From a virus: 64,000 bases of DNA. Shown in pieces: positions 1 through 64,000 of this stretch. The notes under the pieces were generated by a model. The model was not told the origin of the DNA. It did not search any database and saw only the letters and a list, made by a program, of their open reading frames with translations. Positions within the stretch are counted from its first letter, which is position 1, and the number at the start of each line of letters is the position of its first letter. Location of the stretch: positions 1 through 64,000 of IMG/VR virus record IMGVR_UViG_3300031718_000001; one strand, written 5' to 3'. Both the position numbers and the translations under genes were made by a program.

Positions 1-631
1 GCCCCGGCGGCCGGACGGCTGGTTCCACGCCTCCCAGCACCCGATGGCGACAACCAAAGAGCTGTACCAGTGGATCGCCGGGCGCCAGCTCCCCGAGGAG
101 ATGGGATACGTCAGCCTCATGTCGGTGATGTTCGGTTCGTTGGCCCATGCCGTGTTCGAGGCGTTCCTCGACTGGACGGGAGTGGCCGTCCCGCTGCCGG
201 CCGCTGCGTGCCCGGCCTGCGGGCGCCCGCGCCGGCCGCTGCGTGCCCGGCCGAGCAACAAGTACTGCACCGAGCACGGGGCAATCGACGAGCGGACCCG
301 CTCGCGCTGCCACCTGGACAGCATCGTGGACTTCGGCGATGGCATGACCGGGTTCGACTTCAAGACCATCTGGCCGCTCGGGCTCCGCGGCGTCAAGGAC
401 ATGGACGAGGCATCGTTCAGGGAGAAGTGGCCGCACTACTGGGCGCAGATGCAGGAGTGCATGCGGATCACGGGCCTGCGCCGGTACATCGTGTTCTTCC
501 TGACCATGGGAAACCCGTGGGACACCAGGGAGTACCACTTCAGTTTCGACCCGGCGTTCGCGGCGGCCACCGAGAAGAAGTACCTCGACGTGATCTCCTG
601 CTGGGAGCGCGGGGCGGAGATCATCGCGTGA
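1..631 (+). CDS. PD-(D/E)XK / Cas4-like exonuclease (5' truncated by window edge)
   Basis: FGSLAH ... HLDSIV ... FDFKT ... YWAQMQECM pattern of RecB/Cas4-like nucleases, with an inserted CxxC...C/H zinc module. Confidence 0.7.
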   Translation, partial: PRRPDGWFHASQHPMATTKELYQWIAGRQLPEEMGYVSLMSVMFGSLAHAVFEAFLDWTGVAVPLPAAACPACGRPRRPLRARPSNKYCTEHGAIDERTRSRCHLDSIVDFGDGMTGFDFKTIWPLGLRGVKDMDEASFREKWPHYWAQMQECMRITGLRRYIVFFLTMGNPWDTREYHFSFDPAFAAATEKKYLDVISCWERGAEIIA

Positions 632-1233
632 CGGTCATCGACGATGCCCGCTCCCGGCTCCAGGGGCGTAAGCAGCCGGCTAAGGGAGATCCCTGGCACT
701 TCCCGCTCCTGGACGACTTCGCCCAGGGCATCCAGGTGCTCGCTTTCGATGCCACGCTGTCGCACACCGGCTGGATCCTGTTCGAGGTCACCCCGGCCCG
801 GATCCTCGTCAGGTATGCGGGGATCATCAACCCGCTCACCGACCTGACCGGTTACCGGGCCACCTGGGATAAGGCCCGGCACCTCAAGGCCGGCCTTGAC
901 TCGGTGATCCTCCAGCACGGCGGGGGGAGCGTGCACCGCGTGGTCGAGGCCCCGTCAGTCGGCGGCGGCAGCCGCACCGAGTCCAGCCTGATCGCCGGCA
1001 TGCTCGTCTGGCTCGACTGGCCGCGGGCCTGCCACGACATATCGGCCACCCACGTGTCCGCGGTCCTGCTCGGCGACGCCAGGGTGCGCAGCGCCGAGCG
1101 CAAGGTCGCCATCCGCGAGGCCGTGATCCGGCTGTGCCCGGAGGCCACGGGGAGGCGCTGGAACGAGCATATCCGCGACGCCCTGGCGACCGGCCTGACC
1201 TACCTGCACGATCTCAAGAGGGGGACCAAGTGA
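628..1233 (+). CDS. RuvC-like Holliday junction resolvase
   Basis: VLAFDATLSHTGW, VVE and NEHIRDAL acidic motifs; GTGA overlap with the upstream stop (start 628 rather than 70). Confidence 0.7.
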   Translation: MTVIDDARSRLQGRKQPAKGDPWHFPLLDDFAQGIQVLAFDATLSHTGWILFEVTPARILVRYAGIINPLTDLTGYRATWDKARHLKAGLDSVILQHGGGSVHRVVEAPSVGGGSRTESSLIAGMLVWLDWPRACHDISATHVSAVLLGDARVRSAERKVAIREAVIRLCPEATGRRWNEHIRDALATGLTYLHDLKRGTK

Positions 1234-1940
1234 GCGATGACCAGCATGTCCAGCAGAAGCAGCTAGAGCGCGTCCTGGCCAGCTCTGAAGAGCCGGCTGA
1301 CGTGACCCAGGAACGCGGGATGGAGGTGAGCCTCCCGCCGGACAGGACCCGCCAGTTCACCCACACCAGCTTCTCCCGGATGCGCACCACCTGGGCCGGC
1401 GACGACGCCGTTCGCATCGGCGAGATCACCGCGGTGACCAACGAGATCATCCAGGAGCAGTTCAGGGTCGCCTTCGCGATCGTCGAGCGGATCCACCGGC
1501 ATGTCCGGACCCCGAGGCTCGACACTGATACCGGCGAGCTGCTGCACTACCCGGACAACACCCCGATGTGGGAGCTGGACGAGCTGGGCGCTCCCGTCGA
1601 GAACTGGGGCCTGCTCGGCGACCGGGACCGGGAGACCCTGCTCGGGACGATCAACCTGTTCCTCTTCGAGTGGGAACTGCTCGCGGTAGACCGGTGGGCC
1701 GAGGCCATGTACTCGAAGGTCCAGTGGGAGGAACGGTTCGCGAAGGGGTTCACCGCGCTGCCGGGAATGCAGATCACCGGGAAGCCGACCATTGATGACC
1801 GGACCCACTGGGGGCACCTGCACTCAGCCGACGAGCGCTACTTCGCGGTCTTCCAGTCGGTGCTCAGCCGCAAGGCCGACGCCATCATCCGGTCCATGAT
1901 CCGGCTCCAGCGCCTGCTAGAGGGCACGACGATCCGGTAA
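1230..1940 (+). CDS. hypothetical phage protein
   Basis: GTGA overlap with the previous gene, GC3-rich codon usage. Confidence 0.7.
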   Translation: MSDDQHVQQKQLERVLASSEEPADVTQERGMEVSLPPDRTRQFTHTSFSRMRTTWAGDDAVRIGEITAVTNEIIQEQFRVAFAIVERIHRHVRTPRLDTDTGELLHYPDNTPMWELDELGAPVENWGLLGDRDRETLLGTINLFLFEWELLAVDRWAEAMYSKVQWEERFAKGFTALPGMQITGKPTIDDRTHWGHLHSADERYFAVFQSVLSRKADAIIRSMIRLQRLLEGTTIR

Positions 1941-1955
1941 ATACAGCTTATCTTG

Positions 1956-1999
1956 ATAAGGCCGGGGCAATTGCCCCGGCCTTATGTATTCTTTCTTCT
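1956..1999 (+). terminator. perfect 30-bp palindrome followed by a T-rich tract; likely intrinsic terminator
   Basis: ATAAGGCCGGGGCAA|TTGCCCCGGCCTTAT (1956-1985), then GTATTCTTTCTTCT. Confidence 0.65.
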
Positions 2000-2475
2000 T
2001 CCATGCTCTATCATCGCGCCAAGAACAAATTCGCCCCGGAAATAAATCGGCGGCTGTCTCCTGGGGGTGCGAAATAGATCACCGCGTGCTAAGAGAGCTA
2101 TTCCGGCATCTTCAGGAATTTGAGGTCCTGTTCCTGACAGAAGGAATAGACAGCCTGACTGGCCCAGACGGAACGATTTACTCACTCTTCGATCTGAGGC
2201 ATCTCTACGACATACGGGACGAACTTCTCTCGCCGCAGCGGGCGCGGGCGATCGAGTACTTCCTCTACCGCGACATGCGCGAGCAGGACGCGGCGGCGGC
2301 CATGGGCCTGTCCAGGGAGACGCCGGTTGCCATCTACGCCACCCAGGGGCTCAAGCAGCTCGCTCAGGCGTGGTCGGAGGGGATCTTGTGGAGGAGGGCA
2401 GAGAATGACGTACCAGGGAGCGCAGATGAGGCTCCGCAACGGGACTTGCAGGGAGCTGGAAGCCCTGGCGGATGA
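1984..2475 (+). CDS. sigma70 region-4-like HTH DNA-binding protein (start uncertain, possibly GTG 2086)
   Basis: LSPQRARAIEYFLYRDMREQDAAAAMGLSRETPVAIY resembles sigma region 4. Confidence 0.6.
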   Translation: MYSFFFHALSSRQEQIRPGNKSAAVSWGCEIDHRVLRELFRHLQEFEVLFLTEGIDSLTGPDGTIYSLFDLRHLYDIRDELLSPQRARAIEYFLYRDMREQDAAAAMGLSRETPVAIYATQGLKQLAQAWSEGILWRRAENDVPGSADEAPQRDLQGAGSPGG

Positions 2476-2743
2476 GCTGATCCGGCTGCAACTGGTCGGC
2501 GTCACATCGCGCAAGGACAAGGCGGACATCCTGACGCCCTGGAAACAGCAGGATCGCTGGGACCACGAGGTCTACCCGGCCAGCGGCACCGCGGACCCGG
2601 CCGTGCGCCGGGGCATGTTCGGCCGGACCTGGAACGGCAAGTACCCGCACCTCAACTCGCGGGACGGTCATTACCCCGTCCGGCGTGCCCAGGACGGCCT
2701 GGACACCTACACCGGGGATGACGGCTACGACGGCGATGAGTAG
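2405..2743 (+). CDS. hypothetical protein
   Basis: SD GGAGGG before ATG 2405; codon bias. Confidence 0.6.
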   Translation: MTYQGAQMRLRNGTCRELEALADELIRLQLVGVTSRKDKADILTPWKQQDRWDHEVYPASGTADPAVRRGMFGRTWNGKYPHLNSRDGHYPVRRAQDGLDTYTGDDGYDGDE

Positions 2744-3341
2744 CGAGCCCGCCACCCGCCGGGTGCTCATCGGCGGGGTGGCCTTCGACAAGCCGTGGGA
2801 CCAGAGCTGCGCTGCCTGCCGGTCACCGTGGCTGGCGCACATCGACTCGGCCCTGGCCGAAGGCTACTCGCTGCGCCAGATCGGCAAGCTGCTGGCCGGC
2901 CGCCGCCCGGCCGTGCCCAACGAGACGGTGCTGCGGGCGCACATCCAGCACCTGGCCGGCCCGCACCTGAAGGCCCGCCTGGCGTTCGAGGAGGCGGCCC
3001 AGTCCCGCGGCGACGATACCAGCTCGACCTCGGCCCGGATGGAGGACGCCCTCGCGGCGATCATCCGCGAGGGCACCGAGCGCCTGGTGCACGGCGAGCT
3101 GGACGTGGGCGCCCGGGAAATGATCGCCGCGATGCGGCTGACCGCGCAGATAGAGCGCTCCCGGGAGGGCGAAGGCGTGGAGGCCTCTGCGTGGCAGGCA
3201 GCCTTCATGGAGTTCTTCGAGATCGTCCGCAAGCACCTGGGCCACGCCCAGTGGAAGGCGTTCGTCACCGACGTGTACGCCAGCCCGGCCATCCGGGCCG
3301 TGCTCGCTGAACCCCAGGAACTGACCGGAGGCCCCAGGTGA
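2736..3341 (+). CDS. hypothetical protein, CxxC plus HTH-like; possible small terminase subunit
   Basis: CAAC motif, helical HTH-like segment, position upstream of TerL. Confidence 0.45.
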   Translation: MSSEPATRRVLIGGVAFDKPWDQSCAACRSPWLAHIDSALAEGYSLRQIGKLLAGRRPAVPNETVLRAHIQHLAGPHLKARLAFEEAAQSRGDDTSSTSARMEDALAAIIREGTERLVHGELDVGAREMIAAMRLTAQIERSREGEGVEASAWQAAFMEFFEIVRKHLGHAQWKAFVTDVYASPAIRAVLAEPQELTGGPR

Positions 3342-3754
3342 GCAACATCCTCGACCTGTACGACCACGAAGTGAAGCAGGTCACCGAGCTGCTGGCGGAG
3401 CTGAACGATCGGGTCAGCCGCCGGCGCGTCAACTACGGCGACTTCGAGCGCGAGGTCCGGGACCGGTTCGCGCGCCTCGGCTTCCTGGTGGACGTGAACT
3501 GGTACCGGTTCTCGGTCGATGGCGCCGAGCAGGAAGACGCCGCGATGCCGGAGATCACGATCACCGGCCGCACCGACGACAAGTTCCGGTTCGACCCCGA
3601 CCGCCAGGTCCACGAGGCGGTGCACAACGTCCTCGACCTGCCCGGCGAAGAGGGATGGATCAAGACGGACCCGGAAACAGTGAGGAGGTTCCTCGACGGG
3701 AACGGAGGACACGGCCATGGACACGAGCACGGAGAAGGTCACCGTCACGGCTGA
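3338..3754 (+). CDS. hypothetical phage protein with His-rich C-terminus
   Basis: GTGA overlap, codon bias. Confidence 0.65.
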   Translation: MSNILDLYDHEVKQVTELLAELNDRVSRRRVNYGDFEREVRDRFARLGFLVDVNWYRFSVDGAEQEDAAMPEITITGRTDDKFRFDPDRQVHEAVHNVLDLPGEEGWIKTDPETVRRFLDGNGGHGHGHEHGEGHRHG

Positions 3755-3755
3755 G

Positions 3756-4196
3756 ATGCACCAGGTGGCGCCTTACCCGTACATCCTGCGGGACCTGGTG
3801 GACGTGCTGGAGTACCGGCAGCATCTCGGCTGGCGCGTGTGGCTGGAGAACGACTACCAGCGGGACAAGCCCGGCCGCCATGCCGGCGAGAGCCGGGGCC
3901 TGACGCTGATCGTCCAGCGGCACGGGCACGACACCTACGACCCGGGCACGAACGTCACGGTCAGCCACTGCTTCGCGGTTCCCCCGGCCACCTATGACGA
4001 GCGGTCGTGGCAGCGCTGGCTGTTCGACCGGCTGGGCGACGTGGACGTGCACGAGCGGATGGAGGATTTCGTGATCGGCGGTCACCGGCCTTACGCTCCC
4101 AGCCACGGGCCGGGAAACGACCCGTATATGGTCCGGGAGCTGGGCACCGAGGACGACCGGCGGACGCGGTTCACTGGCGAGCTGAGCCCGGAGTAG
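3756..4196 (+). CDS. hypothetical phage protein
   Basis: ORF fills the gap to TerL; HE.ME.F and PxHGPG motifs; codon bias. Confidence 0.6.
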   Translation: MHQVAPYPYILRDLVDVLEYRQHLGWRVWLENDYQRDKPGRHAGESRGLTLIVQRHGHDTYDPGTNVTVSHCFAVPPATYDERSWQRWLFDRLGDVDVHERMEDFVIGGHRPYAPSHGPGNDPYMVRELGTEDDRRTRFTGELSPE

Positions 4197-4199
4197 CCG

Positions 4200-6323
4200 G
4201 TGGCCATCAGCCGCTGGGAGACCCCGGATACGGCACAGGCCGGGCCGCTGGACGTGATGGCCTGGTTCGACGGGCCGCCGGTTCCCGACCCGATCACTTT
4301 CATGATCGGCGAGGACTGGCTGGACAAGCCGAACCTGTACCCGCGCCAGGCCACGCTGATCAAGATCATCTTCCTGCGGGATGACCTGTTCACGGAGTAC
4401 GACCGCCGGGTCATCGCCGAGTGGCAGCAGCGGTTCACCGAGACCAACCCGGACGCCGTGGACAATAAGTTCGACGCGCGGACGAAAGGCCTCCAGCCGG
4501 ACCTGTTCGAGCGGATCGCCTATCTCAAGGCGCGCGGCTACCGGTGGTTTCCCGAGCTGATCATCGCGATCGGCCGCCGCGGGTCCAAGGGCTACCTGTC
4601 CGCGCTGTGCATGGCCTACGTGCTGTGGAACTACCTGTCCAAGGGCAACCCGCAGGAGTACTACGGCATCGACTCGAACAAGCCGCTGGCCTGCGCGGTG
4701 TTCGCCGGCAAGAAGCAGCAGGCGATCGAGAACCTGTGGGGCGACCTGTACAGCGTGCTGACCACGGCGCCGTGCTTCACCGGCTACATCAGCGAGGCCC
4801 AGGTCGAGTCGCTGACCATCTACGCGCCGTACGACTTCGTGCGGATGCACAAGCTGGCCCAGCGGGGCATCGCCTCCAGCAAGGACATGGCCACGTTCCG
4901 GGTGGTGCCCCGCGAGTCCACCCCCATCGCGCCCCGCGGGCCGGCCGGCTGCATCCTGGCCTTCGATGAGGCCGCGCACGTGAAAAACGCGGGCGTGACC
5001 CGCGAGTTCGGCATCGTGTACGGCGCGGCGAAGCCGTCCCTGGACCAGTTCGGCACCGACGGCTTCGTGGTGCTGCCCTCCAGCACCTGGGAGATGATCG
5101 GCAAGTTCTACGAGCTGTGGGAGCTGTCGCTCCAGCGCGAGCAGGACGGCGAGGACGGCGAGTACGTGCCGGCCTACCCGGACAAGTTCATGGTCCAGCT
5201 CGAATCCTGGGCGATCTACGAGGACTGGGAACTGGCCCCGCTGCTGCCGCTGTTCCCCGGGGGGTTCACGGGCGACCTGGACGAGTACGACCCGGAGGCG
5301 CTCCCCCGGCTCGGCAAGCTGAAGGGCGCCATCCAGGCCTATGACGAGGGCATGGCCCGCGAGGAGAAGGCTAACCCGGACACCTTTGCCGTAGAGAGGA
5401 GATCAGACTGGGCGACCGCGATGGACGCCTACCTGAACGCAGCCAGGATCGACGCGATGTTCGAGCCGTGGACTGACCGCCTGCCGGAGAACGGGCGCCC
5501 CGAGCTGGTCATGCAGACCCGCGGCCCGCTGTCGGTCACCTACACCGCGCACGGCGACCCCTCGTCGGTGAACTGCCGGTTCGGCCTGGCGGTCGCGCAC
5601 ACCGAGCACGACGACGCGGGCCTGGAGCATGCGGTCTTCGACCTGATCCACTTCTGGGATCCGGCCGACTTCGAGGATCACACCATCGACTATGACGAGG
5701 TGCGGGACTGGATCTTCGACAACGTGATCATCCGGTTCATGCCGGATGAGATGACCTTCGACCAGTTCAACTCGGTCGCCAGCGTCCAGGCCCTCCAGAA
5801 GAAGGTGCGCGGCGAGCGGCTGCCCAAGAACATCGTGGTCTACGAGCGCACCGCTACCGCCCCGCTGAACTGGATGACCTGGGAGATGTTCAAGGCGGCG
5901 CTGAACATGGGGTTCGTGCACAGCCCGGCGCATGCCGAGGCCAAGGACGAGCTGCGGTTCGTGCAGAAGCCCGAGGGCGTCCAGAAGGTCGTGCCGGCCT
6001 CGACCGGCCCGGTGCAGACCAAGGACATCGCCGACTGCATCGCGATCGTGACCGCCCGGCTGCTCGGCGAGCAGATGAAGGCCTACCTGGCCAAGGACCT
6101 GAAGAACCAGCGCCCGCACGTGTCGCAGTTCGGCGGCCAGGACGCGCTCGACCGGTTCAGCCCCGAGCACATGAACCCGTACGCCGCCTCGCTGGGCGTC
6201 CCGTCCGGTATCCGCGGCGGCCTGGCGCGGGGCATGAGGCCGGCCCCGGTGGGCAGGGGAGGCAGGACCGGCGGCGGCCGTCTGGGCATGAGCCCGCTCG
6301 GCGCTCGCCGTCACCGCTCGTGA
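4200..6323 (+). CDS. terL: terminase large subunit
   Basis: Walker A IGRRGSKG, Walker B LAFDEAAH, C-terminal RNase H-like acidic motifs HGDPS, TFDQFNS, KDIAD. Confidence 0.9.
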   Translation: MAISRWETPDTAQAGPLDVMAWFDGPPVPDPITFMIGEDWLDKPNLYPRQATLIKIIFLRDDLFTEYDRRVIAEWQQRFTETNPDAVDNKFDARTKGLQPDLFERIAYLKARGYRWFPELIIAIGRRGSKGYLSALCMAYVLWNYLSKGNPQEYYGIDSNKPLACAVFAGKKQQAIENLWGDLYSVLTTAPCFTGYISEAQVESLTIYAPYDFVRMHKLAQRGIASSKDMATFRVVPRESTPIAPRGPAGCILAFDEAAHVKNAGVTREFGIVYGAAKPSLDQFGTDGFVVLPSSTWEMIGKFYELWELSLQREQDGEDGEYVPAYPDKFMVQLESWAIYEDWELAPLLPLFPGGFTGDLDEYDPEALPRLGKLKGAIQAYDEGMAREEKANPDTFAVERRSDWATAMDAYLNAARIDAMFEPWTDRLPENGRPELVMQTRGPLSVTYTAHGDPSSVNCRFGLAVAHTEHDDAGLEHAVFDLIHFWDPADFEDHTIDYDEVRDWIFDNVIIRFMPDEMTFDQFNSVASVQALQKKVRGERLPKNIVVYERTATAPLNWMTWEMFKAALNMGFVHSPAHAEAKDELRFVQKPEGVQKVVPASTGPVQTKDIADCIAIVTARLLGEQMKAYLAKDLKNQRPHVSQFGGQDALDRFSPEHMNPYAASLGVPSGIRGGLARGMRPAPVGRGGRTGGGRLGMSPLGARRHRS

Positions 6324-6399
6324 GCACTGCTGACCGCGAAACTACTGACCAGTTAGCATTACAAGGTAAGTTGCCACACACAACCCGACAGGGAGCGTC

Positions 6400-6639
6400 A
6401 TGACTCACACGGGACGGCCCGCCCCCGGGAACAGGATGGGCGAGCGGCCCGCGGCGAACAGCCGGGCGGGCTGCGCGAACTGCCGTCACCCCAAGGCACT
6501 GCACTCGAACGGGACGACTGAGTGCAAGGCCTTCGCCTGCACAGCCGGTCCTGATGGCATCGCATGCCAGGGCTTCGTGACTGCCGGGGAGCTGGCTGCT
6601 GCTGCCGAGCCAGCCGGCACGGAGTGCCTGGCCTCCTGA
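6400..6639 (+). CDS. small Cys/His-rich protein
   Basis: SD AGGGAG; CANCRHP..H...C...C...C zinc-binding pattern. Confidence 0.6.
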   Translation: MTHTGRPAPGNRMGERPAANSRAGCANCRHPKALHSNGTTECKAFACTAGPDGIACQGFVTAGELAAAAEPAGTECLAS

Positions 6640-6648
6640 CCCTCCACC

Positions 6649-6680
6649 AGGCGGGGGTGAGTGACCGCCCCCGCCTTTTT
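6649..6680 (+). terminator. intrinsic terminator
   Basis: AGGCGGGGG...CCCCCGCCT stem followed by a T run. Confidence 0.7.
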
Positions 6681-6708
6681 GCTGCCCCAGAAGGTGCAGG
6701 AGGCCTCC

Positions 6709-9700
6709 ATGCAGCGGCAGCAATCGCGCTCGTCAAATACAGGGATTATTGCTAACCTTGGTCCTATGGCGGACGACTTCCTCATGCATTTCGAGGCTGC
6801 CGGCGAGCCCGAGCAGCCATGGGCGTCTATCCGCACGGCCGGGCCGGATGAGTACGGCAAGTACGTCTACCCCGACTACCCGGCCAAGACCCCCGCCACC
6901 CTGGCGCGTTACTTCCGCAAGAACGAGCCGGACTACTACGCGGCCGTCCGCCAGCACGTCGAGGCGCACGGCGTGCAGGAGCCCGTGCTGCTCCGGTACC
7001 GGGACGGGGGCGGCCACCCGCTGAAGAAGCCGGTGGTGATGGGCGGTCATCACCGTGCTGCCGCGGCCTGGGAACTGGGCCAGTCGCTCCCGGTCGGCGA
7101 CTACGACAACCCCGAGCACTACGAGGCATCCAATACGGGCTTCGCCCAGCAGTGGTGGCGTGACCATTCCGCACTGAAGGAGCAGTACACCGACCCGCGC
7201 ACCCGGACAGCCGCAGTGCGGCCCGGCCGGGGCGAGAAGGCCTGCCTGTGCTGCAAGGGCAGCGGCTCGCACAATGACGGGTCCGAATGTGATCAGTGCG
7301 ACGAGTCCGGCTTGCTGCACAGCAACGAGGAGCAGCGCTACTGTCCTGGCCAGCCGCAGCCGAGGCGCCGCCGCTGGCGCGAGCCGGTCACCGGAAGCTT
7401 CGAGGATGCCGAGCCGGAGGCCAGGCAGGCACGGTTCGACCGGGCGCGGGAGTGGCTGGAGCGCAACACCGATGCTCACTCGGGAACCGTGGACATCCCT
7501 GCGCACTGGGGGCATCACGTAGATAACCAGACGATCCACCACATCCTGGATACGCACGGCTGGCCGCGTGACGAGTCCGACCGCGAGGACCACTGGAGCC
7601 ACATCGAGCCTGAGAACTTCCCGGTGCACCAGCCGATCCACCAGCATCAGGGCTTCGTCTGGCCTGGCGGGGTCGAGGACAAGATGATCGGGGCGATGGA
7701 GGATTCGCGTCCGTGGGACGACCAGCCAGCTAAGATCGTCCGGCACGAGGGGAACAGCTACCTGCTCGACGGCCATCACAAGCTCGCGGGTGCGCGGCTC
7801 CTCGGCCAGGACAGCATCGAGGCGCACGTCTTCGACACCAGCAAGCCGGAGACCTACCCGGAGCACTGCCGGGAGTGCCAGGACGAAGGCGTTGAGATGA
7901 CGAGGCGCCCGGAGACGGCGCACACCGCTGCCCGCCCCGGTTACCAGGGACAGCACCACCCGCTCTCCTGGAATGCGCCGATGCACGCAACTGAGGATGC
8001 GCCCGGGTTCTACGGCGATCCAGGGCGCCACACCTACGGCGAGGGCGCCGATGAGACGCTAGACCAGTTCCGGAAGGCCCGGGGGAACCCGGACCACCCG
8101 GTGCGCATCTACCGGACGATGCCGCTCCATGCCGGGGGCACGATCAACACGGGCGACTGGGTATCGCTCGGCCGCGAGGCCCCCCTCGACCTGGCCGAGC
8201 AGCGCAACTACCACGACCCGGACTCGCTGTTCACCGATCCGCTGCCCGACCACAGCCGTTATCACACGTATGAGGCCACGGTGCCAGCCCGCCACGTCCG
8301 CAACGGCGGCGACATGATGGAGTGGGGCTACTGGGGCGATCCTGTCCAGGGCGAGCACTCACCGGGCTGCTGCGACCAGCACACGGCCGGGCTTGATGTT
8401 TCTGCGAGCGCCGGGGACGAACCTTCAAGTGACTATAAGGATCTTCTCGGTCACTTCGAGGCAGCCGACTCTTCTGTTTATCACGGTGTGCATATTCCAC
8501 CAGGCGGCCCGGAAGACGATCCCGAGTGGGCATCGCCGATGCACGACGTGCGCAATGCGATGCCGCGGGCTTACGCCGGCTGGGATGCTGAGTCCGGCCG
8601 TCAGCTACAGGCATCCGAGGGAAAGCCCGATCACCCGGTCACGGTATACCGGGCGCTGCCCGCTGACCGCCGGGAATTCAACACCGGGGACTGGGTGACC
8701 ACCTCGGGCGCCTATGCCCGCCAGCACGGCGAGAGCAACCTGCGCCACGCCCCGTGGCACGTGGTGAGGGCTGATGTCCCGGCCAGGCACCTGTTCAACG
8801 AGGGCTACATGACCGAGTGGGGCTACCAGGGACCGCACATCGCGAATCCTGCGGTCCACTACGTCGGCCATGATCACGACCGCAGGGAGGCTTCATTGGA
8901 AGCCGAAGCGTCCGGAGACGACTACCGGCTGACGCACGGTGCGCCAGGTCCGCAGTCCGGTCACCTGCCGCTGCACCACTACACGGGCGAGGACCCCGAC
9001 AGCCATGTGCGCGTCTACCGCTCGGCTCCGGCCGGAACCGAGTCCATTAACACGGGCGACTGGGTATCGCTCAACCCGGCCTATGCCCACCGGCACGGCT
9101 ACGGCGAGGCGAGGGACGGCGGGAACTGGCCCGTCTACACGGCTGAGGTCCCGCAGCGGCACGTGCACTGGGACGAGAACGACCCGGACGAGCACGGCTA
9201 CAACGGCCCGGCCCTCCATCACCCGGACGTGCATGACGAGGAGACCGGCGCGCTGCACGACTGGGACGACTACCACGAGGCGCATCCGCACGGCCAGGAG
9301 GCGTGGCTGGGCGGCTCGGTGCACCTGCCCGTTGCCGAGCACGACTTTGCCCACGACGAGTTCGAGTGGGAGCCCGACCGGGCCGACACGGTGCTCAGCG
9401 CGGCCCGCGAGCAGGGCGCGCTCCATAACGCCCGCTGGCGCGATGACATCTACCCGGCCCGTGAGGATGCCGAAGGCCACGCGGCCCAGCACCTCGGCGC
9501 GGTACCCGAGGGCCACCGGCTGACCGCGTTCACCGTGCACCGCAACGACGCCGGCGCGATCGACGACATCGGGCTCCATCATTACGAGCCGTCAGATGAC
9601 CCGTATGTGCGCCGCCCTTACGCCTTCGCCGATCTGAGTGAGCACAATTACAGCCACCCGGCGGTCGAGGAGGCCGGGCGCGGCCATCAGGCAGCCTACG

Positions 9701-11517
9701 AGCCGCTGTCCAGGGAGTACTCGTCCGGCCGGATGCTCGTGTCGGACATCCGCCGCCCAGGTGGAGGGCTGCTGTCCGAGCGGCCGTACACCCAGCGCCA
9801 GATGGCTGCCGATATCAGGCGCAACGGGGTCGAGCAGCCGCTCGCCATAGAGCACACCACCGCCTACGGCGGCAACCCGACTGTGATCAACGGGCTGCAC
9901 AGGCTGGACGGCGCCCAGCGCGCCGGGATCGCCGATGTGCCGGTGGTAGTCAAGCACCTGCCCGGCCGCCTGCCTCCGATGCTCAGCCGCGAGCCTGCTA
10001 CCGAGCAGGAGTTCAATGATGCCTATGACACCGAGCGCAGCGGCAGGTGGGCAGGCGAGCCTGGGCTGACCGCCGAGGCCGAGGTTCTGGAGCCGTCAAA
10101 GCGAATCCGCAGGCGAGCGGTCAGGCAGCGCGATGGAGACGAGCGCAGTTTCGGCGAGTACACCATGCGGTACCGGACGACTGACGAAGGCGAGCGCAGG
10201 CCCCGTCACGTTATCGAGGTATTCCACCCAGATAGCGATCAGCCAGTCGGCAAGCTGTCCTGGCGCGGCAGCACCCGGAAGGTCGAGAGTATCGATGTCA
10301 GCGGCCCGCATCAGCGTAAGGGCCTGGCTACGGCCATGTGGGGCTGGTCGCAGGAGATGTCCCCGAAGGCCAGGCACTCGGACGATCAGACCGATCAGGG
10401 CAAGGCATGGGTGAAGTCGCTGAGCGCGCATGGCGCTTCGTCCAGCACGCCGGCTACTGCTGCGCTGGAGCCCGGGGCCGAAGATTCCGGGATCTCCGTA
10501 GAGCACCATGAGACGTTTTCTGGCGGAGCGACTTACCCGAATCTGCACACGTTTACCGCGCGCCATCCGGACGGGACTGAGGCACAGCTCAGCTACATGC
10601 TGTCTAAGCGCAACGCCAGGGGCGTAGTTGATCGCGCCTACATCCCCAAGGACCACGCGCAGTCCCTGGGAGTTCCTCTCGTCCAGGCCGCCAGGCGGCT
10701 GCACCCGGGTGTCTTCGTGAGGGGGATGCCGGGCCTTGACGAGGACTGGGGTCAGCACCTGCCGTCCGTTACCTCGCTGCACCGGAACCTGACGATAAAG
10801 CTGGAGCCGGCCGACCGGGCTTACGTTCATGACGAGTCGGTGCCCAGGGCGCACCGGGCTAGGTTCCTGATGGACCTGATGGCCCGCAGCGGGCCGTCGA
10901 TGCACTGGGCCTCCCAGCGGGGGCAGGTCGCGGCCGAGGAGAGCTTCGGGGACCATGAATTCCGTTCGCCCGAGCACACGCAGATCTCGCTCAGCGCAAG
11001 CCCGCCGTCGGCCGAGCACGTGGAGACCGATCCGGAGCGGATCTCCCGGAACGGCGGCTACGCCTACCAGGCGCCTGACTGGGAAGTTCCGCTGAAAGAA
11101 GGTGCTCCGGTGAACGTCGGATCGATCCGCTGGCGTACCGGTACGGCCGGGTGGACGCAGCACCGGTTCAGGAGCGGCCACCAGTTCACTGCCGGAGTGC
11201 ATCCGGCCGAGCTAGCATCCGCCCCGGCGCGGACGGCGCAGCTAGCCGTTCGGCCGGCAGAGCAGATCAGCGTCATCTCTTCCTGGATTCCGGAGAACAA
11301 CGCCCAGGTCCAGGAGATGCTGGATGACTTCCCGTTGCTGTTCATCGCCCTGGCCGACGGGCTGACCTCGCTGGCCGCGCGGATAGACGGGCCGGTGGAC
11401 GAGCGGATCCCGGGCGCGCTCACCGCGATGGCCGCCGCGTGCCAGTCCGCCGCCGAAGACGCCCGGGACACAGCAGCACGCGCACACGAAACCGCAGGAG
11501 CATGGCATGCCTCTTGA
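6709..11517 (+). CDS. giant polyvalent protein 1 (3x ParB-like, zinc finger, 3x repeated ART-like domain, GNAT, second ART-like family, C-terminal helical domain)
   Basis: GGHHR, DGHHK and NGLHR ParB motifs; three YR..P...NTGDWV[ST]...E[WH]GY repeats; QRKGLAT GNAT motif A; SD GGAGG before ATG 6709, alternative start 6766. Confidence 0.8.
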   Translation: MQRQQSRSSNTGIIANLGPMADDFLMHFEAAGEPEQPWASIRTAGPDEYGKYVYPDYPAKTPATLARYFRKNEPDYYAAVRQHVEAHGVQEPVLLRYRDGGGHPLKKPVVMGGHHRAAAAWELGQSLPVGDYDNPEHYEASNTGFAQQWWRDHSALKEQYTDPRTRTAAVRPGRGEKACLCCKGSGSHNDGSECDQCDESGLLHSNEEQRYCPGQPQPRRRRWREPVTGSFEDAEPEARQARFDRAREWLERNTDAHSGTVDIPAHWGHHVDNQTIHHILDTHGWPRDESDREDHWSHIEPENFPVHQPIHQHQGFVWPGGVEDKMIGAMEDSRPWDDQPAKIVRHEGNSYLLDGHHKLAGARLLGQDSIEAHVFDTSKPETYPEHCRECQDEGVEMTRRPETAHTAARPGYQGQHHPLSWNAPMHATEDAPGFYGDPGRHTYGEGADETLDQFRKARGNPDHPVRIYRTMPLHAGGTINTGDWVSLGREAPLDLAEQRNYHDPDSLFTDPLPDHSRYHTYEATVPARHVRNGGDMMEWGYWGDPVQGEHSPGCCDQHTAGLDVSASAGDEPSSDYKDLLGHFEAADSSVYHGVHIPPGGPEDDPEWASPMHDVRNAMPRAYAGWDAESGRQLQASEGKPDHPVTVYRALPADRREFNTGDWVTTSGAYARQHGESNLRHAPWHVVRADVPARHLFNEGYMTEWGYQGPHIANPAVHYVGHDHDRREASLEAEASGDDYRLTHGAPGPQSGHLPLHHYTGEDPDSHVRVYRSAPAGTESINTGDWVSLNPAYAHRHGYGEARDGGNWPVYTAEVPQRHVHWDENDPDEHGYNGPALHHPDVHDEETGALHDWDDYHEAHPHGQEAWLGGSVHLPVAEHDFAHDEFEWEPDRADTVLSAAREQGALHNARWRDDIYPAREDAEGHAAQHLGAVPEGHRLTAFTVHRNDAGAIDDIGLHHYEPSDDPYVRRPYAFADLSEHNYSHPAVEEAGRGHQAAYEPLSREYSSGRMLVSDIRRPGGGLLSERPYTQRQMAADIRRNGVEQPLAIEHTTAYGGNPTVINGLHRLDGAQRAGIADVPVVVKHLPGRLPPMLSREPATEQEFNDAYDTERSGRWAGEPGLTAEAEVLEPSKRIRRRAVRQRDGDERSFGEYTMRYRTTDEGERRPRHVIEVFHPDSDQPVGKLSWRGSTRKVESIDVSGPHQRKGLATAMWGWSQEMSPKARHSDDQTDQGKAWVKSLSAHGASSSTPATAALEPGAEDSGISVEHHETFSGGATYPNLHTFTARHPDGTEAQLSYMLSKRNARGVVDRAYIPKDHAQSLGVPLVQAARRLHPGVFVRGMPGLDEDWGQHLPSVTSLHRNLTIKLEPADRAYVHDESVPRAHRARFLMDLMARSGPSMHWASQRGQVAAEESFGDHEFRSPEHTQISLSASPPSAEHVETDPERISRNGGYAYQAPDWEVPLKEGAPVNVGSIRWRTGTAGWTQHRFRSGHQFTAGVHPAELASAPARTAQLAVRPAEQISVISSWIPENNAQVQEMLDDFPLLFIALADGLTSLAARIDGPVDERIPGALTAMAAACQSAAEDARDTAARAHETAGAWHAS
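6730..6766 (+). promoter_or_regulatory. sigma70-like promoter with element, giving a leaderless start at ATG 6766
   Basis: TCGTCA-17-TAACCT-7nt-ATG. Confidence 0.6.
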
Positions 11518-14500
11518 CGAGCCCGGGTTCCCGAACCCGCATACAGGTCAGGATGAGTGGTTCCACGGCACCAGGGCTTACCCCGAGGACCTTTCGCAGC
11601 ACGGGTTCATGGATCCGATGGACATAGACCGCGGCGGCTACGAGGACCCGGACGCCGAGACGACGGGCCACTGGAATGCCCTGCTCGGCACGCATTTCAC
11701 CGCCGATCACAAGGTGGCCCACGAGTTCGCCACCGGAGAGCATGACTCGGGCGAGAACGATCCCGGCGGCGAGCCTTGGCGCCCTGCCTACCAGGGCGTC
11801 GTGCATGCCCGGCTGCACCTGCGGAACCCGAAGATCTATGACTCCGAGCACGACATGGATCACGAGGCCTACGAGCACGAGTTCGCGGCCGGGAACCACC
11901 CGAGCAATCACGTCCCGCTGCTCGACAGCGACGACGAAGACGACCGGTACGAAGCCGAGGACATGTGGCCGCACGCTGACCGGCTGCACCAGGAGTACGG
12001 CAACCGGGAGATCCCGCGCAGCGCCTACACCCCGTACGGGACGGACGGCGCCGGCCACCCAGAGCGCACCCTGTGGCTGAGCACTCACCCCGACCGGCAT
12101 GACATTGCCGAGCGGTTCCGGCAGCGGCTCCAGGCCCAGGGTCATGACGGCGTGGTCTACGGAAACGAATACGAGAAGAGCCAGCACGGCCGCAAGGCGG
12201 TCTCGGCAATCGCCTTCCACCCGGATCAGGTCGATATCCGGCAGCACCACCATGCCGAACACACGTGCATGGACCCGGAGGAGGCCGCAGCGCACCGCGG
12301 CCGGCTTCCCGGCCTCGGTCAGGAGGCGCTGCCGGGCCTCGATGACTACAGCATCTCGCGCCAGGCGCTAGTGCAGCACTTCGCCGCAGACGAGGAGTTC
12401 GACCACCCCGAGTTCGGCAACTTCGACGAGGAGTACGGCCTCTATCACCATCCGGACCACGGCTGGCACTGCCATGCCTGCGGTGACTTCCACGACGACG
12501 CGGAGACGGCCACCAGGCACCAGGACTCCTATACCGACTGGGGCCGGGTGCACCCGGGTCTGCCTGAGCACATGCACCGCGGGCTCGCGCTCCAGCTCCC
12601 GGCGGAGCTGCATGACGCGGTGCACGACGAGAGCGCCCCGGTTGAGCGGCGCGGCCGGATGCTCCTGGAACACCTCGGCGAGGACGGTCACGGCACCCAC
12701 TGGACGCCAGACGAGGAGCAGGCCGCTCATTATGCCGGGGTCAGCGCTCACCAGAACGCGGGCACCTGGCACGGCGGCAGCGGCCAGACCCACGTCATCC
12801 TGCACGCCCGCAGGCCCGCCATCGACGACATCGAGACCGACCCTGACACGCTGGCTGATCAGGACGTGATCAGCTTCGGCGACCATGATGACGCTGAGAT
12901 CCCGATCCGCCAGGGCGCCCCCGTGCACCTGACCGGGATCTCCTGGAAGCGCGCGGACGCGCCTGATACAGCATGGCAGCAGCACGACCTTCCGCAGACG
13001 CATCTGGGAGCACTGGAAATGACCGCAGGTGACGCAGATGAGGGCCTGACCTGGGACGAGATCGGCGAGCGGCACCCGGCGCTTTACGGTGACCCCGAGA
13101 TCCACGGCGAGGCGGCCGAGGGCGCTGACGGTGAGGGGATCGGCGATGTAGCCGGCCACCTGGCCTACGACCGGCCTGGGCACAACTACGCCGAGGGCAC
13201 CGGGGAAGAGCACCCGTCCTACACCGGCCTGCGGTTCTACCCGCGCACCATAGACCCCGCCCGGATCGACTACGCCCGCCACGGCAGCGATGACCAGCGT
13301 GTCCGCAACGCCCGCGCCGGCTACTCCGGCGCGCACCCGGACCACGTGCCCCCGCTGATCCTCGTGCACCGCCACGGCGTGTTCCAGGTCGCTGACGGGC
13401 ACCACCGCGGCGAGGGCGCCAGCCTGGCGTGGCGGCCGGTCGCCGCCTATGTCGCCTACTCACCGCACGAGCACGAGCCGTTCAGCGATGGCGAGCGCGG
13501 CCCGTTCCACGGCGCCGAGACCGAAGAGCAGCACGCCCTGGAGCGGGACACCGAGGGCGGCCGGATGAGCTACCCCGGTTTCCCGCACACAGCCGAGACC
13601 CCGCACCCGGTAACGGCGGCCCTGGTCAGCCACTTCGCCGAGCTGGAGCCGCCGAAGTACCACCCCGAGGCGCGGTGCCCGATGTGCGGGGGCCGCAACT
13701 ACGAGCGCGAGGAGCGGCCGGGATACATCCCGGAGGGGTCCAGGGCGCCGGCCTACTGCCGGAACTGCGGGGAGGCCTTCGACGCGAGCAGGTCCGGCCG
13801 CGAGATCGCCGAGGAGCGCGAGCGTGAGCACCGCGAGTGGGAGGAGGCCACCAGGAACCGCCGGTACAACGGCGAGGCCCTGTTCCACGGCACCAGGTCC
13901 GAGCTGCACCCCGGAGACCTGCTGACCCCTGACGAGGCCGAGCGCCACCGGGCGCACCCGGACGAGGACAGCCGGGGGTACATGCACGCCACGACCGTCG
14001 GCGAGGAGGCCTACGGCTGGGGCGAGCGCGCAAGCGGCGCCGAAACGCATGAGCGGATGACCGAGCTGGGCCGGGGCAGGCCCATGCCCGCCGGTCATTC
14101 GCAGGGCGAGGCCTACCGGCCGCGGGTCTACCAGGTTGAGCCGACCGGCCCGGTCGAGTACGACCCGAACGGCGAAGGCGAGGCATTCCGCAGCGCGCAT
14201 CCGCTGCGCGTCGTCCAGGAGGTACACCCTCTGGTCTGCTATCACGAGGATCATGAGGGCGAGTACCACTGGCCCGACCACGAGCACTACGAGTTCCTCA
14301 AGCAGCAGGAAGACGACGAGCACGAGGATGACGACGACGACTGGGGTCACGAAGCGGCTGCCATAGCGAGCGCGGACGAGCACGACGGCGATGGCTACAC
14401 CGTCTGCGACCAGGGCCACGAGCACTGGGGCCTGAACGGCGCCGCAGGCCTGCTGGTGCGCCACCACGACGACGACGGGGAGACCAGGTACCTGCTCCAG

Positions 14501-15598
14501 CACCGGTCGCCGTACGTCCAGCACGGCCGCACCTGGAGCACGCCAGGTGGCGCAATGGGCAGCGGCGAGACGCCCGAGCATGCCGCTCTGCGCGAGGCCC
14601 GCGAGGAGATGGGTGAGCTGCCCGGTGACCTGGAGCACCACCACACGGTCACCGATGACCACGGCGGATGGTCCTACCACACCGTGGTGATGGACTCGCC
14701 GACCAGGTTCCGCCCCAGCGGAAGCGGCGAGACCGACTGGGAGAGCGAGGGCAGCGGCTGGTTCACCCCTGGCGAGATCCAGGGCCTGCCTCTGCATCCC
14801 GGGTTCCGGTCGAGCTGGGACAAGGTGCAGCACTCAGGATCGCTCCGGGTCGTGGCCCTGGACGACGTGCCCGCCTTCACCCACCGCTACCTCTCGGCCC
14901 AGCCAGACGGCGGGTACGCCGAGCGCGAGGAGCTGGTCCAGGGGCCGTTCTACCACGGCAGCCGGTCGAAGCGGCTGGGCGAGGGCGCCGAGCTGACTCC
15001 CGGCCGCAAGACCAACGGCTGGGGCGACGAGGGATCGAAGTCGCAATGGGTGCACTTCACGACTGACCTGGGCGGGGCAGCCGAGTACGCGCGCCAGGCA
15101 GGCGGACACGTCTATGAGGTCGAGCCGCACGGTGACGTGCAGATGGGCTACAGCGGCAGCGATTGGAAGTCGAAGGGGGTGCTGCGCGTCCGCCGCGTGG
15201 TCCCGCCGGAGGAGATCGCCAGGCACCAGGCCCGGACAGGCCAGCTCATCGTCGCCGCGAACGTCTCCGATCATGTCCTGACCCGGGGTGCCCCGATCCC
15301 TGCCGCGGCTGACGTGCATGCGGCTATCGGCGCCTGGACGCCGCAGAACGCCCGCGAGGTGCATGAGTGCCTGGATGAGTTCCCGCTGCTGTTCCGGGCA
15401 CTGCACGAGGGCCTGGCCGAACTGGCGCACGAACTCGAAGGCACACCGGTCAGCGTCCATCTCATCGCCATCGTGCGCAGGATGGCAGCGTGCTGCCAGG
15501 GCGCGGCCGAGGACGCCACGGAGGTTGCCGGACGCCCGCTGGATGGCGCAGAAGGTATGTGGGAAGGATCGCGAGCGTCAGTCGGCCCAAAAGCCTGA
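11507..15598 (+). CDS. giant polyvalent protein 2 (ART-PolyVal-like, ART-like, ParB-like, zinc ribbon, 2x Arr-like ART, NUDIX, C-terminal helical domain)
   Basis: WFHGT..GTHFT..LRNP..GHDGV; ADGHHR; LFHGT..VYQVEPTG and FYHGS..VYEVEP Arr-like motifs; NUDIX box GGAMGSGETPEHAALREAREE; SD AGGAG. Confidence 0.8.
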   Translation: MPLDEPGFPNPHTGQDEWFHGTRAYPEDLSQHGFMDPMDIDRGGYEDPDAETTGHWNALLGTHFTADHKVAHEFATGEHDSGENDPGGEPWRPAYQGVVHARLHLRNPKIYDSEHDMDHEAYEHEFAAGNHPSNHVPLLDSDDEDDRYEAEDMWPHADRLHQEYGNREIPRSAYTPYGTDGAGHPERTLWLSTHPDRHDIAERFRQRLQAQGHDGVVYGNEYEKSQHGRKAVSAIAFHPDQVDIRQHHHAEHTCMDPEEAAAHRGRLPGLGQEALPGLDDYSISRQALVQHFAADEEFDHPEFGNFDEEYGLYHHPDHGWHCHACGDFHDDAETATRHQDSYTDWGRVHPGLPEHMHRGLALQLPAELHDAVHDESAPVERRGRMLLEHLGEDGHGTHWTPDEEQAAHYAGVSAHQNAGTWHGGSGQTHVILHARRPAIDDIETDPDTLADQDVISFGDHDDAEIPIRQGAPVHLTGISWKRADAPDTAWQQHDLPQTHLGALEMTAGDADEGLTWDEIGERHPALYGDPEIHGEAAEGADGEGIGDVAGHLAYDRPGHNYAEGTGEEHPSYTGLRFYPRTIDPARIDYARHGSDDQRVRNARAGYSGAHPDHVPPLILVHRHGVFQVADGHHRGEGASLAWRPVAAYVAYSPHEHEPFSDGERGPFHGAETEEQHALERDTEGGRMSYPGFPHTAETPHPVTAALVSHFAELEPPKYHPEARCPMCGGRNYEREERPGYIPEGSRAPAYCRNCGEAFDASRSGREIAEEREREHREWEEATRNRRYNGEALFHGTRSELHPGDLLTPDEAERHRAHPDEDSRGYMHATTVGEEAYGWGERASGAETHERMTELGRGRPMPAGHSQGEAYRPRVYQVEPTGPVEYDPNGEGEAFRSAHPLRVVQEVHPLVCYHEDHEGEYHWPDHEHYEFLKQQEDDEHEDDDDDWGHEAAAIASADEHDGDGYTVCDQGHEHWGLNGAAGLLVRHHDDDGETRYLLQHRSPYVQHGRTWSTPGGAMGSGETPEHAALREAREEMGELPGDLEHHHTVTDDHGGWSYHTVVMDSPTRFRPSGSGETDWESEGSGWFTPGEIQGLPLHPGFRSSWDKVQHSGSLRVVALDDVPAFTHRYLSAQPDGGYAEREELVQGPFYHGSRSKRLGEGAELTPGRKTNGWGDEGSKSQWVHFTTDLGGAAEYARQAGGHVYEVEPHGDVQMGYSGSDWKSKGVLRVRRVVPPEEIARHQARTGQLIVAANVSDHVLTRGAPIPAAADVHAAIGAWTPQNAREVHECLDEFPLLFRALHEGLAELAHELEGTPVSVHLIAIVRRMAACCQGAAEDATEVAGRPLDGAEGMWEGSRASVGPKA
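15586..15592 (+). other. candidate -1 frameshift slippery heptamer C CCA AAA
   Basis: X XXY YYZ in the zero frame, one codon before the stop; the -1 frame stays open for 934 codons. Confidence 0.7.
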
Positions 15599-18396
15599 GC
15601 CGGACGGCAGCCGGTGACTGGGATCCGTACGAGGAGACCTGGGACGAGCACCGGGCCGGCCAGGAACCGGATGAGCCGCTGCCTTCCGAGACGGACGAGT
15701 ACTGGAGCCCGCCGCACCTCTACCACGGCACAGCCGAGGACCTGAAGCCAGGCGATTCAGTAGAGCCCGGCCATGGCCCGAACTTCGGCGGCGGCCAGTC
15801 CATGGACCCGCGGCACACTCATGCCTATGCGACCCCTCATATCCGTTCTGCCTGGGAGTATGCAGAGAACGCAGCCGCCAGGCGAGGCGGTCGTCCCCGG
15901 GTCTACGAGGTAGGCCGCACGGAAGATATGCTGCCCGACCCGGAGAGCGGCCACGCCGTCGGCGGCCCCCAGATGATCCCCCACCCGGGCTGGCGCAGCA
16001 AGACCGGCTTCCCCGTGCTCCGGGAACTGGAACCGCACGAGCTGGGCGATTACACGGCCGCTGCGCACTGGGCACCGTCGTCGGGCATTTTCGCGCCGAC
16101 TACCGGGCTCGACCGCCGGCTGTTCGACGGCCGCGAGCATCTGCGCCCGGTCGCCCGCGGGGCCATCATGGAGAAGCTCGACCGCTGCCTCCGCACCGAC
16201 ACCGGCCTGACCGGATCGGACTGGCAGGACTGGCTGAAGGTGTACCTGGCCGGCGGGTCAGCGAGCGAGTGGGCCGGCGACCGGCCGAACGAGGCGGCCC
16301 AGGACCTGGACGTGCTGCTCGGCGTGGACTATGCCGGGGCACGCAGGAACACCCCCGGGTTCCGGGAGATGACCGACGCCGAGATCGACGCCGCGCTCAA
16401 CACGGGCCTGCGGAGGTGCTTCAACACCGACGGCTGGAGCCCGGACGGCTTCGAGGGCACCTGGAACCTGACCGGCTACGTCAACCCGCAGGCCTGGGAC
16501 ATCCGCTCGATCAAGCCCTATGCCGCCTGGGATCTCTCGGACTCACGCTGGGCTGTCCGGCCGCCGCACCTGCCAGATCATGCCCTGGCCGACTTCAACC
16601 CGGCCGTGCTGGCCGAGGCCAGGGCCATCGCCTCCCAGGCCCGCGCCATCCTGCGGCTGCCCGAGGCGCTCCGGATCCGCGAGGCCCGCGCGCTCTGGGA
16701 CCGCATCCACGACTCCCGGCGCTCAGCGTTCTCGGAGGAGGGCGAGGGCTGGACTGACCCGGGCAACGTCATCGAGAAGTGGCTGGCCTACGCCCCCGGT
16801 AACCTCCTGGGCCAGATCCGGGAGCTGGCGCTAGCGAAGACGGCGGGGCTAGTCCAGCCGCGGCCGGAGGATTTCGCTCACGGTGTCTATAACAATGACA
16901 CCAGCGATTTCCGGCTGCACGGCGACGATTACATCTTGCATCACAGCCATCCGAAGGTGATCACGGCCTACGTCCGCGGGCCGGAGCTGGTGGCTCCAGA
17001 CCAGCCGAACTACACTCGCGGCCACCAGCGCCCTTACGAGGTCGGGTACTTGAGCTGGCTCGGCGGTGATACCCCGAAGATCTACAAGACCTTTGTGAAG
17101 GAGGATCACCGCCGTAAGGGCGTGGCCTCCGCGATGCTCGGCTTCGCCCGGGAGATCGAGCCCAGCCTCCAGCACTCGCACGCCCTGACTGAGGACGGTC
17201 ACGCCTGGGCCGAGAAAACGGCTGCCCACGTACCCGGAGATGAGCCGGTCGTCCGGACGCACATGGATCTCGGCTGGAGCCCGGACGAGTGGGCTGATGC
17301 CCGGCGTGACCCGTGGCACGCTTCAGCTAAGCTCGCTCAGGCCGAAGTCCGGCACTCCCACCCGAAGCTCCGCATGCCGCTTCCGCGCGGCGAGGAGGGC
17401 GACGCCATGGTGGGTCACCTGCTGCGCTACGCCGGGTACCAGGGGCCTACCGAGGGCGCGTTCGCCGCCAGGCACCCGGACCCGTCGAAGATGACCTCGA
17501 ACCCGTCCTGGCTGAACGGCAAGCCGGGCGTGGCCCTCCACCCGGACAGGTGGGACTACGGCACGGCCGCGCACGAAGCCGCCCACCATGTCGTGATGTA
17601 CAACCACGCAGTCGCGCGGAATGAGCCGCAGACCGACGAGCAGGTGCACGGCCCGGAGTGGGCTCGCGCCTACGGCCAGGCGCTCAACAAGATCTCGAAG
17701 CACGCCGGGGACGACTTCGTGTACCACCACGGCCGGTTCCGCTCGATGATCGACGAGGGACTCCAGTATGTCCGGCCGGGCGATCTCGATGACGCCGAGA
17801 AGCGCCTGCCGCCCCGCCGCTGGGTCGATGACGAGGTGTACCCCGCTCCAACGCGGCTGGCTTCAGCGTTGGAACCGCGGGCTGGCGCTGCAACCCGCGT
17901 TGGAGTCACCGGCTACGACGGCCTGACGAAACGCTCGGGCATGATCTACCTCGACCTGCCCGAGGGCGCCGTCCGCCGCCTGCCGGGCGGCGTGGACGAC
18001 CACCACATCACGGTTGTCTACCTCGGGAAGAACGTGACCGACGAGGCCTTCGAGGAGGCGTGCCGCCGGGCACGGCTGGCCGCGGGAAAGACCGGCCCGC
18101 TGCACGGATTCCTGAACGGGACCGAGACCTTCGAGCCCAGCGATTCCAGCGGGGAGAAGGTGCCGGTGTTCGTGCCGGCCTACATCCCGGGCATCGGAGC
18201 GCTGCGCCGGGAACTGGAGGACCTGTCGGGAAGTGAGCACCGGCAGTACCGCCCGCACGTTACGCTGGCCTATCTTGAGCCAGAGGATGATCTTCCCGCC
18301 CCGCATCCGAAGGTGGATGTGAGCTTCGGGCGGCTGCACGTAAAGCGCGGGGACCAGGTGGTAAGTTTCCCGCTGGGCCATTCGCAGTGGGGGTGA
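15592..18396 (+). CDS. giant polyvalent protein 3 (Arr-like ART, Pol-beta-like nucleotidyltransferase, GNAT, zincin peptidase, 2H phosphoesterase); probably made as a -1 frameshift extension of protein 2
   Basis: LYHGT..PRVYEV; GGS..DLDV; HRRKGVAS; HEAAH..HGPEW; HIT and HVT motifs; no convincing start codon of its own. Confidence 0.75.
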   Translation, partial: SLSRTAAGDWDPYEETWDEHRAGQEPDEPLPSETDEYWSPPHLYHGTAEDLKPGDSVEPGHGPNFGGGQSMDPRHTHAYATPHIRSAWEYAENAAARRGGRPRVYEVGRTEDMLPDPESGHAVGGPQMIPHPGWRSKTGFPVLRELEPHELGDYTAAAHWAPSSGIFAPTTGLDRRLFDGREHLRPVARGAIMEKLDRCLRTDTGLTGSDWQDWLKVYLAGGSASEWAGDRPNEAAQDLDVLLGVDYAGARRNTPGFREMTDAEIDAALNTGLRRCFNTDGWSPDGFEGTWNLTGYVNPQAWDIRSIKPYAAWDLSDSRWAVRPPHLPDHALADFNPAVLAEARAIASQARAILRLPEALRIREARALWDRIHDSRRSAFSEEGEGWTDPGNVIEKWLAYAPGNLLGQIRELALAKTAGLVQPRPEDFAHGVYNNDTSDFRLHGDDYILHHSHPKVITAYVRGPELVAPDQPNYTRGHQRPYEVGYLSWLGGDTPKIYKTFVKEDHRRKGVASAMLGFAREIEPSLQHSHALTEDGHAWAEKTAAHVPGDEPVVRTHMDLGWSPDEWADARRDPWHASAKLAQAEVRHSHPKLRMPLPRGEEGDAMVGHLLRYAGYQGPTEGAFAARHPDPSKMTSNPSWLNGKPGVALHPDRWDYGTAAHEAAHHVVMYNHAVARNEPQTDEQVHGPEWARAYGQALNKISKHAGDDFVYHHGRFRSMIDEGLQYVRPGDLDDAEKRLPPRRWVDDEVYPAPTRLASALEPRAGAATRVGVTGYDGLTKRSGMIYLDLPEGAVRRLPGGVDDHHITVVYLGKNVTDEAFEEACRRARLAAGKTGPLHGFLNGTETFEPSDSSGEKVPVFVPAYIPGIGALRRELEDLSGSEHRQYRPHVTLAYLEPEDDLPAPHPKVDVSFGRLHVKRGDQVVSFPLGHSQWG

Positions 18397-18402
18397 AGCG
18401 CT

Positions 18403-18717
18403 TTGCGCGCTAGCGGCGTTCTCATAGCCATCGGGTACTCATGCCTGGCGGCCAATACCAAGCTGCCGATGCGGCACTGGCGCTGGCTGTGGGCAGCCGC
18501 CGTGCTCAAGATCCTCATCGGCGTCCCGCTCTTCGCCGCCCTGCTGATCCCGTACCTGCTGTGCAAGGGCTTCGTCTGGGCGATGGATGCCCTGGCCGGC
18601 CTCTTCTTCAGCATCTACGTAAAGGCCCACAACAGGGACCTGGCCGGCTCGGGGTGGCAGATACGCACCGAGCGCGCTCCGGCTCCCCGGCTGAGCCCGG
18701 ACTGGCAGAAGCGGTGA
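18403..18717 (+). CDS. hypothetical membrane protein
   Basis: hydrophobic stretches. Confidence 0.5.
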   Translation: MRASGVLIAIGYSCLAANTKLPMRHWRWLWAAAVLKILIGVPLFAALLIPYLLCKGFVWAMDALAGLFFSIYVKAHNRDLAGSGWQIRTERAPAPRLSPDWQKR

Positions 18718-18980
18718 GCGAGGAGCAGCCCGAGCTGCCCCCGGTCACGTTCGCCAAGTGGCCGCAGCGCAAGTGCCGTCAGCCGATGACCACCGACGGG
18801 CTGATCGACCACTGGTGCGGGCTGCCCGAGCTGCACCCAGGCCCGTGCTGCCCTAGTACGCTCGCATCGGCGATCAGGCGGCGCCAGCAGTGGGAGTCCG
18901 TCCATCCGGGATGGGAGAAGCTCCAGGCCCAGGACGACCCGTTCGCCGATGTTACCCAGCGACTCCAGGAGGGCCGATGA
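18714..18980 (+). CDS. hypothetical protein (C..H.GP.C motif)
   Basis: GTGA overlap, codon bias. Confidence 0.55.
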   Translation: MSEEQPELPPVTFAKWPQRKCRQPMTTDGLIDHWCGLPELHPGPCCPSTLASAIRRRQQWESVHPGWEKLQAQDDPFADVTQRLQEGR

Positions 18981-19288
18981 CCACACCGCGGCATCCCGAT
19001 CAGATGGTTACAAGGCTCGCCCCCGGTGCCCCGAGAAACCCGGCAGGCGGTCTCGGCCACGCCGTGGTCAGGAACACGGCACCGAAGTTCAACATCGTGA
19101 TCAGCTCGTCAGCGGACGGCGCCGAGCTGGTCCGGATGACCGAGGACGAGCGCGGCTGCCTGGTGGTGACCGGGAATGAGGCGCGCTGGGACGAGGGGGC
19201 CAAGCGGTTCCTGCACGAGATGATGCAGTGGTCCGGCCTGGTCGGAATCAACTGGAAGAGCGAGGTCGTCAAGGCCGTCGAGGAGTAG
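18977..19288 (+). CDS. hypothetical protein
   Basis: ATGA overlap with SD GGAGGG. Confidence 0.6.
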   Translation: MTTPRHPDQMVTRLAPGAPRNPAGGLGHAVVRNTAPKFNIVISSSADGAELVRMTEDERGCLVVTGNEARWDEGAKRFLHEMMQWSGLVGINWKSEVVKAVEE

Positions 19289-19394
19289 CGTGCGCTGGAT
19301 GCTCGGCACGATCCTGCTCATCCTGGCCACGGCCGTGCTGCTGATCATCTTCATCCACGTCGCCGTGTACCACCCTCATCACTAGGAGCACGCC

Positions 19395-20123
19395 TTGATC
19401 GTCGGGGTCCAGAACCTCTCCAAGTCCGTCACGAACCAGGACGCTTACGATATGTCGCTGCTGGTCAACCGGCAGCTCCGCGATCATGTCGCCCCGGCCT
19501 GGGGGCTGCTGCCCCCTACCGTCCTCTACCTGCCCAACGGGGCCAGCGGCGTGCACTACGACGCCATCATCGGCATCCTCGACGATGCCGATCAGGCCGG
19601 CGACCTCGGCTGGCACACCGAGGGGCCGGACGCCGACGTATACGGCCGCGTGTTCGCCCAGCCCGTGCTGGCCAACGGCGGCAACGCCCTGACCGCTGAC
19701 CTGTCCGTATGCTCGGTCCTGTCGCACGAGGCGATCGAGACGCTCGGCGACTCCGCCTGCGACCGCTGGGCGCAGCAGGAGAGCGGCATGCTGATCGCGG
19801 TGGAGCTGGCCGACCCGGTGGAGAGCGACTCCTACCAGCTCACCGTCTCTGCCAGGGGCGAGCAGGTCACCGGCACCGTATCCGACTTCGTGCTGCCTGC
19901 ATGGTTCGACCCGCAGGCAGCGGGCGGGAACACGGACCACATGGGCCTGGTCACCGCTCCGTTCCAGGTGCGCGACACCGGCTACGTCATCCAGATGAAC
20001 GGCGGGAACGTAACCGAGGTGTGGGGCGAGCGCTACCCGGGGTGGCGCCGGGCCACCAAGCAGAACCCGCTGTCCCGGACGGCCCGCCGGAACTGGGCGG
20101 CCACGCCGGTTACTGTCACCTGA
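19395..20123 (+). CDS. putative zincin-like metallopeptidase
   Basis: LGWH, SHEAIETLGD and ELADPVE motifs; TTG start with SD AGGAG. Confidence 0.6.
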   Translation: MIVGVQNLSKSVTNQDAYDMSLLVNRQLRDHVAPAWGLLPPTVLYLPNGASGVHYDAIIGILDDADQAGDLGWHTEGPDADVYGRVFAQPVLANGGNALTADLSVCSVLSHEAIETLGDSACDRWAQQESGMLIAVELADPVESDSYQLTVSARGEQVTGTVSDFVLPAWFDPQAAGGNTDHMGLVTAPFQVRDTGYVIQMNGGNVTEVWGERYPGWRRATKQNPLSRTARRNWAATPVTVT

Positions 20124-20127
20124 TGGT

Positions 20128-20156
20128 TTGACTAGCAAGAAAAGCTGTATTACCCT
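20128..20156 (+). promoter_or_regulatory. sigma70-like promoter with element in the spacer
   Basis: TTGACT-17-TACCCT. Confidence 0.65.
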
Positions 20157-20212
20157 TGCAGGTATTGGCGTCGGGCTGACCCGGCTGTCGATTCCTTGCA
20201 CGCGGTGCTCAG

Positions 20213-21193
20213 ATGGCCCCGCCGCCGGGCGCGCTTCCTGCGGGGAGCGCGCCCGTGCCATGTGAGGACGAGGGAAGGGCGGGCGGGACGGTTAACGGCC
20301 TGATAACGAGGTCTGGCGCCTGGTCCGGTGAGCGCGCCCGGGTCAGTGCCTATGTCGTCCACTGCAAGCACGCGCTCTATGACGTGTATGGCGGGCGTCC
20401 CGGGCCGCTAGGCAACCCGTTCGTCATCGGCACCGATGGCAGCCGGGCTGAGGTGATCACCAGGTTCGAGGAGCACCTGCTGAGCACGCCTGCGCTGCTC
20501 GCAATGCTGCCTGAACTGCGCGGGAAGATAATCGGCTGCTGGTGCGCTCCACGGCCATGCCATTGCGAGGTACTGGCCTGGTACGCGAACTGCGGGGAAG
20601 GAGTATCACAGATGGATAAAGAAGCTCAGCTAGCTGCGCTGTATGCCGAGTACGCGACGAGCCCGGTCCTCCAGCAGGTTGCCGACGGCAGGCGGCTGGT
20701 GCGCGGTTACGGCCCGCTCGAAGCCCCGCTGGTCGTCATCGGCGAGGCCCCGGGCGAGCAGGAGGACATCCAGGGCCGTCCGTTCGTCGGGCCGTCCGGA
20801 CGGCTCCTCCAGGAACTGTTCGCCAGGGCGGAGCTGCCCTGGGATCTGTGTTATGTAACGAACGTACTGCCATGGCGACCGCCCGGCAACCGCACGCCGT
20901 ACCAGTTCGAGATCATCGCCAGCTACCCGCGGGTCGAGCGCGAGATCGACCTGATCCAGCCGGTGCTCGTGGTGGCGGCCGGGTCCGTCGCCTGGCATGC
21001 GGTCAGCCAGGCCGAGCTGGGTGCGTTCACCACGGCTCGCGGCCACTGGATGCAGGTGCCCTGGAAGGACTGGATGGTGCTGCCGGTGTTCCACCCGAGC
21101 GCCATCCTGCGGGCTCACGGCACCGAGCGAGCCCAGATGGAGGAGCAGACTATCCGCGCCCTGCGCAGTGCCCTGGCCGGCGCCGATGCCTGA
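20213..21193 (+). CDS. udg: DUF4326-like domain in frame with a family-4-type uracil-DNA glycosylase (internal start at 20612)
   Basis: GRPGPLGNPF..GCWCAP.PCH (DUF4326-like); IGEAPG..E...GRPFVGPSG, TNV, RPPGNRTP and FHPS (UDG family 4). Confidence 0.8.
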   Translation: MAPPPGALPAGSAPVPCEDEGRAGGTVNGLITRSGAWSGERARVSAYVVHCKHALYDVYGGRPGPLGNPFVIGTDGSRAEVITRFEEHLLSTPALLAMLPELRGKIIGCWCAPRPCHCEVLAWYANCGEGVSQMDKEAQLAALYAEYATSPVLQQVADGRRLVRGYGPLEAPLVVIGEAPGEQEDIQGRPFVGPSGRLLQELFARAELPWDLCYVTNVLPWRPPGNRTPYQFEIIASYPRVEREIDLIQPVLVVAAGSVAWHAVSQAELGAFTTARGHWMQVPWKDWMVLPVFHPSAILRAHGTERAQMEEQTIRALRSALAGADA

Positions 21194-21740
21194 CGAGGAG
21201 ATCCCGGTCATCGAAGGCCCGGACCCGCGCGCCTGGCATGGCGACCCGGCGATCTGGGAGCGGCTCCTGGATGTCGAGGCCGTGGACCGGGTGTACAAGG
21301 CGATGGAGGGCGAGATCGCCCAGGACGAGGGGACCGGCCCGGCTTACCAGGAGGGACGCCGGCTGCTCCGGCATCTCGGCGGTCACTGCCGTGAGCAGCT
21401 CGCCCTCGCCTTGCTGGCCGCGTACGGAGTCGAGCCCGGTGAGACCGAGACCTCCCCGTTCGATAACGCGGGAAGGTCTCGGGCGTTCGGAGCCGGGACC
21501 TCACCTCCTGACGGGACCTTACCGGCTCCGGTAGCAGCAGCGCCCCCGGAAGGTACGGAGGCGCTTTGTCTACGACGACTGTCTGGGAAGCCGGGCTCAC
21601 GTGCGACGCTGAGGGGTGCGGCGGCGAGTTCACGCTCGGCGAGGAGATCATCTACTGGTACGGCCGCAAGCTGCACCAGAAGTGCGCCAGCGCCGACGCG
21701 GCCAGCCGGCGTGAGGCCTCGGGCGAGGACGGCGACGTGA
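21186..21740 (+). CDS. hypothetical protein (3' part overlaps the next gene, uncertain)
   Basis: ATG overlaps the UDG end; first ~100 codons look coding. Confidence 0.45.
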   Translation: MPDEEIPVIEGPDPRAWHGDPAIWERLLDVEAVDRVYKAMEGEIAQDEGTGPAYQEGRRLLRHLGGHCREQLALALLAAYGVEPGETETSPFDNAGRSRAFGAGTSPPDGTLPAPVAAAPPEGTEALCLRRLSGKPGSRATLRGAAASSRSARRSSTGTAASCTRSAPAPTRPAGVRPRARTAT

Positions 21741-22426
21741 TGCTGGCGGCACGCCAGCTCCTGGACTCCGGTGCCCGCGTGGTGCTGACCCGGCGTCAGC
21801 TCAGGGACCTGATCGGCCTGGCAGAGAAGCAGGGCCTGGAGCCCGTCAGGAAGCCCGACACGGGCCGTCAGCAGTGGTACGGCCGACTCCATGGCTGGAG
21901 CGCTGAACGTGTCCGTGCGGGGCTCTCAGCGGCCGAGGTGATAGGCCTGTGGCTCGACTTCCTCGACGCGGGCCGGATACCCCCGCTGCGCGTCCGTGAC
22001 CTGACCGCGATCGTCGATGTGATCAGCCGCCGTGACCCGTCCGTGATCGTTACCACCGCGTTACCCGGCTTCTCGCGTGACCTGGCGCCCGGCCGCAGAA
22101 GGGACAGGAACGCCCTGAGATGCGGAGGAACCGATGACAGATCGCAGCGCCCTGGTAGCGGCCGTCCAGACCGCCGGCAGCGGGGCAGCGCTCGCCCAGG
22201 CCGTCGCGACGCTGGATGCCCACGACCGCCACCGCGCCGCAGCGCTCAATGCCCAGCGCGACCTCGACCTGGGCGTGCAGATCGTCGCCGAGCGGCTCAC
22301 CCCCGTCCCGCTGCACGAGCATCACACCGCGGCCACCGACTGGCTGGGCGACTACCAGGAACCCGCGGACGGCACCTACCGCACCGCGATGATCGCGGAG
22401 GCATCCGTCTGGTACCGCGGCCTTGA
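21566..22426 (+). CDS. hypothetical protein with N-terminal C..C..H..C zinc site (3' overlap suspicious)
   Basis: TTG with SD GGAGG; coding-like to about 22050. Confidence 0.45.
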   Translation: MSTTTVWEAGLTCDAEGCGGEFTLGEEIIYWYGRKLHQKCASADAASRREASGEDGDVMLAARQLLDSGARVVLTRRQLRDLIGLAEKQGLEPVRKPDTGRQQWYGRLHGWSAERVRAGLSAAEVIGLWLDFLDAGRIPPLRVRDLTAIVDVISRRDPSVIVTTALPGFSRDLAPGRRRDRNALRCGGTDDRSQRPGSGRPDRRQRGSARPGRRDAGCPRPPPRRSAQCPARPRPGRADRRRAAHPRPAARASHRGHRLAGRLPGTRGRHLPHRDDRGGIRLVPRP

Positions 22427-23747
22427 CCCGGCCGTCCGCGGGGATGCCCAGGAGCTGGCCGAGCAGGCCCGCGGCCGGGCGCGCACCGCTGCGTCCGCCT
22501 TCGGCGCCCAGGCCGTCGCAGCCCAGCATGAGTTCCTCCAGGTGGTCAGTTACCTCCGCATGGCCGAAGGTGCCAGCGGGCTGCCGCAGATCGACCAGAC
22601 CATCGACCCGAACAACCAGCCGAGCGCCACGCCGTACCCGACCGAGGTGTTCCCGACCTTCGGCGAGGAACAGGACCCGTATAACGGCGTCGAGACCAGC
22701 AACCACCAGTCGGGTGCGGCCAGCGCCGGCGCTCCGCTGATCCAGCAGGTCGAGCAGCAGAACGCCTCGGGTTCCGGCTTCGGGACCGGCCCGGAGAAGC
22801 CTGACGAGCACAGCCTCGGCTTCGACACGAGCAACTCCTACGCCGAAGTGCCGCTCGGGCCGCCCGGCCAGATCCCCACGGCTCCCGCCGCGACGGACCA
22901 GATGGCCTCCAGCCACCCGAACCCGGTGGCGGGCACCATCCAGGATGCCGGGAGCGACCGGCGCCCCACCGTGGCGCACATCGAGGGCTACAGCCTGCCG
23001 GACCCGTTCGGCTACCGGTGGCCGATGACCGGGGAGGTGCACCACCCGTTCCACGAGCGGTGCGCCAGCGCGCACTGGCCGGATGAGTCCTGCGGCGACC
23101 GCACGCACACAGCGTCCATGGCGGTCGGGTACATGATGAACCTGGATCAGGCCCGGCGCCAGGCTGCCTGCGAGGCCGTCGGCGTGCGCGAGGGAGTCCG
23201 GATCGTCGCTTCAACCGGCTCGCTGGCCGAGCTGGGCGGCTATCACAACCGGTTCGCCGCCGCCTGGAACGGCTCGGGCCGGACAGCCGACGACACTGCG
23301 GTGCTGCACGGGTTCATGGCCGTGGTGCGCCCGGTACTGGCCGAGGTAGGCCAGCGGGAAGCCAAGTCGTGTGACGAGTGCGCCTCGGGCAACTGCCAGA
23401 ACTGCAAGGGGCACGGCTGCACGTGCAGCAAGTGCACCACCCAGTTCGGCCCGCGGCCGGGGAACTCCAAGACCGCGGCAGGCGGCCTCGCGGCCGGAGG
23501 CGTTACCGAGCACGAGCGCGAGACCGCCACGCATCACCTGCCCGGCACTGACGGCAAGTTCCCGGTCAACGGCCCGGCCGATGTGGAGAACGCCAAGCAC
23601 GACATCGGCCGGACTAATGAGCCGCACGCAAAGGTGGTCCGGTACATCAACGAGATGGCGAAGGAGTACCACGTCGCGCCAGTCGGCGGCAGCCAGAAGG
23701 CCGCAGCCCTGGGGAGGGAGCCAAATTTTACGGTCACGGCGCTCTGA
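22134..23747 (+). CDS. putative head/internal virion protein, short form
   Basis: SD GGAGG; Pro/Gln/Ala-rich, [KRH]TA linkers, Cys cluster, DUF6582-like KFPV..NA segment. Confidence 0.65.
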   Translation: MTDRSALVAAVQTAGSGAALAQAVATLDAHDRHRAAALNAQRDLDLGVQIVAERLTPVPLHEHHTAATDWLGDYQEPADGTYRTAMIAEASVWYRGLDPAVRGDAQELAEQARGRARTAASAFGAQAVAAQHEFLQVVSYLRMAEGASGLPQIDQTIDPNNQPSATPYPTEVFPTFGEEQDPYNGVETSNHQSGAASAGAPLIQQVEQQNASGSGFGTGPEKPDEHSLGFDTSNSYAEVPLGPPGQIPTAPAATDQMASSHPNPVAGTIQDAGSDRRPTVAHIEGYSLPDPFGYRWPMTGEVHHPFHERCASAHWPDESCGDRTHTASMAVGYMMNLDQARRQAACEAVGVREGVRIVASTGSLAELGGYHNRFAAAWNGSGRTADDTAVLHGFMAVVRPVLAEVGQREAKSCDECASGNCQNCKGHGCTCSKCTTQFGPRPGNSKTAAGGLAAGGVTEHERETATHHLPGTDGKFPVNGPADVENAKHDIGRTNEPHAKVVRYINEMAKEYHVAPVGGSQKAAALGREPNFTVTAL

Positions 23748-23767
23748 CCAGGACAGCCCAGAGCGCC
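23723..23767 (+). other. candidate -1 frameshift signal: A AAT TTT plus downstream stem-loop/pseudoknot
   Basis: heptamer 23723-23729; GGCGCTCTG (23738-46) pairs with CAGAGCGCC (23759-67); GGTCA (23732-36) pairs with TGACC (23745-49); GGAGG at 23713-17. Confidence 0.75.
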
Positions 23768-25495
23768 CTCTCGCCGCAGGATATGGTCGCCGGGATGCCG
23801 GCCATGTCTGCCTCCGGCGACATGGCCGCCGCGACGCCCGGCGCGGAGGAGGAGACCGCTGGCAGCGTCAGCAACACCGCCCCCATGGGCGCGTCCGCCT
23901 CGGTGCGCCAGGGCGCCAGCGGGCTGACCCAGATCCAGCAGGTCACCGACCCGAACAACGCGCCGAGCCCGCAGGATGACCAGCTTCCCGAGGGCGTCAT
24001 GTTCCCGATTAACGAGAGATGGTCTCAGCAGTGGGTCACCGGCCCGCAGGGCGCCCAGCCCCAGGGCGCCAAGGAGGCCGCCCGCCAGAACGGGCTGCCG
24101 ACCCGGGCGGCGGAGATGTTCGGCCGGATGGACGCCATGGACGGGCGCCAGCCGCAGCACAAGGACGAGTTCGCCTACTCCAAGATCCAGCACGGCCGCT
24201 ACCTGGGCGGCTGGAATGAGACGGCCGGCCTGATCCACGGCATGGTCGGCCGTGCCCCGATGTCCAGGGACGAGTACACCAGCGCGACCGGCCGGCCGGA
24301 CCTGCATCCGCACTACCTGTCCGCGTATGCCCAGGGCCGGAAGATGAACTCCAGCACGAGCGGCCCGTACGGCGACAGCCAGCAGCTAACCGCCGCGCTC
24401 CAGGTCCGGGCCGATACCTGGACCTCGCCGCACCAGACCACTGATGACCTGAATCCGCCGTACAACTCCCCGGCCACTGCGCCGCAGCCGGCCAGCCAGA
24501 ACATGGACCCGCGCGCCCAGGACTACGCGGCTGGCCAGAAGGCAGGCAAGGACGACAAGGCGAGCGGCCAGCGGCCGGCCTTCGCCGACAACTCCTCGAC
24601 GGTCTCCCCCTACGTCAAGGGGTATGCCGAGGCCTACGGCGCCCCCGCGGCTCCGTCGGATCAGATGGACGTGCCCGCCAGCATGGAACCGGGCGCCGAC
24701 TCGGGGCAGGCCCTGAACACCCAGCAGGCGCAGCAGGCCTTCCAGGTGGCCCGCGCGTCGCTCTCGTTCGCTCCTGCCGAGCTGTTCCGGGATGCCGACT
24801 TCTCGAAGGGCTACCTGTATGCCTCGAAGTGGCGGCCTGGCACCCGCCTGGTGTCCCGCGGGTCGGCCAGGTTCGAGGCCGGGCTGTATGCCGGCATCAC
24901 CGACTCGCCCGCCAGTCATCAGCAGGCGTGGCTCTCGGCGCATGCGGCTGCGTCCGGGAGCCACCCGGTCCTTGCCAGGCGGATCGCCCTGCACCGCTCG
25001 TTCACCCGCAAGCACGCCAGGAAGACGGGCCTGCGTGCCCAGGGCGCCTACATCCGCAATGCGGGGGTGTCTACCGACCTGATCACCGACGGGCCGGGTA
25101 CCTCCCCGGACCCGATGGGCGCGACGCCGCTGAACGGGCCGGGTACCGCACCGGAGATGGCCGGGGCGAACAACGCGAACGCACCGGGCGGCTCCCCGCC
25201 GTACCAGGGTGCGCCGCCGCTGCCGGGCGGCCCGGTGGTATCCGATGACGTGATGGGCAGGCAGCAGGAAGCCCCGCAGCCGTCCGGGCCGTTCACCAAC
25301 ACGTTCTCCGGCCGGCACCCGGAGAACGTCACCCTGGCTCCCGTGGCGCCGAACAGCGCGGCCGGGCCGGGCTACTCGAACAGGAGCGCCTACTCCGGCG
25401 ACCCGCTCGGCGGCGACCGCACGGCGAACCTCAGACTGGCCGCGTTCCGCGAGCGCGTCCAGCAGGGACTGGCTCAGATGGGAGTACCGGCATGA
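23729..25495 (+). CDS. putative head/internal virion protein, -1 frame extension of the 22134 ORF (first ATG 23783)
   Basis: frame open from the slippery site; repeats the GASGLxQIxQxxDPNN motif of the upstream ORF. Confidence 0.65.
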   Translation, partial: YGHGALTRTAQSALSPQDMVAGMPAMSASGDMAAATPGAEEETAGSVSNTAPMGASASVRQGASGLTQIQQVTDPNNAPSPQDDQLPEGVMFPINERWSQQWVTGPQGAQPQGAKEAARQNGLPTRAAEMFGRMDAMDGRQPQHKDEFAYSKIQHGRYLGGWNETAGLIHGMVGRAPMSRDEYTSATGRPDLHPHYLSAYAQGRKMNSSTSGPYGDSQQLTAALQVRADTWTSPHQTTDDLNPPYNSPATAPQPASQNMDPRAQDYAAGQKAGKDDKASGQRPAFADNSSTVSPYVKGYAEAYGAPAAPSDQMDVPASMEPGADSGQALNTQQAQQAFQVARASLSFAPAELFRDADFSKGYLYASKWRPGTRLVSRGSARFEAGLYAGITDSPASHQQAWLSAHAAASGSHPVLARRIALHRSFTRKHARKTGLRAQGAYIRNAGVSTDLITDGPGTSPDPMGATPLNGPGTAPEMAGANNANAPGGSPPYQGAPPLPGGPVVSDDVMGRQQEAPQPSGPFTNTFSGRHPENVTLAPVAPNSAAGPGYSNRSAYSGDPLGGDRTANLRLAAFRERVQQGLAQMGVPA

Positions 25496-26502
25496 CCGAG
25501 TGGAGCGGCGACATGTGGGCCGAGGCCTCAGCCGATCACGACCTGATGGCCCGCGAGGCCGCGCTTGCCCTGGCCGATGCCGAGCTGGAGGCGATCATGC
25601 CATTCCTGCTCGCGTCACGGTCAGCATCGGAGTTCACGCACCGCAGCGCCCTGGCCAAGGCGTCGATCTGCTCGATCGCCGCGCGGTGCGGGATCAGCGA
25701 GGATGACCTGATGGCCACGGCCCGGCGCCATTACGAGCTGTACCGCAAGGCGCTGGCAGAGGGCACCGACCCGGTGATCTCGCTCGAACCGCTGCTGAAC
25801 GGAGGCCAGGGCGGCCCGGAGAAGCCGGACGAGCACGACACCGGCCCGGACTTCAGCCACGGCTACAGCGAGGTTCCCGCCGGTCCTCCGGGCGGTCCTG
25901 ACCCGGCAGTGACCCGGCCACGGCCGCCCTCGACGGGTCCTGTCCAGGAGGCTACCGGCGCGGTACGGCGGCAGGCCCAGGGCGGCAGCATGACGATGCC
26001 CTACACGCCGATGGCGCCCGACACCGGCACCGGGGCAGGATCGGTGGACATGGGCACTCCCGCGGCTAACGGAGGCGGCCTTTCTGCGAGCCTTCCCGCT
26101 GGCATGGCCGGGAACGGCGACGATACCACCCCGATCACGCCGCCTTCGATCGGCCAGGTAACCTCATCAGCCGATCCGGTGCGGCGCAAGGTGATGGCCA
26201 TCACCGCGGCGATCTCGGCAACCAACCCGGGCTTGCCGCAGGACGAGTGCGAGCGGGTCGCGCGCCAGGTGGTCGGCCGCTACTTCTTCGAGGCTGACCT
26301 GAACGGCAGCGTGATGAACGATGAGCCGGTGAACGACGGCGGAGGCGGATCAGGAGGCTCCGGCGGTTCGGGCGGCGGAGGCGGATTGCTCCAGCACGGC
26401 CTGGAGTGGCAGGGCCTGAAGTCGATGATCCCGGGCGGCGGCGAGGCAGCGGCCGGAGGAGGCGCTGCCGAGGTTGCCGAGCTGGGCGCGCTGGCCCTCT
26501 GA
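25492..26502 (+). CDS. putative head/internal virion protein
   Basis: ATGA overlap; shares the GPEKPDEH..Y.EVP.GPPG motif with the 22134 ORF; Gly/Pro-rich. Confidence 0.6.
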   Translation: MTEWSGDMWAEASADHDLMAREAALALADAELEAIMPFLLASRSASEFTHRSALAKASICSIAARCGISEDDLMATARRHYELYRKALAEGTDPVISLEPLLNGGQGGPEKPDEHDTGPDFSHGYSEVPAGPPGGPDPAVTRPRPPSTGPVQEATGAVRRQAQGGSMTMPYTPMAPDTGTGAGSVDMGTPAANGGGLSASLPAGMAGNGDDTTPITPPSIGQVTSSADPVRRKVMAITAAISATNPGLPQDECERVARQVVGRYFFEADLNGSVMNDEPVNDGGGGSGGSGGSGGGGGLLQHGLEWQGLKSMIPGGGEAAAGGGAAEVAELGALAL

Positions 26503-26506
26503 GCAC

Positions 26507-26545
26507 GAGAAAGGCGGCCCACCCTGCGTGAGCCGCCTTTTCCTC
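26507..26545. terminator. bidirectional terminator between convergent blocks
   Basis: AAAGGCGGC...GCCGCCTTT stem flanked by A and T tracts. Confidence 0.7.
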
Positions 26546-26569
26546 GGTACCAGGCGATGCGGGCCTAGC

Positions 26570-26941
26570 CTACTCCTCGGCCGCGAACACGATCTCCAGG
26601 TAGGCCTCTGCGCGGGACTCGCTGATCCAGCCGTTCTGCGAGAAGCTGGTTGCCCCCTCCACGCCCCACGTCTCGATCGCGCAGCGCTGGGGGTCCTTGA
26701 GCACCCGGAACCCGATGTTGTGCGCGGCCTCCTCGCCGGGCTCCAGCCGGTCCTTGCCCTCAGCAGGCAGCAGCCAGACCCAGCTCATCCGCCAGACATC
26801 GCGCACCCGCACCCAGTCGTTCACGCTGTGAACCGAAGCGGGGTGGCCGAGCAGGGCGCTGATCCGCTCGGCTGACTTGATGCAGGCCTGCCGCAGCGCG
26901 TCCGCTTCGAGGCCGCGCAGCTCCGTTACCGTCTTCTCCAT
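26570..26941 (-). CDS. hypothetical protein
   Basis: last gene of the minus-strand block, codon bias. Confidence 0.55.
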   Translation of the reverse strand: MEKTVTELRGLEADALRQACIKSAERISALLGHPASVHSVNDWVRVRDVWRMSWVWLLPAEGKDRLEPGEEAAHNIGFRVLKDPQRCAIETWGVEGATSFSQNGWISESRAEAYLEIVFAAEE

Positions 26942-26944
26942 GAG

Positions 26945-27724
26945 TCATCCTTTCCACTGGTCGCGGCCGACATCCCAGGTTTCCTCGGCCGGCCGCGGAC
27001 GGTCGAGGCGCTTGATCTCATCGGTGTGCAGCCGCTCGAACTCAGCCTTTGTGTCGTCGGCGTGACCGGCCATGTTCGTCAGGTGGTGCGCCAGGTCGCC
27101 GACGGGCTCGGGAACTGCCCCGAAGTACGTCCAGGGCAGGCCGGTCAGTATCTCGGCTACCTGGTACGTGCACGCAGCCATCTCCTCCATATCCTCGCGG
27201 TGAGCGGTCAGGAACGCCCGGATCTCGTTCGCCGAGCACGGGCCGAACCGGTCCATCCTGGACATGACCTCATCGCACTGGCTGACCCAGCCCGAGCTGG
27301 CCAGTGACTCCGCGGTGCTCTCTGCCTGGTCCCTGGCGCGCTCCGCTTTCTGGAGCCGTCTCCTCGCCTGCGCGAGCCGTTCCGTGGCCGCGGCGACAGC
27401 AGCGGCCCGTGCTCCGTGGCAGCCGGTGCACGGGTCGCTCACGCTCATGCACTGTGCACCGGACAGCTCGCCGACGGCGTTCCTGACCCCCCGTCCGGCC
27501 TGCTCCAGCTCCTGGCCGAGGCGCTCCTCGCCCTGGCGGAAGGCGCTCAGGGCGAACCCGGCCTGCTCGGACGCGGCCCCGAACCGGGCGGCCTGCTCAC
27601 CCATGTTCTCGGCCGTGAACCGGCTGACCGGCAGGTCATCGCTGAACTTCCCCTCGACGAAGGTGCCAGCCTGCTGGCACTCCGAGAGCATCATCGGCAT
27701 CTGGTCAAGAGGAGGAACGTTCAT
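26945..27724 (-). CDS. coiled-coil protein with C-terminal helical domain resembling Streptomyces plasmid transfer-region proteins
   Basis: ends FERLHTDEIKRLDRPRPAEETWDV; aligns by eye with the 41200 and 41883 proteins. Confidence 0.5.
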   Translation of the reverse strand: MNVPPLDQMPMMLSECQQAGTFVEGKFSDDLPVSRFTAENMGEQAARFGAASEQAGFALSAFRQGEERLGQELEQAGRGVRNAVGELSGAQCMSVSDPCTGCHGARAAAVAAATERLAQARRRLQKAERARDQAESTAESLASSGWVSQCDEVMSRMDRFGPCSANEIRAFLTAHREDMEEMAACTYQVAEILTGLPWTYFGAVPEPVGDLAHHLTNMAGHADDTKAEFERLHTDEIKRLDRPRPAEETWDVGRDQWKG

Positions 27725-29163
27725 GTGCTCAATGCTGCCCTTATCGCCTCGCCGAAAGCACGCGCGACCGGAGGCGGGAATGCGTTGCCGACCTGCCGGT
27801 AGGCGGCCGTCTTGCGTCCGGAGAACGCCCAGTCGTCCGGGAACCCCTGGAGCCGGGCGACCATCCGGATAGTCAGCCGGGGCACATGGTCCGCGGGCGC
27901 GTCAGGTCCGGGTGCTTCCTCGGCTATCGAGCCGCCGTTGACGCCCAGGGCCTTCCAGGCGGCGCGAGCCCGCGTCGGGCCGAGATCCGGGCCGCCGTGC
28001 TTCTTGGATCCGCCCACGATCGTCGGGGCGACGCTGTTGGCTCCCAGCGCCCATTCGCAGGCGCCTTCCCATCCGCGAGCGGCCATGAGGTCGTACAGGG
28101 TCGTGCTGACGGACGAGTTCATGCCGGCCGTCCCGGCCGGCCAGGTGAACCGGTCGCAGTACCGCATCTTCAGGGCGACGAGAACGACCCGGGGCCGCAA
28201 CTGGGGAACTCCGTAGTCGCAGGACCGGATGGTCTTCCACTGCACGGCATAGCCCAGGTGCCCCAGCTCGGCGGTGATCTCCTGGCGGTAGGACCTGAAC
28301 CGGGCCTGAGCGAGACCCGGCACGTTCTCCAGCATCACAGCCCGCGGCCGGGTCTCGTGGACGAGGCGCACCGCCTCCTGGAACAGGTCACGGTCGTCAC
28401 CGGCTCCGAGCTGCTTGCCGCCGACGGAGAACGGCTGGCACGGCACGCCGCCCGCCAGCAGGTCGATGCCCGTGCCGAGCGGGCCGCGGAATTGGCGGCC
28501 GTCGAGGTCCCTGATGTCGCCCTCGATCACCTTCCAGCCGGGCCTGTTGGCGCGCAGCGTATTGCAGGCGTCCGGGTCGATCTCGGCGATGGCCAGATGC
28601 TCGAACCCGGCCTGCTCCAGGCCGAGGGCCTGTCCCCCGGCACCCCCGCAGATCTCCAGGACGCGGAGCTGCGTGCCCATTCTGCGGGCCTTCCGTACGC
28701 GCATGCTCGCGAGCAGCTCGTCTGTCTGGAAATCGGCGATGACCTCGCGGCCATGGACCGGGCTGAGCGCCACCGAGGTGACGCCCTCCTTGGCAAGGGC
28801 GCGGATCACCGAGCGGCCGGCGCTGCGGGATGCACTCACCCAGCCCTGGCCGGGGATGAAGTAGGCGCTGATGAAGACCTGGTGGGTGCCGAAGTACTCG
28901 CGGACGACCGGAGCGGTCTGCTCGTAGAGCTGGCCGACGAACATCGTCTTGCAGCGGTCCCGGTCCTGCTGGGTGCGGGTGCGCTTCCACACGGAGTCGC
29001 GGGACCAGCCGTGCGCGGCGAGGTGCCACTTGCCCTCGTAGTCCTGGATGATGCCGGCGGTGTCGTAGCCGCCGCTGGTCCGCTCGGTCACCTCGGTGCC
29101 GTCGGGTGCGGTGATCACCAGCGTCTTCAGGATCCTGGTGGGGCTGCTGTTGGTTCCGCTCAT
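27721..29163 (-). CDS. dcm: C5 cytosine DNA methyltransferase (M.NaeI/M.NgoMIV-like) with an in-frame 161-aa N-terminal domain; MTase domain begins at ATG 28680
   Basis: EICGGAGG, GGVPCQPFS, ENVPG, QLRPR, RLQGFP, QVGNAFPP; TRD GGSKKHGGPDLGPTRAR. Confidence 0.9.
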   Translation of the reverse strand: MSGTNSSPTRILKTLVITAPDGTEVTERTSGGYDTAGIIQDYEGKWHLAAHGWSRDSVWKRTRTQQDRDRCKTMFVGQLYEQTAPVVREYFGTHQVFISAYFIPGQGWVSASRSAGRSVIRALAKEGVTSVALSPVHGREVIADFQTDELLASMRVRKARRMGTQLRVLEICGGAGGQALGLEQAGFEHLAIAEIDPDACNTLRANRPGWKVIEGDIRDLDGRQFRGPLGTGIDLLAGGVPCQPFSVGGKQLGAGDDRDLFQEAVRLVHETRPRAVMLENVPGLAQARFRSYRQEITAELGHLGYAVQWKTIRSCDYGVPQLRPRVVLVALKMRYCDRFTWPAGTAGMNSSVSTTLYDLMAARGWEGACEWALGANSVAPTIVGGSKKHGGPDLGPTRARAAWKALGVNGGSIAEEAPGPDAPADHVPRLTIRMVARLQGFPDDWAFSGRKTAAYRQVGNAFPPPVARAFGEAIRAALST

Positions 29164-29199
29164 CGCGCGCTCCTCGCTGTCTGGTTCCTTGCTAAGACG

Positions 29200-29228
29200 A
29201 CAATAGCAAGAAACCCTGTATCGTGCAA
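29200..29228 (-). promoter_or_regulatory. promoter for the MTase operon
   Basis: TTGCAC-17-TATTGT with element. Confidence 0.7.
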
Positions 29229-29235
29229 ACAAGGG

Positions 29236-29276
29236 CGGCCCGCAGCGGAGGCGGGTGTCTCCTGCTGCGGGCCGCG
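29236..29276. terminator. strong hairpin, probable terminator upstream of a promoter
   Basis: GCGGCCCGCAG...CTGCGGGCCGC inverted repeat. Confidence 0.55.
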
Positions 29277-29288
29277 GCTTGAGGGTAG

Positions 29289-29867
29289 CTAGATGATCGG
29301 GTTGATGGACCAGCCGGCCCGGATCCAGCGGCCGGGGTTCCACCTGTGCCGCAGCTCGTGCCGCAGGATCTCAGCGGCCAGGGCCTGGTCGTTGGCGTCG
29401 GAGAACGGCCGGTAGAAGATGTAGCCGTCCCTGGCCACCCAGTAGTTGGACTTGACCCGGTTGCACCGCGCGCACAGGATCGTCAGGTTCCACAGCGCGC
29501 TGAGCCCGCCCCGGCTCCACGGCTTGACGTGATCGATCTGGAGATGCTCGGGCGATCCGCAGTAGCAGCAGCGGTACCGGTCGGCAGCCATGACCGCGCG
29601 CTTGAGCCAGGCGTGCCAGCCCGGCCGGCTCTTGCCGTGCCGCCACCAGATCCTGGTCCTGTCGGGGATGAGCAGCAGGGGCAGCGAGTGAATGGAGACC
29701 AGCGCCCCCGGCGTCATCACGCCCAGGACCAGGGCCGGCAGGAAGAACAGGCCGAAGCCCACGCCTGCGGCCGGCTCGTGCAGGTCGATCCACCCCCATA
29801 CGGCCGCCAGGGGCAGCACGGAGGACGACAGTGGCATGACCGGGCTGTTCCGGCGGCGGGCGCTCAT
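29289..29867 (-). CDS. HNH endonuclease with N-terminal hydrophobic (TM) segments
   Basis: CCYCG..LQIDHVKPWSRGG..NL..LC..CN..K. Confidence 0.85.
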   Translation of the reverse strand: MSARRRNSPVMPLSSSVLPLAAVWGWIDLHEPAAGVGFGLFFLPALVLGVMTPGALVSIHSLPLLLIPDRTRIWWRHGKSRPGWHAWLKRAVMAADRYRCCYCGSPEHLQIDHVKPWSRGGLSALWNLTILCARCNRVKSNYWVARDGYIFYRPFSDANDQALAAEILRHELRHRWNPGRWIRAGWSINPII

Positions 29868-30418
29868 ATCGACCCCACGAACGTCGCCAGGCGGCCGATG
29901 GCCCAGAGGATCCAGTTGACTATGGCGCCTACGTCATGGCCCGCCTGGACGGGGTTCTTGGTGATCCAGACGATCACGATGATCCAGAAGATCAGCCAGA
30001 GCAGGGTGCGGAGTTCAAAAAACATGGTCATGCTCCATCGGGTTCAGTGAGACGCCGGGACCTGCTCATCGCTGGTCGATCCCGTCTGCGAGGGCGCCCA
30101 GCTCGCGGCCGAGCGCCAGGTCGAAATCAGTGACCGCCCCGGACGGGGCGCCCACTCCCAGCAGCTCGGCCGAGCGGTTGCGCAGCACGGTGACGATCGC
30201 CGGGAGGGTGACGCAGCCGCGCCTTACCGCGGCCGTCACCTCGCGCTCAGCCGCGAGCTGGGCATGCAGGTCGAGAACCGATTCGGTGAGCTGGGTCACC
30301 TGACGGATCAGCACGGCCAGGTCATCCTGGGACGCCGCCCCGTTGATCTCGCCCACGTAGTGGTCATGGACATCGCTGGCTGCGCCCACCTCGTAATGGG
30401 CGTGGCTGTGCTCCTCGG

Positions 30419-30766
30419 TCATGACTCCAGCTCCTGGCCGAGGTAGCGCAGCCCGTAGTTCTGGCCCCGCTTGCACGGGATCCAGTACCCCTTGACGGTG
30501 CCCTCGGTGATGACGGCCGTCCTGATCAGGTCGAGCACCTCCGCCATGAACATGGGCCAGCAGCGGGCGAGGTCGTCCTTCAGGCGGAAATACGCCGCGG
30601 AGCGCCCGCGCATGGTGTCCAGAATGGTCAGCTCGGCTTGGAAAGGCTCCGGGTCACGCCATGCAGCGGCCTGGTCGTATGCCCAGGCACCTGGCCGGGG
30701 GTCGGCCCAGTGCAGCAGGGCACCGTCCTCGCCGAACGGGACCTGGTAGGTAGGACGCTTCGCCAT
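30419..30766 (-). CDS. hypothetical phage protein (probably leaderless)
   Basis: ATG 7 nt after -10 TAAAGT; RGRSAAYF and KRGQNYG motifs. Confidence 0.6.
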   Translation of the reverse strand: MAKRPTYQVPFGEDGALLHWADPRPGAWAYDQAAAWRDPEPFQAELTILDTMRGRSAAYFRLKDDLARCWPMFMAEVLDLIRTAVITEGTVKGYWIPCKRGQNYGLRYLGQELES

Positions 30767-30771
30767 GATTC

Positions 30772-31044
30772 TCACTTTACAGGGTTTCTTGCTAATGAGC
30801 CAATAGGTTCGGGCCGGGCAGTTTCCGCGGTCCCGGCCGCCAGCATGCCGTTCAGCTTGCCCGGCGGGTACTCGCGCCCTTCCATGCCGGTGACGCCGAA
30901 TGCGTCGAAGGCAGCGAACGGATCCACCTCAGCCGCCAGGCGCCGGGCATCAGGCACGCGCTGATCGGCCTCTTCCTTGGTGTCATACGGGCCGAGCAGC
31001 CGGCCCACCCGCGCACTGCGCATGATCGTGACGTAGTACTTCAC
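30772..31044 (-). CDS. hypothetical protein
   Basis: SD AGGAGG before GTG; codon bias. Confidence 0.55.
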   Translation of the reverse strand: MKYYVTIMRSARVGRLLGPYDTKEEADQRVPDARRLAAEVDPFAAFDAFGVTGMEGREYPPGKLNGMLAAGTAETARPEPIGSLARNPVK

Positions 31045-31551
31045 CTGTGCCTCCTGCTGTGCGGGCAGTTCCCTGGCTGGCGGTGCCTGATCTTCTTCGG
31101 CCGCTCCGGGTACAGCCCCCACGAGGTGGAGCGAGCCCAGCACTCGACGCAGTAGCCGTGCTCCTCGGCCTCGGCCGCGAACGCGGTGCAGGTGTCTATG
31201 CGCGCCTGGTCGGCGCCCTCCTCGATCGCCCTGGCCAGCCACGCGCGCTGCGTGCCCGCCTCGTCGTGACGCGCCTGCTCCAGGCCTGCCAGGACAGCTT
31301 GCTGTTCCACTAGGTTCTCCCTGCTCGCCTGGCCAGGTAGCGGCCCAGCAGCTCGCCGGGCCACTGCCAGGGTGGCTTTTCTCGTGTCTGGCGCGGCGGT
31401 ACGCCGCCTGCCGCCTGCCGGTGGCCGCACCCGGTGCAGCGCGGCTCGGTCCATTTTGTCCACAGAGGCGCATTGCAGCATGGGCTCATAACCACCACGA
31501 TGCCAGCCGCCACCCGGGCGCTGGCGCCCCGGCAGCGGCTGGGTGGCTTGC

Positions 31552-32469
31552 TCATGCCGCGTAGCTCGCGTAGACCGAGTACTGGCCGAAGGCCCAGGTG
31601 ATGTCGTTCTCCTCGTCGCGCACAGCCGTGGCCCAGGCGCTGATCGCGTCCTGCCACTTCGGGGCCTTGCCCAGGCTAGCCAGCTCCTCGATCGCCGTGG
31701 CGACTTCCTCGCGGGCGTGGCCGGCCACTGGCTGGAACTTGTCGCCCAGGGCGCGCATCCCGGCGTAGCGGCGCTCCTGCGGAGTCTCCTTGCGGGGCAG
31801 CTCAGCCTTTGCCTCGCGAGCCAGCCGGCTCGTCTCCCTGGCCTGCTCGGCCAGCTCCCTGGCGGCCTGGCGCTCGGCCCTCTCGGCGTCGCGCTGCTCG
31901 CGGGTGATCTCGCGCAGCGAGCGGCAGTGCTCGACAGGCGCGTCGGGGAAGCACACCGAGCACAGCCGCGGGCCGAGGTTCTCCGGCTTGATCGCCTCGG
32001 CCACCGTCAGCCCGGACAGGTCGGTCGCCCACCCCATCGAGGTGGCCTTGCCGTTGCGGTGGATGGTCGGGCACGAGTTCAGCGAGACGTGGATGTGGCC
32101 GTCAGCGTTCAGGCAGGGGAAGTAGCGGGTCCAGCCGTGAGCGCGCCAGGTGGCCTCCATGGCATCGCTCAGGGCGTCCAGCCGGGCGATCTCGTGCAGC
32201 AGCTCGGTGTCGCGAGCCAAGGCATCGGAGGGGCGGGCACCGTAGCTCAGGTCCTTCTCATCGCCCTGGGCGACGAGGCGGGCTATGACTTCCATGACCT
32301 CGGCCCAGCTCAACTGCCAGACCTGGCTCTTGCCGATCCAGCGCTTGCGGTCCCCGGCCATGCGGTGCATCCGGTCGCGTCCGGCGAAGAGCTTGTCGCG
32401 GGTGTCGCTGGCCTGGCAGATGATCGCGTACTGCCTGGCGTCGTGCTCGGCCGGGATGATCTCTGGCAT
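31552..32469 (-). CDS. hypothetical protein (H...C ... CSVCFPDAP zinc motif)
   Basis: promoter and SD upstream; codon bias. Confidence 0.7.
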   Translation of the reverse strand: MPEIIPAEHDARQYAIICQASDTRDKLFAGRDRMHRMAGDRKRWIGKSQVWQLSWAEVMEVIARLVAQGDEKDLSYGARPSDALARDTELLHEIARLDALSDAMEATWRAHGWTRYFPCLNADGHIHVSLNSCPTIHRNGKATSMGWATDLSGLTVAEAIKPENLGPRLCSVCFPDAPVEHCRSLREITREQRDAERAERQAARELAEQARETSRLAREAKAELPRKETPQERRYAGMRALGDKFQPVAGHAREEVATAIEELASLGKAPKWQDAISAWATAVRDEENDITWAFGQYSVYASYAA

Positions 32470-32505
32470 CTGGTGCTCCCTCGCTGTCGTTCCCTTGCAA
32501 GACCA

Positions 32506-32534
32506 ACAATAGCAAGAAAAGCTGTATTGAGCAA
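32506..32534 (-). promoter_or_regulatory. sigma70-like promoter with element
   Basis: TTGCTC-17-TATTGT. Confidence 0.7.
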
Positions 32535-32535
32535 A

Positions 32536-32793
32536 TCAGCGCGCTGTAATCTCCGAGATCGCACGGTCGAGCGCCCGTTCGCGCTTGGCGTGGTTGCGGC
32601 ACCAGGAGGAGCAGTAGCGTTCGCGCGGCCCGAGCTGGTCCGTCGCGGGGATGGTGCCTTCGGAGATCATCTTGGAGCGGGTCTCGCGCACAACGTCCAA
32701 GTCCTCAAAGCAGTTCCGGCAGTGCCGGTCACACTGGCAGTGGTAGTCGTGGAAGCCGCCGGGTATCCCGTACATCCAGATCGTCTCGGCCAT
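32536..32793 (-). CDS. small Cys-rich protein
   Basis: CRNC...YCSSWC. Confidence 0.5.
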   Translation of the reverse strand: MAETIWMYGIPGGFHDYHCQCDRHCRNCFEDLDVVRETRSKMISEGTIPATDQLGPRERYCSSWCRNHAKRERALDRAISEITAR

Positions 32794-32991
32794 CAGTGCA
32801 CCGGGTACTTCGGCGAGTTCTTGAGGTAGTAGGTGTGGGCGCCGCTCCTGCTGCGGTAGCGCTGGAGGTTGGCCCGTGCGGCGGTCAGGAACTGCGCCCT
32901 GGTGATGTGCAGCACGTCGCAGTAGAACGAGGCGGAATAGCCCTCGAAGAGCGTTACAGCGGCGATCACGCGCTCGGCTATGGTTTGCATC

Positions 32992-33963
32992 TCAGCAGTT
33001 CCAGGACTTGGCCACGGCAACCTCGCCGCGGGCAGTGAGGGCTTCGGCCTCGGCGATGATGTCGCGCATCGTGAAGTCGCGGCCGAAGGTGTGACCCATC
33101 TTCTCTTCGGCCTCGGCCCGCTTGACGGCGCCATCGGGGTCGAGCTGCGCGGCCCGGACCAGGGCCTTGCGGCCGGCCAGGACGCAGAACCGGCAGGACA
33201 GCCTGGGCATCCCGGCGTCGTACACCCAGTGATGCCGGACCCCGCTGGCCTTGATGTCGGCCCACACCTGGTGCTCGGTGAGGCCGTGAATCGGCAGCCA
33301 GTTGTCGCAGTCCTTAACGGTCTCGTTGGTGACGCGCTTGTTCTTCTCGAAGGAGACGAGCTTCGCCCTGGCAGGGCTCTCCTGGGCGCGCATCCCCATG
33401 CAGTTCAGGATGCGTACGCGGCGGACGCGGGCCTTGCAACCTTTGGGAAGCATCGCCTTCCACGCGCTGCGCAGCTCGTCGCACAGCATGGTGATCACGG
33501 TGCCGATCGGGTCGCGCTTCATGTCAGAAGTGCAGAAGCGGTTTTCGAGGTTTGGCCACTTGCCGTGGTTGATGATGTGCTGGAGGAGCGTGATAGGTGC
33601 GTCGTTGTTCTCGCCCTTCTGCACCTTGATGAACCGCACGCCATAGTGCGCGGCGTGCTCCCGGGCCAGCTCCTCGGTGCCCGCCCACTCGTCCTCGGCA
33701 CCTAGGTCGGCGAAGACGCAGACGATCTTGCGACGGTCTAGTCCAAGGATGTCCACCAGGCGCATGAACAGCCGGAGCATCGTCTGGGAATCCTTGCCGC
33801 CGGAAATGTTCAGCACGTACAGGTCGTAGGTGGGCAGCATCAGCAGGTCGAGCCCGGCTAGCGTGGCCGCCGCGAAGATGCTCTCTATCTCAGCGATGAG
33901 TTCGAGGTCAATCGCCTGCGCGATGATCTTGTCGGTGATCTTCGGGTAAGTGGTGCTGCTCAC
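32992..33963 (-). CDS. PAPS-reductase-like adenine nucleotide alpha hydrolase
   Basis: NISGGKDS PP-loop, RFCTSDMK, GMRAQESPAR, WLPI, RLSCRFC. Confidence 0.85.
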   Translation of the reverse strand: MSSTTYPKITDKIIAQAIDLELIAEIESIFAAATLAGLDLLMLPTYDLYVLNISGGKDSQTMLRLFMRLVDILGLDRRKIVCVFADLGAEDEWAGTEELAREHAAHYGVRFIKVQKGENNDAPITLLQHIINHGKWPNLENRFCTSDMKRDPIGTVITMLCDELRSAWKAMLPKGCKARVRRVRILNCMGMRAQESPARAKLVSFEKNKRVTNETVKDCDNWLPIHGLTEHQVWADIKASGVRHHWVYDAGMPRLSCRFCVLAGRKALVRAAQLDPDGAVKRAEAEEKMGHTFGRDFTMRDIIAEAEALTARGEVAVAKSWNC

Positions 33964-33998
33964 TCGCTGCCTCCTGGCTGTCGTTCCTTGCAAGACCT

Positions 33999-34027
33999 AC
34001 ATTAGCAAGAAAAGCTGTATTCACCAA
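33999..34027 (-). promoter_or_regulatory. promoter for the PAPS-reductase-like gene
   Basis: TTGGTG-17-TAATGT with element. Confidence 0.7.
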
Positions 34028-34028
34028 A

Positions 34029-34466
34029 TCAGAGTGACCAGTAGCCGTAGACGCAGCGGAGGCCGTCGCGCCGGGGATCGGCGATGTCGTAGACCACCCC
34101 GTCGATGACCGCCGCGTAGTGGCGGCTCAGTGAGACGATGATGCGCCCGGCAGGCAGCTCATCGGCTCGCAGGTGGACCTTGCATCCCTGGCCGACCAGC
34201 ATGGTCGGCGTCCAGGTGAAGCCGAGCGATGCCATGTAGTCCTTGAACCACTTGCGACTCACGTTGATCCCGTTGCTGGCGCTGCGGTGCCCGCTGATGC
34301 CGTAGCTGCGGCTCGTCTTGCGCTCCCGCGCGCACCCCTCGGCGAGCGCGTCATAGACCTGGGGATAGGGCAGTCCGGTGACGATGGCTATGGCCCGGGT
34401 CACGCAGTCGCTGGTGAGGCTTCCCCATCCCGCGGCGCTCCGGCCGCCGTCGTTGTACCTGTACAT
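34029..34466 (-). CDS. conserved phage hypothetical protein (possible Cys-His-Asp peptidase-like fold)
   Basis: DCVTRAIA..SRHYAAVIDG..D..RCVYGYW. Confidence 0.55.
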   Translation of the reverse strand: MYRYNDGGRSAAGWGSLTSDCVTRAIAIVTGLPYPQVYDALAEGCARERKTSRSYGISGHRSASNGINVSRKWFKDYMASLGFTWTPTMLVGQGCKVHLRADELPAGRIIVSLSRHYAAVIDGVVYDIADPRRDGLRCVYGYWSL

Positions 34467-34468
34467 GA

Positions 34469-35397
34469 TCAGTCCTGGACCCAGCCCTGGTCACGGACGT
34501 AGCCCGCCAGCTCGCGCCAGTTCTCGCTGACGGCCGTGAGCACGGCCCGGTCGCCTTCCATCTCGTCGTGGTCGATGTCCCACTGGCCGCGGTCGAGGTG
34601 CTCCAGGATCTTTCCCTCGATCAGCGCGTCCAGGGTGGGCGGGTCCAGGGCGTCCAGCTCCCAGGACAGGTCGCCGTACTCGGCGATGTAGTCGTTCGCC
34701 CGGCTGTCGGTGACCTTGGCGTAGTTCGGGGGCGGGTTGTACGCCTCCACCTGGTCCATGTTCAGCGCGATGCGGTCGATCTCGACACTCGACCCGAAGG
34801 TGTACAGCCGGTCGCCGATGTCGCGGGTCATGTCGATCCCGCTGGGGTCGTGGTCGCCCAGGTGGATGATGAGGCACTTCTTGCCGGTGCGCTCCTGCTT
34901 GCGCAGCCGCATGGCGGCTCGCCACATCTCGGACTGGCTGACGTAGCCGCGGCACGAGAAGTACGGCACCAGCCAGCGGTCGGCCGGGCGGGACACCACG
35001 TCGGCCAGGCCTCCTTCTCGACCCACACCTCGACATACCACGCCTGGTTGTTCCACAGATGCGTGCGGTACTGCGCGGCGACCGCATCGACGATGGACTC
35101 CGGATCGTCCCACATGGCCAGTTGGGCGAGGTTGCGGGTGCGGTCCTCCAGGTGGTTCCAGTCGATCAGGCCAGCCAGCCGGGCATCATTGACGATCGAG
35201 CCCAGGCGCTTGTAGCTCTGGATGTTGTTGGTCAGCCAGTCGCGGCTGACGAACTGGTAGTAGAGCTGCCGCAGGGTGAGGTTGTATCCCTGGGCCGCGT
35301 AGTCCTCGCAGATCTGGGCGGCGCGCTCGATTACCTCCATCGAGCCGGCCGAGAACCTGGTGTCTGCGTACTTGATCTTCGGCATGATGGTCTCCAT
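34469..35397 (-). pseudogene. Topo VI-A/DUF2399-like Toprim protein, interrupted by a 1-nt deletion near 35008
   Basis: LTLRQLYYQ..VEVWVEKEA in one frame continues as LADVV..RGY.S..GDHDPSG..WELDAL in another. Confidence 0.75.
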
Positions 35398-35402
35398 TCG
35401 GT

Positions 35403-36197
35403 TCAGTCGAGAGAAGCCACTGTCTCGGCACGCCAGTTAAGGGCGTACTCCAGGCAGTTGTTGCAGTGCTGATGGGTGTGTCCCTCGATCGGGGGCTCAT
35501 AGCGCGCGTCGAACGACCAGGCGGCCGAGTCCGCGCTCACGAGCATGCGGCCGTACATCGGCAGGCCGGTGCGCTTCACGCCGAATCCGTGCAGCCGCAG
35601 GTGCGACAGCTCGGTGACGATCCGCAGGATGCTTGTCGTGTTCGAGCGCCGGCAGATGCTGCCCAGGCCGACCACGGGGAACGTGGTGAGGTCGAAGCCG
35701 GCGTCCTTGTACATCTCCTCGTGCCGCAGGTACTCATAGCCTGCCCAGCCCTGGAGCACGGGGATGACCGGGCACGGCCCGTCGCCGACCTGCGGCCACA
35801 GCTCCAGGGCCTGGACGTAATTCTCGATGGTGAGGTGCTGGTGGACGTACGTGCTGAACCCGGTGGCCCGCCTGATGTTCTCCTCGCACATGTAGTCCAT
35901 GGGGGAAGCCCATTTGAGCTGGCCGATCTGGTCCTGGTATCTCGCCACCCGCTCCAGGTACTCCAGCACGGTGAACCGCCAGCCAGGCGGCGAGCCGAAG
36001 GTATGCAGGCGCTGCTCGTCCGTGTGCTTGAGCTGCATGAAGCCGCCCGAGTCGAGCGCCCACGGGCCGAGAGCCCTGGGCAGCGTAGCGCGCCCGGACA
36101 GGTTCTGGTCAGCCACGAACAGGGGCACGTCCGTCCTCGCGAGGAAGAACGGCTTGTGCGTGGTGAGCATGAACTCGCAGGGCGCGAAGCTGCCCAT
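35403..36197 (-). CDS. queuine tRNA-ribosyltransferase-like (TGT/DpdA-like) protein
   Basis: WALDSGGF, PMDYMCE, PVLQG, VGLGSICRR, LHGFGVK, SADSAAWS; C-terminal CNNC. Confidence 0.8.
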   Translation of the reverse strand: MGSFAPCEFMLTTHKPFFLARTDVPLFVADQNLSGRATLPRALGPWALDSGGFMQLKHTDEQRLHTFGSPPGWRFTVLEYLERVARYQDQIGQLKWASPMDYMCEENIRRATGFSTYVHQHLTIENYVQALELWPQVGDGPCPVIPVLQGWAGYEYLRHEEMYKDAGFDLTTFPVVGLGSICRRSNTTSILRIVTELSHLRLHGFGVKRTGLPMYGRMLVSADSAAWSFDARYEPPIEGHTHQHCNNCLEYALNWRAETVASLD

Positions 36198-36232
36198 CTG
36201 CCCTCCAGTGCTATCGGTTCCTTGCAATGCCT

Positions 36233-36261
36233 ACATTAGCAAGAAGCCCTGTATTGAGCAA
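36233..36261 (-). promoter_or_regulatory. promoter for the TGT-like operon
   Basis: TTGCTC-17-TAATGT with element. Confidence 0.7.
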
Positions 36262-36300
36262 ATCAGGGTCCGGCCGCCGTCCAGCCGGTAGCTTGCTGGG

Positions 36301-37494
36301 ATGACAATCGCCACGCCGCTGAGCACGTCATCCCGCTGGATCGTGGACAGGAACGGCAACCGGGTCAAGCTGGCCGGGGCCAACTGGGCCGGAGCCCACG
36401 AGGACCTGATGGTGCCCGGCGGCCTCGACCGCCTGAACCGGTCGGCTATCGCCGGGCAGCTTGCGGCGTGGGGCTTCAACTCGGTCAGGTTCCCCTTCGC
36501 CGGCTCGACCGTCCAGGACACGGCACCCGTGATCCCCGCGGCCGTGGCCGCGAACCCGGACCTCGTTGGCATGACGCCATGGCAGGTCTACCAGGCCTGC
36601 GTAGCTTCGCTGACGGCCGCGGGCATCATGGTGATACCGAACTTCCACCTTCTCTACCGGGGGTGGTGCTGCTCACTTTCCGATACCAATGGCCTGTGGT
36701 GGAACAGCAACTGGTCATATTCGACGTTCCTGTCGATATGGCAGCAGGTGGCCACGGCGTTCGCGGGCAACCCGCTGGTCATCGGATTCGATATCAAGAA
36801 CGAGCCGCGGCAGGCGACGATCAACGGCCAGGTCCTCAACCCGAGCTGGGGCGACGGCAACACCGAGACCGACTTCCGCTGGCTCTACCAGCAGGCCGGC
36901 GATGCGATCCTGAAGATCGACCCGGCCGCGCTGATCTTCTGCGAGGGCATCAACAGCTCGGGCAACCTGACCGGAGTGGCCAGCTACCCGGTCCAGCTCA
37001 GCTCGCCCGGCCACGTTGTCTACAGCATCCATGACTACCCGCAAGGATGGCCCGCCACTGAGACCCAGGCCGCGTACATCGCGAGCCAGCACAGTAACGC
37101 CGGGTACATCACGAACACGGGAGAGCCGTACACCAGCCCGCTATGGGTCGGCGAGTTCGGGGTGGCGAACGACTCTATGGCCGCCATCGGCGCCGGGCCG
37201 GTGAGCTACGGCGACGGCCTGGGAGCCGGCCCGGTCAGCCAGTCCTACGGTAACTGGTGGTCGAACTTCCTCGCCTGGGCCTACGAGCGGGCTGACCTCG
37301 ACTGGTGCTGCTGGCACCTGAGCGGGACGCATGTCCAGGGTACGACCCCCTCGACCAACCAGCTCCAGTACAACCTGGGGGACAGGTGCTGGGACGGGCT
37401 CTATGCCCAGGACTGGAGCGGCCCCGCTAATCCCGCGGTGATCGAGGCGCTCCAGGCGATCATGGCGCCGATCTCGGGGCCGGGGGTCAGCTAG
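36301..37494 (+). CDS. glycoside hydrolase family 5 (cellulase superfamily)
   Basis: GANWAG, GFNSVRFPF, catalytic NEP, YSIHDY, nucleophile VGEFG, WCCW. Confidence 0.9.
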   Translation: MTIATPLSTSSRWIVDRNGNRVKLAGANWAGAHEDLMVPGGLDRLNRSAIAGQLAAWGFNSVRFPFAGSTVQDTAPVIPAAVAANPDLVGMTPWQVYQACVASLTAAGIMVIPNFHLLYRGWCCSLSDTNGLWWNSNWSYSTFLSIWQQVATAFAGNPLVIGFDIKNEPRQATINGQVLNPSWGDGNTETDFRWLYQQAGDAILKIDPAALIFCEGINSSGNLTGVASYPVQLSSPGHVVYSIHDYPQGWPATETQAAYIASQHSNAGYITNTGEPYTSPLWVGEFGVANDSMAAIGAGPVSYGDGLGAGPVSQSYGNWWSNFLAWAYERADLDWCCWHLSGTHVQGTTPSTNQLQYNLGDRCWDGLYAQDWSGPANPAVIEALQAIMAPISGPGVS

Positions 37495-37499
37495 GAGCT

Positions 37500-37526
37500 G
37501 GCGACCGCGCCCCTGCGGCGGTCGCC
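37500..37526. terminator. hairpin between convergent genes
   Basis: GGCGACCGC...GCGGTCGCC. Confidence 0.5.
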
Positions 37527-37534
37527 CTCCCGGC

Positions 37535-38305
37535 CTATGGCACCCATACCTCGGCGTCGCACTCGGTGCTTCCGTCGGCCGCCCGGAACCACGGTGAGTG
37601 GTTGATCCAGGTCAGGTCACGGCCGCAGTGCCGGCATACGTAGGTGTCGCGCCAGGCCTTCATTCCGCCTTCGACATCGCGCAGCTCCTGGGCCGAGAAG
37701 TGGTTCCAGACCGAGCAGTCGTAGACCAGGTTCTCGCCTATGCGCAGGATGCCGCGCTCCTGGCGGGCACGGATCACGCACAGCTCGATCTCATCAAGTC
37801 GGCGCCCTGTCTCCGTCCGCTCGCCGCGCTCACGGGCCAGCCACGGAGTGGGCCTGCCCTCCCAGTTGCCGACCTGGACATAGCGGTAGACCTGACCATC
37901 CGAACAAGGCAGTTCGACCACGGCCGGCCCGGTGGCGCTCGTCGAGAGCGTCTCTCCGGTCTCGTCATTGACGAGGCACCAGCGGGTGATGAGCTGCATG
38001 GTACTGCCGCCCTCAAGCCGCAGCGTGGCCAGCTTGGCGGTGAATCGCGGCACCTTGCGGAAGAACCCGTACCGGCCCGGTACCAGGACGGCAGGACGGA
38101 TCAGCCGACGCGACCTGGCCGTGCCCCCGTTCATATCCAGGATCTCGCCGGTCACGGCGATGGCACCGGTAGCCTGGCTGACGGGCTCGCGGCTCACGAT
38201 CCTGAGACAGTAGGGCCGGTGGTTCCCGATGCGGGGGATGCGCACGATGGCACCCTTACGCACATCCGGATCGTCAGCGAATACGTCCTGGTCGGTGGTG
38301 CTCAT
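37535..38305 (-). CDS. hypothetical protein
   Basis: SD GGAGG; C-terminal CRHCG. Confidence 0.55.
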   Translation of the reverse strand: MSTTDQDVFADDPDVRKGAIVRIPRIGNHRPYCLRIVSREPVSQATGAIAVTGEILDMNGGTARSRRLIRPAVLVPGRYGFFRKVPRFTAKLATLRLEGGSTMQLITRWCLVNDETGETLSTSATGPAVVELPCSDGQVYRYVQVGNWEGRPTPWLARERGERTETGRRLDEIELCVIRARQERGILRIGENLVYDCSVWNHFSAQELRDVEGGMKAWRDTYVCRHCGRDLTWINHSPWFRAADGSTECDAEVWVP

Positions 38306-38649
38306 CTGGTCTTCCGCCTCCTGCTCCGGGGGAAGTCTGCATAGCGGTGGGCTGCCGCGATCGGCGTCACCAGGTCGGCGTCACGCACGCTGTTGTACAC
38401 GTAGTCGATGCCGCCCCGGTCGATCACCCGGATGTTGATGCCCTCGGCCGACGAGATGACCTCGTAGCAGCCCTTGCACAGCCGCTCGCCCCTGTAGGCG
38501 ACCAGGCCGTCGAACTGGATGCCCTTGTACTCGTAGGGCTCGCCCGGCCGGTGGCAGTGCATGCACCGCTTGTGGTAGGGCTCGCCGCAGAGCGTGCACT
38601 CCAGCTCGTCATCGCGCTTGATGCCCGGCGGCCGGGTGTCGGCGTTCAT
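38302..38649 (-). CDS. hypothetical zinc-binding protein
   Basis: three CxxC motifs. Confidence 0.55.
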   Translation of the reverse strand: MNADTRPPGIKRDDELECTLCGEPYHKRCMHCHRPGEPYEYKGIQFDGLVAYRGERLCKGCYEVISSAEGINIRVIDRGGIDYVYNSVRDADLVTPIAAAHRYADFPRSRRRKTR

Positions 38650-39457
38650 CAGTTGCCTGCCATCAGCAGCTCGCCGCGGGTGAACCACTCGCGGCCGACG
38701 GTGTAGTGGAAGTCCAGCGCGCCCTGGGGCACGCCCTCGGGGAACCCGAGGGTCATCACGCGCACCTGGTCGTCCCTGACCTCGGTTACCACCCGGCTAG
38801 AGAACGGGCCGCGCTGGTAGTCCACGTGCACGCACCGGGCGCCCTTGATGCACGGCCGGGCGGCCTGCTCAGCCGCCACGATGCTGCGGCACTTGTTGCA
38901 GTACTTGTTCGCGCCCGACCTCTCGGACGGGAGCATCTGGGGCTCCATGACGATGAATGCGTTGCAGCGGGCACAGCCGGTCAGGCAGAGCGTCATCGCG
39001 AAGCCTCCTGGATCGCCTTGCGGCGGGTGTTGGAGCGGTCGGGGCGACGGCCGCGGCCGTGCGTGCCAGCCCGGCGGCCGTTGCGGTAAGCCATGATCTC
39101 GGCTCCGCGCGAGCTGGCGCTCTTCTTGCGGGTCACAGTTCCACCTCCAGCGGGCGTGCACGGGTTCCGGTGCGCTGGCCCTGGCGGGCGCACAGCGTGG
39201 TGCTGCCGGCTACGTGCGACCAGAGCTGCCAGGCCGTCATGTGGATCGGCTCGAAGCACTCGGCGCAGATGCAGCCGTTGAGCAGCGCAGTTACCTTCCC
39301 GATGGCCTCGATCAGGGGAACGGGCAGCTCAGGGGCGGAAACGAGCAGGTCCCCGAGGAACTCGGTCACCTGCTCGGCCGTTACGTCGCTCATCGCCAGC
39401 TCCCTGCTCTCGATCCCTTACGAGATCCATAATACAGGGTTTCTTGCTAATGGCAAA

Positions 39458-40237
39458 TCAGTGAGGGAGGCGAACCTTGCCGGACACGGACTTGCCGGTG
39501 GCGATCGGGCGTACTCCGGGTGCGGCCGTGATCCGCACGTCGCCGGAGACTGACTTGCCGTGGATGAACACTGGCTCTACCGCGTGCACCTGGATGTCGC
39601 CGCTGACCGTCTGCGCCTGGACGACGCCGTGAGCGGCACCTAGCTCGATATCGCCGGAGGTGCTGCTGACGGTGGACGGCCCGGTCTCGTCCGCCTCGAT
39701 GTCCCCGCTGATGGTCATCGCACTGAGCTGGCCGACCTGTCCCTTGCAGCACACGTCAGCGCTCACGGTCTCGGCGATCACCCCGGCGAGCTGGCCGCTG
39801 GTATGCACCTGGCCGGCGTCCACCTTGACCTGGACGGCTGACCTGGCGGGCACGCGGAACGTAGCCCGCAGCGGTTCTCCCTTTACGCCGTTGATGAGGT
39901 CGGTCACGTCAACACCGTTGATGATGGTCCGGCCCGCCCTGCCGCTGCCGAAGCTGACCGACTGGAAACCGCCGGACTGGATCGTTATGCCCCCGCCGCC
40001 GCGGTTGCGGCCATCCCGTGGCCAGCGCAGCGACCAGGTAGGACCGTCATGGGTCTCCTGGATCCGGTCAAGCACCTCCTGGGGACCGGTCAGCTCGGCG
40101 GTGGCACGTGCCAGCCCCGCGACGGCCTCCACGGCCAGCTCCAGGTACTCGGCATCGATCTTGAGCCCGATCTCGCCCAGCGGGGCATTGCTGCCGCGCT
40201 CGGGCAGCCGCTCGGGTAGTGCCAGCGTCTTGTTCAT
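39458..40237 (-). CDS. DUF4097-like beta-strand repeat (adhesin-like) protein
   Basis: tandem T[VI]SGD[IV] repeats. Confidence 0.8.
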   Translation of the reverse strand: MNKTLALPERLPERGSNAPLGEIGLKIDAEYLELAVEAVAGLARATAELTGPQEVLDRIQETHDGPTWSLRWPRDGRNRGGGGITIQSGGFQSVSFGSGRAGRTIINGVDVTDLINGVKGEPLRATFRVPARSAVQVKVDAGQVHTSGQLAGVIAETVSADVCCKGQVGQLSAMTISGDIEADETGPSTVSSTSGDIELGAAHGVVQAQTVSGDIQVHAVEPVFIHGKSVSGDVRITAAPGVRPIATGKSVSGKVRLPH

Positions 40238-40298
40238 GTCCCTCGCCTTACTTCGTTCCCTGATGGCCTGTCTGGCGGCTACAATACAGGGTTTATTG

Positions 40299-40745
40299 CT
40301 AACTGACCAGACCCGTGCGGCGGGCCTTCAGTTCCTTGCTGGTCAGGAACCGCCACCAGCCGTCATATCCCTCGGGGATGAGCGGAACGCTGGCGAGCAT
40401 CGGCTCCAGGATGGTCATGTGCTCAGCCTGGACAGCCGGCACGCTGCCGTCGTGGCTGTAGTAGCTGTCCCCGTCCCAGCGGCCGTCGCAGTGCCCGCCC
40501 CAGGGGTCGTGGTCGAATGACGCCAGGAACTCCCTGGCGTCGGCTACAGGCGGGGTGACGATCTCGTGGAGGTAGCCGACGCAGGCCCGCATAACGCCCT
40601 TCTTGCGGCGGTACCAGACTGCCCGGATTGTGCACCAGGCTGTGGGGCTTCCGTCGAACCGGTGCTCAAGCGGCCCGAGCTGCAAGCTGGACAGGTCGAT
40701 GGCGTACTGGTTCTTCCACAGCACGAACTTGTCTTCGCGGATCAT
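40299..40745 (-). CDS. hypothetical protein
   Basis: ATGA overlap, codon bias. Confidence 0.55.
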   Translation of the reverse strand: MIREDKFVLWKNQYAIDLSSLQLGPLEHRFDGSPTAWCTIRAVWYRRKKGVMRACVGYLHEIVTPPVADAREFLASFDHDPWGGHCDGRWDGDSYYSHDGSVPAVQAEHMTILEPMLASVPLIPEGYDGWWRFLTSKELKARRTGLVS

Positions 40746-41203
40746 CGCTGCTCGATCTCCTCGACCAGGACCTGCACGCGGAAGCGCTTGACGATATCGC
40801 CATGCCGTTCCTTGCGGATGCCCAGGTAGAGCGTGTGGTTCGGGTCGTCGGAACGCTCCAGCACGATGTAGTGCTGGCGAGGCATGTGGCTGTCATCCGG
40901 CTCAGACCAGCCAGTGCCCCACTGCTGGATCGCGCTCACGGCCTCATCGCGCACGATGTCGCGCAGGTAGTCCGCAGCCTCGTCCAGGTGAGGGATCAGC
41001 TCGGCCGAGCGTTCCTCGCGTCCGCTCTGCCGGGCTGCGCGTAGCGCGGCCAGGACATCGGCCGCGGTCTCCGGCTTGATCTCGTCCGGCAGCCACAGCG
41101 CATCACCGAGCATTTCGCGGCCGTCAGCCGTCTGGGTGTACTCGGCGATCACGCGCCCCCGCTGGCCTGTTGAAGGGGCGCGCAGGATGTAGTCGCGCAT
41201 CAC
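40742..41203 (-). CDS. hypothetical protein
   Basis: overlapping start/stop, codon bias. Confidence 0.55.
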   Translation of the reverse strand: MMRDYILRAPSTGQRGRVIAEYTQTADGREMLGDALWLPDEIKPETAADVLAALRAARQSGREERSAELIPHLDEAADYLRDIVRDEAVSAIQQWGTGWSEPDDSHMPRQHYIVLERSDDPNHTLYLGIRKERHGDIVKRFRVQVLVEEIEQR

Positions 41204-41496
41204 TCACCGTCCAGGAAGAACTTGTAGTGGTGGTGGAACTGCTCGGCCAGATCCTGGGCAGCGCCCTGGGCCGTGTTCATGGCCTCTTCGACGTGACCGA
41301 TCTCCTCGCCGACTGTCTCTTCGAGATCGCCGCTCTCATCTGCATCCGCGAGCGCGCCGCCGATTGCGGAGCCGAGCTTGTCGAGCACATTGGGCAGCGC
41401 CTTGATGAAAGCCCACAGCTCCTTGCCGTCGGCGGCTTTCCAGCCATCCAGGTGGGCGCCGATTGCCTCTTCGATCGCTGCTGCCGGGTTTGCCAT
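41200..41496 (-). CDS. 98-aa helical protein (shared helical-domain family)
   Basis: SD AAGGAG; paralogue of 41883-42188 (NPA..GKELW..P..L..F[FW]LxGE). Confidence 0.7.
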   Translation of the reverse strand: MANPAAAIEEAIGAHLDGWKAADGKELWAFIKALPNVLDKLGSAIGGALADADESGDLEETVGEEIGHVEEAMNTAQGAAQDLAEQFHHHYKFFLDGE

Positions 41497-41507
41497 GGGG
41501 GTGCTCC

Positions 41508-41740
41508 TTACTCGCTGGAGTCCAGGAAGAACCTGTACTCCTGGTGGTAGTCGGATTCGGCTTCCTGGGCTGCGCGCGATGCGGCCAGGAGGCTGCTGCG
41601 GATATCGTCGATATGCTCGTTACCGTCCTGGCCTGCCGCGCCGAATACCGCAGAGACAGCCTCGTCCAGGCCGTCAATCAGCACGGGCAGCTCCAGCAGG
41701 AATTCGCCACTACCTCTCTCCGTCCAGGCAGGCTGCTGCT
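41508..41740 (-). pseudogene. third helical-family paralogue lacking a clear start
   Basis: translates ..GEFLLELPVLIDGLDEAV..AAQEAESDYHQEYRFFLDSSE*; not in the ORF track. Confidence 0.55.
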
Positions 41741-41882
41741 GCGATGCCCAGGTGCCTGACCGGCCCCAGGTATCCGAAGCCGTGGCAGCGGAAACAGGCG
41801 CAGCTACGTGCGAACCACTGCCCCTCGCCTGTCCCGCGGCACCAGAGGCATCGCCACCGACGCGCGAATAGCCTTTTCATAG

Positions 41883-42188
41883 TCATCCCTCCTCTCCGTT
41901 CAGCCAGAAGTCGTTAGCGCGCTTGAAGTCGTCGCGGGCCTGCTCGGCGGCCTCCTTGGCCTGCTCCACCAGGCGCTCCATCGTGCCCAGCGCCTCGCTC
42001 AGGCTCTGCATCTCACCGGGTTTGCCTTCGAGGCGCAGTTCCAGCGCCATGAACGTGCTGGACAGGCCGGCCAGGATCTCAGGGAAGTCCTGAAGGAGTA
42101 TCCACAGCTCCTTGCCGGTCTCCGGGTCGTACGGGCGGAGCCCGTTGTTGATCAGCTCGATGATCTGCCCTGCTGGGTTCTCTGCCAT
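41883..42188 (-). CDS. 101-aa helical protein (shared helical-domain family)
   Basis: SD AAGGA; YDPETGKELW..LQDFP. Confidence 0.7.
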   Translation of the reverse strand: MAENPAGQIIELINNGLRPYDPETGKELWILLQDFPEILAGLSSTFMALELRLEGKPGEMQSLSEALGTMERLVEQAKEAAEQARDDFKRANDFWLNGEEG

Positions 42189-42660
42189 GGGTGGCGTGTT
42201 CCTTTACCTAGTAGCGGTACTGCTGCTGAGAACGGCCTGCTCGATCAGGCTGTCGATCACTCCGAGCTGCCCGCGCATCCAGGCCCGCTGGCTGATGCTC
42301 AGCGTTCCCGGGTGCTGCTCCAGCTCGGACCTGGCCTGCTGGAGCTGGGCGAGCGTCGAGGTCGCGTACTTGCCACGGGCATCCTCGGCAGAGGCCCGGT
42401 AGTCCTTCTCGTACCGCCTGATCAGCCGTGGGTGGATCTCGCGCACAGTCCCCATCAGTGCCGCCTCCCGGAGCACGAGTGAGCCTCGTCAACCCAGAAG
42501 ATCACGCCGCAGTCGGAGCACCGCCCGGTGAGGCGCGCACCCGGTTCGGGCTGGTCTTGTGAGCTGCTCATGATCACTCCGCGTGCATTGATTCTTGCTC
42601 TATCACCTTAGCAATAAAGCTTGTAATCAACAAGCGGAGCGGAATGGCGGGGAAAGGAAA

Positions 42661-43839
42661 TCAGGCCCCTGCGGTAACGCCAGCAACGTGCTCCAGATAG
42701 CGCGCCATAGCCGTCTGGAAGCGCTTCTCTTCCTTGTCCCTGGCCCCGGCCGGTGCGACCACGTACAGCCGCTCGTAACTCGGGAAGCCGGCGCTGCGCC
42801 GGGTCGTCCAGGCGCGGCTCACGGCCAGCTCGTCCTTCTCGATCACAGCCCCCTCGGCCGCCGCCAGCTCCTCCAGGTCGCCGAGCATCTCCTGGCGGGT
42901 GCCCGCGGCGATCGAGCGCACCGAGCGGTTCCACACGCCCTTGGACGGGTCATCACGGGTCGGCATGGCCACGCGCTGCACCTCGTAGATGCGCCACTCC
43001 ATGGCGGCCATCGTCTTGCCCCAGGCACGCAGCACCTCGTTGTGCTGACCCGTCCTGCGCAGCAGGTCGAGCAGCGAGCCGTACTTGATCAGGCCCTGGT
43101 TCGGGTTGAGCGAGATCGACCGGTACTCCATCACCAGCGCGCTCACCCCGGAGAGCGGCTCGCACGAGTACATGTCCTTGACCCGCTCCTGCCCGGCCTT
43201 GTTGGCCAGGGCGAACGGGCAGAATGTGCAGGCGCTCTTGACCCAGGTGGCGCCGGTCATCTTCGTTATGTAGGCCTCGCACGTCGCGCGGTCCCAGTCC
43301 CACTCGATCAGCGGATAGCTGCCGGTGCGCTGCGCAGTGTTGTACTTGGCATCACGCACGGCCCGGCCCAGCTCGTTGGCCTCGTAGCCGATCACGTGCA
43401 GGAACGGACGGCCGCCGAGGATCGCGGCCAGGAAGTCGTCGATGACCTCGCCCTTGGCCTTGATCGAGCACTTGCGGATCCCGCCCACCTGGGGCACGGT
43501 GCCGCTGACCGTCATCTCGTCTTCGAGCTTGTAGCAGCCGTCGATGTACAGCGTCTCGGGCCAGTTGGTGTCGCTCAGCACGATATAGCCGTCATGGGCA
43601 CGGCTCGGCCCGCGGCGCGCGAGCTGGCTGTAGCGGATGCCGTGCTCGCGCAGCAGGGGCAGGATGTGATCGCGGACGAGCTGGCCGGTCTTGTCCCACT
43701 CGTTGCCGGTCATGGCGGTGACCACGAGCAGCTCGCTGAGGGCGCACGGCCGGGTCTGCGGCTCGTGGATCCAGCGCAGCAGGATGGCCGTGCTGTCCAC
43801 TCCGAGGCCGTATCCCAGGACTACCTTGATCTCGCTCAC
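42661..43839 (-). CDS. second adenine nucleotide alpha hydrolase / PAPS-reductase-like protein
   Basis: GYGLGVDS PP-loop variant, KCSIKAK, IGYEANE..R, YPLIEW.WDR, KSACTFCPF. Confidence 0.75.
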   Translation of the reverse strand: MSEIKVVLGYGLGVDSTAILLRWIHEPQTRPCALSELLVVTAMTGNEWDKTGQLVRDHILPLLREHGIRYSQLARRGPSRAHDGYIVLSDTNWPETLYIDGCYKLEDEMTVSGTVPQVGGIRKCSIKAKGEVIDDFLAAILGGRPFLHVIGYEANELGRAVRDAKYNTAQRTGSYPLIEWDWDRATCEAYITKMTGATWVKSACTFCPFALANKAGQERVKDMYSCEPLSGVSALVMEYRSISLNPNQGLIKYGSLLDLLRRTGQHNEVLRAWGKTMAAMEWRIYEVQRVAMPTRDDPSKGVWNRSVRSIAAGTRQEMLGDLEELAAAEGAVIEKDELAVSRAWTTRRSAGFPSYERLYVVAPAGARDKEEKRFQTAMARYLEHVAGVTAGA

Positions 43840-43874
43840 TCGCGCTCCCTTGCCGTCGATCCCTTGCACTACCG

Positions 43875-43904
43875 ACTATAGCAAGAAAAGCTGTATCGAG
43901 CCAA
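43875..43904 (-). promoter_or_regulatory. promoter for the second alpha-hydrolase gene
   Basis: -10 TATAGT with element; TTGGCT upstream. Confidence 0.65.
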
Positions 43905-44276
43905 TCAGGCAGCAGCCTGGACAGAGGCCTTCTTACGCGCCTTGCGGACGCGCTCGCGCTCGGCCGCCCCGGGGAACTCGATGGCCCAGCGCTCGGCCGA
44001 GGTGAGGGCAGCCCGCACGCCGTAGCGGTACCGCTTATTGGACTCCTCCGAGTCGCCGTACCCGCGCTCCTCGTCCATCACGGCCGCGTAGCACTCGGCG
44101 AGCACCGGGCAGCTCAGGCACACGGCCTTGGCCCTGGACCTGGCGATCGAGGAGACGTACTCGTAGAACAGCTCGGGGTCCTCGCGCCGGCACGCCGCCA
44201 GCTCGCGCCAGTCGGCGGCAGAAGGCTGTGCCACCCTGGCACGCCGCTCCGGCGCGCGTTCCAGCATGACCGTCAT
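43905..44276 (-). CDS. whiB: WhiB family transcription factor
   Basis: W..LAAC..PELF..AKAVCLSCPV..EC..YGVRAALT..ER (four Cys). Confidence 0.85.
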   Translation of the reverse strand: MTVMLERAPERRARVAQPSAADWRELAACRREDPELFYEYVSSIARSRAKAVCLSCPVLAECYAAVMDEERGYGDSEESNKRYRYGVRAALTSAERWAIEFPGAAERERVRKARKKASVQAAA

Positions 44277-47200
44277 CGCGGTGACCTCCTCACGAAGTCC
44301 AGGCACCCGCAGCCTGCGATCTCGCACGGGTGCTGCCTGGTGCGCTCCTTGTGCCAGACGCGGGCATGGCCGCACATCCGGCCATCGGCCTGGGCCTGGC
44401 ACGCGCTCGGGTGATCCGGCACGCGGATACCGCGGCCGAGCAGGTCGAGGATGATTCCCTCGTAGTGCTGGAGCGGGGTGTGGCCGAATGGCACGGTCAC
44501 CAGCACGGGCCAGCCGGTCAGGCACCGGGCGGGCAGCTCATCCTGGGCCTCGCCGAAGCGTGCCAGCTTCATGTCCACTGTGCGCTTCCTCCCTCCGGCA
44601 CGGCCCAGGATGAGCCTGATCACACAATACAGGATTTATTGCTATGTGTCACTTCAGCGGGCCAGGCGTGCCATCGCCGGCGCACCACGTGCCAGGCGCG
44701 TCTTCGAGCACGTGCATCATGGTGATCTCGGCCGCGCCGAACGAGATGCACGAGCGCAGCTCGGCCTGGGCCTGCTCCGGGGTCATGCCGGGCGGCAGCT
44801 TCAGCGTCACCATGTACGCGGCCGAGGTCACCGGGTGATCCTTACCGGCAGGCACGGTACCACGGTGATGTAGACGTACTCCGAGTCCCAGTACAGGCCG
44901 ACCCAGGCGTCGCGGGGCTCCAGGATCAGCGCGACCCGGCCGCGCTCGCCGAGGATCCTCATAGCGGCCTGGTCAGCAGGTCGTAGATTTCCTCGTGGCC
45001 GCGCTTCGCCAGGTCGGCGATCTGGTGGTAGCCGTAACCGCAGCGGTACAGCCCGTGCGTGGCGCGCAGGATGTCCTCGTCTGAGATCCCGTCCTGGTAC
45101 GGGATTCCCACGTGGTCCAGGACTCCCTCCATCTCGTGGCGGGCGGTGTCGTCGAGCGCGGGGTGGCCGCGCGCCTTGCCGTCCTGGGTGCAGAAGCCGG
45201 TGCAGTTCGGGCTGACCTCCGGGTCGTTCACAGCCTGCCTCCCAGCAGCACGTCCTCGGTCACGATCACCAGGCGCCAGGTGTCGGTGGATATCTCGTGC
45301 GTGACCTTGACCTCTTGGTCACGTCGCGCATCTCCTCGGGCCACAGGTAGTGCTCGGGGTCGCACCTGATGTGCCGGTACACGGCCGGGTGGATCTCCAG
45401 CCGCAGTCCGGGGGGCAGCCTGCGGAGCTGGGGCGGCCCGTAGGTGTCGCTGAGGTACTGCTCGACGCTCGCGATCAGGTCCTTAATGTTCGTGTGCAGG
45501 TCACCTCTGGGTGCAGGCAGGTCGCTGCGCGCCTCGTCGCTCAATTTCTCCTCCTGGTCTTGGTCCATATCGTGCCCTGTCCAGCCCAGGAGCAGGTTCA
45601 GGCCCCCGTAGAACTCACTGGTCCGGATCAGCCAGATAGCGTGCAGCGGCAGCAGGATCGCGGTCCCGAGTGCTATCAGGAACCACGCCCTGGACAGCAT
45701 GGCGAGTTCTCGCCTCGTAGGCGCGGATCTCTTCATCGACGGCCTCCAGGTCGGCGAAGTGGCCGTGGTACGCGGCCGGGCGGCGGTGGTCGCTGCTCTC
45801 GTACGGACCCCAGTACCTGTGCAGGCCGTACCCGCCGCCGAGCTGGATCCGCCAGCAGCCGCGGTGCCAGGCGACGGTATAGAACTGGATTCTGGAGCTG
45901 CCGCGGATAGCCGTCCACCCGGAGGATTCGGGGTATACCTGTGCCTCGCTCATGAGCCCGGCCCGGTGGTCACGTACAGGCCCGAGCCGTCCCCTCGCTC
46001 GCACCAGCCTCCGGCTGAACTGGCACCTGGTCGGCTGACGAACTCCAGCCGCCTCCAGCCGCTCGCCTTCAGCACCGCGGACAGGTTCAGCATCACGGGG
46101 GAGTACCGCCCCTCGCGGAGAGCCTGGGCGGTATCTACTTCCAGCCCGGCCGAGGTGATGCAGTACCCGCCGATGATGCCGTCAGTGCCGTAGCCGATCT
46201 CCAGCCGCCGCCACCGGCTGGAGCGCCATACCTGTGCCAGGGCACGGCCCACCTGCGCATCGGTCATGGGACTTGCCGGTACCTCCCCGTTGACCGTATC
46301 GTGCCCAGAACTTAGGTTCTGCGTCATCTGTCCGTTTCCTCCTCCTGATGTCAGGTACGCGCGGCCGTCTAACGCGCGTGGGCCTTGCACTCTTCGCACG
46401 GTGGTGCGGGCGGCACCTCGTGGCGCTCCCCGCTGTAGTGAAGGGGCAGCCCGCACGCCGGCTTAGTCCACAGCACGATCCAGTGCGACTCGCCGCCGGA
46501 CGGCTCGGGGTCACTCCAGCCGGGCGGAGGAGGCTTCTGGGCCAGCTTCTCCCTGAGCACATCGGCGTTGCTCATGCTCGGGCTGTCTCCCTTTGCCAGC
46601 GCTTCGCCCACACTCGCAGCGCGTCGTCTCTCGTGGCCGCGATCTTGCAGCCCTCCGGGCACGGCATCGTGCTGCAAAAGGCCTCGTGCGGGCTGGCCCA
46701 GCCTGCGCCGCAATCGCAGCCCGGCTGCATAACCACGCCCGTACGGTGGCAGATCGTGCAGCCGAACACGTGCCGCCAGGCTCTCATCAGCATCTTCATG
46801 GCCACATCTTAGCAATAAAAGCTGTATTAGGTAACTACTGGACCGGGCGGTACCACGTTGCCGAGGTAGTCCTTGTGCTCATCGCCCGGGTGACCGCGCT
46901 CCCGCTCGCACCAGCCGCCAGGCTGCTCGCCGCAGCGCAGCAGTATTCGGTTGCGGCGGAACGCCTCAACGATCGCTGCATCGTCCTGGAACTCCCCCAG
47001 GGACTCATCCTCGGTGTCCCAGCCGCGCTCCTGGAGCCCGTCGATCAGTACGGCCAGGACCTCGGTCACCTGTTCATCTGTGCTGCCCAGCTCGCGCATC
47101 TTCCGCGCCACAGGGTCGAACACATCGCCACCGCTAGCCCATCCCATGGTGGTCCTCCTCGGGTACTGCGTCCGCATCGGCGGCAATCGCCGCTATGCGC

Positions 47201-49526
47201 TGGTCCTCGGCAGGGTCCTGCCGCATCTGCGCCATCTTCACCCGGAGGCGCTCCGCTCCGGCCTCGGCATCGAACCCGGTGTCCAGGGGCAGGTCTCCGA
47301 GCTGCCGGTACAGCGACCGCATGAAGGCGTCTTCCTCCGGCGTGATCTCGCTCATCACCACAGCCGCTCGATCGTGACGATGATGTCGGGCTGACGCCGG
47401 ACGAGCGGCTCCAGCCTCCGGCGTGCCTCGGCCGCCATGGCCGTGCAGTGCTCCCAGACCACGCCGTGCTCGACCATCAGGTGCAGCGCGTACTCGGTCT
47501 CCAGGTCGTCGAGCGCCTTCTTGAGGTAGTCCATCAGCTCTCTCCCGGCGTATCGCTGAAGATCGCCTCAACCTCGGAGACCAGCTCCGGGTCAGCCTCG
47601 ACGCCGCCGGTCTTCTCGTGCAGCGCTGTCTTGACCTGCTGGATCAGCTCGGGCGGGATCAGCTCGGCGATACGGCACGCCAGGCACGTACCCGGATCGC
47701 GCAGCAGTGCCTCGATAGCCTGCCTGGCCGCGGCTGCCATCTCATGAGCCGCGCGCCACGGCACTCCCCGGGCTACCAGATCGCAGGCCGCTCCGGCCAT
47801 CCACCAGTCCAGCTCCCGGGCCAGCCTGTCATTGCCCGCCATGTCGCCTCCGCTCGCCTGTCTCGTCGGTCACGATGATGACCCTGGACGGCCCTGTGAC
47901 GGCCTCCATGGTCGTGGTGATGTCCGGCGCACCGGCAGAGCGCCGGGAGCCTCTCTGGAGCCTGTGCAGCCGCCTGGCGCCGTGCAGGGCGCCCCACGGC
48001 GTGCTGTGGTAGTGCACCGCGCAGTGGCCGAGCGTTCCGGCCGACCACGCAGATACCCCGAGCGGCCGGATCTTCAGCCAGCAGCGCACATCGCCGAAGA
48101 TCTTCCCGTCAGCCTTCGGCATCCCTCGACCCTTCGTCCGGCAGACCCAGGGATCCGGCAGGAGGATTTGCGGCAGGCCCCTCAGACGGGGCGCGCTGCT
48201 CGTCCTGCCCGTACGGGAAGTGCGCATCGTCTGAGCTGCACTTCGCCGCATGCTGCTGCCGTATGCGGAACGCGCTGTCGCCGTCGCCCATCAGGTCATA
48301 GAAGTCGGCGAGGGACATGGCCTCGTCGCACTCCAGCTTGCCGCCGAACCCCCCGGCCAGGCCCGTGAGCCGGCGCCTCCATACCGCGGCGAAGCGGTAA
48401 TCGGCGAGGGCGAGACGGGCAGGCGGAGCCCCGGATCCGGTCTCCCCGGCGCGCTCGCGGACCTCCGCCAGGAACCCGGCGGCCCGGTCCAGGTCATCCA
48501 GATCACCGTTCTTCTTCACGCCGAGCACCAGCCACTTCACGGCCTGGGCGGCGTGGAAGCCGAATCCGCACTGCGCGGTCAGGTGGCTGAGGAGCTGTTC
48601 TTCAGGCGAGGGCGGCACGAGGCGGCTCCTGTTCGTAGATGTGGCGGCACTGCGGGCTCGCGCACTCGTAGCCGTGGACGTGCGGTGCGCTCCCGCCGGG
48701 ATGCCTATGAGCGTAGAAGCACCCGTCATGGTGGGCGTGCTCGTGCTGGTCAGGATGGAATTCCTCAGAAGGCCACATGCCCAGCAGCACCTCGGTCCCG
48801 CCGGACCAGGTGTCGGTGACGTGCGCCGGGTCAGGAGGCAACGGGCTCGCCCTGCTCGTGGAGCGTCACGGCCGCCTGCCACGCCTGGGTGATCCGCTCG
48901 CAGCGCCGCCGGAACGTGTCGCCCGGCCCCGGATCGCATGCGTTGCCGTATGACCTGCTGAACATCAGCTCCCACCACCACCCGGACCCGGCCGCGGCGA
49001 ACTGCCCGAAGTTCGCGCCGGCCAGCCTGGTGGTGAGCGGCTCGTCCTGGGCGCACGTGATCGCGTCGGAGAGGACCTGGATCTTCGAGCGGACCTGATC
49101 AGCCATGAACGTTTCCCATCGCGTAGCTCGTCCCCCTGACCGTGCCGTCCGGCCGGTGCTCAAGATCAGCCTCAGCCAGCAGCCAGCCGAACTCGGCCAG
49201 CCAGTCGCGCATCTTCTCGAACTCCTCCAGGTCCCAGGCCCGCATGGCAGCAGCAGCCCCGCGGATGCCGGGCGTGGCCGCGGTCACCGTAGCCCGGCGC
49301 TGCATGCGGCGTTCGCGGACGGCATCGCGGCGCTCCTGGTGCACTGCCGTCGGCATGACCTCGCCCTCGTGGTGCAGGCGCTTCCCGCTCAGGTCCGGCC
49401 AGGAGTCGTAGGTGTGGTTGTCCGTCGTGTAGAGGCATCGGTGCCCGGCGCCCTGGCCGCACTTCGGGCAGTCCACGGCCAGGGCGTCCTCGACGCTGAC
49501 GGGGCCGATGTCAGGCGGGTACCACC

Positions 49527-49976
49527 TCACCTGGCCAGCGCCTTGCGCTCGTTCTCGCGGTAGGCATCCCACATGGTCAGCTCGCCATCGACCTTCATCC
49601 ACGGCAGCATGATCTCAGCCAGCTCGGCCAGGCCCGCCTCGATCAGCGCGAGCTGGGCCTCGATCCAGACCTTCATCACGCGCCAGGCGACCCGCCGGGC
49701 ATGCTCGGGCTGGGTGTGGCGCCGCTCGACCAGGCGCTTGCCGTAGGCCGCCTGGAGCGCCTTCTGCGTGCCCAGGACATTGACTGGCAGCGTGAACTGG
49801 CGCTCGCCGTACGGTGTCTCGATCACGAAGCTGAGCCCGTCCGGCTGGCGCTCTTTGGTGTACTGGATCGCCACGGCGCTTGCCCCGTGCTTAGCCAGGA
49901 TCGCGAGGCACTCGGCCGCGGTCGTGCCCGGGTCGATCGTCGTGGTGTAGTTCAGCGGTCCCTTGCTAGCGCCCAT
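49527..49976 (-). CDS. conserved phage hypothetical protein
   Basis: IL.KHGA..F.LP..ARRVAWR..K.WIEAQLA motif. Confidence 0.6.
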   Translation of the reverse strand: MGASKGPLNYTTTIDPGTTAAECLAILAKHGASAVAIQYTKERQPDGLSFVIETPYGERQFTLPVNVLGTQKALQAAYGKRLVERRHTQPEHARRVAWRVMKVWIEAQLALIEAGLAELAEIMLPWMKVDGELTMWDAYRENERKALAR

Positions 49977-50582
49977 CCTTGTCCTCATCCAGCAGTCCGG
50001 CCGCCCCGAGCAGCCGGCGCACGTTCTTCACCGTCAGCTCCTGGCCGGTCATGCGCAGCGCCAGGCAGGCGTAGGCCGTGCGCATCCCGCCCGGGACCGC
50101 CGCGCCGTGCTCATCCAGGAACGCCTCGCGCTCGCCCAGGAACAGGTCGCGCTGGTACGCCTCGTCGAGGATGTCGGTGATCTCGGCGCTGCCGGGGTAG
50201 GCGTAGTCGTCCATGAGCGCTTCGCGCTCGCTGCCGATCAGCGCCGCCGCCACGACTCTCAGCTCATTGACCTTAGCTATGTCGTCCACCTCCTTCGGCC
50301 GCACCGCGGTGACCCGCCAGGCATCCGCCCAAGGCGTGTCGGTGCCGTCCTCATAGTCCTGGGCGATCTGCTGGCCCTGCTCGTGGCCGCTGACCTCGAT
50401 CGTGGTAGTCACGGCCTCGCGCAGGTCCTCCAGGTGCGTCGGCCGTGCTGCCCTCCACCGGCACAGCAGGATGCGGCCGTCGCGCGACCTGGTGATCATG
50501 TAGGTATGGGCCTTGGTATAGCCCATCAGCGCGGTGACCGCGCGCATCGGCGGTGTGGTGTGGCTCCTCCAGTCGATCGCGG

Positions 50583-51314
50583 TCACGGTGCAGACCCTTC
50601 CAGCAGCGTCATCAGCTTCCGGGTCGGCCGCCACGGGGCGCCTTGCTGCGGGTCGTCAGACTCGACGAGCCCGCGGTTCCTGTCGAACACGAGCCACCTG
50701 GCGATCGTCTCCTCCGACGTAACGGACATGCCGTGCATGGCCATGGTCTCCTGGATCACCTTGACGGTTAGCCCCTCTGGCGGCCCGCTGGAGACGATCT
50801 CGCGGATGAGCTTCCGGGTCTGCTCACCAGGCCCTCCGTCGAGCGGGCTCGCCGTGCGAGTCTCGGGCGACGACTCGGAGATGTAGTCGCGCCAGGGCAC
50901 GAACGTGCCCTCGCGCCAGAACCCCCACTCAGCACGCCTCGGGCCGGTGAGGACCAGTGTCCACAGCGGGCCGTCGATCCTCTCGATGATGTGCGCGGCT
51001 CTGCGGCTTGTCCGGCCGAGCGACCAGCGCATCCGGTGGCGCAGTACGGACTCGCCCGGCTTGCGCTTGTCCGGCCACGCGCGCTCGCGGTAGTAGCCCG
51101 CCAGGATGACCGAGGCGAATGCCCACGGGTGATCGTGCGGGTCGCGGTCGATGTCCGGCCGGTGGATGTGGTGCAGGTAGATCCCGAACCACGGCGTCTG
51201 GACGATGCGCAGCCGGTCGAGGTACGGGTCGCCGTCAGCGCCGATGTCAAGCCCTTCGAGGAACGCCCATCGCATCGAGTCGCCTGGTCGGCCGCCCTGG
51301 ATCTTCTCGGTCAT
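50583..51314 (-). CDS. cupin-like protein with C-terminal HTH-like extension
   Basis: IYLHHI..D.D..PHDHPW.F.S..L.GYY.E..H.I..WTLVLTG. Confidence 0.65.
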   Translation of the reverse strand: MTEKIQGGRPGDSMRWAFLEGLDIGADGDPYLDRLRIVQTPWFGIYLHHIHRPDIDRDPHDHPWAFASVILAGYYRERAWPDKRKPGESVLRHRMRWSLGRTSRRAAHIIERIDGPLWTLVLTGPRRAEWGFWREGTFVPWRDYISESSPETRTASPLDGGPGEQTRKLIREIVSSGPPEGLTVKVIQETMAMHGMSVTSEETIARWLVFDRNRGLVESDDPQQGAPWRPTRKLMTLLEGSAP

Positions 51315-54300
51315 GTCCTGTCCTTTCTGCATATGTCGCACCTGCGTCGCAGGTCGTCTACGTAGCCCTGGCGGCAGAACACGCACAGGTGGCGGCCCTG
51401 GTCATCCACCGGGGGCAGCGGCGCCGGGTGCAGCTTGCGGTACTCGGCCATCGCATCCTGGGCCTCCTCGACCGCCCGGCCCAGCTCGGCGAACTCATCC
51501 GCGGTGAACCCGGCCTTGCCGTTCATCGACATGACGACGCTGCCGTCCTCGTGGACGATGAGCAGCACCTGGGCCTGCTGGAAGCGGTCGCCCGTGGTCT
51601 TGCGGACCTCGACCCTGAGCCGGGCACCGCGCTGGCCGCAGGCCTTCGCCTTCCAGCGTCGGCGCCACTCCTCGTCCATGTTCGGCGAGTAGTTGCCGGG
51701 CGGGCAGTCGTCGGACTGGTACGCGGCCCATTCGTGGTAGGGCTCGGCTTTCGGGGGCTTCTCCCAGCACAGCACGGCGTCGGCCATCAGGTTCTCCGGT
51801 ACGGCTTATGCGGGATGACCACGCCCAGCGCGCGGCAGCGGTCGCAGTTCCCGTCCTCGGCGGCGTACAAGCTCCTGCTCACCATCCGGATGCCATCGAC
51901 GTGCTCGTCCTCCGGCGCCGGGTTCTCGTGGTAGTGGATGCCGTACGGTGAGCAGACGGGCATATCGCGGCGGGGAGCCGAGGCAGCCCGCAGGTCGCGG
52001 GCGAGCTGGTCCCAGCCGGCGCTGAACTCGGCCATCGTCACCCCGGTGAAGAGCGGATCCGGGCGCAGCTCCAGCATCATCAGGGGCCGCGGCTCCGGCC
52101 ATATCCTGCGGTCAGCCGCTCGCTCCCGGTTGGCCTCGCACGCACGGCGGATGGCGATGTGCACGCTCAGGCACAGGTTCCACAGCGCGCCCAGCGCCAG
52201 CACGCTCGATATATCCGCCAGCCATCCTGGTACCGGGTGCATGCTGAGGCAGACGATCATGAGCACGGTCGCCAGGCCGAACATCCTGAGCGCGGCGGCC
52301 GTGAGGGTCCTCACAGCACGATCTCCGGCTCGAAGTGCGGCACCCGGCTGATCTCGTGCAGGGTGAGCCCGCAGACAGCCAGGCCGTCGCGGAACGAGGC
52401 GAACTGGTGGTGCGCGAAGGTCATCACCACGCGGGTGGCCATAACCGGGAACAGCTCCTGGATGCTGGACGGAGCCTGGGATCCGGCGTGCACGGTGAAC
52501 TCGTAGTCCCACTCCCTGATCGCCGAGCGCAGCGCCTCGCCCGCGCCCGCCCGGTCAGTGTCCGGTATCAGGCGGTAGCAGGTTGCCATGCTGTTCGTTC
52601 CCTGGGTGACCGGCTCGGCCAGCCCCGCCGAGCGGAGATCGGCGATCCAGAGGGCGACCGTGTTCCGGCTGACGTTGTGCCCGCGGTGCGTCACGTGCGC
52701 CAGGAGATGATCTATGTCGGAACCTTCCGGCCCGCTGGCCCGGATGTAGTCGGTAACCGCCTGGCGCGCGTCCCGGAGCGCCTGCGGGTTGCGCTCGGCC
52801 AGGGCCACCTCGGCAAGCCATGCCGGCTGCACCATCCGCTTCACGTCGTTGTCACTGGCCGCCAGGTGCTCCAGCAGCGCCCACTCCATCGCCTCGCGCT
52901 GGCGCCCGGCAGTCCACCGGGCGATCTGCTCCTGGGTCACGGTCAGGCCAGCCAGCAGCAGTGCGGTCTCGACGTTCTCGGGGGACAGGTCCTCGTCGGG
53001 GATCTGACTGGTCATCGTGGCCTCCTCAGCCATCGCCAGCGCTGGTAGCGCGGGCACTTCTCGGGGCCGCACGGGCCACAGTAGGTTCCGCTGCTGAAGT
53101 GGTCGTGGACGGCCCGCAGGCACCCGCAGCGGGCGCAGCGCCTTATCCGGGCCGTCCTGGTCATCCGGCTGCCCAGGTCTGGTCCTGCTGCGTGGCGAGG
53201 CGCCACATCTCCTGCTGGAGCGCGGTGATCTCCTCGTGCAGCGACAGGATGCGGCTGTAGACGCGCGCCGAGCGCCGGAACCCCCACCACGGGACCGACC
53301 CGGCCTCGGCGACCGCGGCCGACAGGTCGCTGATCAGGTACCGGACGTGCTGCATGTCCGTCGCCATCAGCTCAGCCGCATGCATGGCGGCCATGCTGGT
53401 CTTTCCCCTGCCCGGCTGGCCGATGGTGATCTCCGGCCACTCCGTGATCTCCGGCTGCTCAGCGCTCATATGATGCCTGCTCCATCTCTATCTGCGCGAG
53501 GTACGCGCACTGGTTCTCCTGGATCGTCTCCCAGACCCGCATGACGCGGGGAGCGACGATCCCGGTCTGCTTCCACTCCTCGTACTCGCGCTGGCTCATG
53601 CCGAGCCAGTCGATCCGGGTGCACAGGCAGGTCCAGTCCGGCGCGTGATCCTTCAGGTGGCGCTCGTAGTCAGCCTCGCGCTCCGCGATGAACGCGGAAT
53701 CACGCTCCTGGCCGGCCTTTATGTCGGCGTTGCCCTGCTCGTCGTAGCGGTGGTCCCACACGGCATCCTCGACGCTGCGCCGGAGCGCGCCGCCGGTCCT
53801 GCTCTGCCAGGCGCCGCACGAGCACATAGCCTCGTAGCCCATGCCGGCGTAGGTGCGGCCGGACTGGACAGGCTCCAGCTCGCCGTAGGGGCCGCTGTAG
53901 ACGTACCAGCGCACCCGGTGAGCCCTCATGGTGTCCGGGCGGATCATGTACTGGAGCGGGTGGCGGCTGCTCACAGGACGACCTCGACCGTGTTGACTGC
54001 GCGGCCCGTGAAGTGATCCTCGCCGCTGCGCGGGCGGGAGTAGATACTGAATATGACCTGCTTGACCTGCCCGGCGATGCTGTGGGAGAGGCCATAGACC
54101 TCGCTGGTCCCATAGTCTTCGGGATCCGGGTGGTAGATAAAGTCGCCCTGGCGCGGGATCGGGCCGTCGTAGCTCTCGACCCGTGCAACGATCCTGTTCT
54201 CCTGGGTGACGATTAGCGTGATCATCAGTTACCTCAGCTCGACGGTGACGGTGTAGCGGGCGTCATCCCAGTCCTGGACGTTGCCGATGAACTGGCCGCC

Positions 54301-55670
54301 GTCGGCGGAGGTCAGGCTCACGCCGGTCTCGGCGTCGATGTCCTGGAGCAGCTCCCACGAGCGAGCGGTCGGCGGAAGCCGGACGGTGATGCCGTCCTCG
54401 TCCGCCCTGATCTCCGCCGTGGTCATCTCCGTGCTGAGTTCGATGTGCATCGCGGCCTCCTGATCGATTGCCTTGCAAGAACCACGATACAGGGTTTCTT
54501 GCTAATCGTCTACCGGAGAGAACAGCCTCATGATGTCCGCTGTGCCCGCGGCCTTCGGGTCGAACCCGAACAGCCACGCGGCATCGCCCCAGTCGGCCAG
54601 GAGCTGCGCCGGCAGGTCCTCTTCCGTGACCGGCAGCCCCGAGGCGTCGAATTCCGGCCACGGCAGCAGGGCCTCGTTGGTGCCGGTGACCGCCGCCTCG
54701 TCCTCCCACGTGCCGCAAGCCGCCGTCCAGGTAACCGGATCCGACCGGAGCACGTTCACCTGGGCGCCGCACGCCTGGAGATACGCTGCCCGCCTGTAGG
54801 CGCCGGAGGACGACAGGAACACCCGCTCGCGCGGCCACCTGAATCCCGGGCGCCGCAGGCCGAGCCGCGGCTTCCAGCCAGCCGGGCGCCACCCCCGCCG
54901 GCTCGATCCCTCCGGGTAGGCGATCTCCAGGCACCAGACATGGGCCACCCGGCCCGTGCCGGGAACGAACCGGGCGGCGTAATCGGTCACGCTGCTCATG
55001 ACTAGCCGAGGTCTTCCTCGTCGTCGTCATCGGGCAGGTTGTACTGGATGTCCGCCATGGCGATCAGCCGGTCGGCCACCTCCATGCGGGCAGCCCGCAC
55101 CTTGTCGTTCTGCTCGCCGGCGCCATCGGCGGCAGCGGCCTGGTCGATGCCCTTGATCACCTTCGCGAGCTGGCTCCAGGCCAGGCCCAGGAAGTCCGGG
55201 GGCTCCTGCGGGGGCACCGGCCCGCGCGCCGCGCCTGGCTGGCCCTGCGGGCCGTAACCCGGCTGCGGGTAGCCCTGCCGGTAGCCCGGCTGCTGTCCTC
55301 GTCCGTCGTTGCTCATCGTCGTTCCTCTCGTCGCCGCTCACGCGGCTAGCCGGTCCCTACTGTATATAACCTTGCTTGCTATTCCTGATTCCGACTCCGT
55401 TAGAATACGGGGGTCAGAAGAGAACGTCGCCGTGCGGGAGGGCGTCGCGTGCCAGCAGCGGAGCCGGGGCGCGCATCGCCCTGGTGGCCACCCACATCGT
55501 GGCGCCGGTCTCGGCATCGATCACGGTTACCGCTTCGGAACTGGCGATCCGCATGGCCTCGTCCAAGTGGAAATCGGCTCTGTGGGTCACCGGGTGCGCG
55601 TACGGCGCCTGCGTGTCGGTCCACATCAGGTGGTAGACCCGCATGTTGGGGTGGTCTTCGTCCGTTACTG

Positions 55671-56075
55671 TCATGGCTGTTCCTCCTTGACCTGCATTCC
55701 GTTGGCCAGCCGGCGGTAGGTCCGCTGGCTGTTGACCCGCATCTTGCGGGCGACCGCCAGCGCGGCGTCGAAGCCGAGCATGTCGGTCAGGCTGAGCATG
55801 AAGATGAGCACGTCGCCGATCTCGCCCTCCACGTCGCCGGTCACCACGAGGACGGCCGGGGGCCGCCGCAGGCGCAGCGCGATCAGGATCCGGGCGAGCC
55901 TGCCCGGCCGCGGTGAGCGGCTCCGGCGCCAGGCATTGTGCAGCTCGCCCAGCTCCTCCAGCAGCAGCCCGAACTCGGACTCGATGTCGGTGACGTTGAA
56001 GCCCATCCGGCGCTTGTGCGCCATGATCTCCTGCTGGGCCGCGGCAAAGGTGATCAGCTCGTCGTATGGTGTCAT
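55671..56075 (-). CDS. MazG-like nucleotide pyrophosphohydrolase
   Basis: LLEELGEL..EGEIGDVLIF..ARKMRVN. Confidence 0.8.
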   Translation of the reverse strand: MTPYDELITFAAAQQEIMAHKRRMGFNVTDIESEFGLLLEELGELHNAWRRSRSPRPGRLARILIALRLRRPPAVLVVTGDVEGEIGDVLIFMLSLTDMLGFDAALAVARKMRVNSQRTYRRLANGMQVKEEQP

Positions 56076-56776
56076 CGCGCTCTCCTGTCCAGCGCGAGCA
56101 GCCACTCGCGCGCCTGATCGATGTGGGCCTCCTGGAGGCCCTCGTACTCGCTTGTCAGGATCACCAGGTGCGGCTGGCCGCCTGCCAGGTCCGCGGCGTC
56201 CTGGACGTTCTCTTCCTCGTCGTCGAACCAGGCGAACGGACGGCCCCCGGTGAACGGCACGATGCCCGCGGACTTGCACACGCGGTCCCCGTCCTCGGTG
56301 AGGTAGCTCCCGGCCGGGCTGACCGGCATGACGGGCAGGCCGAGCGCGGGCGCTGCCCACACGGCCGCCCACTCCTCGCGCATCGTGCCCCAGGCCAGCT
56401 CGGCTCCGGTTTCCAGGGCGAGCCGCTGCAACGACACGAGCACCGCGGGGTTCCAGAAGATCACCTCGCCCCACGGCCCGAACCGGCGCTGCCGCCAGCC
56501 GTGGTGATAGCACATGTGCCTCCGCCGCTTCGCGCTCGCGGTTACGCTCACCACGCCGTCGAAGTCGAGCAGCAGCCACGGCCGCGCTGAGCCCAGAGTC
56601 TGTCCGGGGCACTCAGGTGCCCTGCCGGGGTGCCAGGTATCTTCCGGGCCGAGGCGCCAGTCCCAGTGCCGGCCGGTGCCGACGCCGTACGTCTTCTGCT
56701 CCATGGGACAGCGCCTGCACGCGCGGTTCCTGGCAGCGTAAGGATCGCTGCCGAGGTAGTCCCAGGAATGCCGCAT
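56072..56776 (-). CDS. HAD-family phosphatase (Swiss-army-knife RNA-repair-like)
   Basis: LLLDFDGV, LAWGT, K, FAWFDDE, EGL motifs; apparently leaderless ATG 56776. Confidence 0.75.
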   Translation of the reverse strand: MRHSWDYLGSDPYAARNRACRRCPMEQKTYGVGTGRHWDWRLGPEDTWHPGRAPECPGQTLGSARPWLLLDFDGVVSVTASAKRRRHMCYHHGWRQRRFGPWGEVIFWNPAVLVSLQRLALETGAELAWGTMREEWAAVWAAPALGLPVMPVSPAGSYLTEDGDRVCKSAGIVPFTGGRPFAWFDDEEENVQDAADLAGGQPHLVILTSEYEGLQEAHIDQAREWLLALDRRAR

Positions 56777-56783
56777 GCCATTA

Positions 56784-56812
56784 ACGATAGCAATAAAGCC
56801 TGTATTCGGCAA
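56784..56812 (-). promoter_or_regulatory. promoter giving a leaderless HAD gene
   Basis: TTGCCG-17-TATCGT-7nt-ATG. Confidence 0.7.
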
Positions 56813-59355
56813 TCTTCTTGCCAGCCCCACTGCCGCGCGTCCCTCCGGCCCGGATGCGGCCGGACGGCAACCCGCCCGGCCGCGGCCAGGTTCGCGAGGA
56901 TCGAGGTGATGACGTTCGTCCTGCCGTAGTGGCAGGCACCGTGCGACTGCGGGACCGGCTCGCCGAGGCGATCCCGAATCACCCGGGCCAGCTCGACCAC
57001 CGTGAACCAGCTCTGCGGGTACGCGCGCAGGTGGGACTCGATCATCCCCTCCAGCTCAGCCCGACGGCGCCGCTTGGCACACGGGCCGCCCAGGCGGACC
57101 CGTCCGTCGGCGAGGTCGCCTTTCATGCCCCGGGGAGATGGTCCACGTAGGCGGCCTTAGTCCGCCAGGACCGGTTGCAGCCAGGCGCGTTGCAGCTCAC
57201 ATGGGAGTAGTCCGAGGGCTGCCAGCGGTAGCCGTTGAAGGCGCTCGCGTTGCCTTTGCGCTGCACGACCACCCAGTGCTCGCGGTGCTCGCGCTGGCAC
57301 AGCCTGTGCGCTGCGGCCTCGACCGGGGTCATCGCGTACGGGTGATCGTCCCACATGGCTACTGGTCCTGCTCTCCGGCGATTATGAAGGCGTAGTGCAC
57401 TCCGGCGTCATCGACGAACTTCCCCGGGTCGCAGGGCTCGTCGGTCGATGAGCGGAGATTGGCGTGCTGCCGGGACATGGCCCGCATGCGCCACCGGAGG
57501 TCATCCGGGTCCTCGGCCTCCTCGGCCCATTCCAGCAGCGGCAGCGCCGCGGCGCCCACGGCCACCGGGTCGGCCCGCTGCTCGCGGGTGACCAGGTTGG
57601 CCGCGTACATCAGGATGGTGCTCCGGTTCTCGGCTCCGATCAGCACGCTCACATCGAGTTCCCTCCGGGCTCTTCATGAATCCCGCGGCCGGGGCGGACG
57701 CGCACGTCCACCTGCACAGGATCGTCGGAGTGGTACGCAAGCGTCCGATCGCCGAGCAGGATCTGGGGCGGGCTGGTGACTTCCCAGGCCGTGCCGCGGT
57801 AGACGATCACGTCGCCCTGCCTCGGGATGAACGGCACGGGGATCCCGAAGGCCACGTTCCGGTCTTCCTCGTCGGCCAGCGACAGGTGAGCGACTACTGC
57901 TGCCATCACTTCTCCTCCTCGGTGGTCAGCAGGGTGAACTCCTTGACCCCGGCGGGCCGGAACAGGCGCCAGCCCTCGCCGCGTATCACATAGGCGCACG
58001 GCACTTCGCAGTGCCCGAGCAGCAGGCCTTCTGTCGCTGGTCCGTGCGAGTCGATCCAGGCCTGGGCGTCGGCGACGCTGACGGGCCTCAAGGTCACGGT
58101 GGCCATCAGCCTGCTCCCTGGCTTGCCATCTGGTACTCGGGCAGCGGGATGCCGGGCTTGGCCTCGAACGCCCGCAGGTTCTCCTCGGCCGCCTCGTACT
58201 CCCGCTCGGCGTCGCGCAGGATGCGCACCGCGTCGATCCTGGCCTGGGCATAGGCCGCTGTCGCGGCCTCAAAGCGGTCACGCGCGGCTTCGTACGGATT
58301 GACCTCCCGCGTCTCCGCGAGGAGGGCCTGGGCCTCGTCAGCCGTCTTGAAGACGGCCGGGACCTTCAGCTCCTCGCCATCGTGCGGGTCGAACTCGAAG
58401 TCGCAGGAGCCAACCCAGCAGCAGTACGCATCGTCGGGGTTGATGACCAGGATGTGCTCATGGTCCTTCACAGTGACTCCTCGGAGTTCTTGGCGGCCTT
58501 GAAAGCCTTCAGCAGGTTGTCGCCGGACATCCAGTGCCCGTAGACCGAGTTGAAATACCAGGCCGAGGTGATGTGCTCCAGCGGGCAGCCCAGCTCGGTG
58601 ACTGCATCGATCGCGTTGTCGAGGCCGCCGGCCTCCAGCTCGTGCTGCATGCCGTCGGCAGTCGTGATCCGGAACTCCATCAGCTCTCCCTGGCCTCGTG
58701 CAGCTCGCACCGGCCTGGCCCGCCGCACCCGCCCGGGTGACGGGCCAGGTGCACCGCTGTGCCAGCGGCCAGCCAGTCGTCGCCGGCGGCCAGATCGGGC
58801 CTGGCTTCCAGCCAGTAGCCGCGTGCGATGGCGATACCGGCATCTTCCGGACGCCCGGACCACGGCACGGCGTAGCCCCACTGCCCGATGTGGCGCAGCC
58901 AGCTATCCCGCACCGACTGGTAAGCGCGCTCGGTGTGGTCGTAGCCGAGTGAGCTGATCCGTTCGATGGGCACGCCGTGCGCCAGGCACAGCGCCGCCCT
59001 GGCATCCGCGCGGGATGTCTCCCAGTCCGGGCCTTTCACGGCGCACACGTGCATCAGCCGGATCGCGGCGGCCATGGTCATCTTCATCCTTCGCCGCCGT
59101 CGCGGCAGATGCGGCGGCCGGCCTGGCGGGTGCGGCGGGTCACGCGGTTGCGGATCTCACGGCGCTCGCCGGGGCGGTAACGGCCGCGGCGGCTGGCGCG
59201 GGTGGCCAGGGCGTCCTTCTCGTCACCGGAGATCATCGGGGTGGTGCTGCGCATCTCGGCCTCCTCGTCGCTTCCTTGCAAAATCCATCTTAGCAAGAAA
59301 ACCTGTATTGATGCAACTCCCGTCTGCCCCCGGAAGGATCAGGAAGGGGGACAAG

Positions 59356-59862
59356 TTGTTGAGCGAGGATCCCGACAGGCCCGGCATGATTCCTCCGTGG
59401 TGGACGGACCCCACCAAGAACGTCGAGACGCTGGTCGAGGCCTCCACCCAGAGACAGGATGACCTGCGGGAGGCCGGGATCAGCGCGCTGCGCCGGGAGA
59501 TGGAGCTGCGTGCCGACTACGAGGACAAGCTGCGCAGTGCCGAGTCAGCCCGGATCGACGCGATCCGGTCGGTGGACGTGGGGAACGTCGCCGCTGCCGC
59601 CCAGGTGGCGGAGACCCGCGCGAACACGCTGGCCCAGCAGGTCATCACGACCGCAGACGCCTTCCGGTCGGCCATGGCCGCGGCCCTGGAGCCGATCCAG
59701 AAATCGATCGAGGACCTGCGGCGGGCGCAGTACGAGGCCCAGGGCCAGAAGAGCCAGGTAAGCGACACCAGGCTGAACATGAACGTCATCATCGGCATGG
59801 CCGCGCTGGTGCTCAGCTCGATCGTCGTGGCCATCGCGCTGTACGCGGCCTTCCACAAGTAG
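59356..59862 (+). CDS. coiled-coil membrane protein with C-terminal TM helix
   Basis: TTG after a G-rich SD; heptad-like segment; hydrophobic C-terminus. Confidence 0.6.
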   Translation: MLSEDPDRPGMIPPWWTDPTKNVETLVEASTQRQDDLREAGISALRREMELRADYEDKLRSAESARIDAIRSVDVGNVAAAAQVAETRANTLAQQVITTADAFRSAMAAALEPIQKSIEDLRRAQYEAQGQKSQVSDTRLNMNVIIGMAALVLSSIVVAIALYAAFHK

Positions 59863-59887
59863 CACCGCAGAAGGATTAGGAGGCGGC

Positions 59888-60508
59888 ATGCACACGGCAC
59901 CAGCGGGCCTGGGGACGCGCACAGCGCACGACCCGGGCGACCCCCTGATCACCTCTCACTGCCCGTTCTGCGGCTCCGGCCAGGTCGTCGGGCGCTCAGA
60001 CGGGACTATCTCGTGTGACTTCTGCGGCCAGAACTACATCGTCAGGGTCCAGCCTGCGTTCCCCGGCATGCCCCAGATGCCGAACGGGCCGGGTGCGCCC
60101 TCGGACATCGGTCCTGACGGCGGACTGGTTGATCCGGGCATGATCGGCCCAGACGGGATGCCTATGGACGAAGGCGGCATTCCGGGTGATGATGAGGGCG
60201 AGGACCCGGGACTCGCTGGCCCCGATGAAGGAGATCCTCTGGACGAAGGCGGAGGCGACGATAACGCGCCTCCGCCTTCGGGACCGCCTTCAGATGATGG
60301 CGATAGCAAGAAAGATTCTAAGCCATCATCCAAGGACAAAAGCAAGAAGTCCGGTAAGCCGCCATTCAAGAAGAAGTCGATCCGCACCTATCACGGCATC
60401 GGAGGCCAGGTCCTGACCGAGGACCAGTTCACCCGGCACATCGCGGTCGCCCTGTCCGGCGGCGACCCCCGGGTCCTGGCGGCCGTCCGCGCGGACGCCA
60501 GCCGGTGA
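59888..60508 (+). CDS. zinc-ribbon head-associated protein
   Basis: RTAH then HCPFCGSGQV..DGTISCDFC..VQP; acidic Pro/Gly linker; near the portal. Confidence 0.6.
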   Translation: MHTAPAGLGTRTAHDPGDPLITSHCPFCGSGQVVGRSDGTISCDFCGQNYIVRVQPAFPGMPQMPNGPGAPSDIGPDGGLVDPGMIGPDGMPMDEGGIPGDDEGEDPGLAGPDEGDPLDEGGGDDNAPPPSGPPSDDGDSKKDSKPSSKDKSKKSGKPPFKKKSIRTYHGIGGQVLTEDQFTRHIAVALSGGDPRVLAAVRADASR

Positions 60509-60894
60509 GCGGCAAGTCCACTTCGACCGGCCTGCCGCCCGGCCTGCGGGTGCGCGGCGACATCGGCGACCGCGTGATCCGCAACGCCATGGAGATCCCG
60601 GTGCTCGCCGAGGTGACGGACGGGGTGTGGATGCCGCTGATGCCCTGCTCGACCTGGGAGCAGTGGCGCCAGCTCGCCCAGGCCATCCTGGATACGCCGA
60701 TGCCGGAGCTGGAGTAAGTACGCCCGTGTACGGTTACTGCCGCGATGATGACGTATTCATCGGCTTCGGTGCTGCCGGAGTGATCCGCCCGCCCGAGGAG
60801 CACGCCGGAGATCCAGCGTGGCTCGCTGACCACTGCTGGGTTTGCCTGCGGTCCAGGGCCGAGATCCAGGCAGCCTCGGCCGTATGATCAGCGG

Positions 60895-61251
60895 GTGAGC
60901 AGTCCGCTGAAGCTCTGCATCGCCACGCTGGCAAAGGACGAGCCGCGCGGGTTCGACAGCGCCATCATCAGCGTTCCCCGGCGCTGGTACCTCACCGTCG
61001 GCGACGAGCTGTGCTTCGTCGCCCAGCTCGCCGGGCGCGACCTCCGCGGACTGTCGGAGCGGCTTGCCGCAGGCATCGGCGAGCGGCTGCATCATGCTGA
61101 ATGGACGATCACCAGCAGCCCGGAAGACGTACGCACGCTCGGCCTGATGCACGACTGCACTTCATGCCGGGCCGGGGTGGACCAGGCGCTCGCGCTCCTT
61201 TCCGAGCATCCTGACACAGAGGTTGCCGTCGGTCAGCTCTGGTGGGCGTGA
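60895..61251 (+). CDS. hypothetical protein
   Basis: HDCxxC motif, codon bias. Confidence 0.5.
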   Translation: MSSPLKLCIATLAKDEPRGFDSAIISVPRRWYLTVGDELCFVAQLAGRDLRGLSERLAAGIGERLHHAEWTITSSPEDVRTLGLMHDCTSCRAGVDQALALLSEHPDTEVAVGQLWWA

Positions 61252-61478
61252 TGGACCCGATCGGCCGGTTCATCGCCACGCTGCACAACCTCATCGGCCA
61301 CGACAAGGCCGCGGCTTATCTCGGCCAGCCCGCCGGCGATAAGCGCGACTGCGTGATCTGCCGCTACGAGAACCGCCCCGCCGACGCGAACCGCGCTGCC
61401 GTCATCGCGGCGCTCGCTCCTCCGGCCGCCCCGCAGAAGTAATAGAGGGCAGGGCGCCCTCCGAGGAGGGCGCAGCCG

Positions 61479-63785
61479 GTGAGGATCGCCTACAGGGCCG
61501 GGGAAGGCGCCGCGCGCACCGCGAGCATGCAGCAGCTCTCGCGCGGGTTCGCCTTCGGGGCCAAGGGCCTGCGTGACGACCAGATGACCGATGAGGTCCG
61601 GGAGGCTCGCAAGAACCGGCGCGTCAACGCCCGACAGGGGATGCTCGCGCGGCGTACCGCCCTGGCCGGCGGGGCCTCGGCCGGGTTCTCGGACATCCAG
61701 TTCGCGACTGGCAGGCCGCGTGACCCGCTGTTCTACTGGCGTCAGAACAACTTGCCGTATGACTTCAGCCAGAACGAGGAGCTATCGAAGGTCCGGGCGT
61801 TCTGCCGCCTGCTGTACCAGACCGACCCCATCGTCGGTAGCTGCGTCGATATCTTCTCCAAGTTCCCGGTCATCGGCGCCCACCTGGAGTGCAAGGACCA
61901 GCGGCTCACCGAGTTCTACGAGGGCCTTTTCTTCGACGAGGACGGCCTCGACTACGAGGAGTTCCTCGTGGACATGGGCCGCGAGTACTACACCTCCGGC
62001 GAGGCGTGGCCTTTCGCGACGTTCAACGAGGACCTGGGGATCTGGGACGACGAGGAACTGCTGAACCCGGACGACATCAAGGTCGAGCGCTCCCCGTTCC
62101 TCAAGGAGCCGCGCTACTTCATCCGGCTGCCCTGGACCATCCGGCAGATCCTGACCACCCGGCAGCCCGCCTGGGAGTACAACAAGCTGATCCAGGAATA
62201 CCCGGAGCTGGCCGCCTACACGGCCGAGAACGCGTTCATGCCGGTCAGCAACATCCTCCTCAAGCAGCTCAGGTTCAAAGGTGACACATTCAACCTCCGT
62301 GGCCTGCCCCTTCTCACACGTGCCATGCGGTCAATGCTCCAGCAGGAGATGCTCAACACCGCGCTCGACTCGATTGCAGACCGGCTCTACACCCCCCTCA
62401 TCCTCTGCAAGCTCGGAGCCTCAGCCACAGACCTCGGCACTTCCGTACCCTGGATTCCCACCGACGATGACCTGGAGAACTTCGAGCTTGCCCTCGACGC
62501 TGCTCTGGCAGGCGACTTCCGAGCCCTGATCCACAACTTCGCGGTCGATATCCAGCCGGTGTTCGGCCGCGAGAACATGCCCGACCTCACCCCCGACTTC
62601 GAGCGGATCGAGGACCGGGTGCTCCAGGTGTTCGGGCTGAGCCGCACGTTCCTGATGGGCGCCCAGGAGGGCCAGACGTACGCGGCCGACGCGCTCAACA
62701 AGCAGCTCGTCGAGCAGCTCATGACCCAGTACCAGAAGTACCTCAAGAAGCACTTCCGCCAGCGCGCCATGGTCGTCGCCGAGGCCCAGGAGCACTACGA
62801 CTACGAGGAGCGCAACGGGCGCCGGTTCGTGGTCATGGAAGAAGTCCTGGAGGTAGACGAGGAAACCGGCGAACGGCGGATCACCGAGCAGCCCAAGCTG
62901 CTGGTACCCGAGCTGGGCTTCGCGGTGCTCAACTTCCGGGACGAGGACACCACCAGGCAGTTCACCGAGGCGCTGCGCGCATCCGGCATTCCTATCTCGG
63001 CCCGCACCCGGACCCGCGGGCTCGGCATGGACCTGGACGAGGAGCGCGAGCGGTCCCAGGACGAGGCCATCGCCGACATCATCGCCCAGGCCCGGACCAG
63101 GCGCCAGGCGTTCATCGAGCTGCGCAACGAGGGCCTGCCGATCCCGGCCGACCTCATGGCCGACTTCGCGCCGTTCGCCCAGCAGGAAGGCGTGCCCCCC
63201 GCGCTCGCCGCCGAACAGGTCATGATCGACCGGATGGGCATCCAGCCCGAGTCGCTGCCCGACCTCGCCCCGACACCCGAGGACATGGCCCAGGGCGAGA
63301 TGGCAGACGAGGAGATGGGCAACGCCCCGCCCGAGGGCGAAGGACCAGAGCCCGGCGAAGGCGGGATCGAGGACGACCCGCAGCGCCCGCCCGAGTCCGA
63401 CCAGGAGCGTGATCAGATGCCCAAGGCTGCCCGCAAGCGCAGCATGCCCAGGCAGGGCGCGCTGTTCCGGCGCACCGGGCGGGTCCGCCAGATGGCCGCG
63501 CTCGCCCGTGCCGTGGACGAGTCGGGCGAGGATGCCGAGCGCGCCCGGCGGATCGCCGCCGCTGCCGGAGAGGGGCAGGACGAGCAGGACCTGGCCGGGT
63601 TCATCCTCGAAGCGCACCTGCCCGAGTCCGAGGACCAGGCCCGCCGCGGCGACGCCTGGTACTCCGGGCCGAGCCTGCGGGCTTACCAGGCTCCTGCTCA
63701 CGTCGGGATCCGGTCACGCCTGGGCGTCACCGAGGAAGACAGCGACCTGCTCGACTACGACAGGTACGTCCCCGCCGCGCGCTAG
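61479..63785 (+). CDS. portal protein
   Basis: P.VGSCVDIFSKFP, GEAWPF, LNPDDI.V, RGLPLL.R, ADRLYTP..L.KLG motifs; size; SD GAGGAGG. Confidence 0.85.
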   Translation: MRIAYRAGEGAARTASMQQLSRGFAFGAKGLRDDQMTDEVREARKNRRVNARQGMLARRTALAGGASAGFSDIQFATGRPRDPLFYWRQNNLPYDFSQNEELSKVRAFCRLLYQTDPIVGSCVDIFSKFPVIGAHLECKDQRLTEFYEGLFFDEDGLDYEEFLVDMGREYYTSGEAWPFATFNEDLGIWDDEELLNPDDIKVERSPFLKEPRYFIRLPWTIRQILTTRQPAWEYNKLIQEYPELAAYTAENAFMPVSNILLKQLRFKGDTFNLRGLPLLTRAMRSMLQQEMLNTALDSIADRLYTPLILCKLGASATDLGTSVPWIPTDDDLENFELALDAALAGDFRALIHNFAVDIQPVFGRENMPDLTPDFERIEDRVLQVFGLSRTFLMGAQEGQTYAADALNKQLVEQLMTQYQKYLKKHFRQRAMVVAEAQEHYDYEERNGRRFVVMEEVLEVDEETGERRITEQPKLLVPELGFAVLNFRDEDTTRQFTEALRASGIPISARTRTRGLGMDLDEERERSQDEAIADIIAQARTRRQAFIELRNEGLPIPADLMADFAPFAQQEGVPPALAAEQVMIDRMGIQPESLPDLAPTPEDMAQGEMADEEMGNAPPEGEGPEPGEGGIEDDPQRPPESDQERDQMPKAARKRSMPRQGALFRRTGRVRQMAALARAVDESGEDAERARRIAAAAGEGQDEQDLAGFILEAHLPESEDQARRGDAWYSGPSLRAYQAPAHVGIRSRLGVTEEDSDLLDYDRYVPAAR

Positions 63786-64000
63786 CCCCAGAAGGTCTGA
63801 GGAACCGACCGGAGGGGAGCGCCCGTGATCCACGCGCAGTGCAAGAACTGCGGCACCTGGGCCATCATCACCGACGGCAGCGACGTGCACGCGGCCGTCG
63901 ATGCGAAGGGCTGCACCTGCTGCCCGATCGATCACGCCCACGGCCAGGCGGCCAACGAGACCGGCACCCCGTGCCGGCCGCTGCTGATCACCGCCATGGA

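Follow-up and report, generated by a model that had tools for sequence, protein, structure and literature searches.

The window analysed here is a stretch of 64,000 nucleotides, the first 64 kb of a phage genome that forms a single contig of 165,085 bp with a 127-bp terminal repeat. By its portal and terminase sequences the phage is placed among the E3/Skog/Bxz1-like actinophage myoviruses; the portal is 36-39% identical to those of E3, Skog and cluster C. Downstream of the terminase gene lie three giant frames with ParB-like, Arr-like ADP-ribosyltransferase, NUDIX, GNAT and 2H modules, and the first two of these end in a helical domain that is the subject of this work. The features of this region are as follows.

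4200-6323, plus strand: terminase large subunit, the anchor of the giant-protein locus (phrog_2, E 6e-10)
6661-11517, plus strand: giant 1, a polyvalent protein of 1618 aa with ParB-like modules, three phrog_2579 repeats and the helical domain at its end
11254-11517, plus strand: giant 1 copy of the helical domain, without the tail, aa 1532-1618 (profile match)
11507-15598, plus strand: giant 2, 1363 aa, with two Arr-like ADP-ribosyltransferase modules, NUDIX and the helical domain at its end
15302-15598, plus strand: giant 2 copy of the helical domain, also without the tail, aa 1266-1363 (modelled as three helices; mean pLDDT 82)
15551-15561, plus strand: candidate independent start of giant 3, GAAGG and GTG (15559) in the -1 frame (equivalent present at 10 of 10 junctions)
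15559-18396, plus strand: giant 3 frame, with Arr-like, GNAT-like and 2H phosphoesterase modules and a nucleotidyltransferase-like part (read by eye)
15586-15592, plus strand: slippery heptamer for a -1 shift, C CCA AAA, read in frame and with a single codon between it and the giant 2 stop (sequence pattern)
15599-15615, plus strand: short hairpin 6 nt past the heptamer (z -0.1, not above shuffles)
61479-63785, plus strand: portal protein (phrog_2833, E 8e-139)

The three giants join multiple unrelated conflict enzymes in single chains, as read from the Arr-like, NUDIX, ParB, GNAT and 2H matches, and the giants sit in the morphogenesis block. The polyvalent proteins of phages and conjugative elements are likewise giant, multidomain and encoded near head genes, and are thought to be delivered into the new host cell (Iyer et al. 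2017, PMC5512222). The giants in our phage resemble them in carrying ADP-ribosyltransferase, NUDIX, GNAT, ParB and 2H modules near head genes; of the TraB-linked helical handle and the frameshifted junction proposed here, in contrast, no account was seen in that work, the text of which gives no match for WXG or coiled. The position of the giants behind the terminase may point to packaging in the virion or to delivery with transferred DNA. Linkers of the TA type are about four times denser in the giants and head proteins than elsewhere; if these linkers were protease sites, the domain would be severed from its cargo. A profile search of giant 3 found no helical domain of its own.

Free paralogues of the domain lie on the other strand of the window.

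26945-27724, minus strand: 259-aa protein with the full tailed domain in its C-terminal half, about 26963-27289 (E 1e-20)
41200-41496, minus strand: free 98-aa short-type paralogue with an F..FW/FL tail (profile match)
41508-41702, minus strand: 3' remnant of a 93-aa short-type paralogue (comparison with relative L062)
41710-41880, minus strand: 56-codon frame that continues into a further paralogue in L062 (truncated by the same deletion)
41883-42188, minus strand: free 101-aa short-type paralogue (profile match)

An earlier note on this DNA had proposed homology among six copies, namely the two giant ends, the genes at 41883 and 41200, the 41508 frame and the C-terminal half of the 26945 protein, and both pairwise and profile scores bear it out. 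In a pairwise comparison over 2,781 six-frame pieces of the genome, giant 1 matched giant 2 (E 2e-15) and 41883 (E 8e-5), 41883 matched 41200 (E 1.5e-7) and 41200 matched the 41508 frame (E 9e-5); the same search located a seventh copy outside the window, at genome positions 146745-147089. A profile search, the kind of check that the note had suggested, likewise found significant similarity of the giant C-termini to the small proteins. A family profile of 109 outside members, with truncated giant copies and the window sequences left out but with members gathered by an earlier profile that had included giants, recovered among 13,156 six-frame pieces giant 2 (E 1.8e-10), giant 1 (E 4.5e-10), 41883 (E 5e-10), 41200 (E 6e-13) and 26945 (E 1e-20). 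By a second profile the 41508 remnant scored E 6e-11, with the best unrelated piece there at E 0.52. The N-terminus of the 26945 protein holds a degenerate second copy (E 3e-5). Comparisons of the types by HHalign gave 99.0% (E 6e-18) for giant against tailed, 97.8% for giant against short and 99.7% for short against tailed. A search of 1.84 billion representatives returned 273 members at E<=0.001. Neither Pfam nor PHROGs assigns the domain to a family, no matches came from single-protein scans that used the giant domain or part of giant 3, tblastn of 41883 against cultured phages gave only noise (E>=0.3), and a PDB sequence search with the domain returned chiefly designed coiled coils. On these comparisons, the six window copies and the seventh are one unannotated family with a predicted three-helix fold.

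Three details of the earlier description did not hold. The linker motif said to precede the domain in both giants (RTAQL, RTGQL) lies out of register, 17 and 33 residues ahead of the [SA]W motif, and is not conserved as a common linker: a near-identical relative has RAAQL and another HTGKL. Rather than the two-helix hairpin that had been supposed, the predicted fold has three helices, the first being the extra one. As for the startless frame at 41508-41740, it is homologous, as claimed, but as a gene it is a deletion remnant. Its close relative L062 has an intact 93-aa counterpart, within a tandem array of five paralogues, which rules out the frame as an intact gene; about 660 bp are missing relative to L062, comprising the 5' part of the remnant and most of two neighbouring paralogues.

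The free forms are 93-117 aa long. The AlphaFold models are all helical and give the same three-helix layout in the tailed protein (pLDDT 90) and in the giant 2 domain (pLDDT 82). A conserved [WF]xP follows the extra first helix, and a Pro-Val motif lies at the central turn. The hits of the fold searches were generic hairpins, none outstanding, a result by which kinship is neither shown nor excluded. Three types can be told apart. The tailed type, of about 114 aa, has a conserved end motif, H..EL..R...PR..E..W, present in 64-66 of 69 tailed members and in 26945, and in none of the window's giant copies or short-type proteins. The short type (93-101 aa) closes with an aromatic F..FW/FL motif, and its genes form tandem arrays that vary. 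The giant type is without the last ~25 residues (it covers profile positions ~8-85 of 113), the tail being missing from 14 of 15 giant copies. At 27-57% identity, 14 giant copies keep the helix pattern, two prolines and several core positions. The domain copies of L014 and L075 are eroded. In a quick tree (115 columns, midpoint-rooted) the 14 tail-less giant copies group together (SH-aLRT 98) and the short type stands on its own branch (support 89); the tree names no donor.

The resemblance of the PRxxExxWD tail of 26945 to Streptomyces plasmid transfer-region proteins, which the earlier note had pointed out, is confirmed in plasmid and phage records. In pSQ10, pADI95-16c, pFQ12, a Streptomycetaceae plasmid and the phages Galactica and P1312, the gene for the tailed type immediately precedes one of the FtsK/TraB kind. 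In pZL12 the protein pZL12.72 carries two copies of the domain (E 9e-15) and its gene adjoins the FtsK gene pZL12.71, to which the TraB of our phage is 21% identical (E 8e-17). pZL12 is the plasmid-phage pZL12/ZL12, and its transfer requires genes adjacent to tra. Proteins of the pZL12.72 type share with the window copies the domain and its place at the end of a long protein, and lie beside an FtsK-type gene. Those of pZL12.72, pSQ10, pFQ12, Galactica and P1312 have the full PRxxExxWD tail and, unlike the giants, no fusion to enzyme polyproteins. In our phage, the seventh copy lies two genes from TraB (141672-143639); none of the six window copies adjoins a TraB/FtsK gene. The ATPase near family members is TraB-like in the records viewed. 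Across the five phages and six named records examined, the domain stands at the end of a long frame rich in Arg; in all five phages and in most of the six records it is preceded by a start codon with a purine-rich site, which implies that a free form is made too. A long protein ending in the domain, together with a free partner, is probably the family's own design. TraB is described as a dsDNA pump that acts with Spd proteins (PMC12857230). Reports of protein export by TraB were not found in the literature searched, and nothing was found there on TraB with WXG100, on pSQ10 or on the heptamer.

Comparison across relatives places the giant copies in a narrow setting. All six near genomes (terminase 73-81% identical) combine a giant copy with TraB and a copy belonging to the transfer kit, and neither copy is found in 10 more distant records, three of them incomplete; TraB is absent from five distant records checked. 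Most of the distant loci retain post-terminase giants without the domain. From this distribution, the domain is an add-on of one phage clade, and its co-occurrence with the kit, which traces to a single clade and a single event, speaks only weakly for a functional link. The cargo ahead of the domain ranges from ~1300 to 2500 aa, and the domain is always last. In our phage (G000) and in L064 the giant is split into two genes, each of which ends in the domain, and one phage (P0133) retains a full tailed copy at the same junction. No domain is seen in the first giant frame of L075; this frame and the downstream giants of G001 and L103 (below) are exceptions to a rule that every giant chain needs one copy.

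The junction between giants 2 and 3 reads GGC CCA AAA GCC TGA at the end of giant 2. A -1 shift on the C CCA AAA heptamer would yield a 2296-aa fusion of giants 2 and 3, the -1 frame being open for 934 codons. An in-frame heptamer one codon before the stop is found at eight of 10 junctions (CCCAAAA in four, CCCAAAT in three, GGGAAAA in one), which share ancestry but have diverged in flanking sequence; the genome-wide background is eight such sites in 34,146 codon positions. The heptamer is kept despite the CCC-to-GGG change in one junction. Four relatives do not retain another heptamer of the window, at 23723. G001 and L103 have no heptamer, which implies that the downstream giant there is without the handle. 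In L063 an in-frame fusion carries the full tailed domain with the heptamer in phase, where a -1 shift would stop two codons on. Downstream structure is pronounced in G002 and G003 (z -3.5), weaker in L064 (-1.8) and about 0 in the window and three others. AT-rich gene starts do not account for the AAA codon, as only four of 37 early Lys codons are AAA. At the end of giant 1 there is no slippery site, and giant 2 begins in the +1 frame with its own AGGAG.

An initiation signal overlaps the same stretch. GAAG(G) followed by GTG or ATG in the -1 frame is present at all 10 junctions, against 41% expected from codon context, with a short spacing of 3-4 nt. This speaks against frameshifting as the sole route; giant 3 may be made independently too, from GTG 15559. 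The terminal EGxW motif of the domain is partly an RNA signal (GAAGG plus the start codon). A TA-like motif lies downstream of the frameshift in the window. Programmed -1 frameshifts are familiar from phage tail-chaperone and capsid genes, such as lambda G/GT, with which the junction shares an X XXY YYZ heptamer before a stop and a short and an extended product; here, by contrast, two enzyme polyproteins are joined and a conserved candidate downstream start lies beside the site. The conserved heptamer argues that a -1 frameshift right after the domain quite probably extends part of giant 2 into giant 3.

Pairing between the giants and small partner proteins had been suggested in the earlier note, with a multimer prediction as the means to examine it. 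A complex model of the giant 2 domain with the kit's 114-aa protein scored 0.80, and the best of three controls 0.00; in the benchmark, 58 of 80 solved complexes attained the 0.80 mark, as did two of 110 mismatched pairs, and among colicin pairs of close cousins 10 of 12 passed. Contact agreement between runs is 89% or more, and pLDDT for the partner is 76 or higher. The model sets the long helices antiparallel to each other and packs helix 1 of one chain against helix 2 of its partner. Only one pair was folded, and as its chains are paralogues folded with alignments made in this analysis, the model backs a dimer-forming family more than a specific pair; dimerisation within the family may be all that the pass shows. 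The native long and short layout and this predicted dimer favor the pairing idea. The 41-42 kb genes probably do not encode the main partners, since four close phages with the domain on their giants lack them. They form a variable side branch and could compete for the same pairing surface.

The sequence and profile data describe one family, native beside TraB/FtsK and tail-less at giant ends in one kit-carrying clade. We propose, with a probability of about 45%, that the domain is a pairing handle borrowed from the TraB-adjacent gene of a transfer kit and placed on the phage's post-terminase polyvalent proteins. In this proposal, the clade would have acquired a dimer-forming helical module from the gene beside TraB in an actinomycete transfer kit, and a tail-less copy would have become fixed at the giant ends to act as a handle that pairs with partner proteins. 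The giant copy likely pairs with a member of the family. The best candidate for the partner is the tailed protein of 114 aa from the transfer kit that the phage itself carries; this protein would supply the tail that the giant copy misses. The -1 frameshift would set how much downstream cargo stays tied to the handle, and giant 3 may additionally exist free, from GTG 15559. More speculatively, the handle would dock the enzyme cargo at the TraB/Spd membrane complex, to accompany phage DNA within or between hyphae.

Other readings account for parts of these observations. The domain could be a self-association handle for head packaging, by which giant 1, giant 2 and the 2-3 fusion dimerise and enter the prohead together, with the kit as donor only. 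The locus behind the terminase, the TA-type linkers common to giants and head proteins, the separate copy on each of the two split giants, the loss of the tail in nearly all giant copies and a predicted interface built from helices retained in the giant form all agree with this. We nevertheless consider it unlikely, as distant giants at the locus lack the domain, so that packaging needs no domain in general, and a free giant 3 from GTG 15559 would carry none. The domain's confinement to one clade disfavors the general packaging tag that the earlier note had entertained. A somewhat smaller chance attaches to the domain as released cargo, cut free in head maturation and injected, to serve as a tail-less decoy for, or regulator of, tailed partners encoded by resident plasmids, integrative elements or competing phages, with the short-type arrays doing the same from early genes. 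Loss of the tail in both giant and short types would fit such a role, as would the TA-like motif after the frameshift in the window and the variable tandem arrays of diverging short-type paralogues, which are like conflict genes; but directly ahead of the domain no conserved cleavage-like motif was found, and a mere cargo module need not stay last beside a frameshift. That the domain is a passenger, brought in by recombination with the junction signals, with only the RNA signals under selection, is very improbable: the partly RNA-encoded EGxW motif and the eroded L014 and L075 copies speak for it, and the conserved helix pattern, prolines and core positions of the 14 copies, the confident structure model and the duplication of the domain onto a second giant speak against it.

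Membership of the WXG100 family, to whose hairpins the earlier note had likened the domain, is not supported. The size of WXG100/ESAT-6 proteins (about 100 residues, all helical) and a helical hairpin are shared, a structure atlas gave a weak likeness to ESAT-6 clusters (TM 0.52-0.54), and EspC was matched by three of 69 members (best E 0.001). There is precedent for a C-terminal helical targeting domain in TslA, a reverse-order type VII substrate in which such a domain stacks with the small helical partners TlaA1/A2 (PMC10730906); the analogy is functional, with the enzyme first, the helical domain last, small partners and an FtsK-family ATPase near. However, WxG occurs in only two of 69 tailed, 0 of 14 giant and 0 of 26 short-type sequences, and YxxxD/E in 0 of 69 tailed members, 0 of 14 giants and three of 26 of the short type. 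WXG100 (PF06013) is not among 25 of the 26 families listed for the 69 members at E<=0.05. In structure searches Foldseek gave E >= 1.7 for EsxA, and the best VIA hits (Z 8.1-8.2) were unrelated hairpins. The family has an extra N-terminal helix and a different conserved tail, and its linked ATPase is TraB-like, whereas that of type VII systems is of the EccC/EssC type. By motif and profile the family is not a member of WXG100, and a true WXG100/ESX substrate tag that uses host type VII secretion is scarcely credible.

The pairing handle borrowed from the transfer kit can be carried further, to a proposal that we regard as doubtful. TraB kits would contain a minimal type-VII-like protein route in which the tailed partner bears a signal and is read by TraB/Spd; by means of the tail-less copy on their giants, the phages would send anti-defence enzymes, together with naked phage DNA, into neighbouring hyphal compartments, and the frameshift would set the attached downstream cargo.

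The arrangement is real, conserved and built from known kinds of parts, and apparently undescribed: neither the domain nor its attachment to polyvalent proteins was found described in a literature search whose scope took in few subscription journals. One shared domain joins two seemingly unrelated modules, the polyvalent enzymes of the virion block and a plasmid-type transfer kit. The analysis provides a first structural reading of the unannotated TraB-adjacent protein, that of pZL12 included, as three helices, a probable dimer and a conserved tail, in a family that would have long and short forms from one gene. With pZL12 the family is open to direct tests that need no culture of the phage. 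Should TraB complexes handle proteins as well as DNA, Streptomyces-type conjugation would be nearer to type VII secretion logic than has been assumed.

The L-V-x-H-F-like motif is concentrated in the giants, the polyvalent proteins encoded behind the terminase (window 6661-18396), with four occurrences in 3,949 aa compared with two in the 36,616 aa elsewhere. It is also present in the giants of relatives, often adjoining the TA-type linkers.

At locus L063:10001-17278 of a relative, the junction corresponding to the giant 2/giant 3 boundary is in frame and the slippery heptamer is retained; a sequence error is possible, as this is a single contig. It is a -1 shift that would yield the shorter protein there, opposite to how the window is arranged. 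Two places in the window bear on frameshifting:

23723-23729, second heptamer (A AAT TTT), close to the end of 22134-23747
34469-35397, apparent single gene over two frames (34828-35397 and 34469-35113)

The heptamer has no counterpart at the corresponding place in four relatives, and a frameshift is therefore less well supported here. The two-frame split may reflect a frameshift or an assembly error.

Short-type helical-domain genes form an array at L066:6001-7777, on another 164-kb contig, where two genes encode tandem double-domain proteins of ~200 aa. In related genome G001, an endonuclease-VII-like frame (L010:18026-18643) overlaps the second giant on the same strand.

Other genes include:

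36301-37494, + strand, glycoside hydrolase within a - strand gene block (cellulase family in a close relative)
27721-29343, 32992-33993, 35403-36227 and 42661-43869, DNA-modification-type genes by appearance
genome 141672-148117 (L001:2673-9118), transfer kit beyond the window

By appearance, the modification-type set comprises one cytosine methyltransferase, two PAPS-reductase-like proteins and one DpdA-like gene; in a close relative the last of these falls in PF23859. The transfer kit encodes a TraB/FtsK-like protein, a Spd-like membrane protein, an Arg-rich frame ending in the tailed helical domain and an ArdC-like protein; the related genomes G001-G004 possess TraB and the Spd-like gene. 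For the giants themselves, the L-V-x-H-F-like motif is a candidate packaging or cleavage signal.

Follow-up and report, generated by a model that had tools for sequence, protein, structure and literature searches.

Two giant genes downstream of the terminase gene of a large, uncultured soil phage are very probably joined by a conserved slippery signal, at which some ribosomes would change frame by -1 and make a 2,296-residue fusion of the two products. The stretch of DNA analyzed (the window) comprises the opening 64 kb of a soil contig of 165,085 bases with 68% G+C, and because the ends of the contig overlap by 127 bases we consider it a circularly complete phage genome. It contains 38 tRNA genes clustered at genome positions 87300-96000, with all three Pro and both Lys anticodons represented. 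The large terminase gene (4200..6323, + strand) places the locus among actinobacterial myovirus-like phages; its nearest relatives (31-34% identity) are the terminases of Gordonia phage RedWattleHog, Rhodococcus phages Finch and E3, and the cluster C mycobacteriophages. Because of these relationships, and of portal, protease and major capsid homologues at genome positions 61539, 75347 and 79762, the phage appears to have an actinobacterial host and a myovirus-like virion. The terminase gene of the relative L001 (2504-5419) is longer (971 aa, compared with 707 aa here) and has a weak LAGLIDADG match, as is also seen at L004:1-554; the additional segment is probably an intein.

The giant genes lie directly after the terminase gene, both here and in L001, L002 and L296, and the portal, protease and capsid genes are located 43-61 kb further on. 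There are three such ORFs, all on the + strand: ORF1 (6661..11517; 1618 aa), a giant polyvalent protein with the same C-terminal helical domain as ORF2; ORF2 (11507..15598; 1363 aa, ~152 kDa; product A), with Arr-like ADP-ribosyltransferase and NUDIX domains; and ORF3, which extends to 18396. The combined domain set of the three includes ParB-like, Arr-like, NUDIX, GNAT, 2H, zincin-like and nucleotidyltransferase-like (NTase) domains, kinds that have been described for polyvalent proteins (PMC5512222). ORF2 has its own start with a GGAG 6-7 nt upstream, and the ORF1-ORF2 junction, an ordinary overlapping start with a +1 offset and no heptamer, serves as an internal control. In many relatives (L005, L008, L171 and L172, with upstream genes of 2926-3801 aa) a single larger gene appears to take the place of ORF1 and ORF2, and close relatives differ in the order and number of their domains, modules being exchanged immediately after the shift site. 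A gene for a DUF4326 and uracil-DNA glycosylase protein (window 20213-21193) is kept downstream of ORF3 in relatives. We also note that short linkers resembling [RKH]-[TE]-A-[AGS] recur at domain boundaries of the giant proteins (6661-18396) and in the ORFs at 22134-26502, and could be protease sites.

ORF2 ends GGC CCA AAA GCC TGA, in which the heptamer C CCA AAA (15586..15592, +) is in X XXY YYZ phase with ORF2 and encodes Pro-Lys in both frames; re-reading of the DNA agrees with the original prediction of a slippery site here. The TGA stop codon of ORF2 (15596..15598, +) follows one codon after the heptamer, and TGA or TAG is found at this same one-codon distance in all heptamer-containing loci. 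The -1 frame, previously read as S-L-S-R-T-A-A-G-D-W, is indeed open to 18396 and would add a cassette of 934 codons (15592..18396, +) to A, such that the transframe product (AB) would be 2296 aa long (~255 kDa) with the junction peptide V-G-P-K / S-L-S-R-T-A-A. The sequence CCCAAA[ACT] occurs once in the 165-kb genome, counting both strands, and when the whole genome is scanned for heptamers that lie in phase close to a stop codon and lead into a coding -1 frame, only this site and one at 23723 are found. The final position of the heptamer is never G, which sets the site apart from the AAG heptamers that shift most readily in E. coli. Among the tRNA genes of the phage are those for tRNA-Pro(UGG) and for both tRNA-Lys species; because AAG has its own tRNA, one would predict heptamers with A, C or T as the last base.

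Loci in related soil phages were identified from homologues of ORF2 and ORF3, with a gene whose product ends in the helical domain preceding the ORF3 homologue, and 24 distinct split junctions were read. The offset is -1 in 24 of 24, and at 21 junctions the arrangement XXX AAA Z, one codon, stop and open -1 frame is present, so that the proposed heptamer and frame offset are both conserved. The heptamers are CCCAAAA (12 junctions), CCCAAAT (6), CCCAAAC (1) and GGGAAAA (2), and these loci span about 13 lineages with NTase identities down to about 55%. Both AAA (4.7% of Lys codons) and CCA (4.1% of Pro codons) are rare in these genes, and Pro-Lys is written CCC AAA in 19 of 19 cases at the junction compared with 2 of 94 elsewhere. 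The frame-0 residue at YYZ alternates between Lys and Asn, the last residue of ORF2 is free, and in L002 and L027, which represent one lineage only, a C-to-G change at X converts Pro to Gly in both frames at once; these are changes that a slippery site would allow and that a protein motif would not predict. In a profile search that reached further, 36 proteins (representatives at 50% identity) had C-termini of the form [PG][KN]x, x being free, and some of them are the same proteins as at these loci. Upstream of the heptamer, silent changes between related pairs number 9 of 30 in frame 0 and 2 of 26 in the -1 frame, a small sample; downstream, the -1 peptide [SRL]-[LV]-[STA]-[RPG] is kept with Ser switching between AGC and TCG, and the rare codons CTA and GTA appear wherever the stop codon is TAG. 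The reading frame under selection thus appears to switch at the heptamer.

The three junctions lacking a heptamer belong to one clade (L010, L011 and L091; 98/87) and have RTGA (ATGA or GTGA) stop-start overlaps with the same -1 offset, and in this clade ORF3 can therefore be made by initiation alone. Scanning viral contigs for the DNA pattern yielded matches that were mostly due to chance, those with the helical domain all being at loci already known; single-protein scans of the same kind of contigs gave no matches.

The 3' side of the site provides further evidence, although the window itself is the weakest case. A weak 5-bp stem formed by GCCGG (15599-603) and CCGGT (15611-15) lies 6 nt after the heptamer (15599..15615, +), as had been proposed; its position is confirmed, but its strength is no better than chance here, at the 27th and 59th percentiles of local controls, and a much stronger hairpin occupies this position in relatives. 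At the 21 junctions, however, the 45 bases beginning 5 nt after the heptamer fold into a more stable structure than nearby in-phase positions do (mean percentile 0.09, Wilcoxon p 3e-5), and so they do when each lineage is represented by one locus and the stem is made to open 5-9 nt downstream (mean 0.16, 13 lineages, p 4e-4). At several loci stems of 8-12 bp begin at the base after the stop codon despite differing sequences, and the three heptamer-less loci have no folding signal (percentiles 0.43, 0.5 and 1.0). The family spacer of 6-7 nt fits the 5-9 nt usual between slippery site and structure (PMC5009743). The 3' stem arms are not alignable among relatives, in which the downstream modules differ; L173 has 18 more bases at the stem position, and these carry the 3' arm of a 6-bp stem that is absent from the window. 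Because its own stem is the weakest and is degenerate, this genome may shift less efficiently than its relatives. A pseudoknot in the window was considered but is not supported, only a 3-bp second stem being visible by eye.

Two relatives encode the products as one continuous chain. In L296, a 163-kb genome, P0164 (2425 aa) is the only giant gene after the terminase gene, and its helical domain continues in frame through P-P-K-V-L-S-R to the NTase, the chain ending in 2H. The DNA reads CCC CCA AAA GTC CTT AGC, with the heptamer in phase and one additional base after it, and its -1 frame meets a stop codon two codons on; a shift in L296 would thus give a short form ending at the helical domain, an inverted arrangement resembling that of dnaX. 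The second in-frame fusion, P0103, is seen as a protein sequence and leads from the helical domain through P-P-K-A-S-R-P to Arr-like and zincin domains. L296 shows that a fused chain is at least tolerated and that the heptamer is retained with no ORF3 N-terminus to require it, with each natural fusion represented by a single contig and the L296 stem at chance level. On the tree, either the split or the fused state may be the older one.

ORF3 had been thought to have no plausible start of its own, and this part of the original prediction does not hold. Nine codons ahead of the heptamer, at 15559, lies a GTG in frame with ORF3 that is preceded at 4 nt by AGAAG (AGAAG-N4-GTG, 15550..15561, +, -1 frame), a weak and closely spaced ribosome binding site from which a product B of 945 aa, with the N-terminus M-G-R-I-A-S-V-S-R-P-K, could begin, and the public gene call for ORF3 (P0018, 945 aa) starts there. 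RGAAG-N4-RTG is found in the -1 frame at 24 of 24 split junctions, 3-11 codons before the heptamer position. Read in frame 0 this element encodes E-[GA]-x-W, yet Glu is written GAA without exception (background 9.9%), a purine invariably precedes TG (background 36%), and TG is retained when Trp becomes Cys; in L010 the Trp codon has been turned into the stop of the GTGA overlap. Typical starts in this genome have GGAG at 6-7 nt, and the site at 15559 is closer and a poor Shine-Dalgarno match, with a duplex energy of -5.5 kcal/mol compared with a median of -8.2 kcal/mol for the starts of the genome. The start-like element matches the heptamer in conservation, and ORF3 therefore need not depend on the shift; we think it somewhat probable that GTG 15559 is used and gives free B. 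A promoter was also considered and is not supported, its spacer varying by codons.

With both elements apparently under selection, the simplest reading is that both work, and we favor with good confidence a programmed -1 frameshift that appends a cassette to the end of a giant polyvalent gene, most likely beside a weak overlapping start. The earlier idea that the shift sets the ratio of the cassette to the upstream enzymes is thus retained only in part: the comparison among relatives supports a programmed shift, but not a sole dependence of ORF3 on it, and because the start-like element is conserved the shift probably sets the fused share of the cassette and not its total. Ribosomes translating ORF2 would reach C CCA AAA with tRNA-Pro and tRNA-Lys (tRNA-Asn in some relatives) in place and would be slowed there by the hairpin 6-7 nt further on. 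Most would terminate one codon later and release A, ending in the helical hairpin; some would re-pair on CCC AAA and continue through the Arr, NTase, GNAT, zincin and 2H domains to yield AB, and free B would come from weak or coupled initiation at GTG 15559. The level of slippage in this genome is probably low.

A variant of this reading denies B altogether, such that all of the ORF3 product is fused and the GAAG-RTG block is either a by-product of a conserved E-x-x-W tail or a 5' stimulator of the shift. The poor Shine-Dalgarno geometry agrees with this, as does conservation of the Trp in standalone copies of the helical domain, but synonymous positions of the block are fixed far beyond what the protein would need, and both the standalone copies and the fused L296 lack the motif and have C before TGG. 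Neither is a stimulator convincing: the GAAG lies 13-31 nt from the heptamer (31 nt in the window), mostly outside the 9-14 nt known for stimulatory Shine-Dalgarno sequences, and is not supported in this role. We regard this variant as rather unlikely.

Less likely still is that ORF3 is made only by initiation, starting at GTG 15559 with a 40-nt overlap with ORF2, independently or by coupling. P-K-S-L would then be an N-terminal protein motif, the hairpin would mark termination, and the heptamer would have arisen incidentally, from dual coding or from a start region that is rich in A and unstructured. The invariance of the start-like element across all 24 junctions, including the fixed GAA, the purine and the TG kept through Trp-to-Cys, speaks for this, together with the GTGA overlap of L010, the absence of the motif from the fused L296, and the choice of the GTG by gene callers. 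It requires, however, that P-[KN] in frame 0 and P-K in the -1 frame be selected together and turn to Gly jointly; P-K is missing from the ORF3 N-terminus in the clade without the heptamer, L296 retains CCA AAA inside a single frame, the ribosome binding site is weak and closer than usual, and the spacer is not conserved in the -1 frame. We consider an origin of ORF3 by initiation alone improbable.

An A run beside a GC-rich stem could also reflect transcriptional slippage or a minus-strand terminator. Polymerase slippage sites are longer than the 3-4 A found here, intrinsic terminators differ from the 6-nt gap between the stem and the T run (on the minus strand here), and neither alternative needs XXX or a codon phase; both are very improbable. 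The least likely explanation, that a continuous gene in this phage has been broken by an assembly error or a recent inactivating indel, could draw on the continuous frame of two relatives, but it is refuted by ungapped contigs of two other studies that cross the junction through 15603, by the identity of L001 and L004 over the junction, and by the same offset in 24 distinct junctions, and its probability is negligible. The comparison was made with assembled contigs. The probable source contig shows no difference from the window over 14600-16600; an 85.9-kb contig from a second study aligns ungapped to 14600-15603, differing by 30 substitutions, and one from a third study covers 15181-15603, likewise ungapped. 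The latter two part from the window immediately after S-L-S-R, at which point the following module has been exchanged, in frame.

The domain assignments previously made for the cassette are consistent with the searches, with the Arr-like and 2H domains passing Pfam cut-offs and the GNAT, zincin and Pol-beta NTase assignments being weaker. The Arr-like ADP-ribosyltransferase domain (15718..16026, +; PF12120, E 7e-6) is swapped or absent in close relatives. It is followed by the conserved core of ORF3, a Pol-beta-superfamily nucleotidyltransferase-like domain (16069..16836, +; model pLDDT 91), for which PDB and Pfam searches with an alignment gave no match, and for which the top Foldseek matches belong nearly all to the Pol-beta superfamily, but with a best E of only 3e-3. 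The GNAT-like domain (17041..17229, +; PF13508, E 0.006, below the cut-off) has a paralogue in ORF1. The zincin-like domain (17305..17763, +) carries HEAAH as its HExxH motif and has Atlas structure matches to SprT-like and M48 metallopeptidases (TM 0.43-0.59), and the 2H phosphoesterase domain (17992..18378, +) matches PF13563 (E 2e-7) and PHROG 2659. A MuF domain was not detected. Cultured phages have only a distant NTase homologue (29-30%), and a search of them for the helical domain found none, so none of them is usable as a model. In more distant phages (L042 and L143 near 7908-7926; L128 near 5817) the NTase gene follows a short upstream gene and starts by an ATGA or TAATG overlap, and the L042/L143 product begins M-N-H-L-R-Q-A-W.

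The C-terminus of ORF2 is a helical domain of ~110 aa (15251..15595, +) with no Pfam family, modeled as a two-helix hairpin (pLDDT 78). Pfam and structure searches assign it to no known family, the model matching generic hairpins only; EsxA rows appear only at E above 1, and the turn motif is x-P-V/L as opposed to the central W-x-G of WXG100 proteins of type VII secretion. The domain ends ORF1 and ORF2 but never ORF3, is C-terminal in all split loci and internal in the two natural fusions, and also forms a standalone family of ~113 aa. A third copy in this genome (146745-147089; L300:5745-6089) has its own ATG preceded by GGAGG and is also in frame with a 654-codon Arg/Gly-rich ORF; its neighbors look like those of actinomycete conjugative elements and include, by eye, an ArdC-like protein with an HEAAH motif, and it has a homologue in Flindersiella endophytica. 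The domain may possibly be a sorting or assembly handle. As ORF3 has no helical domain of its own, our working guess, a tentative one that we hold at less than even confidence, is that the shift ties a set share of the ORF3 enzymes to the handle of ORF1 and ORF2 for loading into the virion; packaging of such enzymes in the head has been proposed (PMC9503650). More speculative, and in our view doubtful, is a three-product switch (A, B and AB) in which a helical hairpin derived from actinomycete conjugative elements is the virion-loading handle and the shift divides the cassette into free and virion-delivered pools, tuned by hairpin strength, by one-base inversion as in L296 and by loss of the site, with the second -1 site at 23723 as a further instance.

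The mechanism, judged from the phased heptamer, the open -1 ORF and the conservation at nucleotide level, would be the known tandem-slippage -1 shift. As in the G/GT tail chaperone genes of lambda and actinophages (PMC5009743, PMC10885494), X XXY YYZ lies near the end of the first ORF with a stop codon close behind and would give a minor long fusion. The partners here are instead enzyme arrays of 1,300-3,800 aa beside the terminase gene, the second ORF has a conserved start-like element, and the G/GT pairs, unlike these giant ORFs, are small chaperone ORFs that sit between the genes for tail tube and tape measure. Members of the IS3 family (IS3, IS911, IS150 and ISSau2) share two ORFs overlapping at -1 with a heptamer and a 3' structure, and make OrfA, OrfB and OrfAB (PMC5771124, PMC5009743); the site here is C CCA AA[ACT] and not AnG, the GAAG is mostly too far away to double as a stimulator, and the giant ORFs contain no HTH OrfA, DDE OrfB or transposase domains, so that the locus would operate in a similar way without belonging to the IS elements. 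Long and short forms from one gene are also made by dnaX (tau/gamma) and by the carboxysome gene for CsoS2A/B (PMC5009743), and in dnaX a change of one base decides which of the two forms requires the shift, as is the case between the window and L296, but these phages are as a rule split, and what is added is a cassette of five enzyme domains. Optional C-terminal extensions of virion proteins (T7/T3 gp10, Lactobacillus A2, Listeria A118 and PSA; PMC5009743) are likewise in frame in some phages and reached by frameshift in others; those add an Ig-like domain, in contrast to the enzymes found here, which are carried by something other than a capsid or tail protein.

The giant proteins resemble polyvalent proteins in having many conflict domains per chain and genes next to the terminase gene, the domains reported for these including ART, GNAT, Pol-beta NTase, metallopeptidase, ParB-like and Nudix (PMC5512222; PMC9503650). 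They combine multiple unrelated conflict domains that are shuffled among relatives, as is characteristic of the class, but the Arr-like ART and the helical hairpin are not among the polyvalent-specific entries of Pfam. Neither PMC5512222 nor PMC9503650 uses the word frameshift, and within an incomplete coverage of the literature we found no report of it in polyvalent proteins. Conserved phage frameshifts are known almost only from tail chaperones and Ig-like capsid or tail extensions; the site described here, if it acts as proposed, would control the attachment of a host-modifying enzyme cassette to a giant polyprotein in a widespread group of uncultured large soil phages, all of whose genes are annotated without a frameshift. 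The natural series, in which hairpins are strong or weak, the heptamer takes four forms, one fusion is inverted and one clade lacks the site, would form a test set for actinobacterial ribosomes on non-AAG heptamers, and it flags the uncharacterized helical domain as a possible sorting signal.

The second candidate -1 site, A AAT TTT (window 23723-23729), would lead from ORF 22134-23747 into ORF 23783-25495. The heptamer is the same in L001, is G GAT TTT in L002 and G GAT TTC in L009, and is partially conserved. Each of these sites lies one codon before the stop, has a -1 frame open for 520-650 codons, and is followed by a stem of -18 to -26 kcal/mol (raw energies). The ORFs beginning at 22134, 23783 and 25492 were considered as protease and capsid genes, an assignment that was rejected because those homologues sit at the genome positions given above (75347 and 79762). 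In L014 the two ORFs at the 23723 site are separate with a Shine-Dalgarno start, and in L008 and L296 they form one gene.

Follow-up and report, generated by a model that had tools for sequence, protein, structure and literature searches.

The 3' end of ORF A in the window, a stretch of 64,000 nucleotides from the 165-kb genome of an uncultured soil phage with 68% GC DNA, very likely carries a programmed −1 ribosomal frameshift site at the heptamer A_AAT_TTT. As judged from the comparison of related sequences, this site would yield two products, namely a 537-aa protein A and an A-B fusion of about 1120 aa. A programmed −1 shift giving these two products was the core inference of an earlier note on this DNA, and it is well supported by the comparative genomics.

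The A_AAT_TTT heptamer, its reading frames and candidate stimulators

ORF A (22134-23747, plus strand) encodes the 0-frame product of 537 aa, which has the C-terminal tail ..KAAALGREPNF-TVTAL, and the 3' end of the ORF reads CCA AAT TTT ACG GTC ACG GCG CTC TGA. The slippery heptamer A_AAT_TTT is located at 23723-23729 (plus strand) in the X_XXY_YYZ phase of ORF A, and lies inside a 124-nt overlap of the 0 and −1 frames. The 0-frame stop TGA (23745-23747, plus strand) is five codons past the heptamer and is embedded in C-TGA-CC, which the −1 frame reads as Leu-Thr; L082, L084, L087 and L018 among the relatives share this CTGACC / L-T context. The −1 frame is open from about 23621 to 25495, with no ATG, GTG or TTG ahead of ATG 23783. 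Its continuation past the heptamer (23729-25495, plus strand) has 588 codons plus a stop and comprises a linker and ORF B, giving a predicted length of 1120 aa for the A-B fusion. The ORF, heptamer, GGAGG, stem and open −1 frame previously reported from the letters alone were all present, and the trans-frame peptide predicted from them, EPNFYGHGALTR, is right by translation. An 'RTA linker' described after the shift was not kept, as relatives have S-L-T-A there.

The sequence AAATTTT has a single occurrence in the 64-kb window. Across the 165-kb genome, the only in-phase A/T-type heptamers within the overlap of two long ORFs were A_AAT_TTT and a C_CCA_AAA at 15586 (site 1). Motifs of the C_CCA_AAN and G_GUU_UUC-like types are used by bacterial ribosomes (PMC5009743, PMC4066793). 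For site 1, homologues of the giant protein 3 were found in relatives' ORFs of 1113-2860 aa, and the junction was not alignable. The suggestion of a general recoding scheme in this phage is not supported; the genome does contain the other site, but tracing its junction in relatives failed. A further candidate, T_TTA_AAG (genome position 107034, minus strand), was discarded, as it lies in AT-rich intergenic DNA before an HNH/AP2-type gene, and its 'upstream ORF' is a spurious antisense frame.

Ribosomes translating ORF A would meet A_AAT_TTT with Asn-tRNA occupying the P site and Phe-tRNA the A site, and a fraction would slip back by one base, with the tRNAs re-pairing to AAA and TTT. Slipped ribosomes would read ..EPNF-YGHGALTR.. 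in the −1 frame and proceed through the linker and ORF B to give the 1120-aa A-B, and non-slipping ribosomes would end at TGA 23745-47 to give the 537-aa A. The slip would probably be aided by a hairpin 8 nt downstream, and perhaps by an upstream G-rich tract resembling a Shine-Dalgarno (SD) sequence. We infer the slip, its efficiency and the roles of these two elements. A_AAT_TTT falls in the H_HH.U_UU.Y class, whose heptamers rank among the most efficient in E. coli (PMC4066793).

The candidate 3' stimulator follows a spacer of 8 nt (23730-23737, plus strand) and is a hairpin (23738-23767, plus strand) in which 23738-46 pairs with 23759-67 as a 9-bp GC-rich stem around a loop of 12 nt. Its calculated energy of −18.5 kcal/mol has a z of −1.97 relative to shuffled sequences and lies at the 16th percentile of local windows, which is only mildly unusual for its GC content. 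The relatives mostly have some hairpin 5-8 nt downstream of the heptamer (mean z −0.77, median local percentile 0.16), the sequence of which is not conserved. The relatives gave no alignable covariation for the 3' structure, and an Rfam search on 23500-24000 gave nothing meaningful. The 9-bp stem pointed out earlier is present with its 8-nt spacer, but this specific stem is not kept in the closest relative (93% identical in A) and the evidence for it is modest. An H-type pseudoknot, put forward as an alternative fold, is not supported, since it would leave a spacer of only 2 nt and is not conserved in the closest relative.

The G-rich SD-like tract GGGGAGGGAG (23711-23720, plus strand), which includes GGAGG at 23713-17, ends 2 nt before the heptamer. 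Its duplex with the anti-SD has an energy of −11.2 kcal/mol, within the top 1% of local 16-nt windows. Such anti-SD-complementary tracts are enriched among related junctions, 15 of 18 of which fall below the 25th percentile, and their spacing to the heptamer is 2-6 nt. We infer a possible stimulatory role for the tract. In dnaX, the stimulatory SD sits ~10 nt from the heptamer; because the tract studied here is closer, it may instead reflect a conserved peptide (G-S-R / G-R-E).

Conservation of the heptamer and gene layouts among relatives

The heptamer pattern and the frame layouts were compared across 22 distinct related junctions from independent assemblies. The earlier note had named absence of the heptamer from homologues as a ground for rejecting the shift; the comparison shows N_NNT_TTY in phase at the homologous linker position in all 22 junctions with the linker motif. 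The variants in relatives were A_AAT_TTT, G_GAT_TTT, G_GGT_TTT (L097) and A_AAT_TTC (L099), and the slippery pattern is thus retained although the residue at the slip codon changes (N, D or G). The codon before it is also restricted, with CCA always preceding AAT and CTG always preceding GAT or GGT, which supplies the first base of the heptamer. In the background codon use of the same ORFs, TTT accounts for 4.6% of Phe codons and CCA for 3.2% of Pro codons, and the use of AAT and GAT is 7.2% and 14.6%, respectively. The 'PDF' motifs elsewhere in B are encoded by GAC TTC.

Two layouts were observed at these junctions. Half of them (11/22) are split as in the window, with a 0-frame stop 1-9 codons past the heptamer, located one codon 3' of it in 9 of these 11, and a −1 frame that stays open hundreds of codons into B. 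The remaining 11 have A and B fused in frame, and it is the −1 frame that stops after the heptamer, at distances of 0, 0, 0, 0, 1, 1, 1, 4, 4, 4 and 9 codons. These early stops gave P = 5e-5 against a null restricted to T-ending codons, with an expectation of 25% at 0 codons and 30% within 4, which was chosen because the heptamer ends in T; the unconditioned null gave 1.3% at 0 codons. The fused A-B ORFs represent 11 distinct loci and about 32 database proteins. In a third group of relatives the motif is lost, A and B are two genes, and B is preceded by a strong SD and has its own start. A large, derived clade thus does with separate A and B genes, so covalent fusion is not essential to the family.

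The tree of the family requires at least four changes between split and fused forms, forced by well-supported branches, and heptamer-bearing forms are found on both sides of its midpoint root. The slip site is probably ancestral to the A/B gene family, which belongs to ~160-kb GC-rich uncultured actinobacterial phages, and has been kept in two interchangeable layouts. In 'extend', as in the window, the 0 frame is short and the −1 frame long; in 'truncate', A-B is fused and the −1 frame stops at once. A plus A-B would be made under either layout, and this interchange suggests a high slip efficiency. We lean slightly towards the reading that one ancestral high-efficiency site was kept throughout the history of the family, that its layout flipped at least four times, and that it was replaced two or three times by gene fission. 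If so, the family is a natural series in which recoding, fusion and splitting are interchangeable for setting the ratio of protein with and without the C-terminal half, and an efficiency of about 50% is predicted at a U_UUY-type heptamer in actinobacteria.

Initiation of B and alternative explanations

A rather improbable alternative, which nevertheless survives best, is that A and B are two ordinary genes, with A ending at TGA 23747 and B starting at ATG 23783. The AT-rich codons would then be kept for another reason, such as the C-terminal peptide of A together with a rare-codon pause at a domain boundary. An in-frame ATG is indeed present 54 nt past the shift in the window, and the derived clade shows that A and B can be separate genes. 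The peptide motif KAAS..R[LP][DN]F is also kept at the protein level, and some of the conservation therefore concerns the amino-acid sequence. However, ATG 23783 is almost without an SD (−2.0 kcal/mol against −9.5 for the start of A), whereas the truly separate B genes have conserved N-termini and AGGAGG N5-6 ahead of the start. In an alignment with the fused relative L086, the window residues that precede ATG 23783 fall on coding residues, and L086 has GCG in place of the ATG.

The comparison of the split relatives likewise shows a lack of start codons. In L084 and L087, the KGAPFAGY..CGEIKH module lies in the −1 frame after the heptamer, and the stretch from −156 to +168 nt contains none of the start codons ATG, GTG and TTG; the conserved module of L097 and L100 is likewise without a start. 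Gene callers truncate these B genes or place starts inside conserved sequence. Two ordinary genes would leave these startless conserved modules unexplained, as well as the fixed first base of the heptamer (CCA or CTG only). They would also give no account of a slippery pattern that stays while its residue varies, or of −1-frame stops just past the heptamer in the fused forms. Some independent initiation at ATG 23783 is possible in the window.

It is less probable that frameshifting occurs only at a low level and without selection, as a side effect of a slippery sequence that the encoded peptide makes unavoidable, with the nearby stops acting as fail-safes. Wrong-frame stops near the heptamer would also limit the damage of accidental slips. 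Nevertheless, the slippery codons are the least used of their synonyms, and in the split forms translation of the long conserved B frame depends on the slip. Replacing them with AAC TTC or GAC TTC would stop slipping without changing the protein; selection therefore keeps the slipperiness.

Marginally less probable still is an artefact or recent lesion, in which one base is missing from the A3T4 run through assembly error or frameshift mutation and the real gene is a fused A-B. One extra A or T in the run would join the frames, and fused relatives do exist, including L086, which is 80% identical to the window. However, the closest lineage (L082/L083) has the same split layout and the same AAATTTTACGGT in two JGI samples for which DNA is available, and a third assembly (ENA) has the same layout at the gene level. 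Ten other distinct split junctions were found, several of them identical across independent assemblies: the L018 junction is identical in 5 assemblies, and L084, from an NCBI MAG, equals L085, from a Logan run. The split and fused forms also differ beyond homopolymer length, and random lesions would not repeatedly hit an X_XXY_YYZ heptamer that is in phase and has a 0-frame stop close by. Transcriptional slippage was ruled out, the runs being only A3 and T4.

Proteins A and B and likeness to known recoding systems

ORF A comprises a helical N-domain, an ASGLPQIDQ..DPNN motif, a disordered region and a Cys-rich segment, and has about 110 homologues in the protein collection. The repeat ASGLxQIxQxxDPNN is present in both A and B. 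The second copy, ASGLxQIQQ..DPNN in B (23912-23968, plus strand), is paralogous to 22569-22625 in A, with a DNA match of 82%. AlphaFold2 models of A (31 sequences, pLDDT 63) and B (40 sequences, pLDDT 60) presented helical domains and disordered linkers, and Foldseek found nothing similar to these models in PDB or BFVD at E<=0.001. Pfam and PHROGs, run on A, B, the fused relatives and the neighbours, returned nothing for A or B, and PDB sequence profiles for A and B gave noise only. Neither megablast nor tblastn with the region, A and B matched anything among INPHARED phages or PLSDB plasmids. The conserved neighbour on the upstream side is a DUF4326-UDG fusion, and on the downstream side a ~336-aa ORF is followed by a DNA methyltransferase. 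The label of a putative head protein or head cargo, which A and B had been given, was therefore not adopted, as homology, a fold match and a head-module context are all lacking; a virion role is still compatible with these observations.

To our knowledge, conserved frameshift sites are rarely documented in dsDNA phages beyond tail chaperones, a few capsid genes and IS elements. The site described here would be a further case of a known kind of recoding site. Annotation pipelines miss such sites, and A and B of these ~160-kb soil phages should be merged in annotation into a single recoded gene with two products. In the A/B family, one site is available in 22 or more natural versions, which cover four heptamers and both layouts, and a clade without the site serves as a control. 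This set lends itself to comparative study of the limits that slip efficiency places on gene architecture in high-GC hosts, in which runs of U_UUY and A_AAN are otherwise scarce.

The proposed shift is like those of T7/T3 gene 10A/10B and of IS3/IS911 orfA-orfAB in that a −1 slip near the end of the upstream ORF gives a fusion product. It differs from them in that A is without evidence as a capsid protein or transposase, and in that the extension is a full second multi-domain protein. The phage tail assembly chaperone G/GT is similar as a conserved −1 slip in dsDNA phages which gives a short and a C-terminally extended protein, with the G/GT ratio fixed. In G/GT, however, the neighbours are the tail tube and tape measure rather than a UDG and a DNA methylase, the 537-aa and 1120-aa products predicted here are far larger, and there is no homology. 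We know of no G/GT in the 'truncate' layout.

The umbravirus shift site alternates between G_GAU_UUU and A_AAU_UUU, with a stop one codon 3' (PMC4737148, PMC5009743). The A/B family resembles this RdRp shift (PEMV2, GRV) in the alternation of the same two heptamers, G_GAU_UUU having a non-canonical P site. Umbraviruses differ in being RNA viruses of eukaryotes; their shift has low efficiency and uses RNA stimulators that act over a long distance, and its layout is always 'extend'.

The tau/gamma products of E. coli dnaX arise by a −1 shift at A_AAA_AAG, with an upstream SD-like AGGGAG and a 3' stem-loop. The A/B family is like dnaX in having two predicted products with a common N-terminus, and a candidate signal of three parts, namely a G-rich SD-like tract, a heptamer and a hairpin. 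In the fused relatives the −1 frame stops within 0-9 codons, which would give a short product as in dnaX, and the layout of the window is the reverse. Such a role reversal, with the long product made by frameshift, is reported for dnaX in some bacteria at about 50% efficiency, and the 1:1 logic is discussed (PMC5009743). The A/B proteins have no sequence relation to DnaX, their heptamer is of the U_UUY and not the A_AAG type, and their SD-like tract is closer to it than in dnaX. A further difference from dnaX is that the layout flips recur at least four times inside one phage gene family.

The A/B junction and its setting

The IMG/VR record comprises 165,085 bp with direct terminal repeats and is rated complete, and the GC content of the window is 68%. 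ORF A (22134-23747, plus strand, 537 aa) ends CCA AAT TTT ACG GTC ACG GCG CTC TGA, and this codon reading places the slippery heptamer A_AAT_TTT (23723-29) in X_XXY_YYZ phase. The -1 frame is open from ~23621 to 25495, its first ATG, GTG or TTG being ATG 23783. A G-rich tract (23711-20, GGAGG at 23713-17) lies 5' of the heptamer, a 9-bp stem (23738-46/23759-67) follows after an 8-nt spacer, and A and B each carry one copy of an ASGLxQIxQ..DPNN motif. The heptamer, its phase, the GGAGG tract, the stem, the open -1 frame and the shared motif had all been described in the earlier note, and every one was borne out. AAATTTT occurs once in the 64-kb window; within overlaps of two long ORFs, a whole-genome scan found A/T-type in-phase heptamers only here and at 15586 (C_CCA_AAA). 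The genome-wide scan also returned T_TTA_AAG at 107034 (minus strand, outside the window; locus L096), which is no frameshift site: it lies in AT-rich intergenic DNA before an HNH/AP2-type endonuclease gene, and its "upstream ORF" is a spurious antisense frame.

A and B had no match in Pfam, PHROG or PDB, and their AF2 models, helical domains with long disordered linkers (pLDDT 60-63), had no fold match. Their neighbours are DNA-metabolism genes; giant multi-enzyme ORFs and a weak TerL (4200-6323) lie upstream. Given these missing matches and these neighbours, the head-protein role proposed earlier is not supported, though it may still apply. A DUF4326-uracil-DNA-glycosylase fusion (20213-21193) is conserved just 5' of A in most relatives. 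The 336-aa ORF at 25492-26502, conserved in all relatives, has a stop/start overlap with the end of B, to which it is translationally coupled; it had no family match, and its only PDB matches were Gly/Ser linkers of scFv constructs, which indicates a low-complexity G/S-rich stretch. The DNA methyltransferase downstream of B (27721-29343, minus strand, 540 aa) had methyltransferase matches only. In ENA contig ERZ27236881, a close relative, the homologue (at least 660 aa) also carries Hint/intein-splicing Pfam matches.

Layouts and evolution of the junction

No similar sequence turned up in the cultured-phage and plasmid collections searched. Many relatives, mostly contigs of ~160-166 kb, were found in IMG/VR, JGI metagenomes, Logan, ENA and one NCBI MAG, with the gene order kept (UDG, small ORFs, A, B, a ~330-aa ORF, and a DNA methylase on the opposite strand). 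Three layouts were observed. In the split layout (11 distinct junctions: the window and loci L082, L084, L087, L088, L018, L019, L097, L098, L099 and L100), A stops 1-9 codons past the heptamer and the -1 frame stays open hundreds of codons into B. In the fused layout (11 distinct junctions), a single ORF of 1000-1400 aa spans A and B and retains the heptamer; the motif is present in ~32 of 36 long database proteins. In the separate layout (~70 database proteins; loci L003 and L004, for example), A terminates ..APVG(G)K ahead of the motif; B starts at a separate ATG/GTG, preceded by AGGAGG N5-6. Site 15586-15598 (in-phase C_CCA_AAA GCC TGA, -1 frame open for 932 codons) shares the local design of most split A/B junctions, namely heptamer, one codon, TGA; in four related genomes, single ORFs of 1113-2860 aa encode the homologous enzyme domains, and the junction is not alignable.

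Judged from its recurrence among assemblies, the split layout is no assembly artefact: two JGI samples of the closest lineage (L082/L083, with A 93% identical) show this layout and carry AAATTTTACGGT unchanged, an ENA assembly matches the lineage in gene layout, the L018 junction is identical across five assemblies, and L084 agrees with L085, the former recovered from an NCBI MAG and the latter from a Logan run. In a midpoint-rooted IQ-TREE tree of 33 A sequences, heptamer-bearing forms occupied both sides of the root and basal branches, and well-supported branches forced at least four split/fused changes; the window and L083 (split) were sister to L086 (fused), within a split clade. Of the separate class, 13 rows made up a single derived clade and two further rows fell outside it. 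From these placements, the site looks ancestral, repeatedly flipped and lost on a few occasions.

The A-B linker of relatives is a hypervariable cassette region (e.g. L084:4602-4760, L098:4081-4330, L003:6540-6700), which holds differing combinations of Zn-ribbon-like Cys clusters, KGAPFAGY..CGEIKH, DPDxDGDDDSTPxGDTDHDWW or larger inserts, or none; the module KGAPFAGYxDFxxC..DPxAYCGxIKH spans ~40 aa. The window linker has no cassette of these kinds. At L019:5985-6560, the -1 frame past G_GAT_TTT CAG TAG is open for no more than 177 codons, across an insert module, and the B homologue comes next in a further frame, with a Met of its own; a slip there would add the module, not B, to A.

Initiation of B and candidate stimulators

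Directly past the heptamer of L084 and L087, the -1 frame reads S-L-T-A-E-A-L-R and then the conserved KGAPFAGY..CGEIKH module, and lacks any start codon between -156 and +168 nt; L097 and L100 present a similar situation for the DPDxDGDDDS module. The starts that gene callers assign to these split B genes fall inside or past the conserved ASGLxQVQQ motif, and the N-termini of genuinely separate B genes are conserved (e.g. M-T-A-S-V-L-P-R-G-H-F-L). By sequence, B apparently cannot start independently in several split relatives. In the window, the SD duplex at ATG 23783 reaches only -2.0 kcal/mol, versus -9.5 for the A start and -10.4 for L004 B. The A-L-S-P-Q-D just 5' of this ATG aligns with coding D-L-S-T-Q-D of L086, an 80%-identical fused relative in which the ATG is GCG.

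Most junctions have a possible GC hairpin starting 5-8 nt past the heptamer. Against dinucleotide shuffles, downstream folding gave a mean z of only -0.77 (window -1.97, at -18.5 kcal/mol; L084 -3.55), and against local windows a median percentile of 0.16. The window stem is absent from L082, which has a different hairpin, and the pseudoknot proposed earlier would leave only a 2-nt spacer. Upstream anti-SD complementarity was enriched (window in the top 1%; 15/18 junctions below the 25th percentile). This SD-like tract lies only 2-6 nt from the heptamer and overlaps conserved G-S-R/G-R-E codons, so it may or may not act as a stimulator.

Heptamer conservation and known frameshift systems

In a codon-blind, protein-level search of the linker for [LP][DN]F, the motif was encoded by GAT TTT or AAT TTT in 18/18 cases. 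GAT is always preceded by CTG and AAT by CCA, which provides the heptamer with its first base; GAC TTC encodes the "PDF" motifs found elsewhere in B. In the same ORFs, TTT makes up 4.6% of Phe, AAT 7.2% of Asn, GAT 14.6% of Asp and CCA 3.2% of Pro codons. Two variants, G_GGT_TTT (L097; L-G-F, protein altered) and A_AAT_TTC (L099; codon altered), retain the slippery pattern, and all four forms fit N_NNT_TTY. The heptamer is thus conserved as nucleotides, beyond the peptide, and despite rare codons.

In fused forms, the -1 stop lies 0, 0, 0, 0, 1, 1, 1, 4, 4, 4 and 9 codons past the heptamer and arises through differing sequences (TAG, TAA, TCG TGA, TCC TGA, ..CGC TGA). Under a null conditioned on a T-ending codon, in which a -1 stop within 4 codons is expected at 30% of positions, 10/11 such junctions gave P = 5e-5; the excess is clearly significant, though less so than this value, because some fused junctions share ancestry. 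Either layout would yield a short A ending just past ..[DNG]F plus a long A-B. By comparative sequence evidence, the A/B junction is a classical programmed -1 frameshift site, conserved within a new family of phage genes, and frameshifting is very probably its selected function. Two layouts plus a no-site control clade make it notable.

The N_NNT_TTY pattern is in line with known systems: in E. coli, the most shift-prone motifs include H_HH.U_UU.Y heptamers and U_UU.Y tetramers (PMC4066793), G_GA P-site variants occur in umbraviruses, dianthoviruses and flaviviruses (PMC5009743), and G_GAU_UUU and A_AAU_UUU alternate at one site in umbraviruses (PMC4737148). In dnaX, at ~50% efficiency, a single-base change can swap which product requires the slip (PMC5009743); the repeated flips suggest that slip efficiency may be similarly high here. 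The 0-frame stop falls exactly one codon past the heptamer in 9/11 split junctions, as it does in PEMV (PMC5009743).
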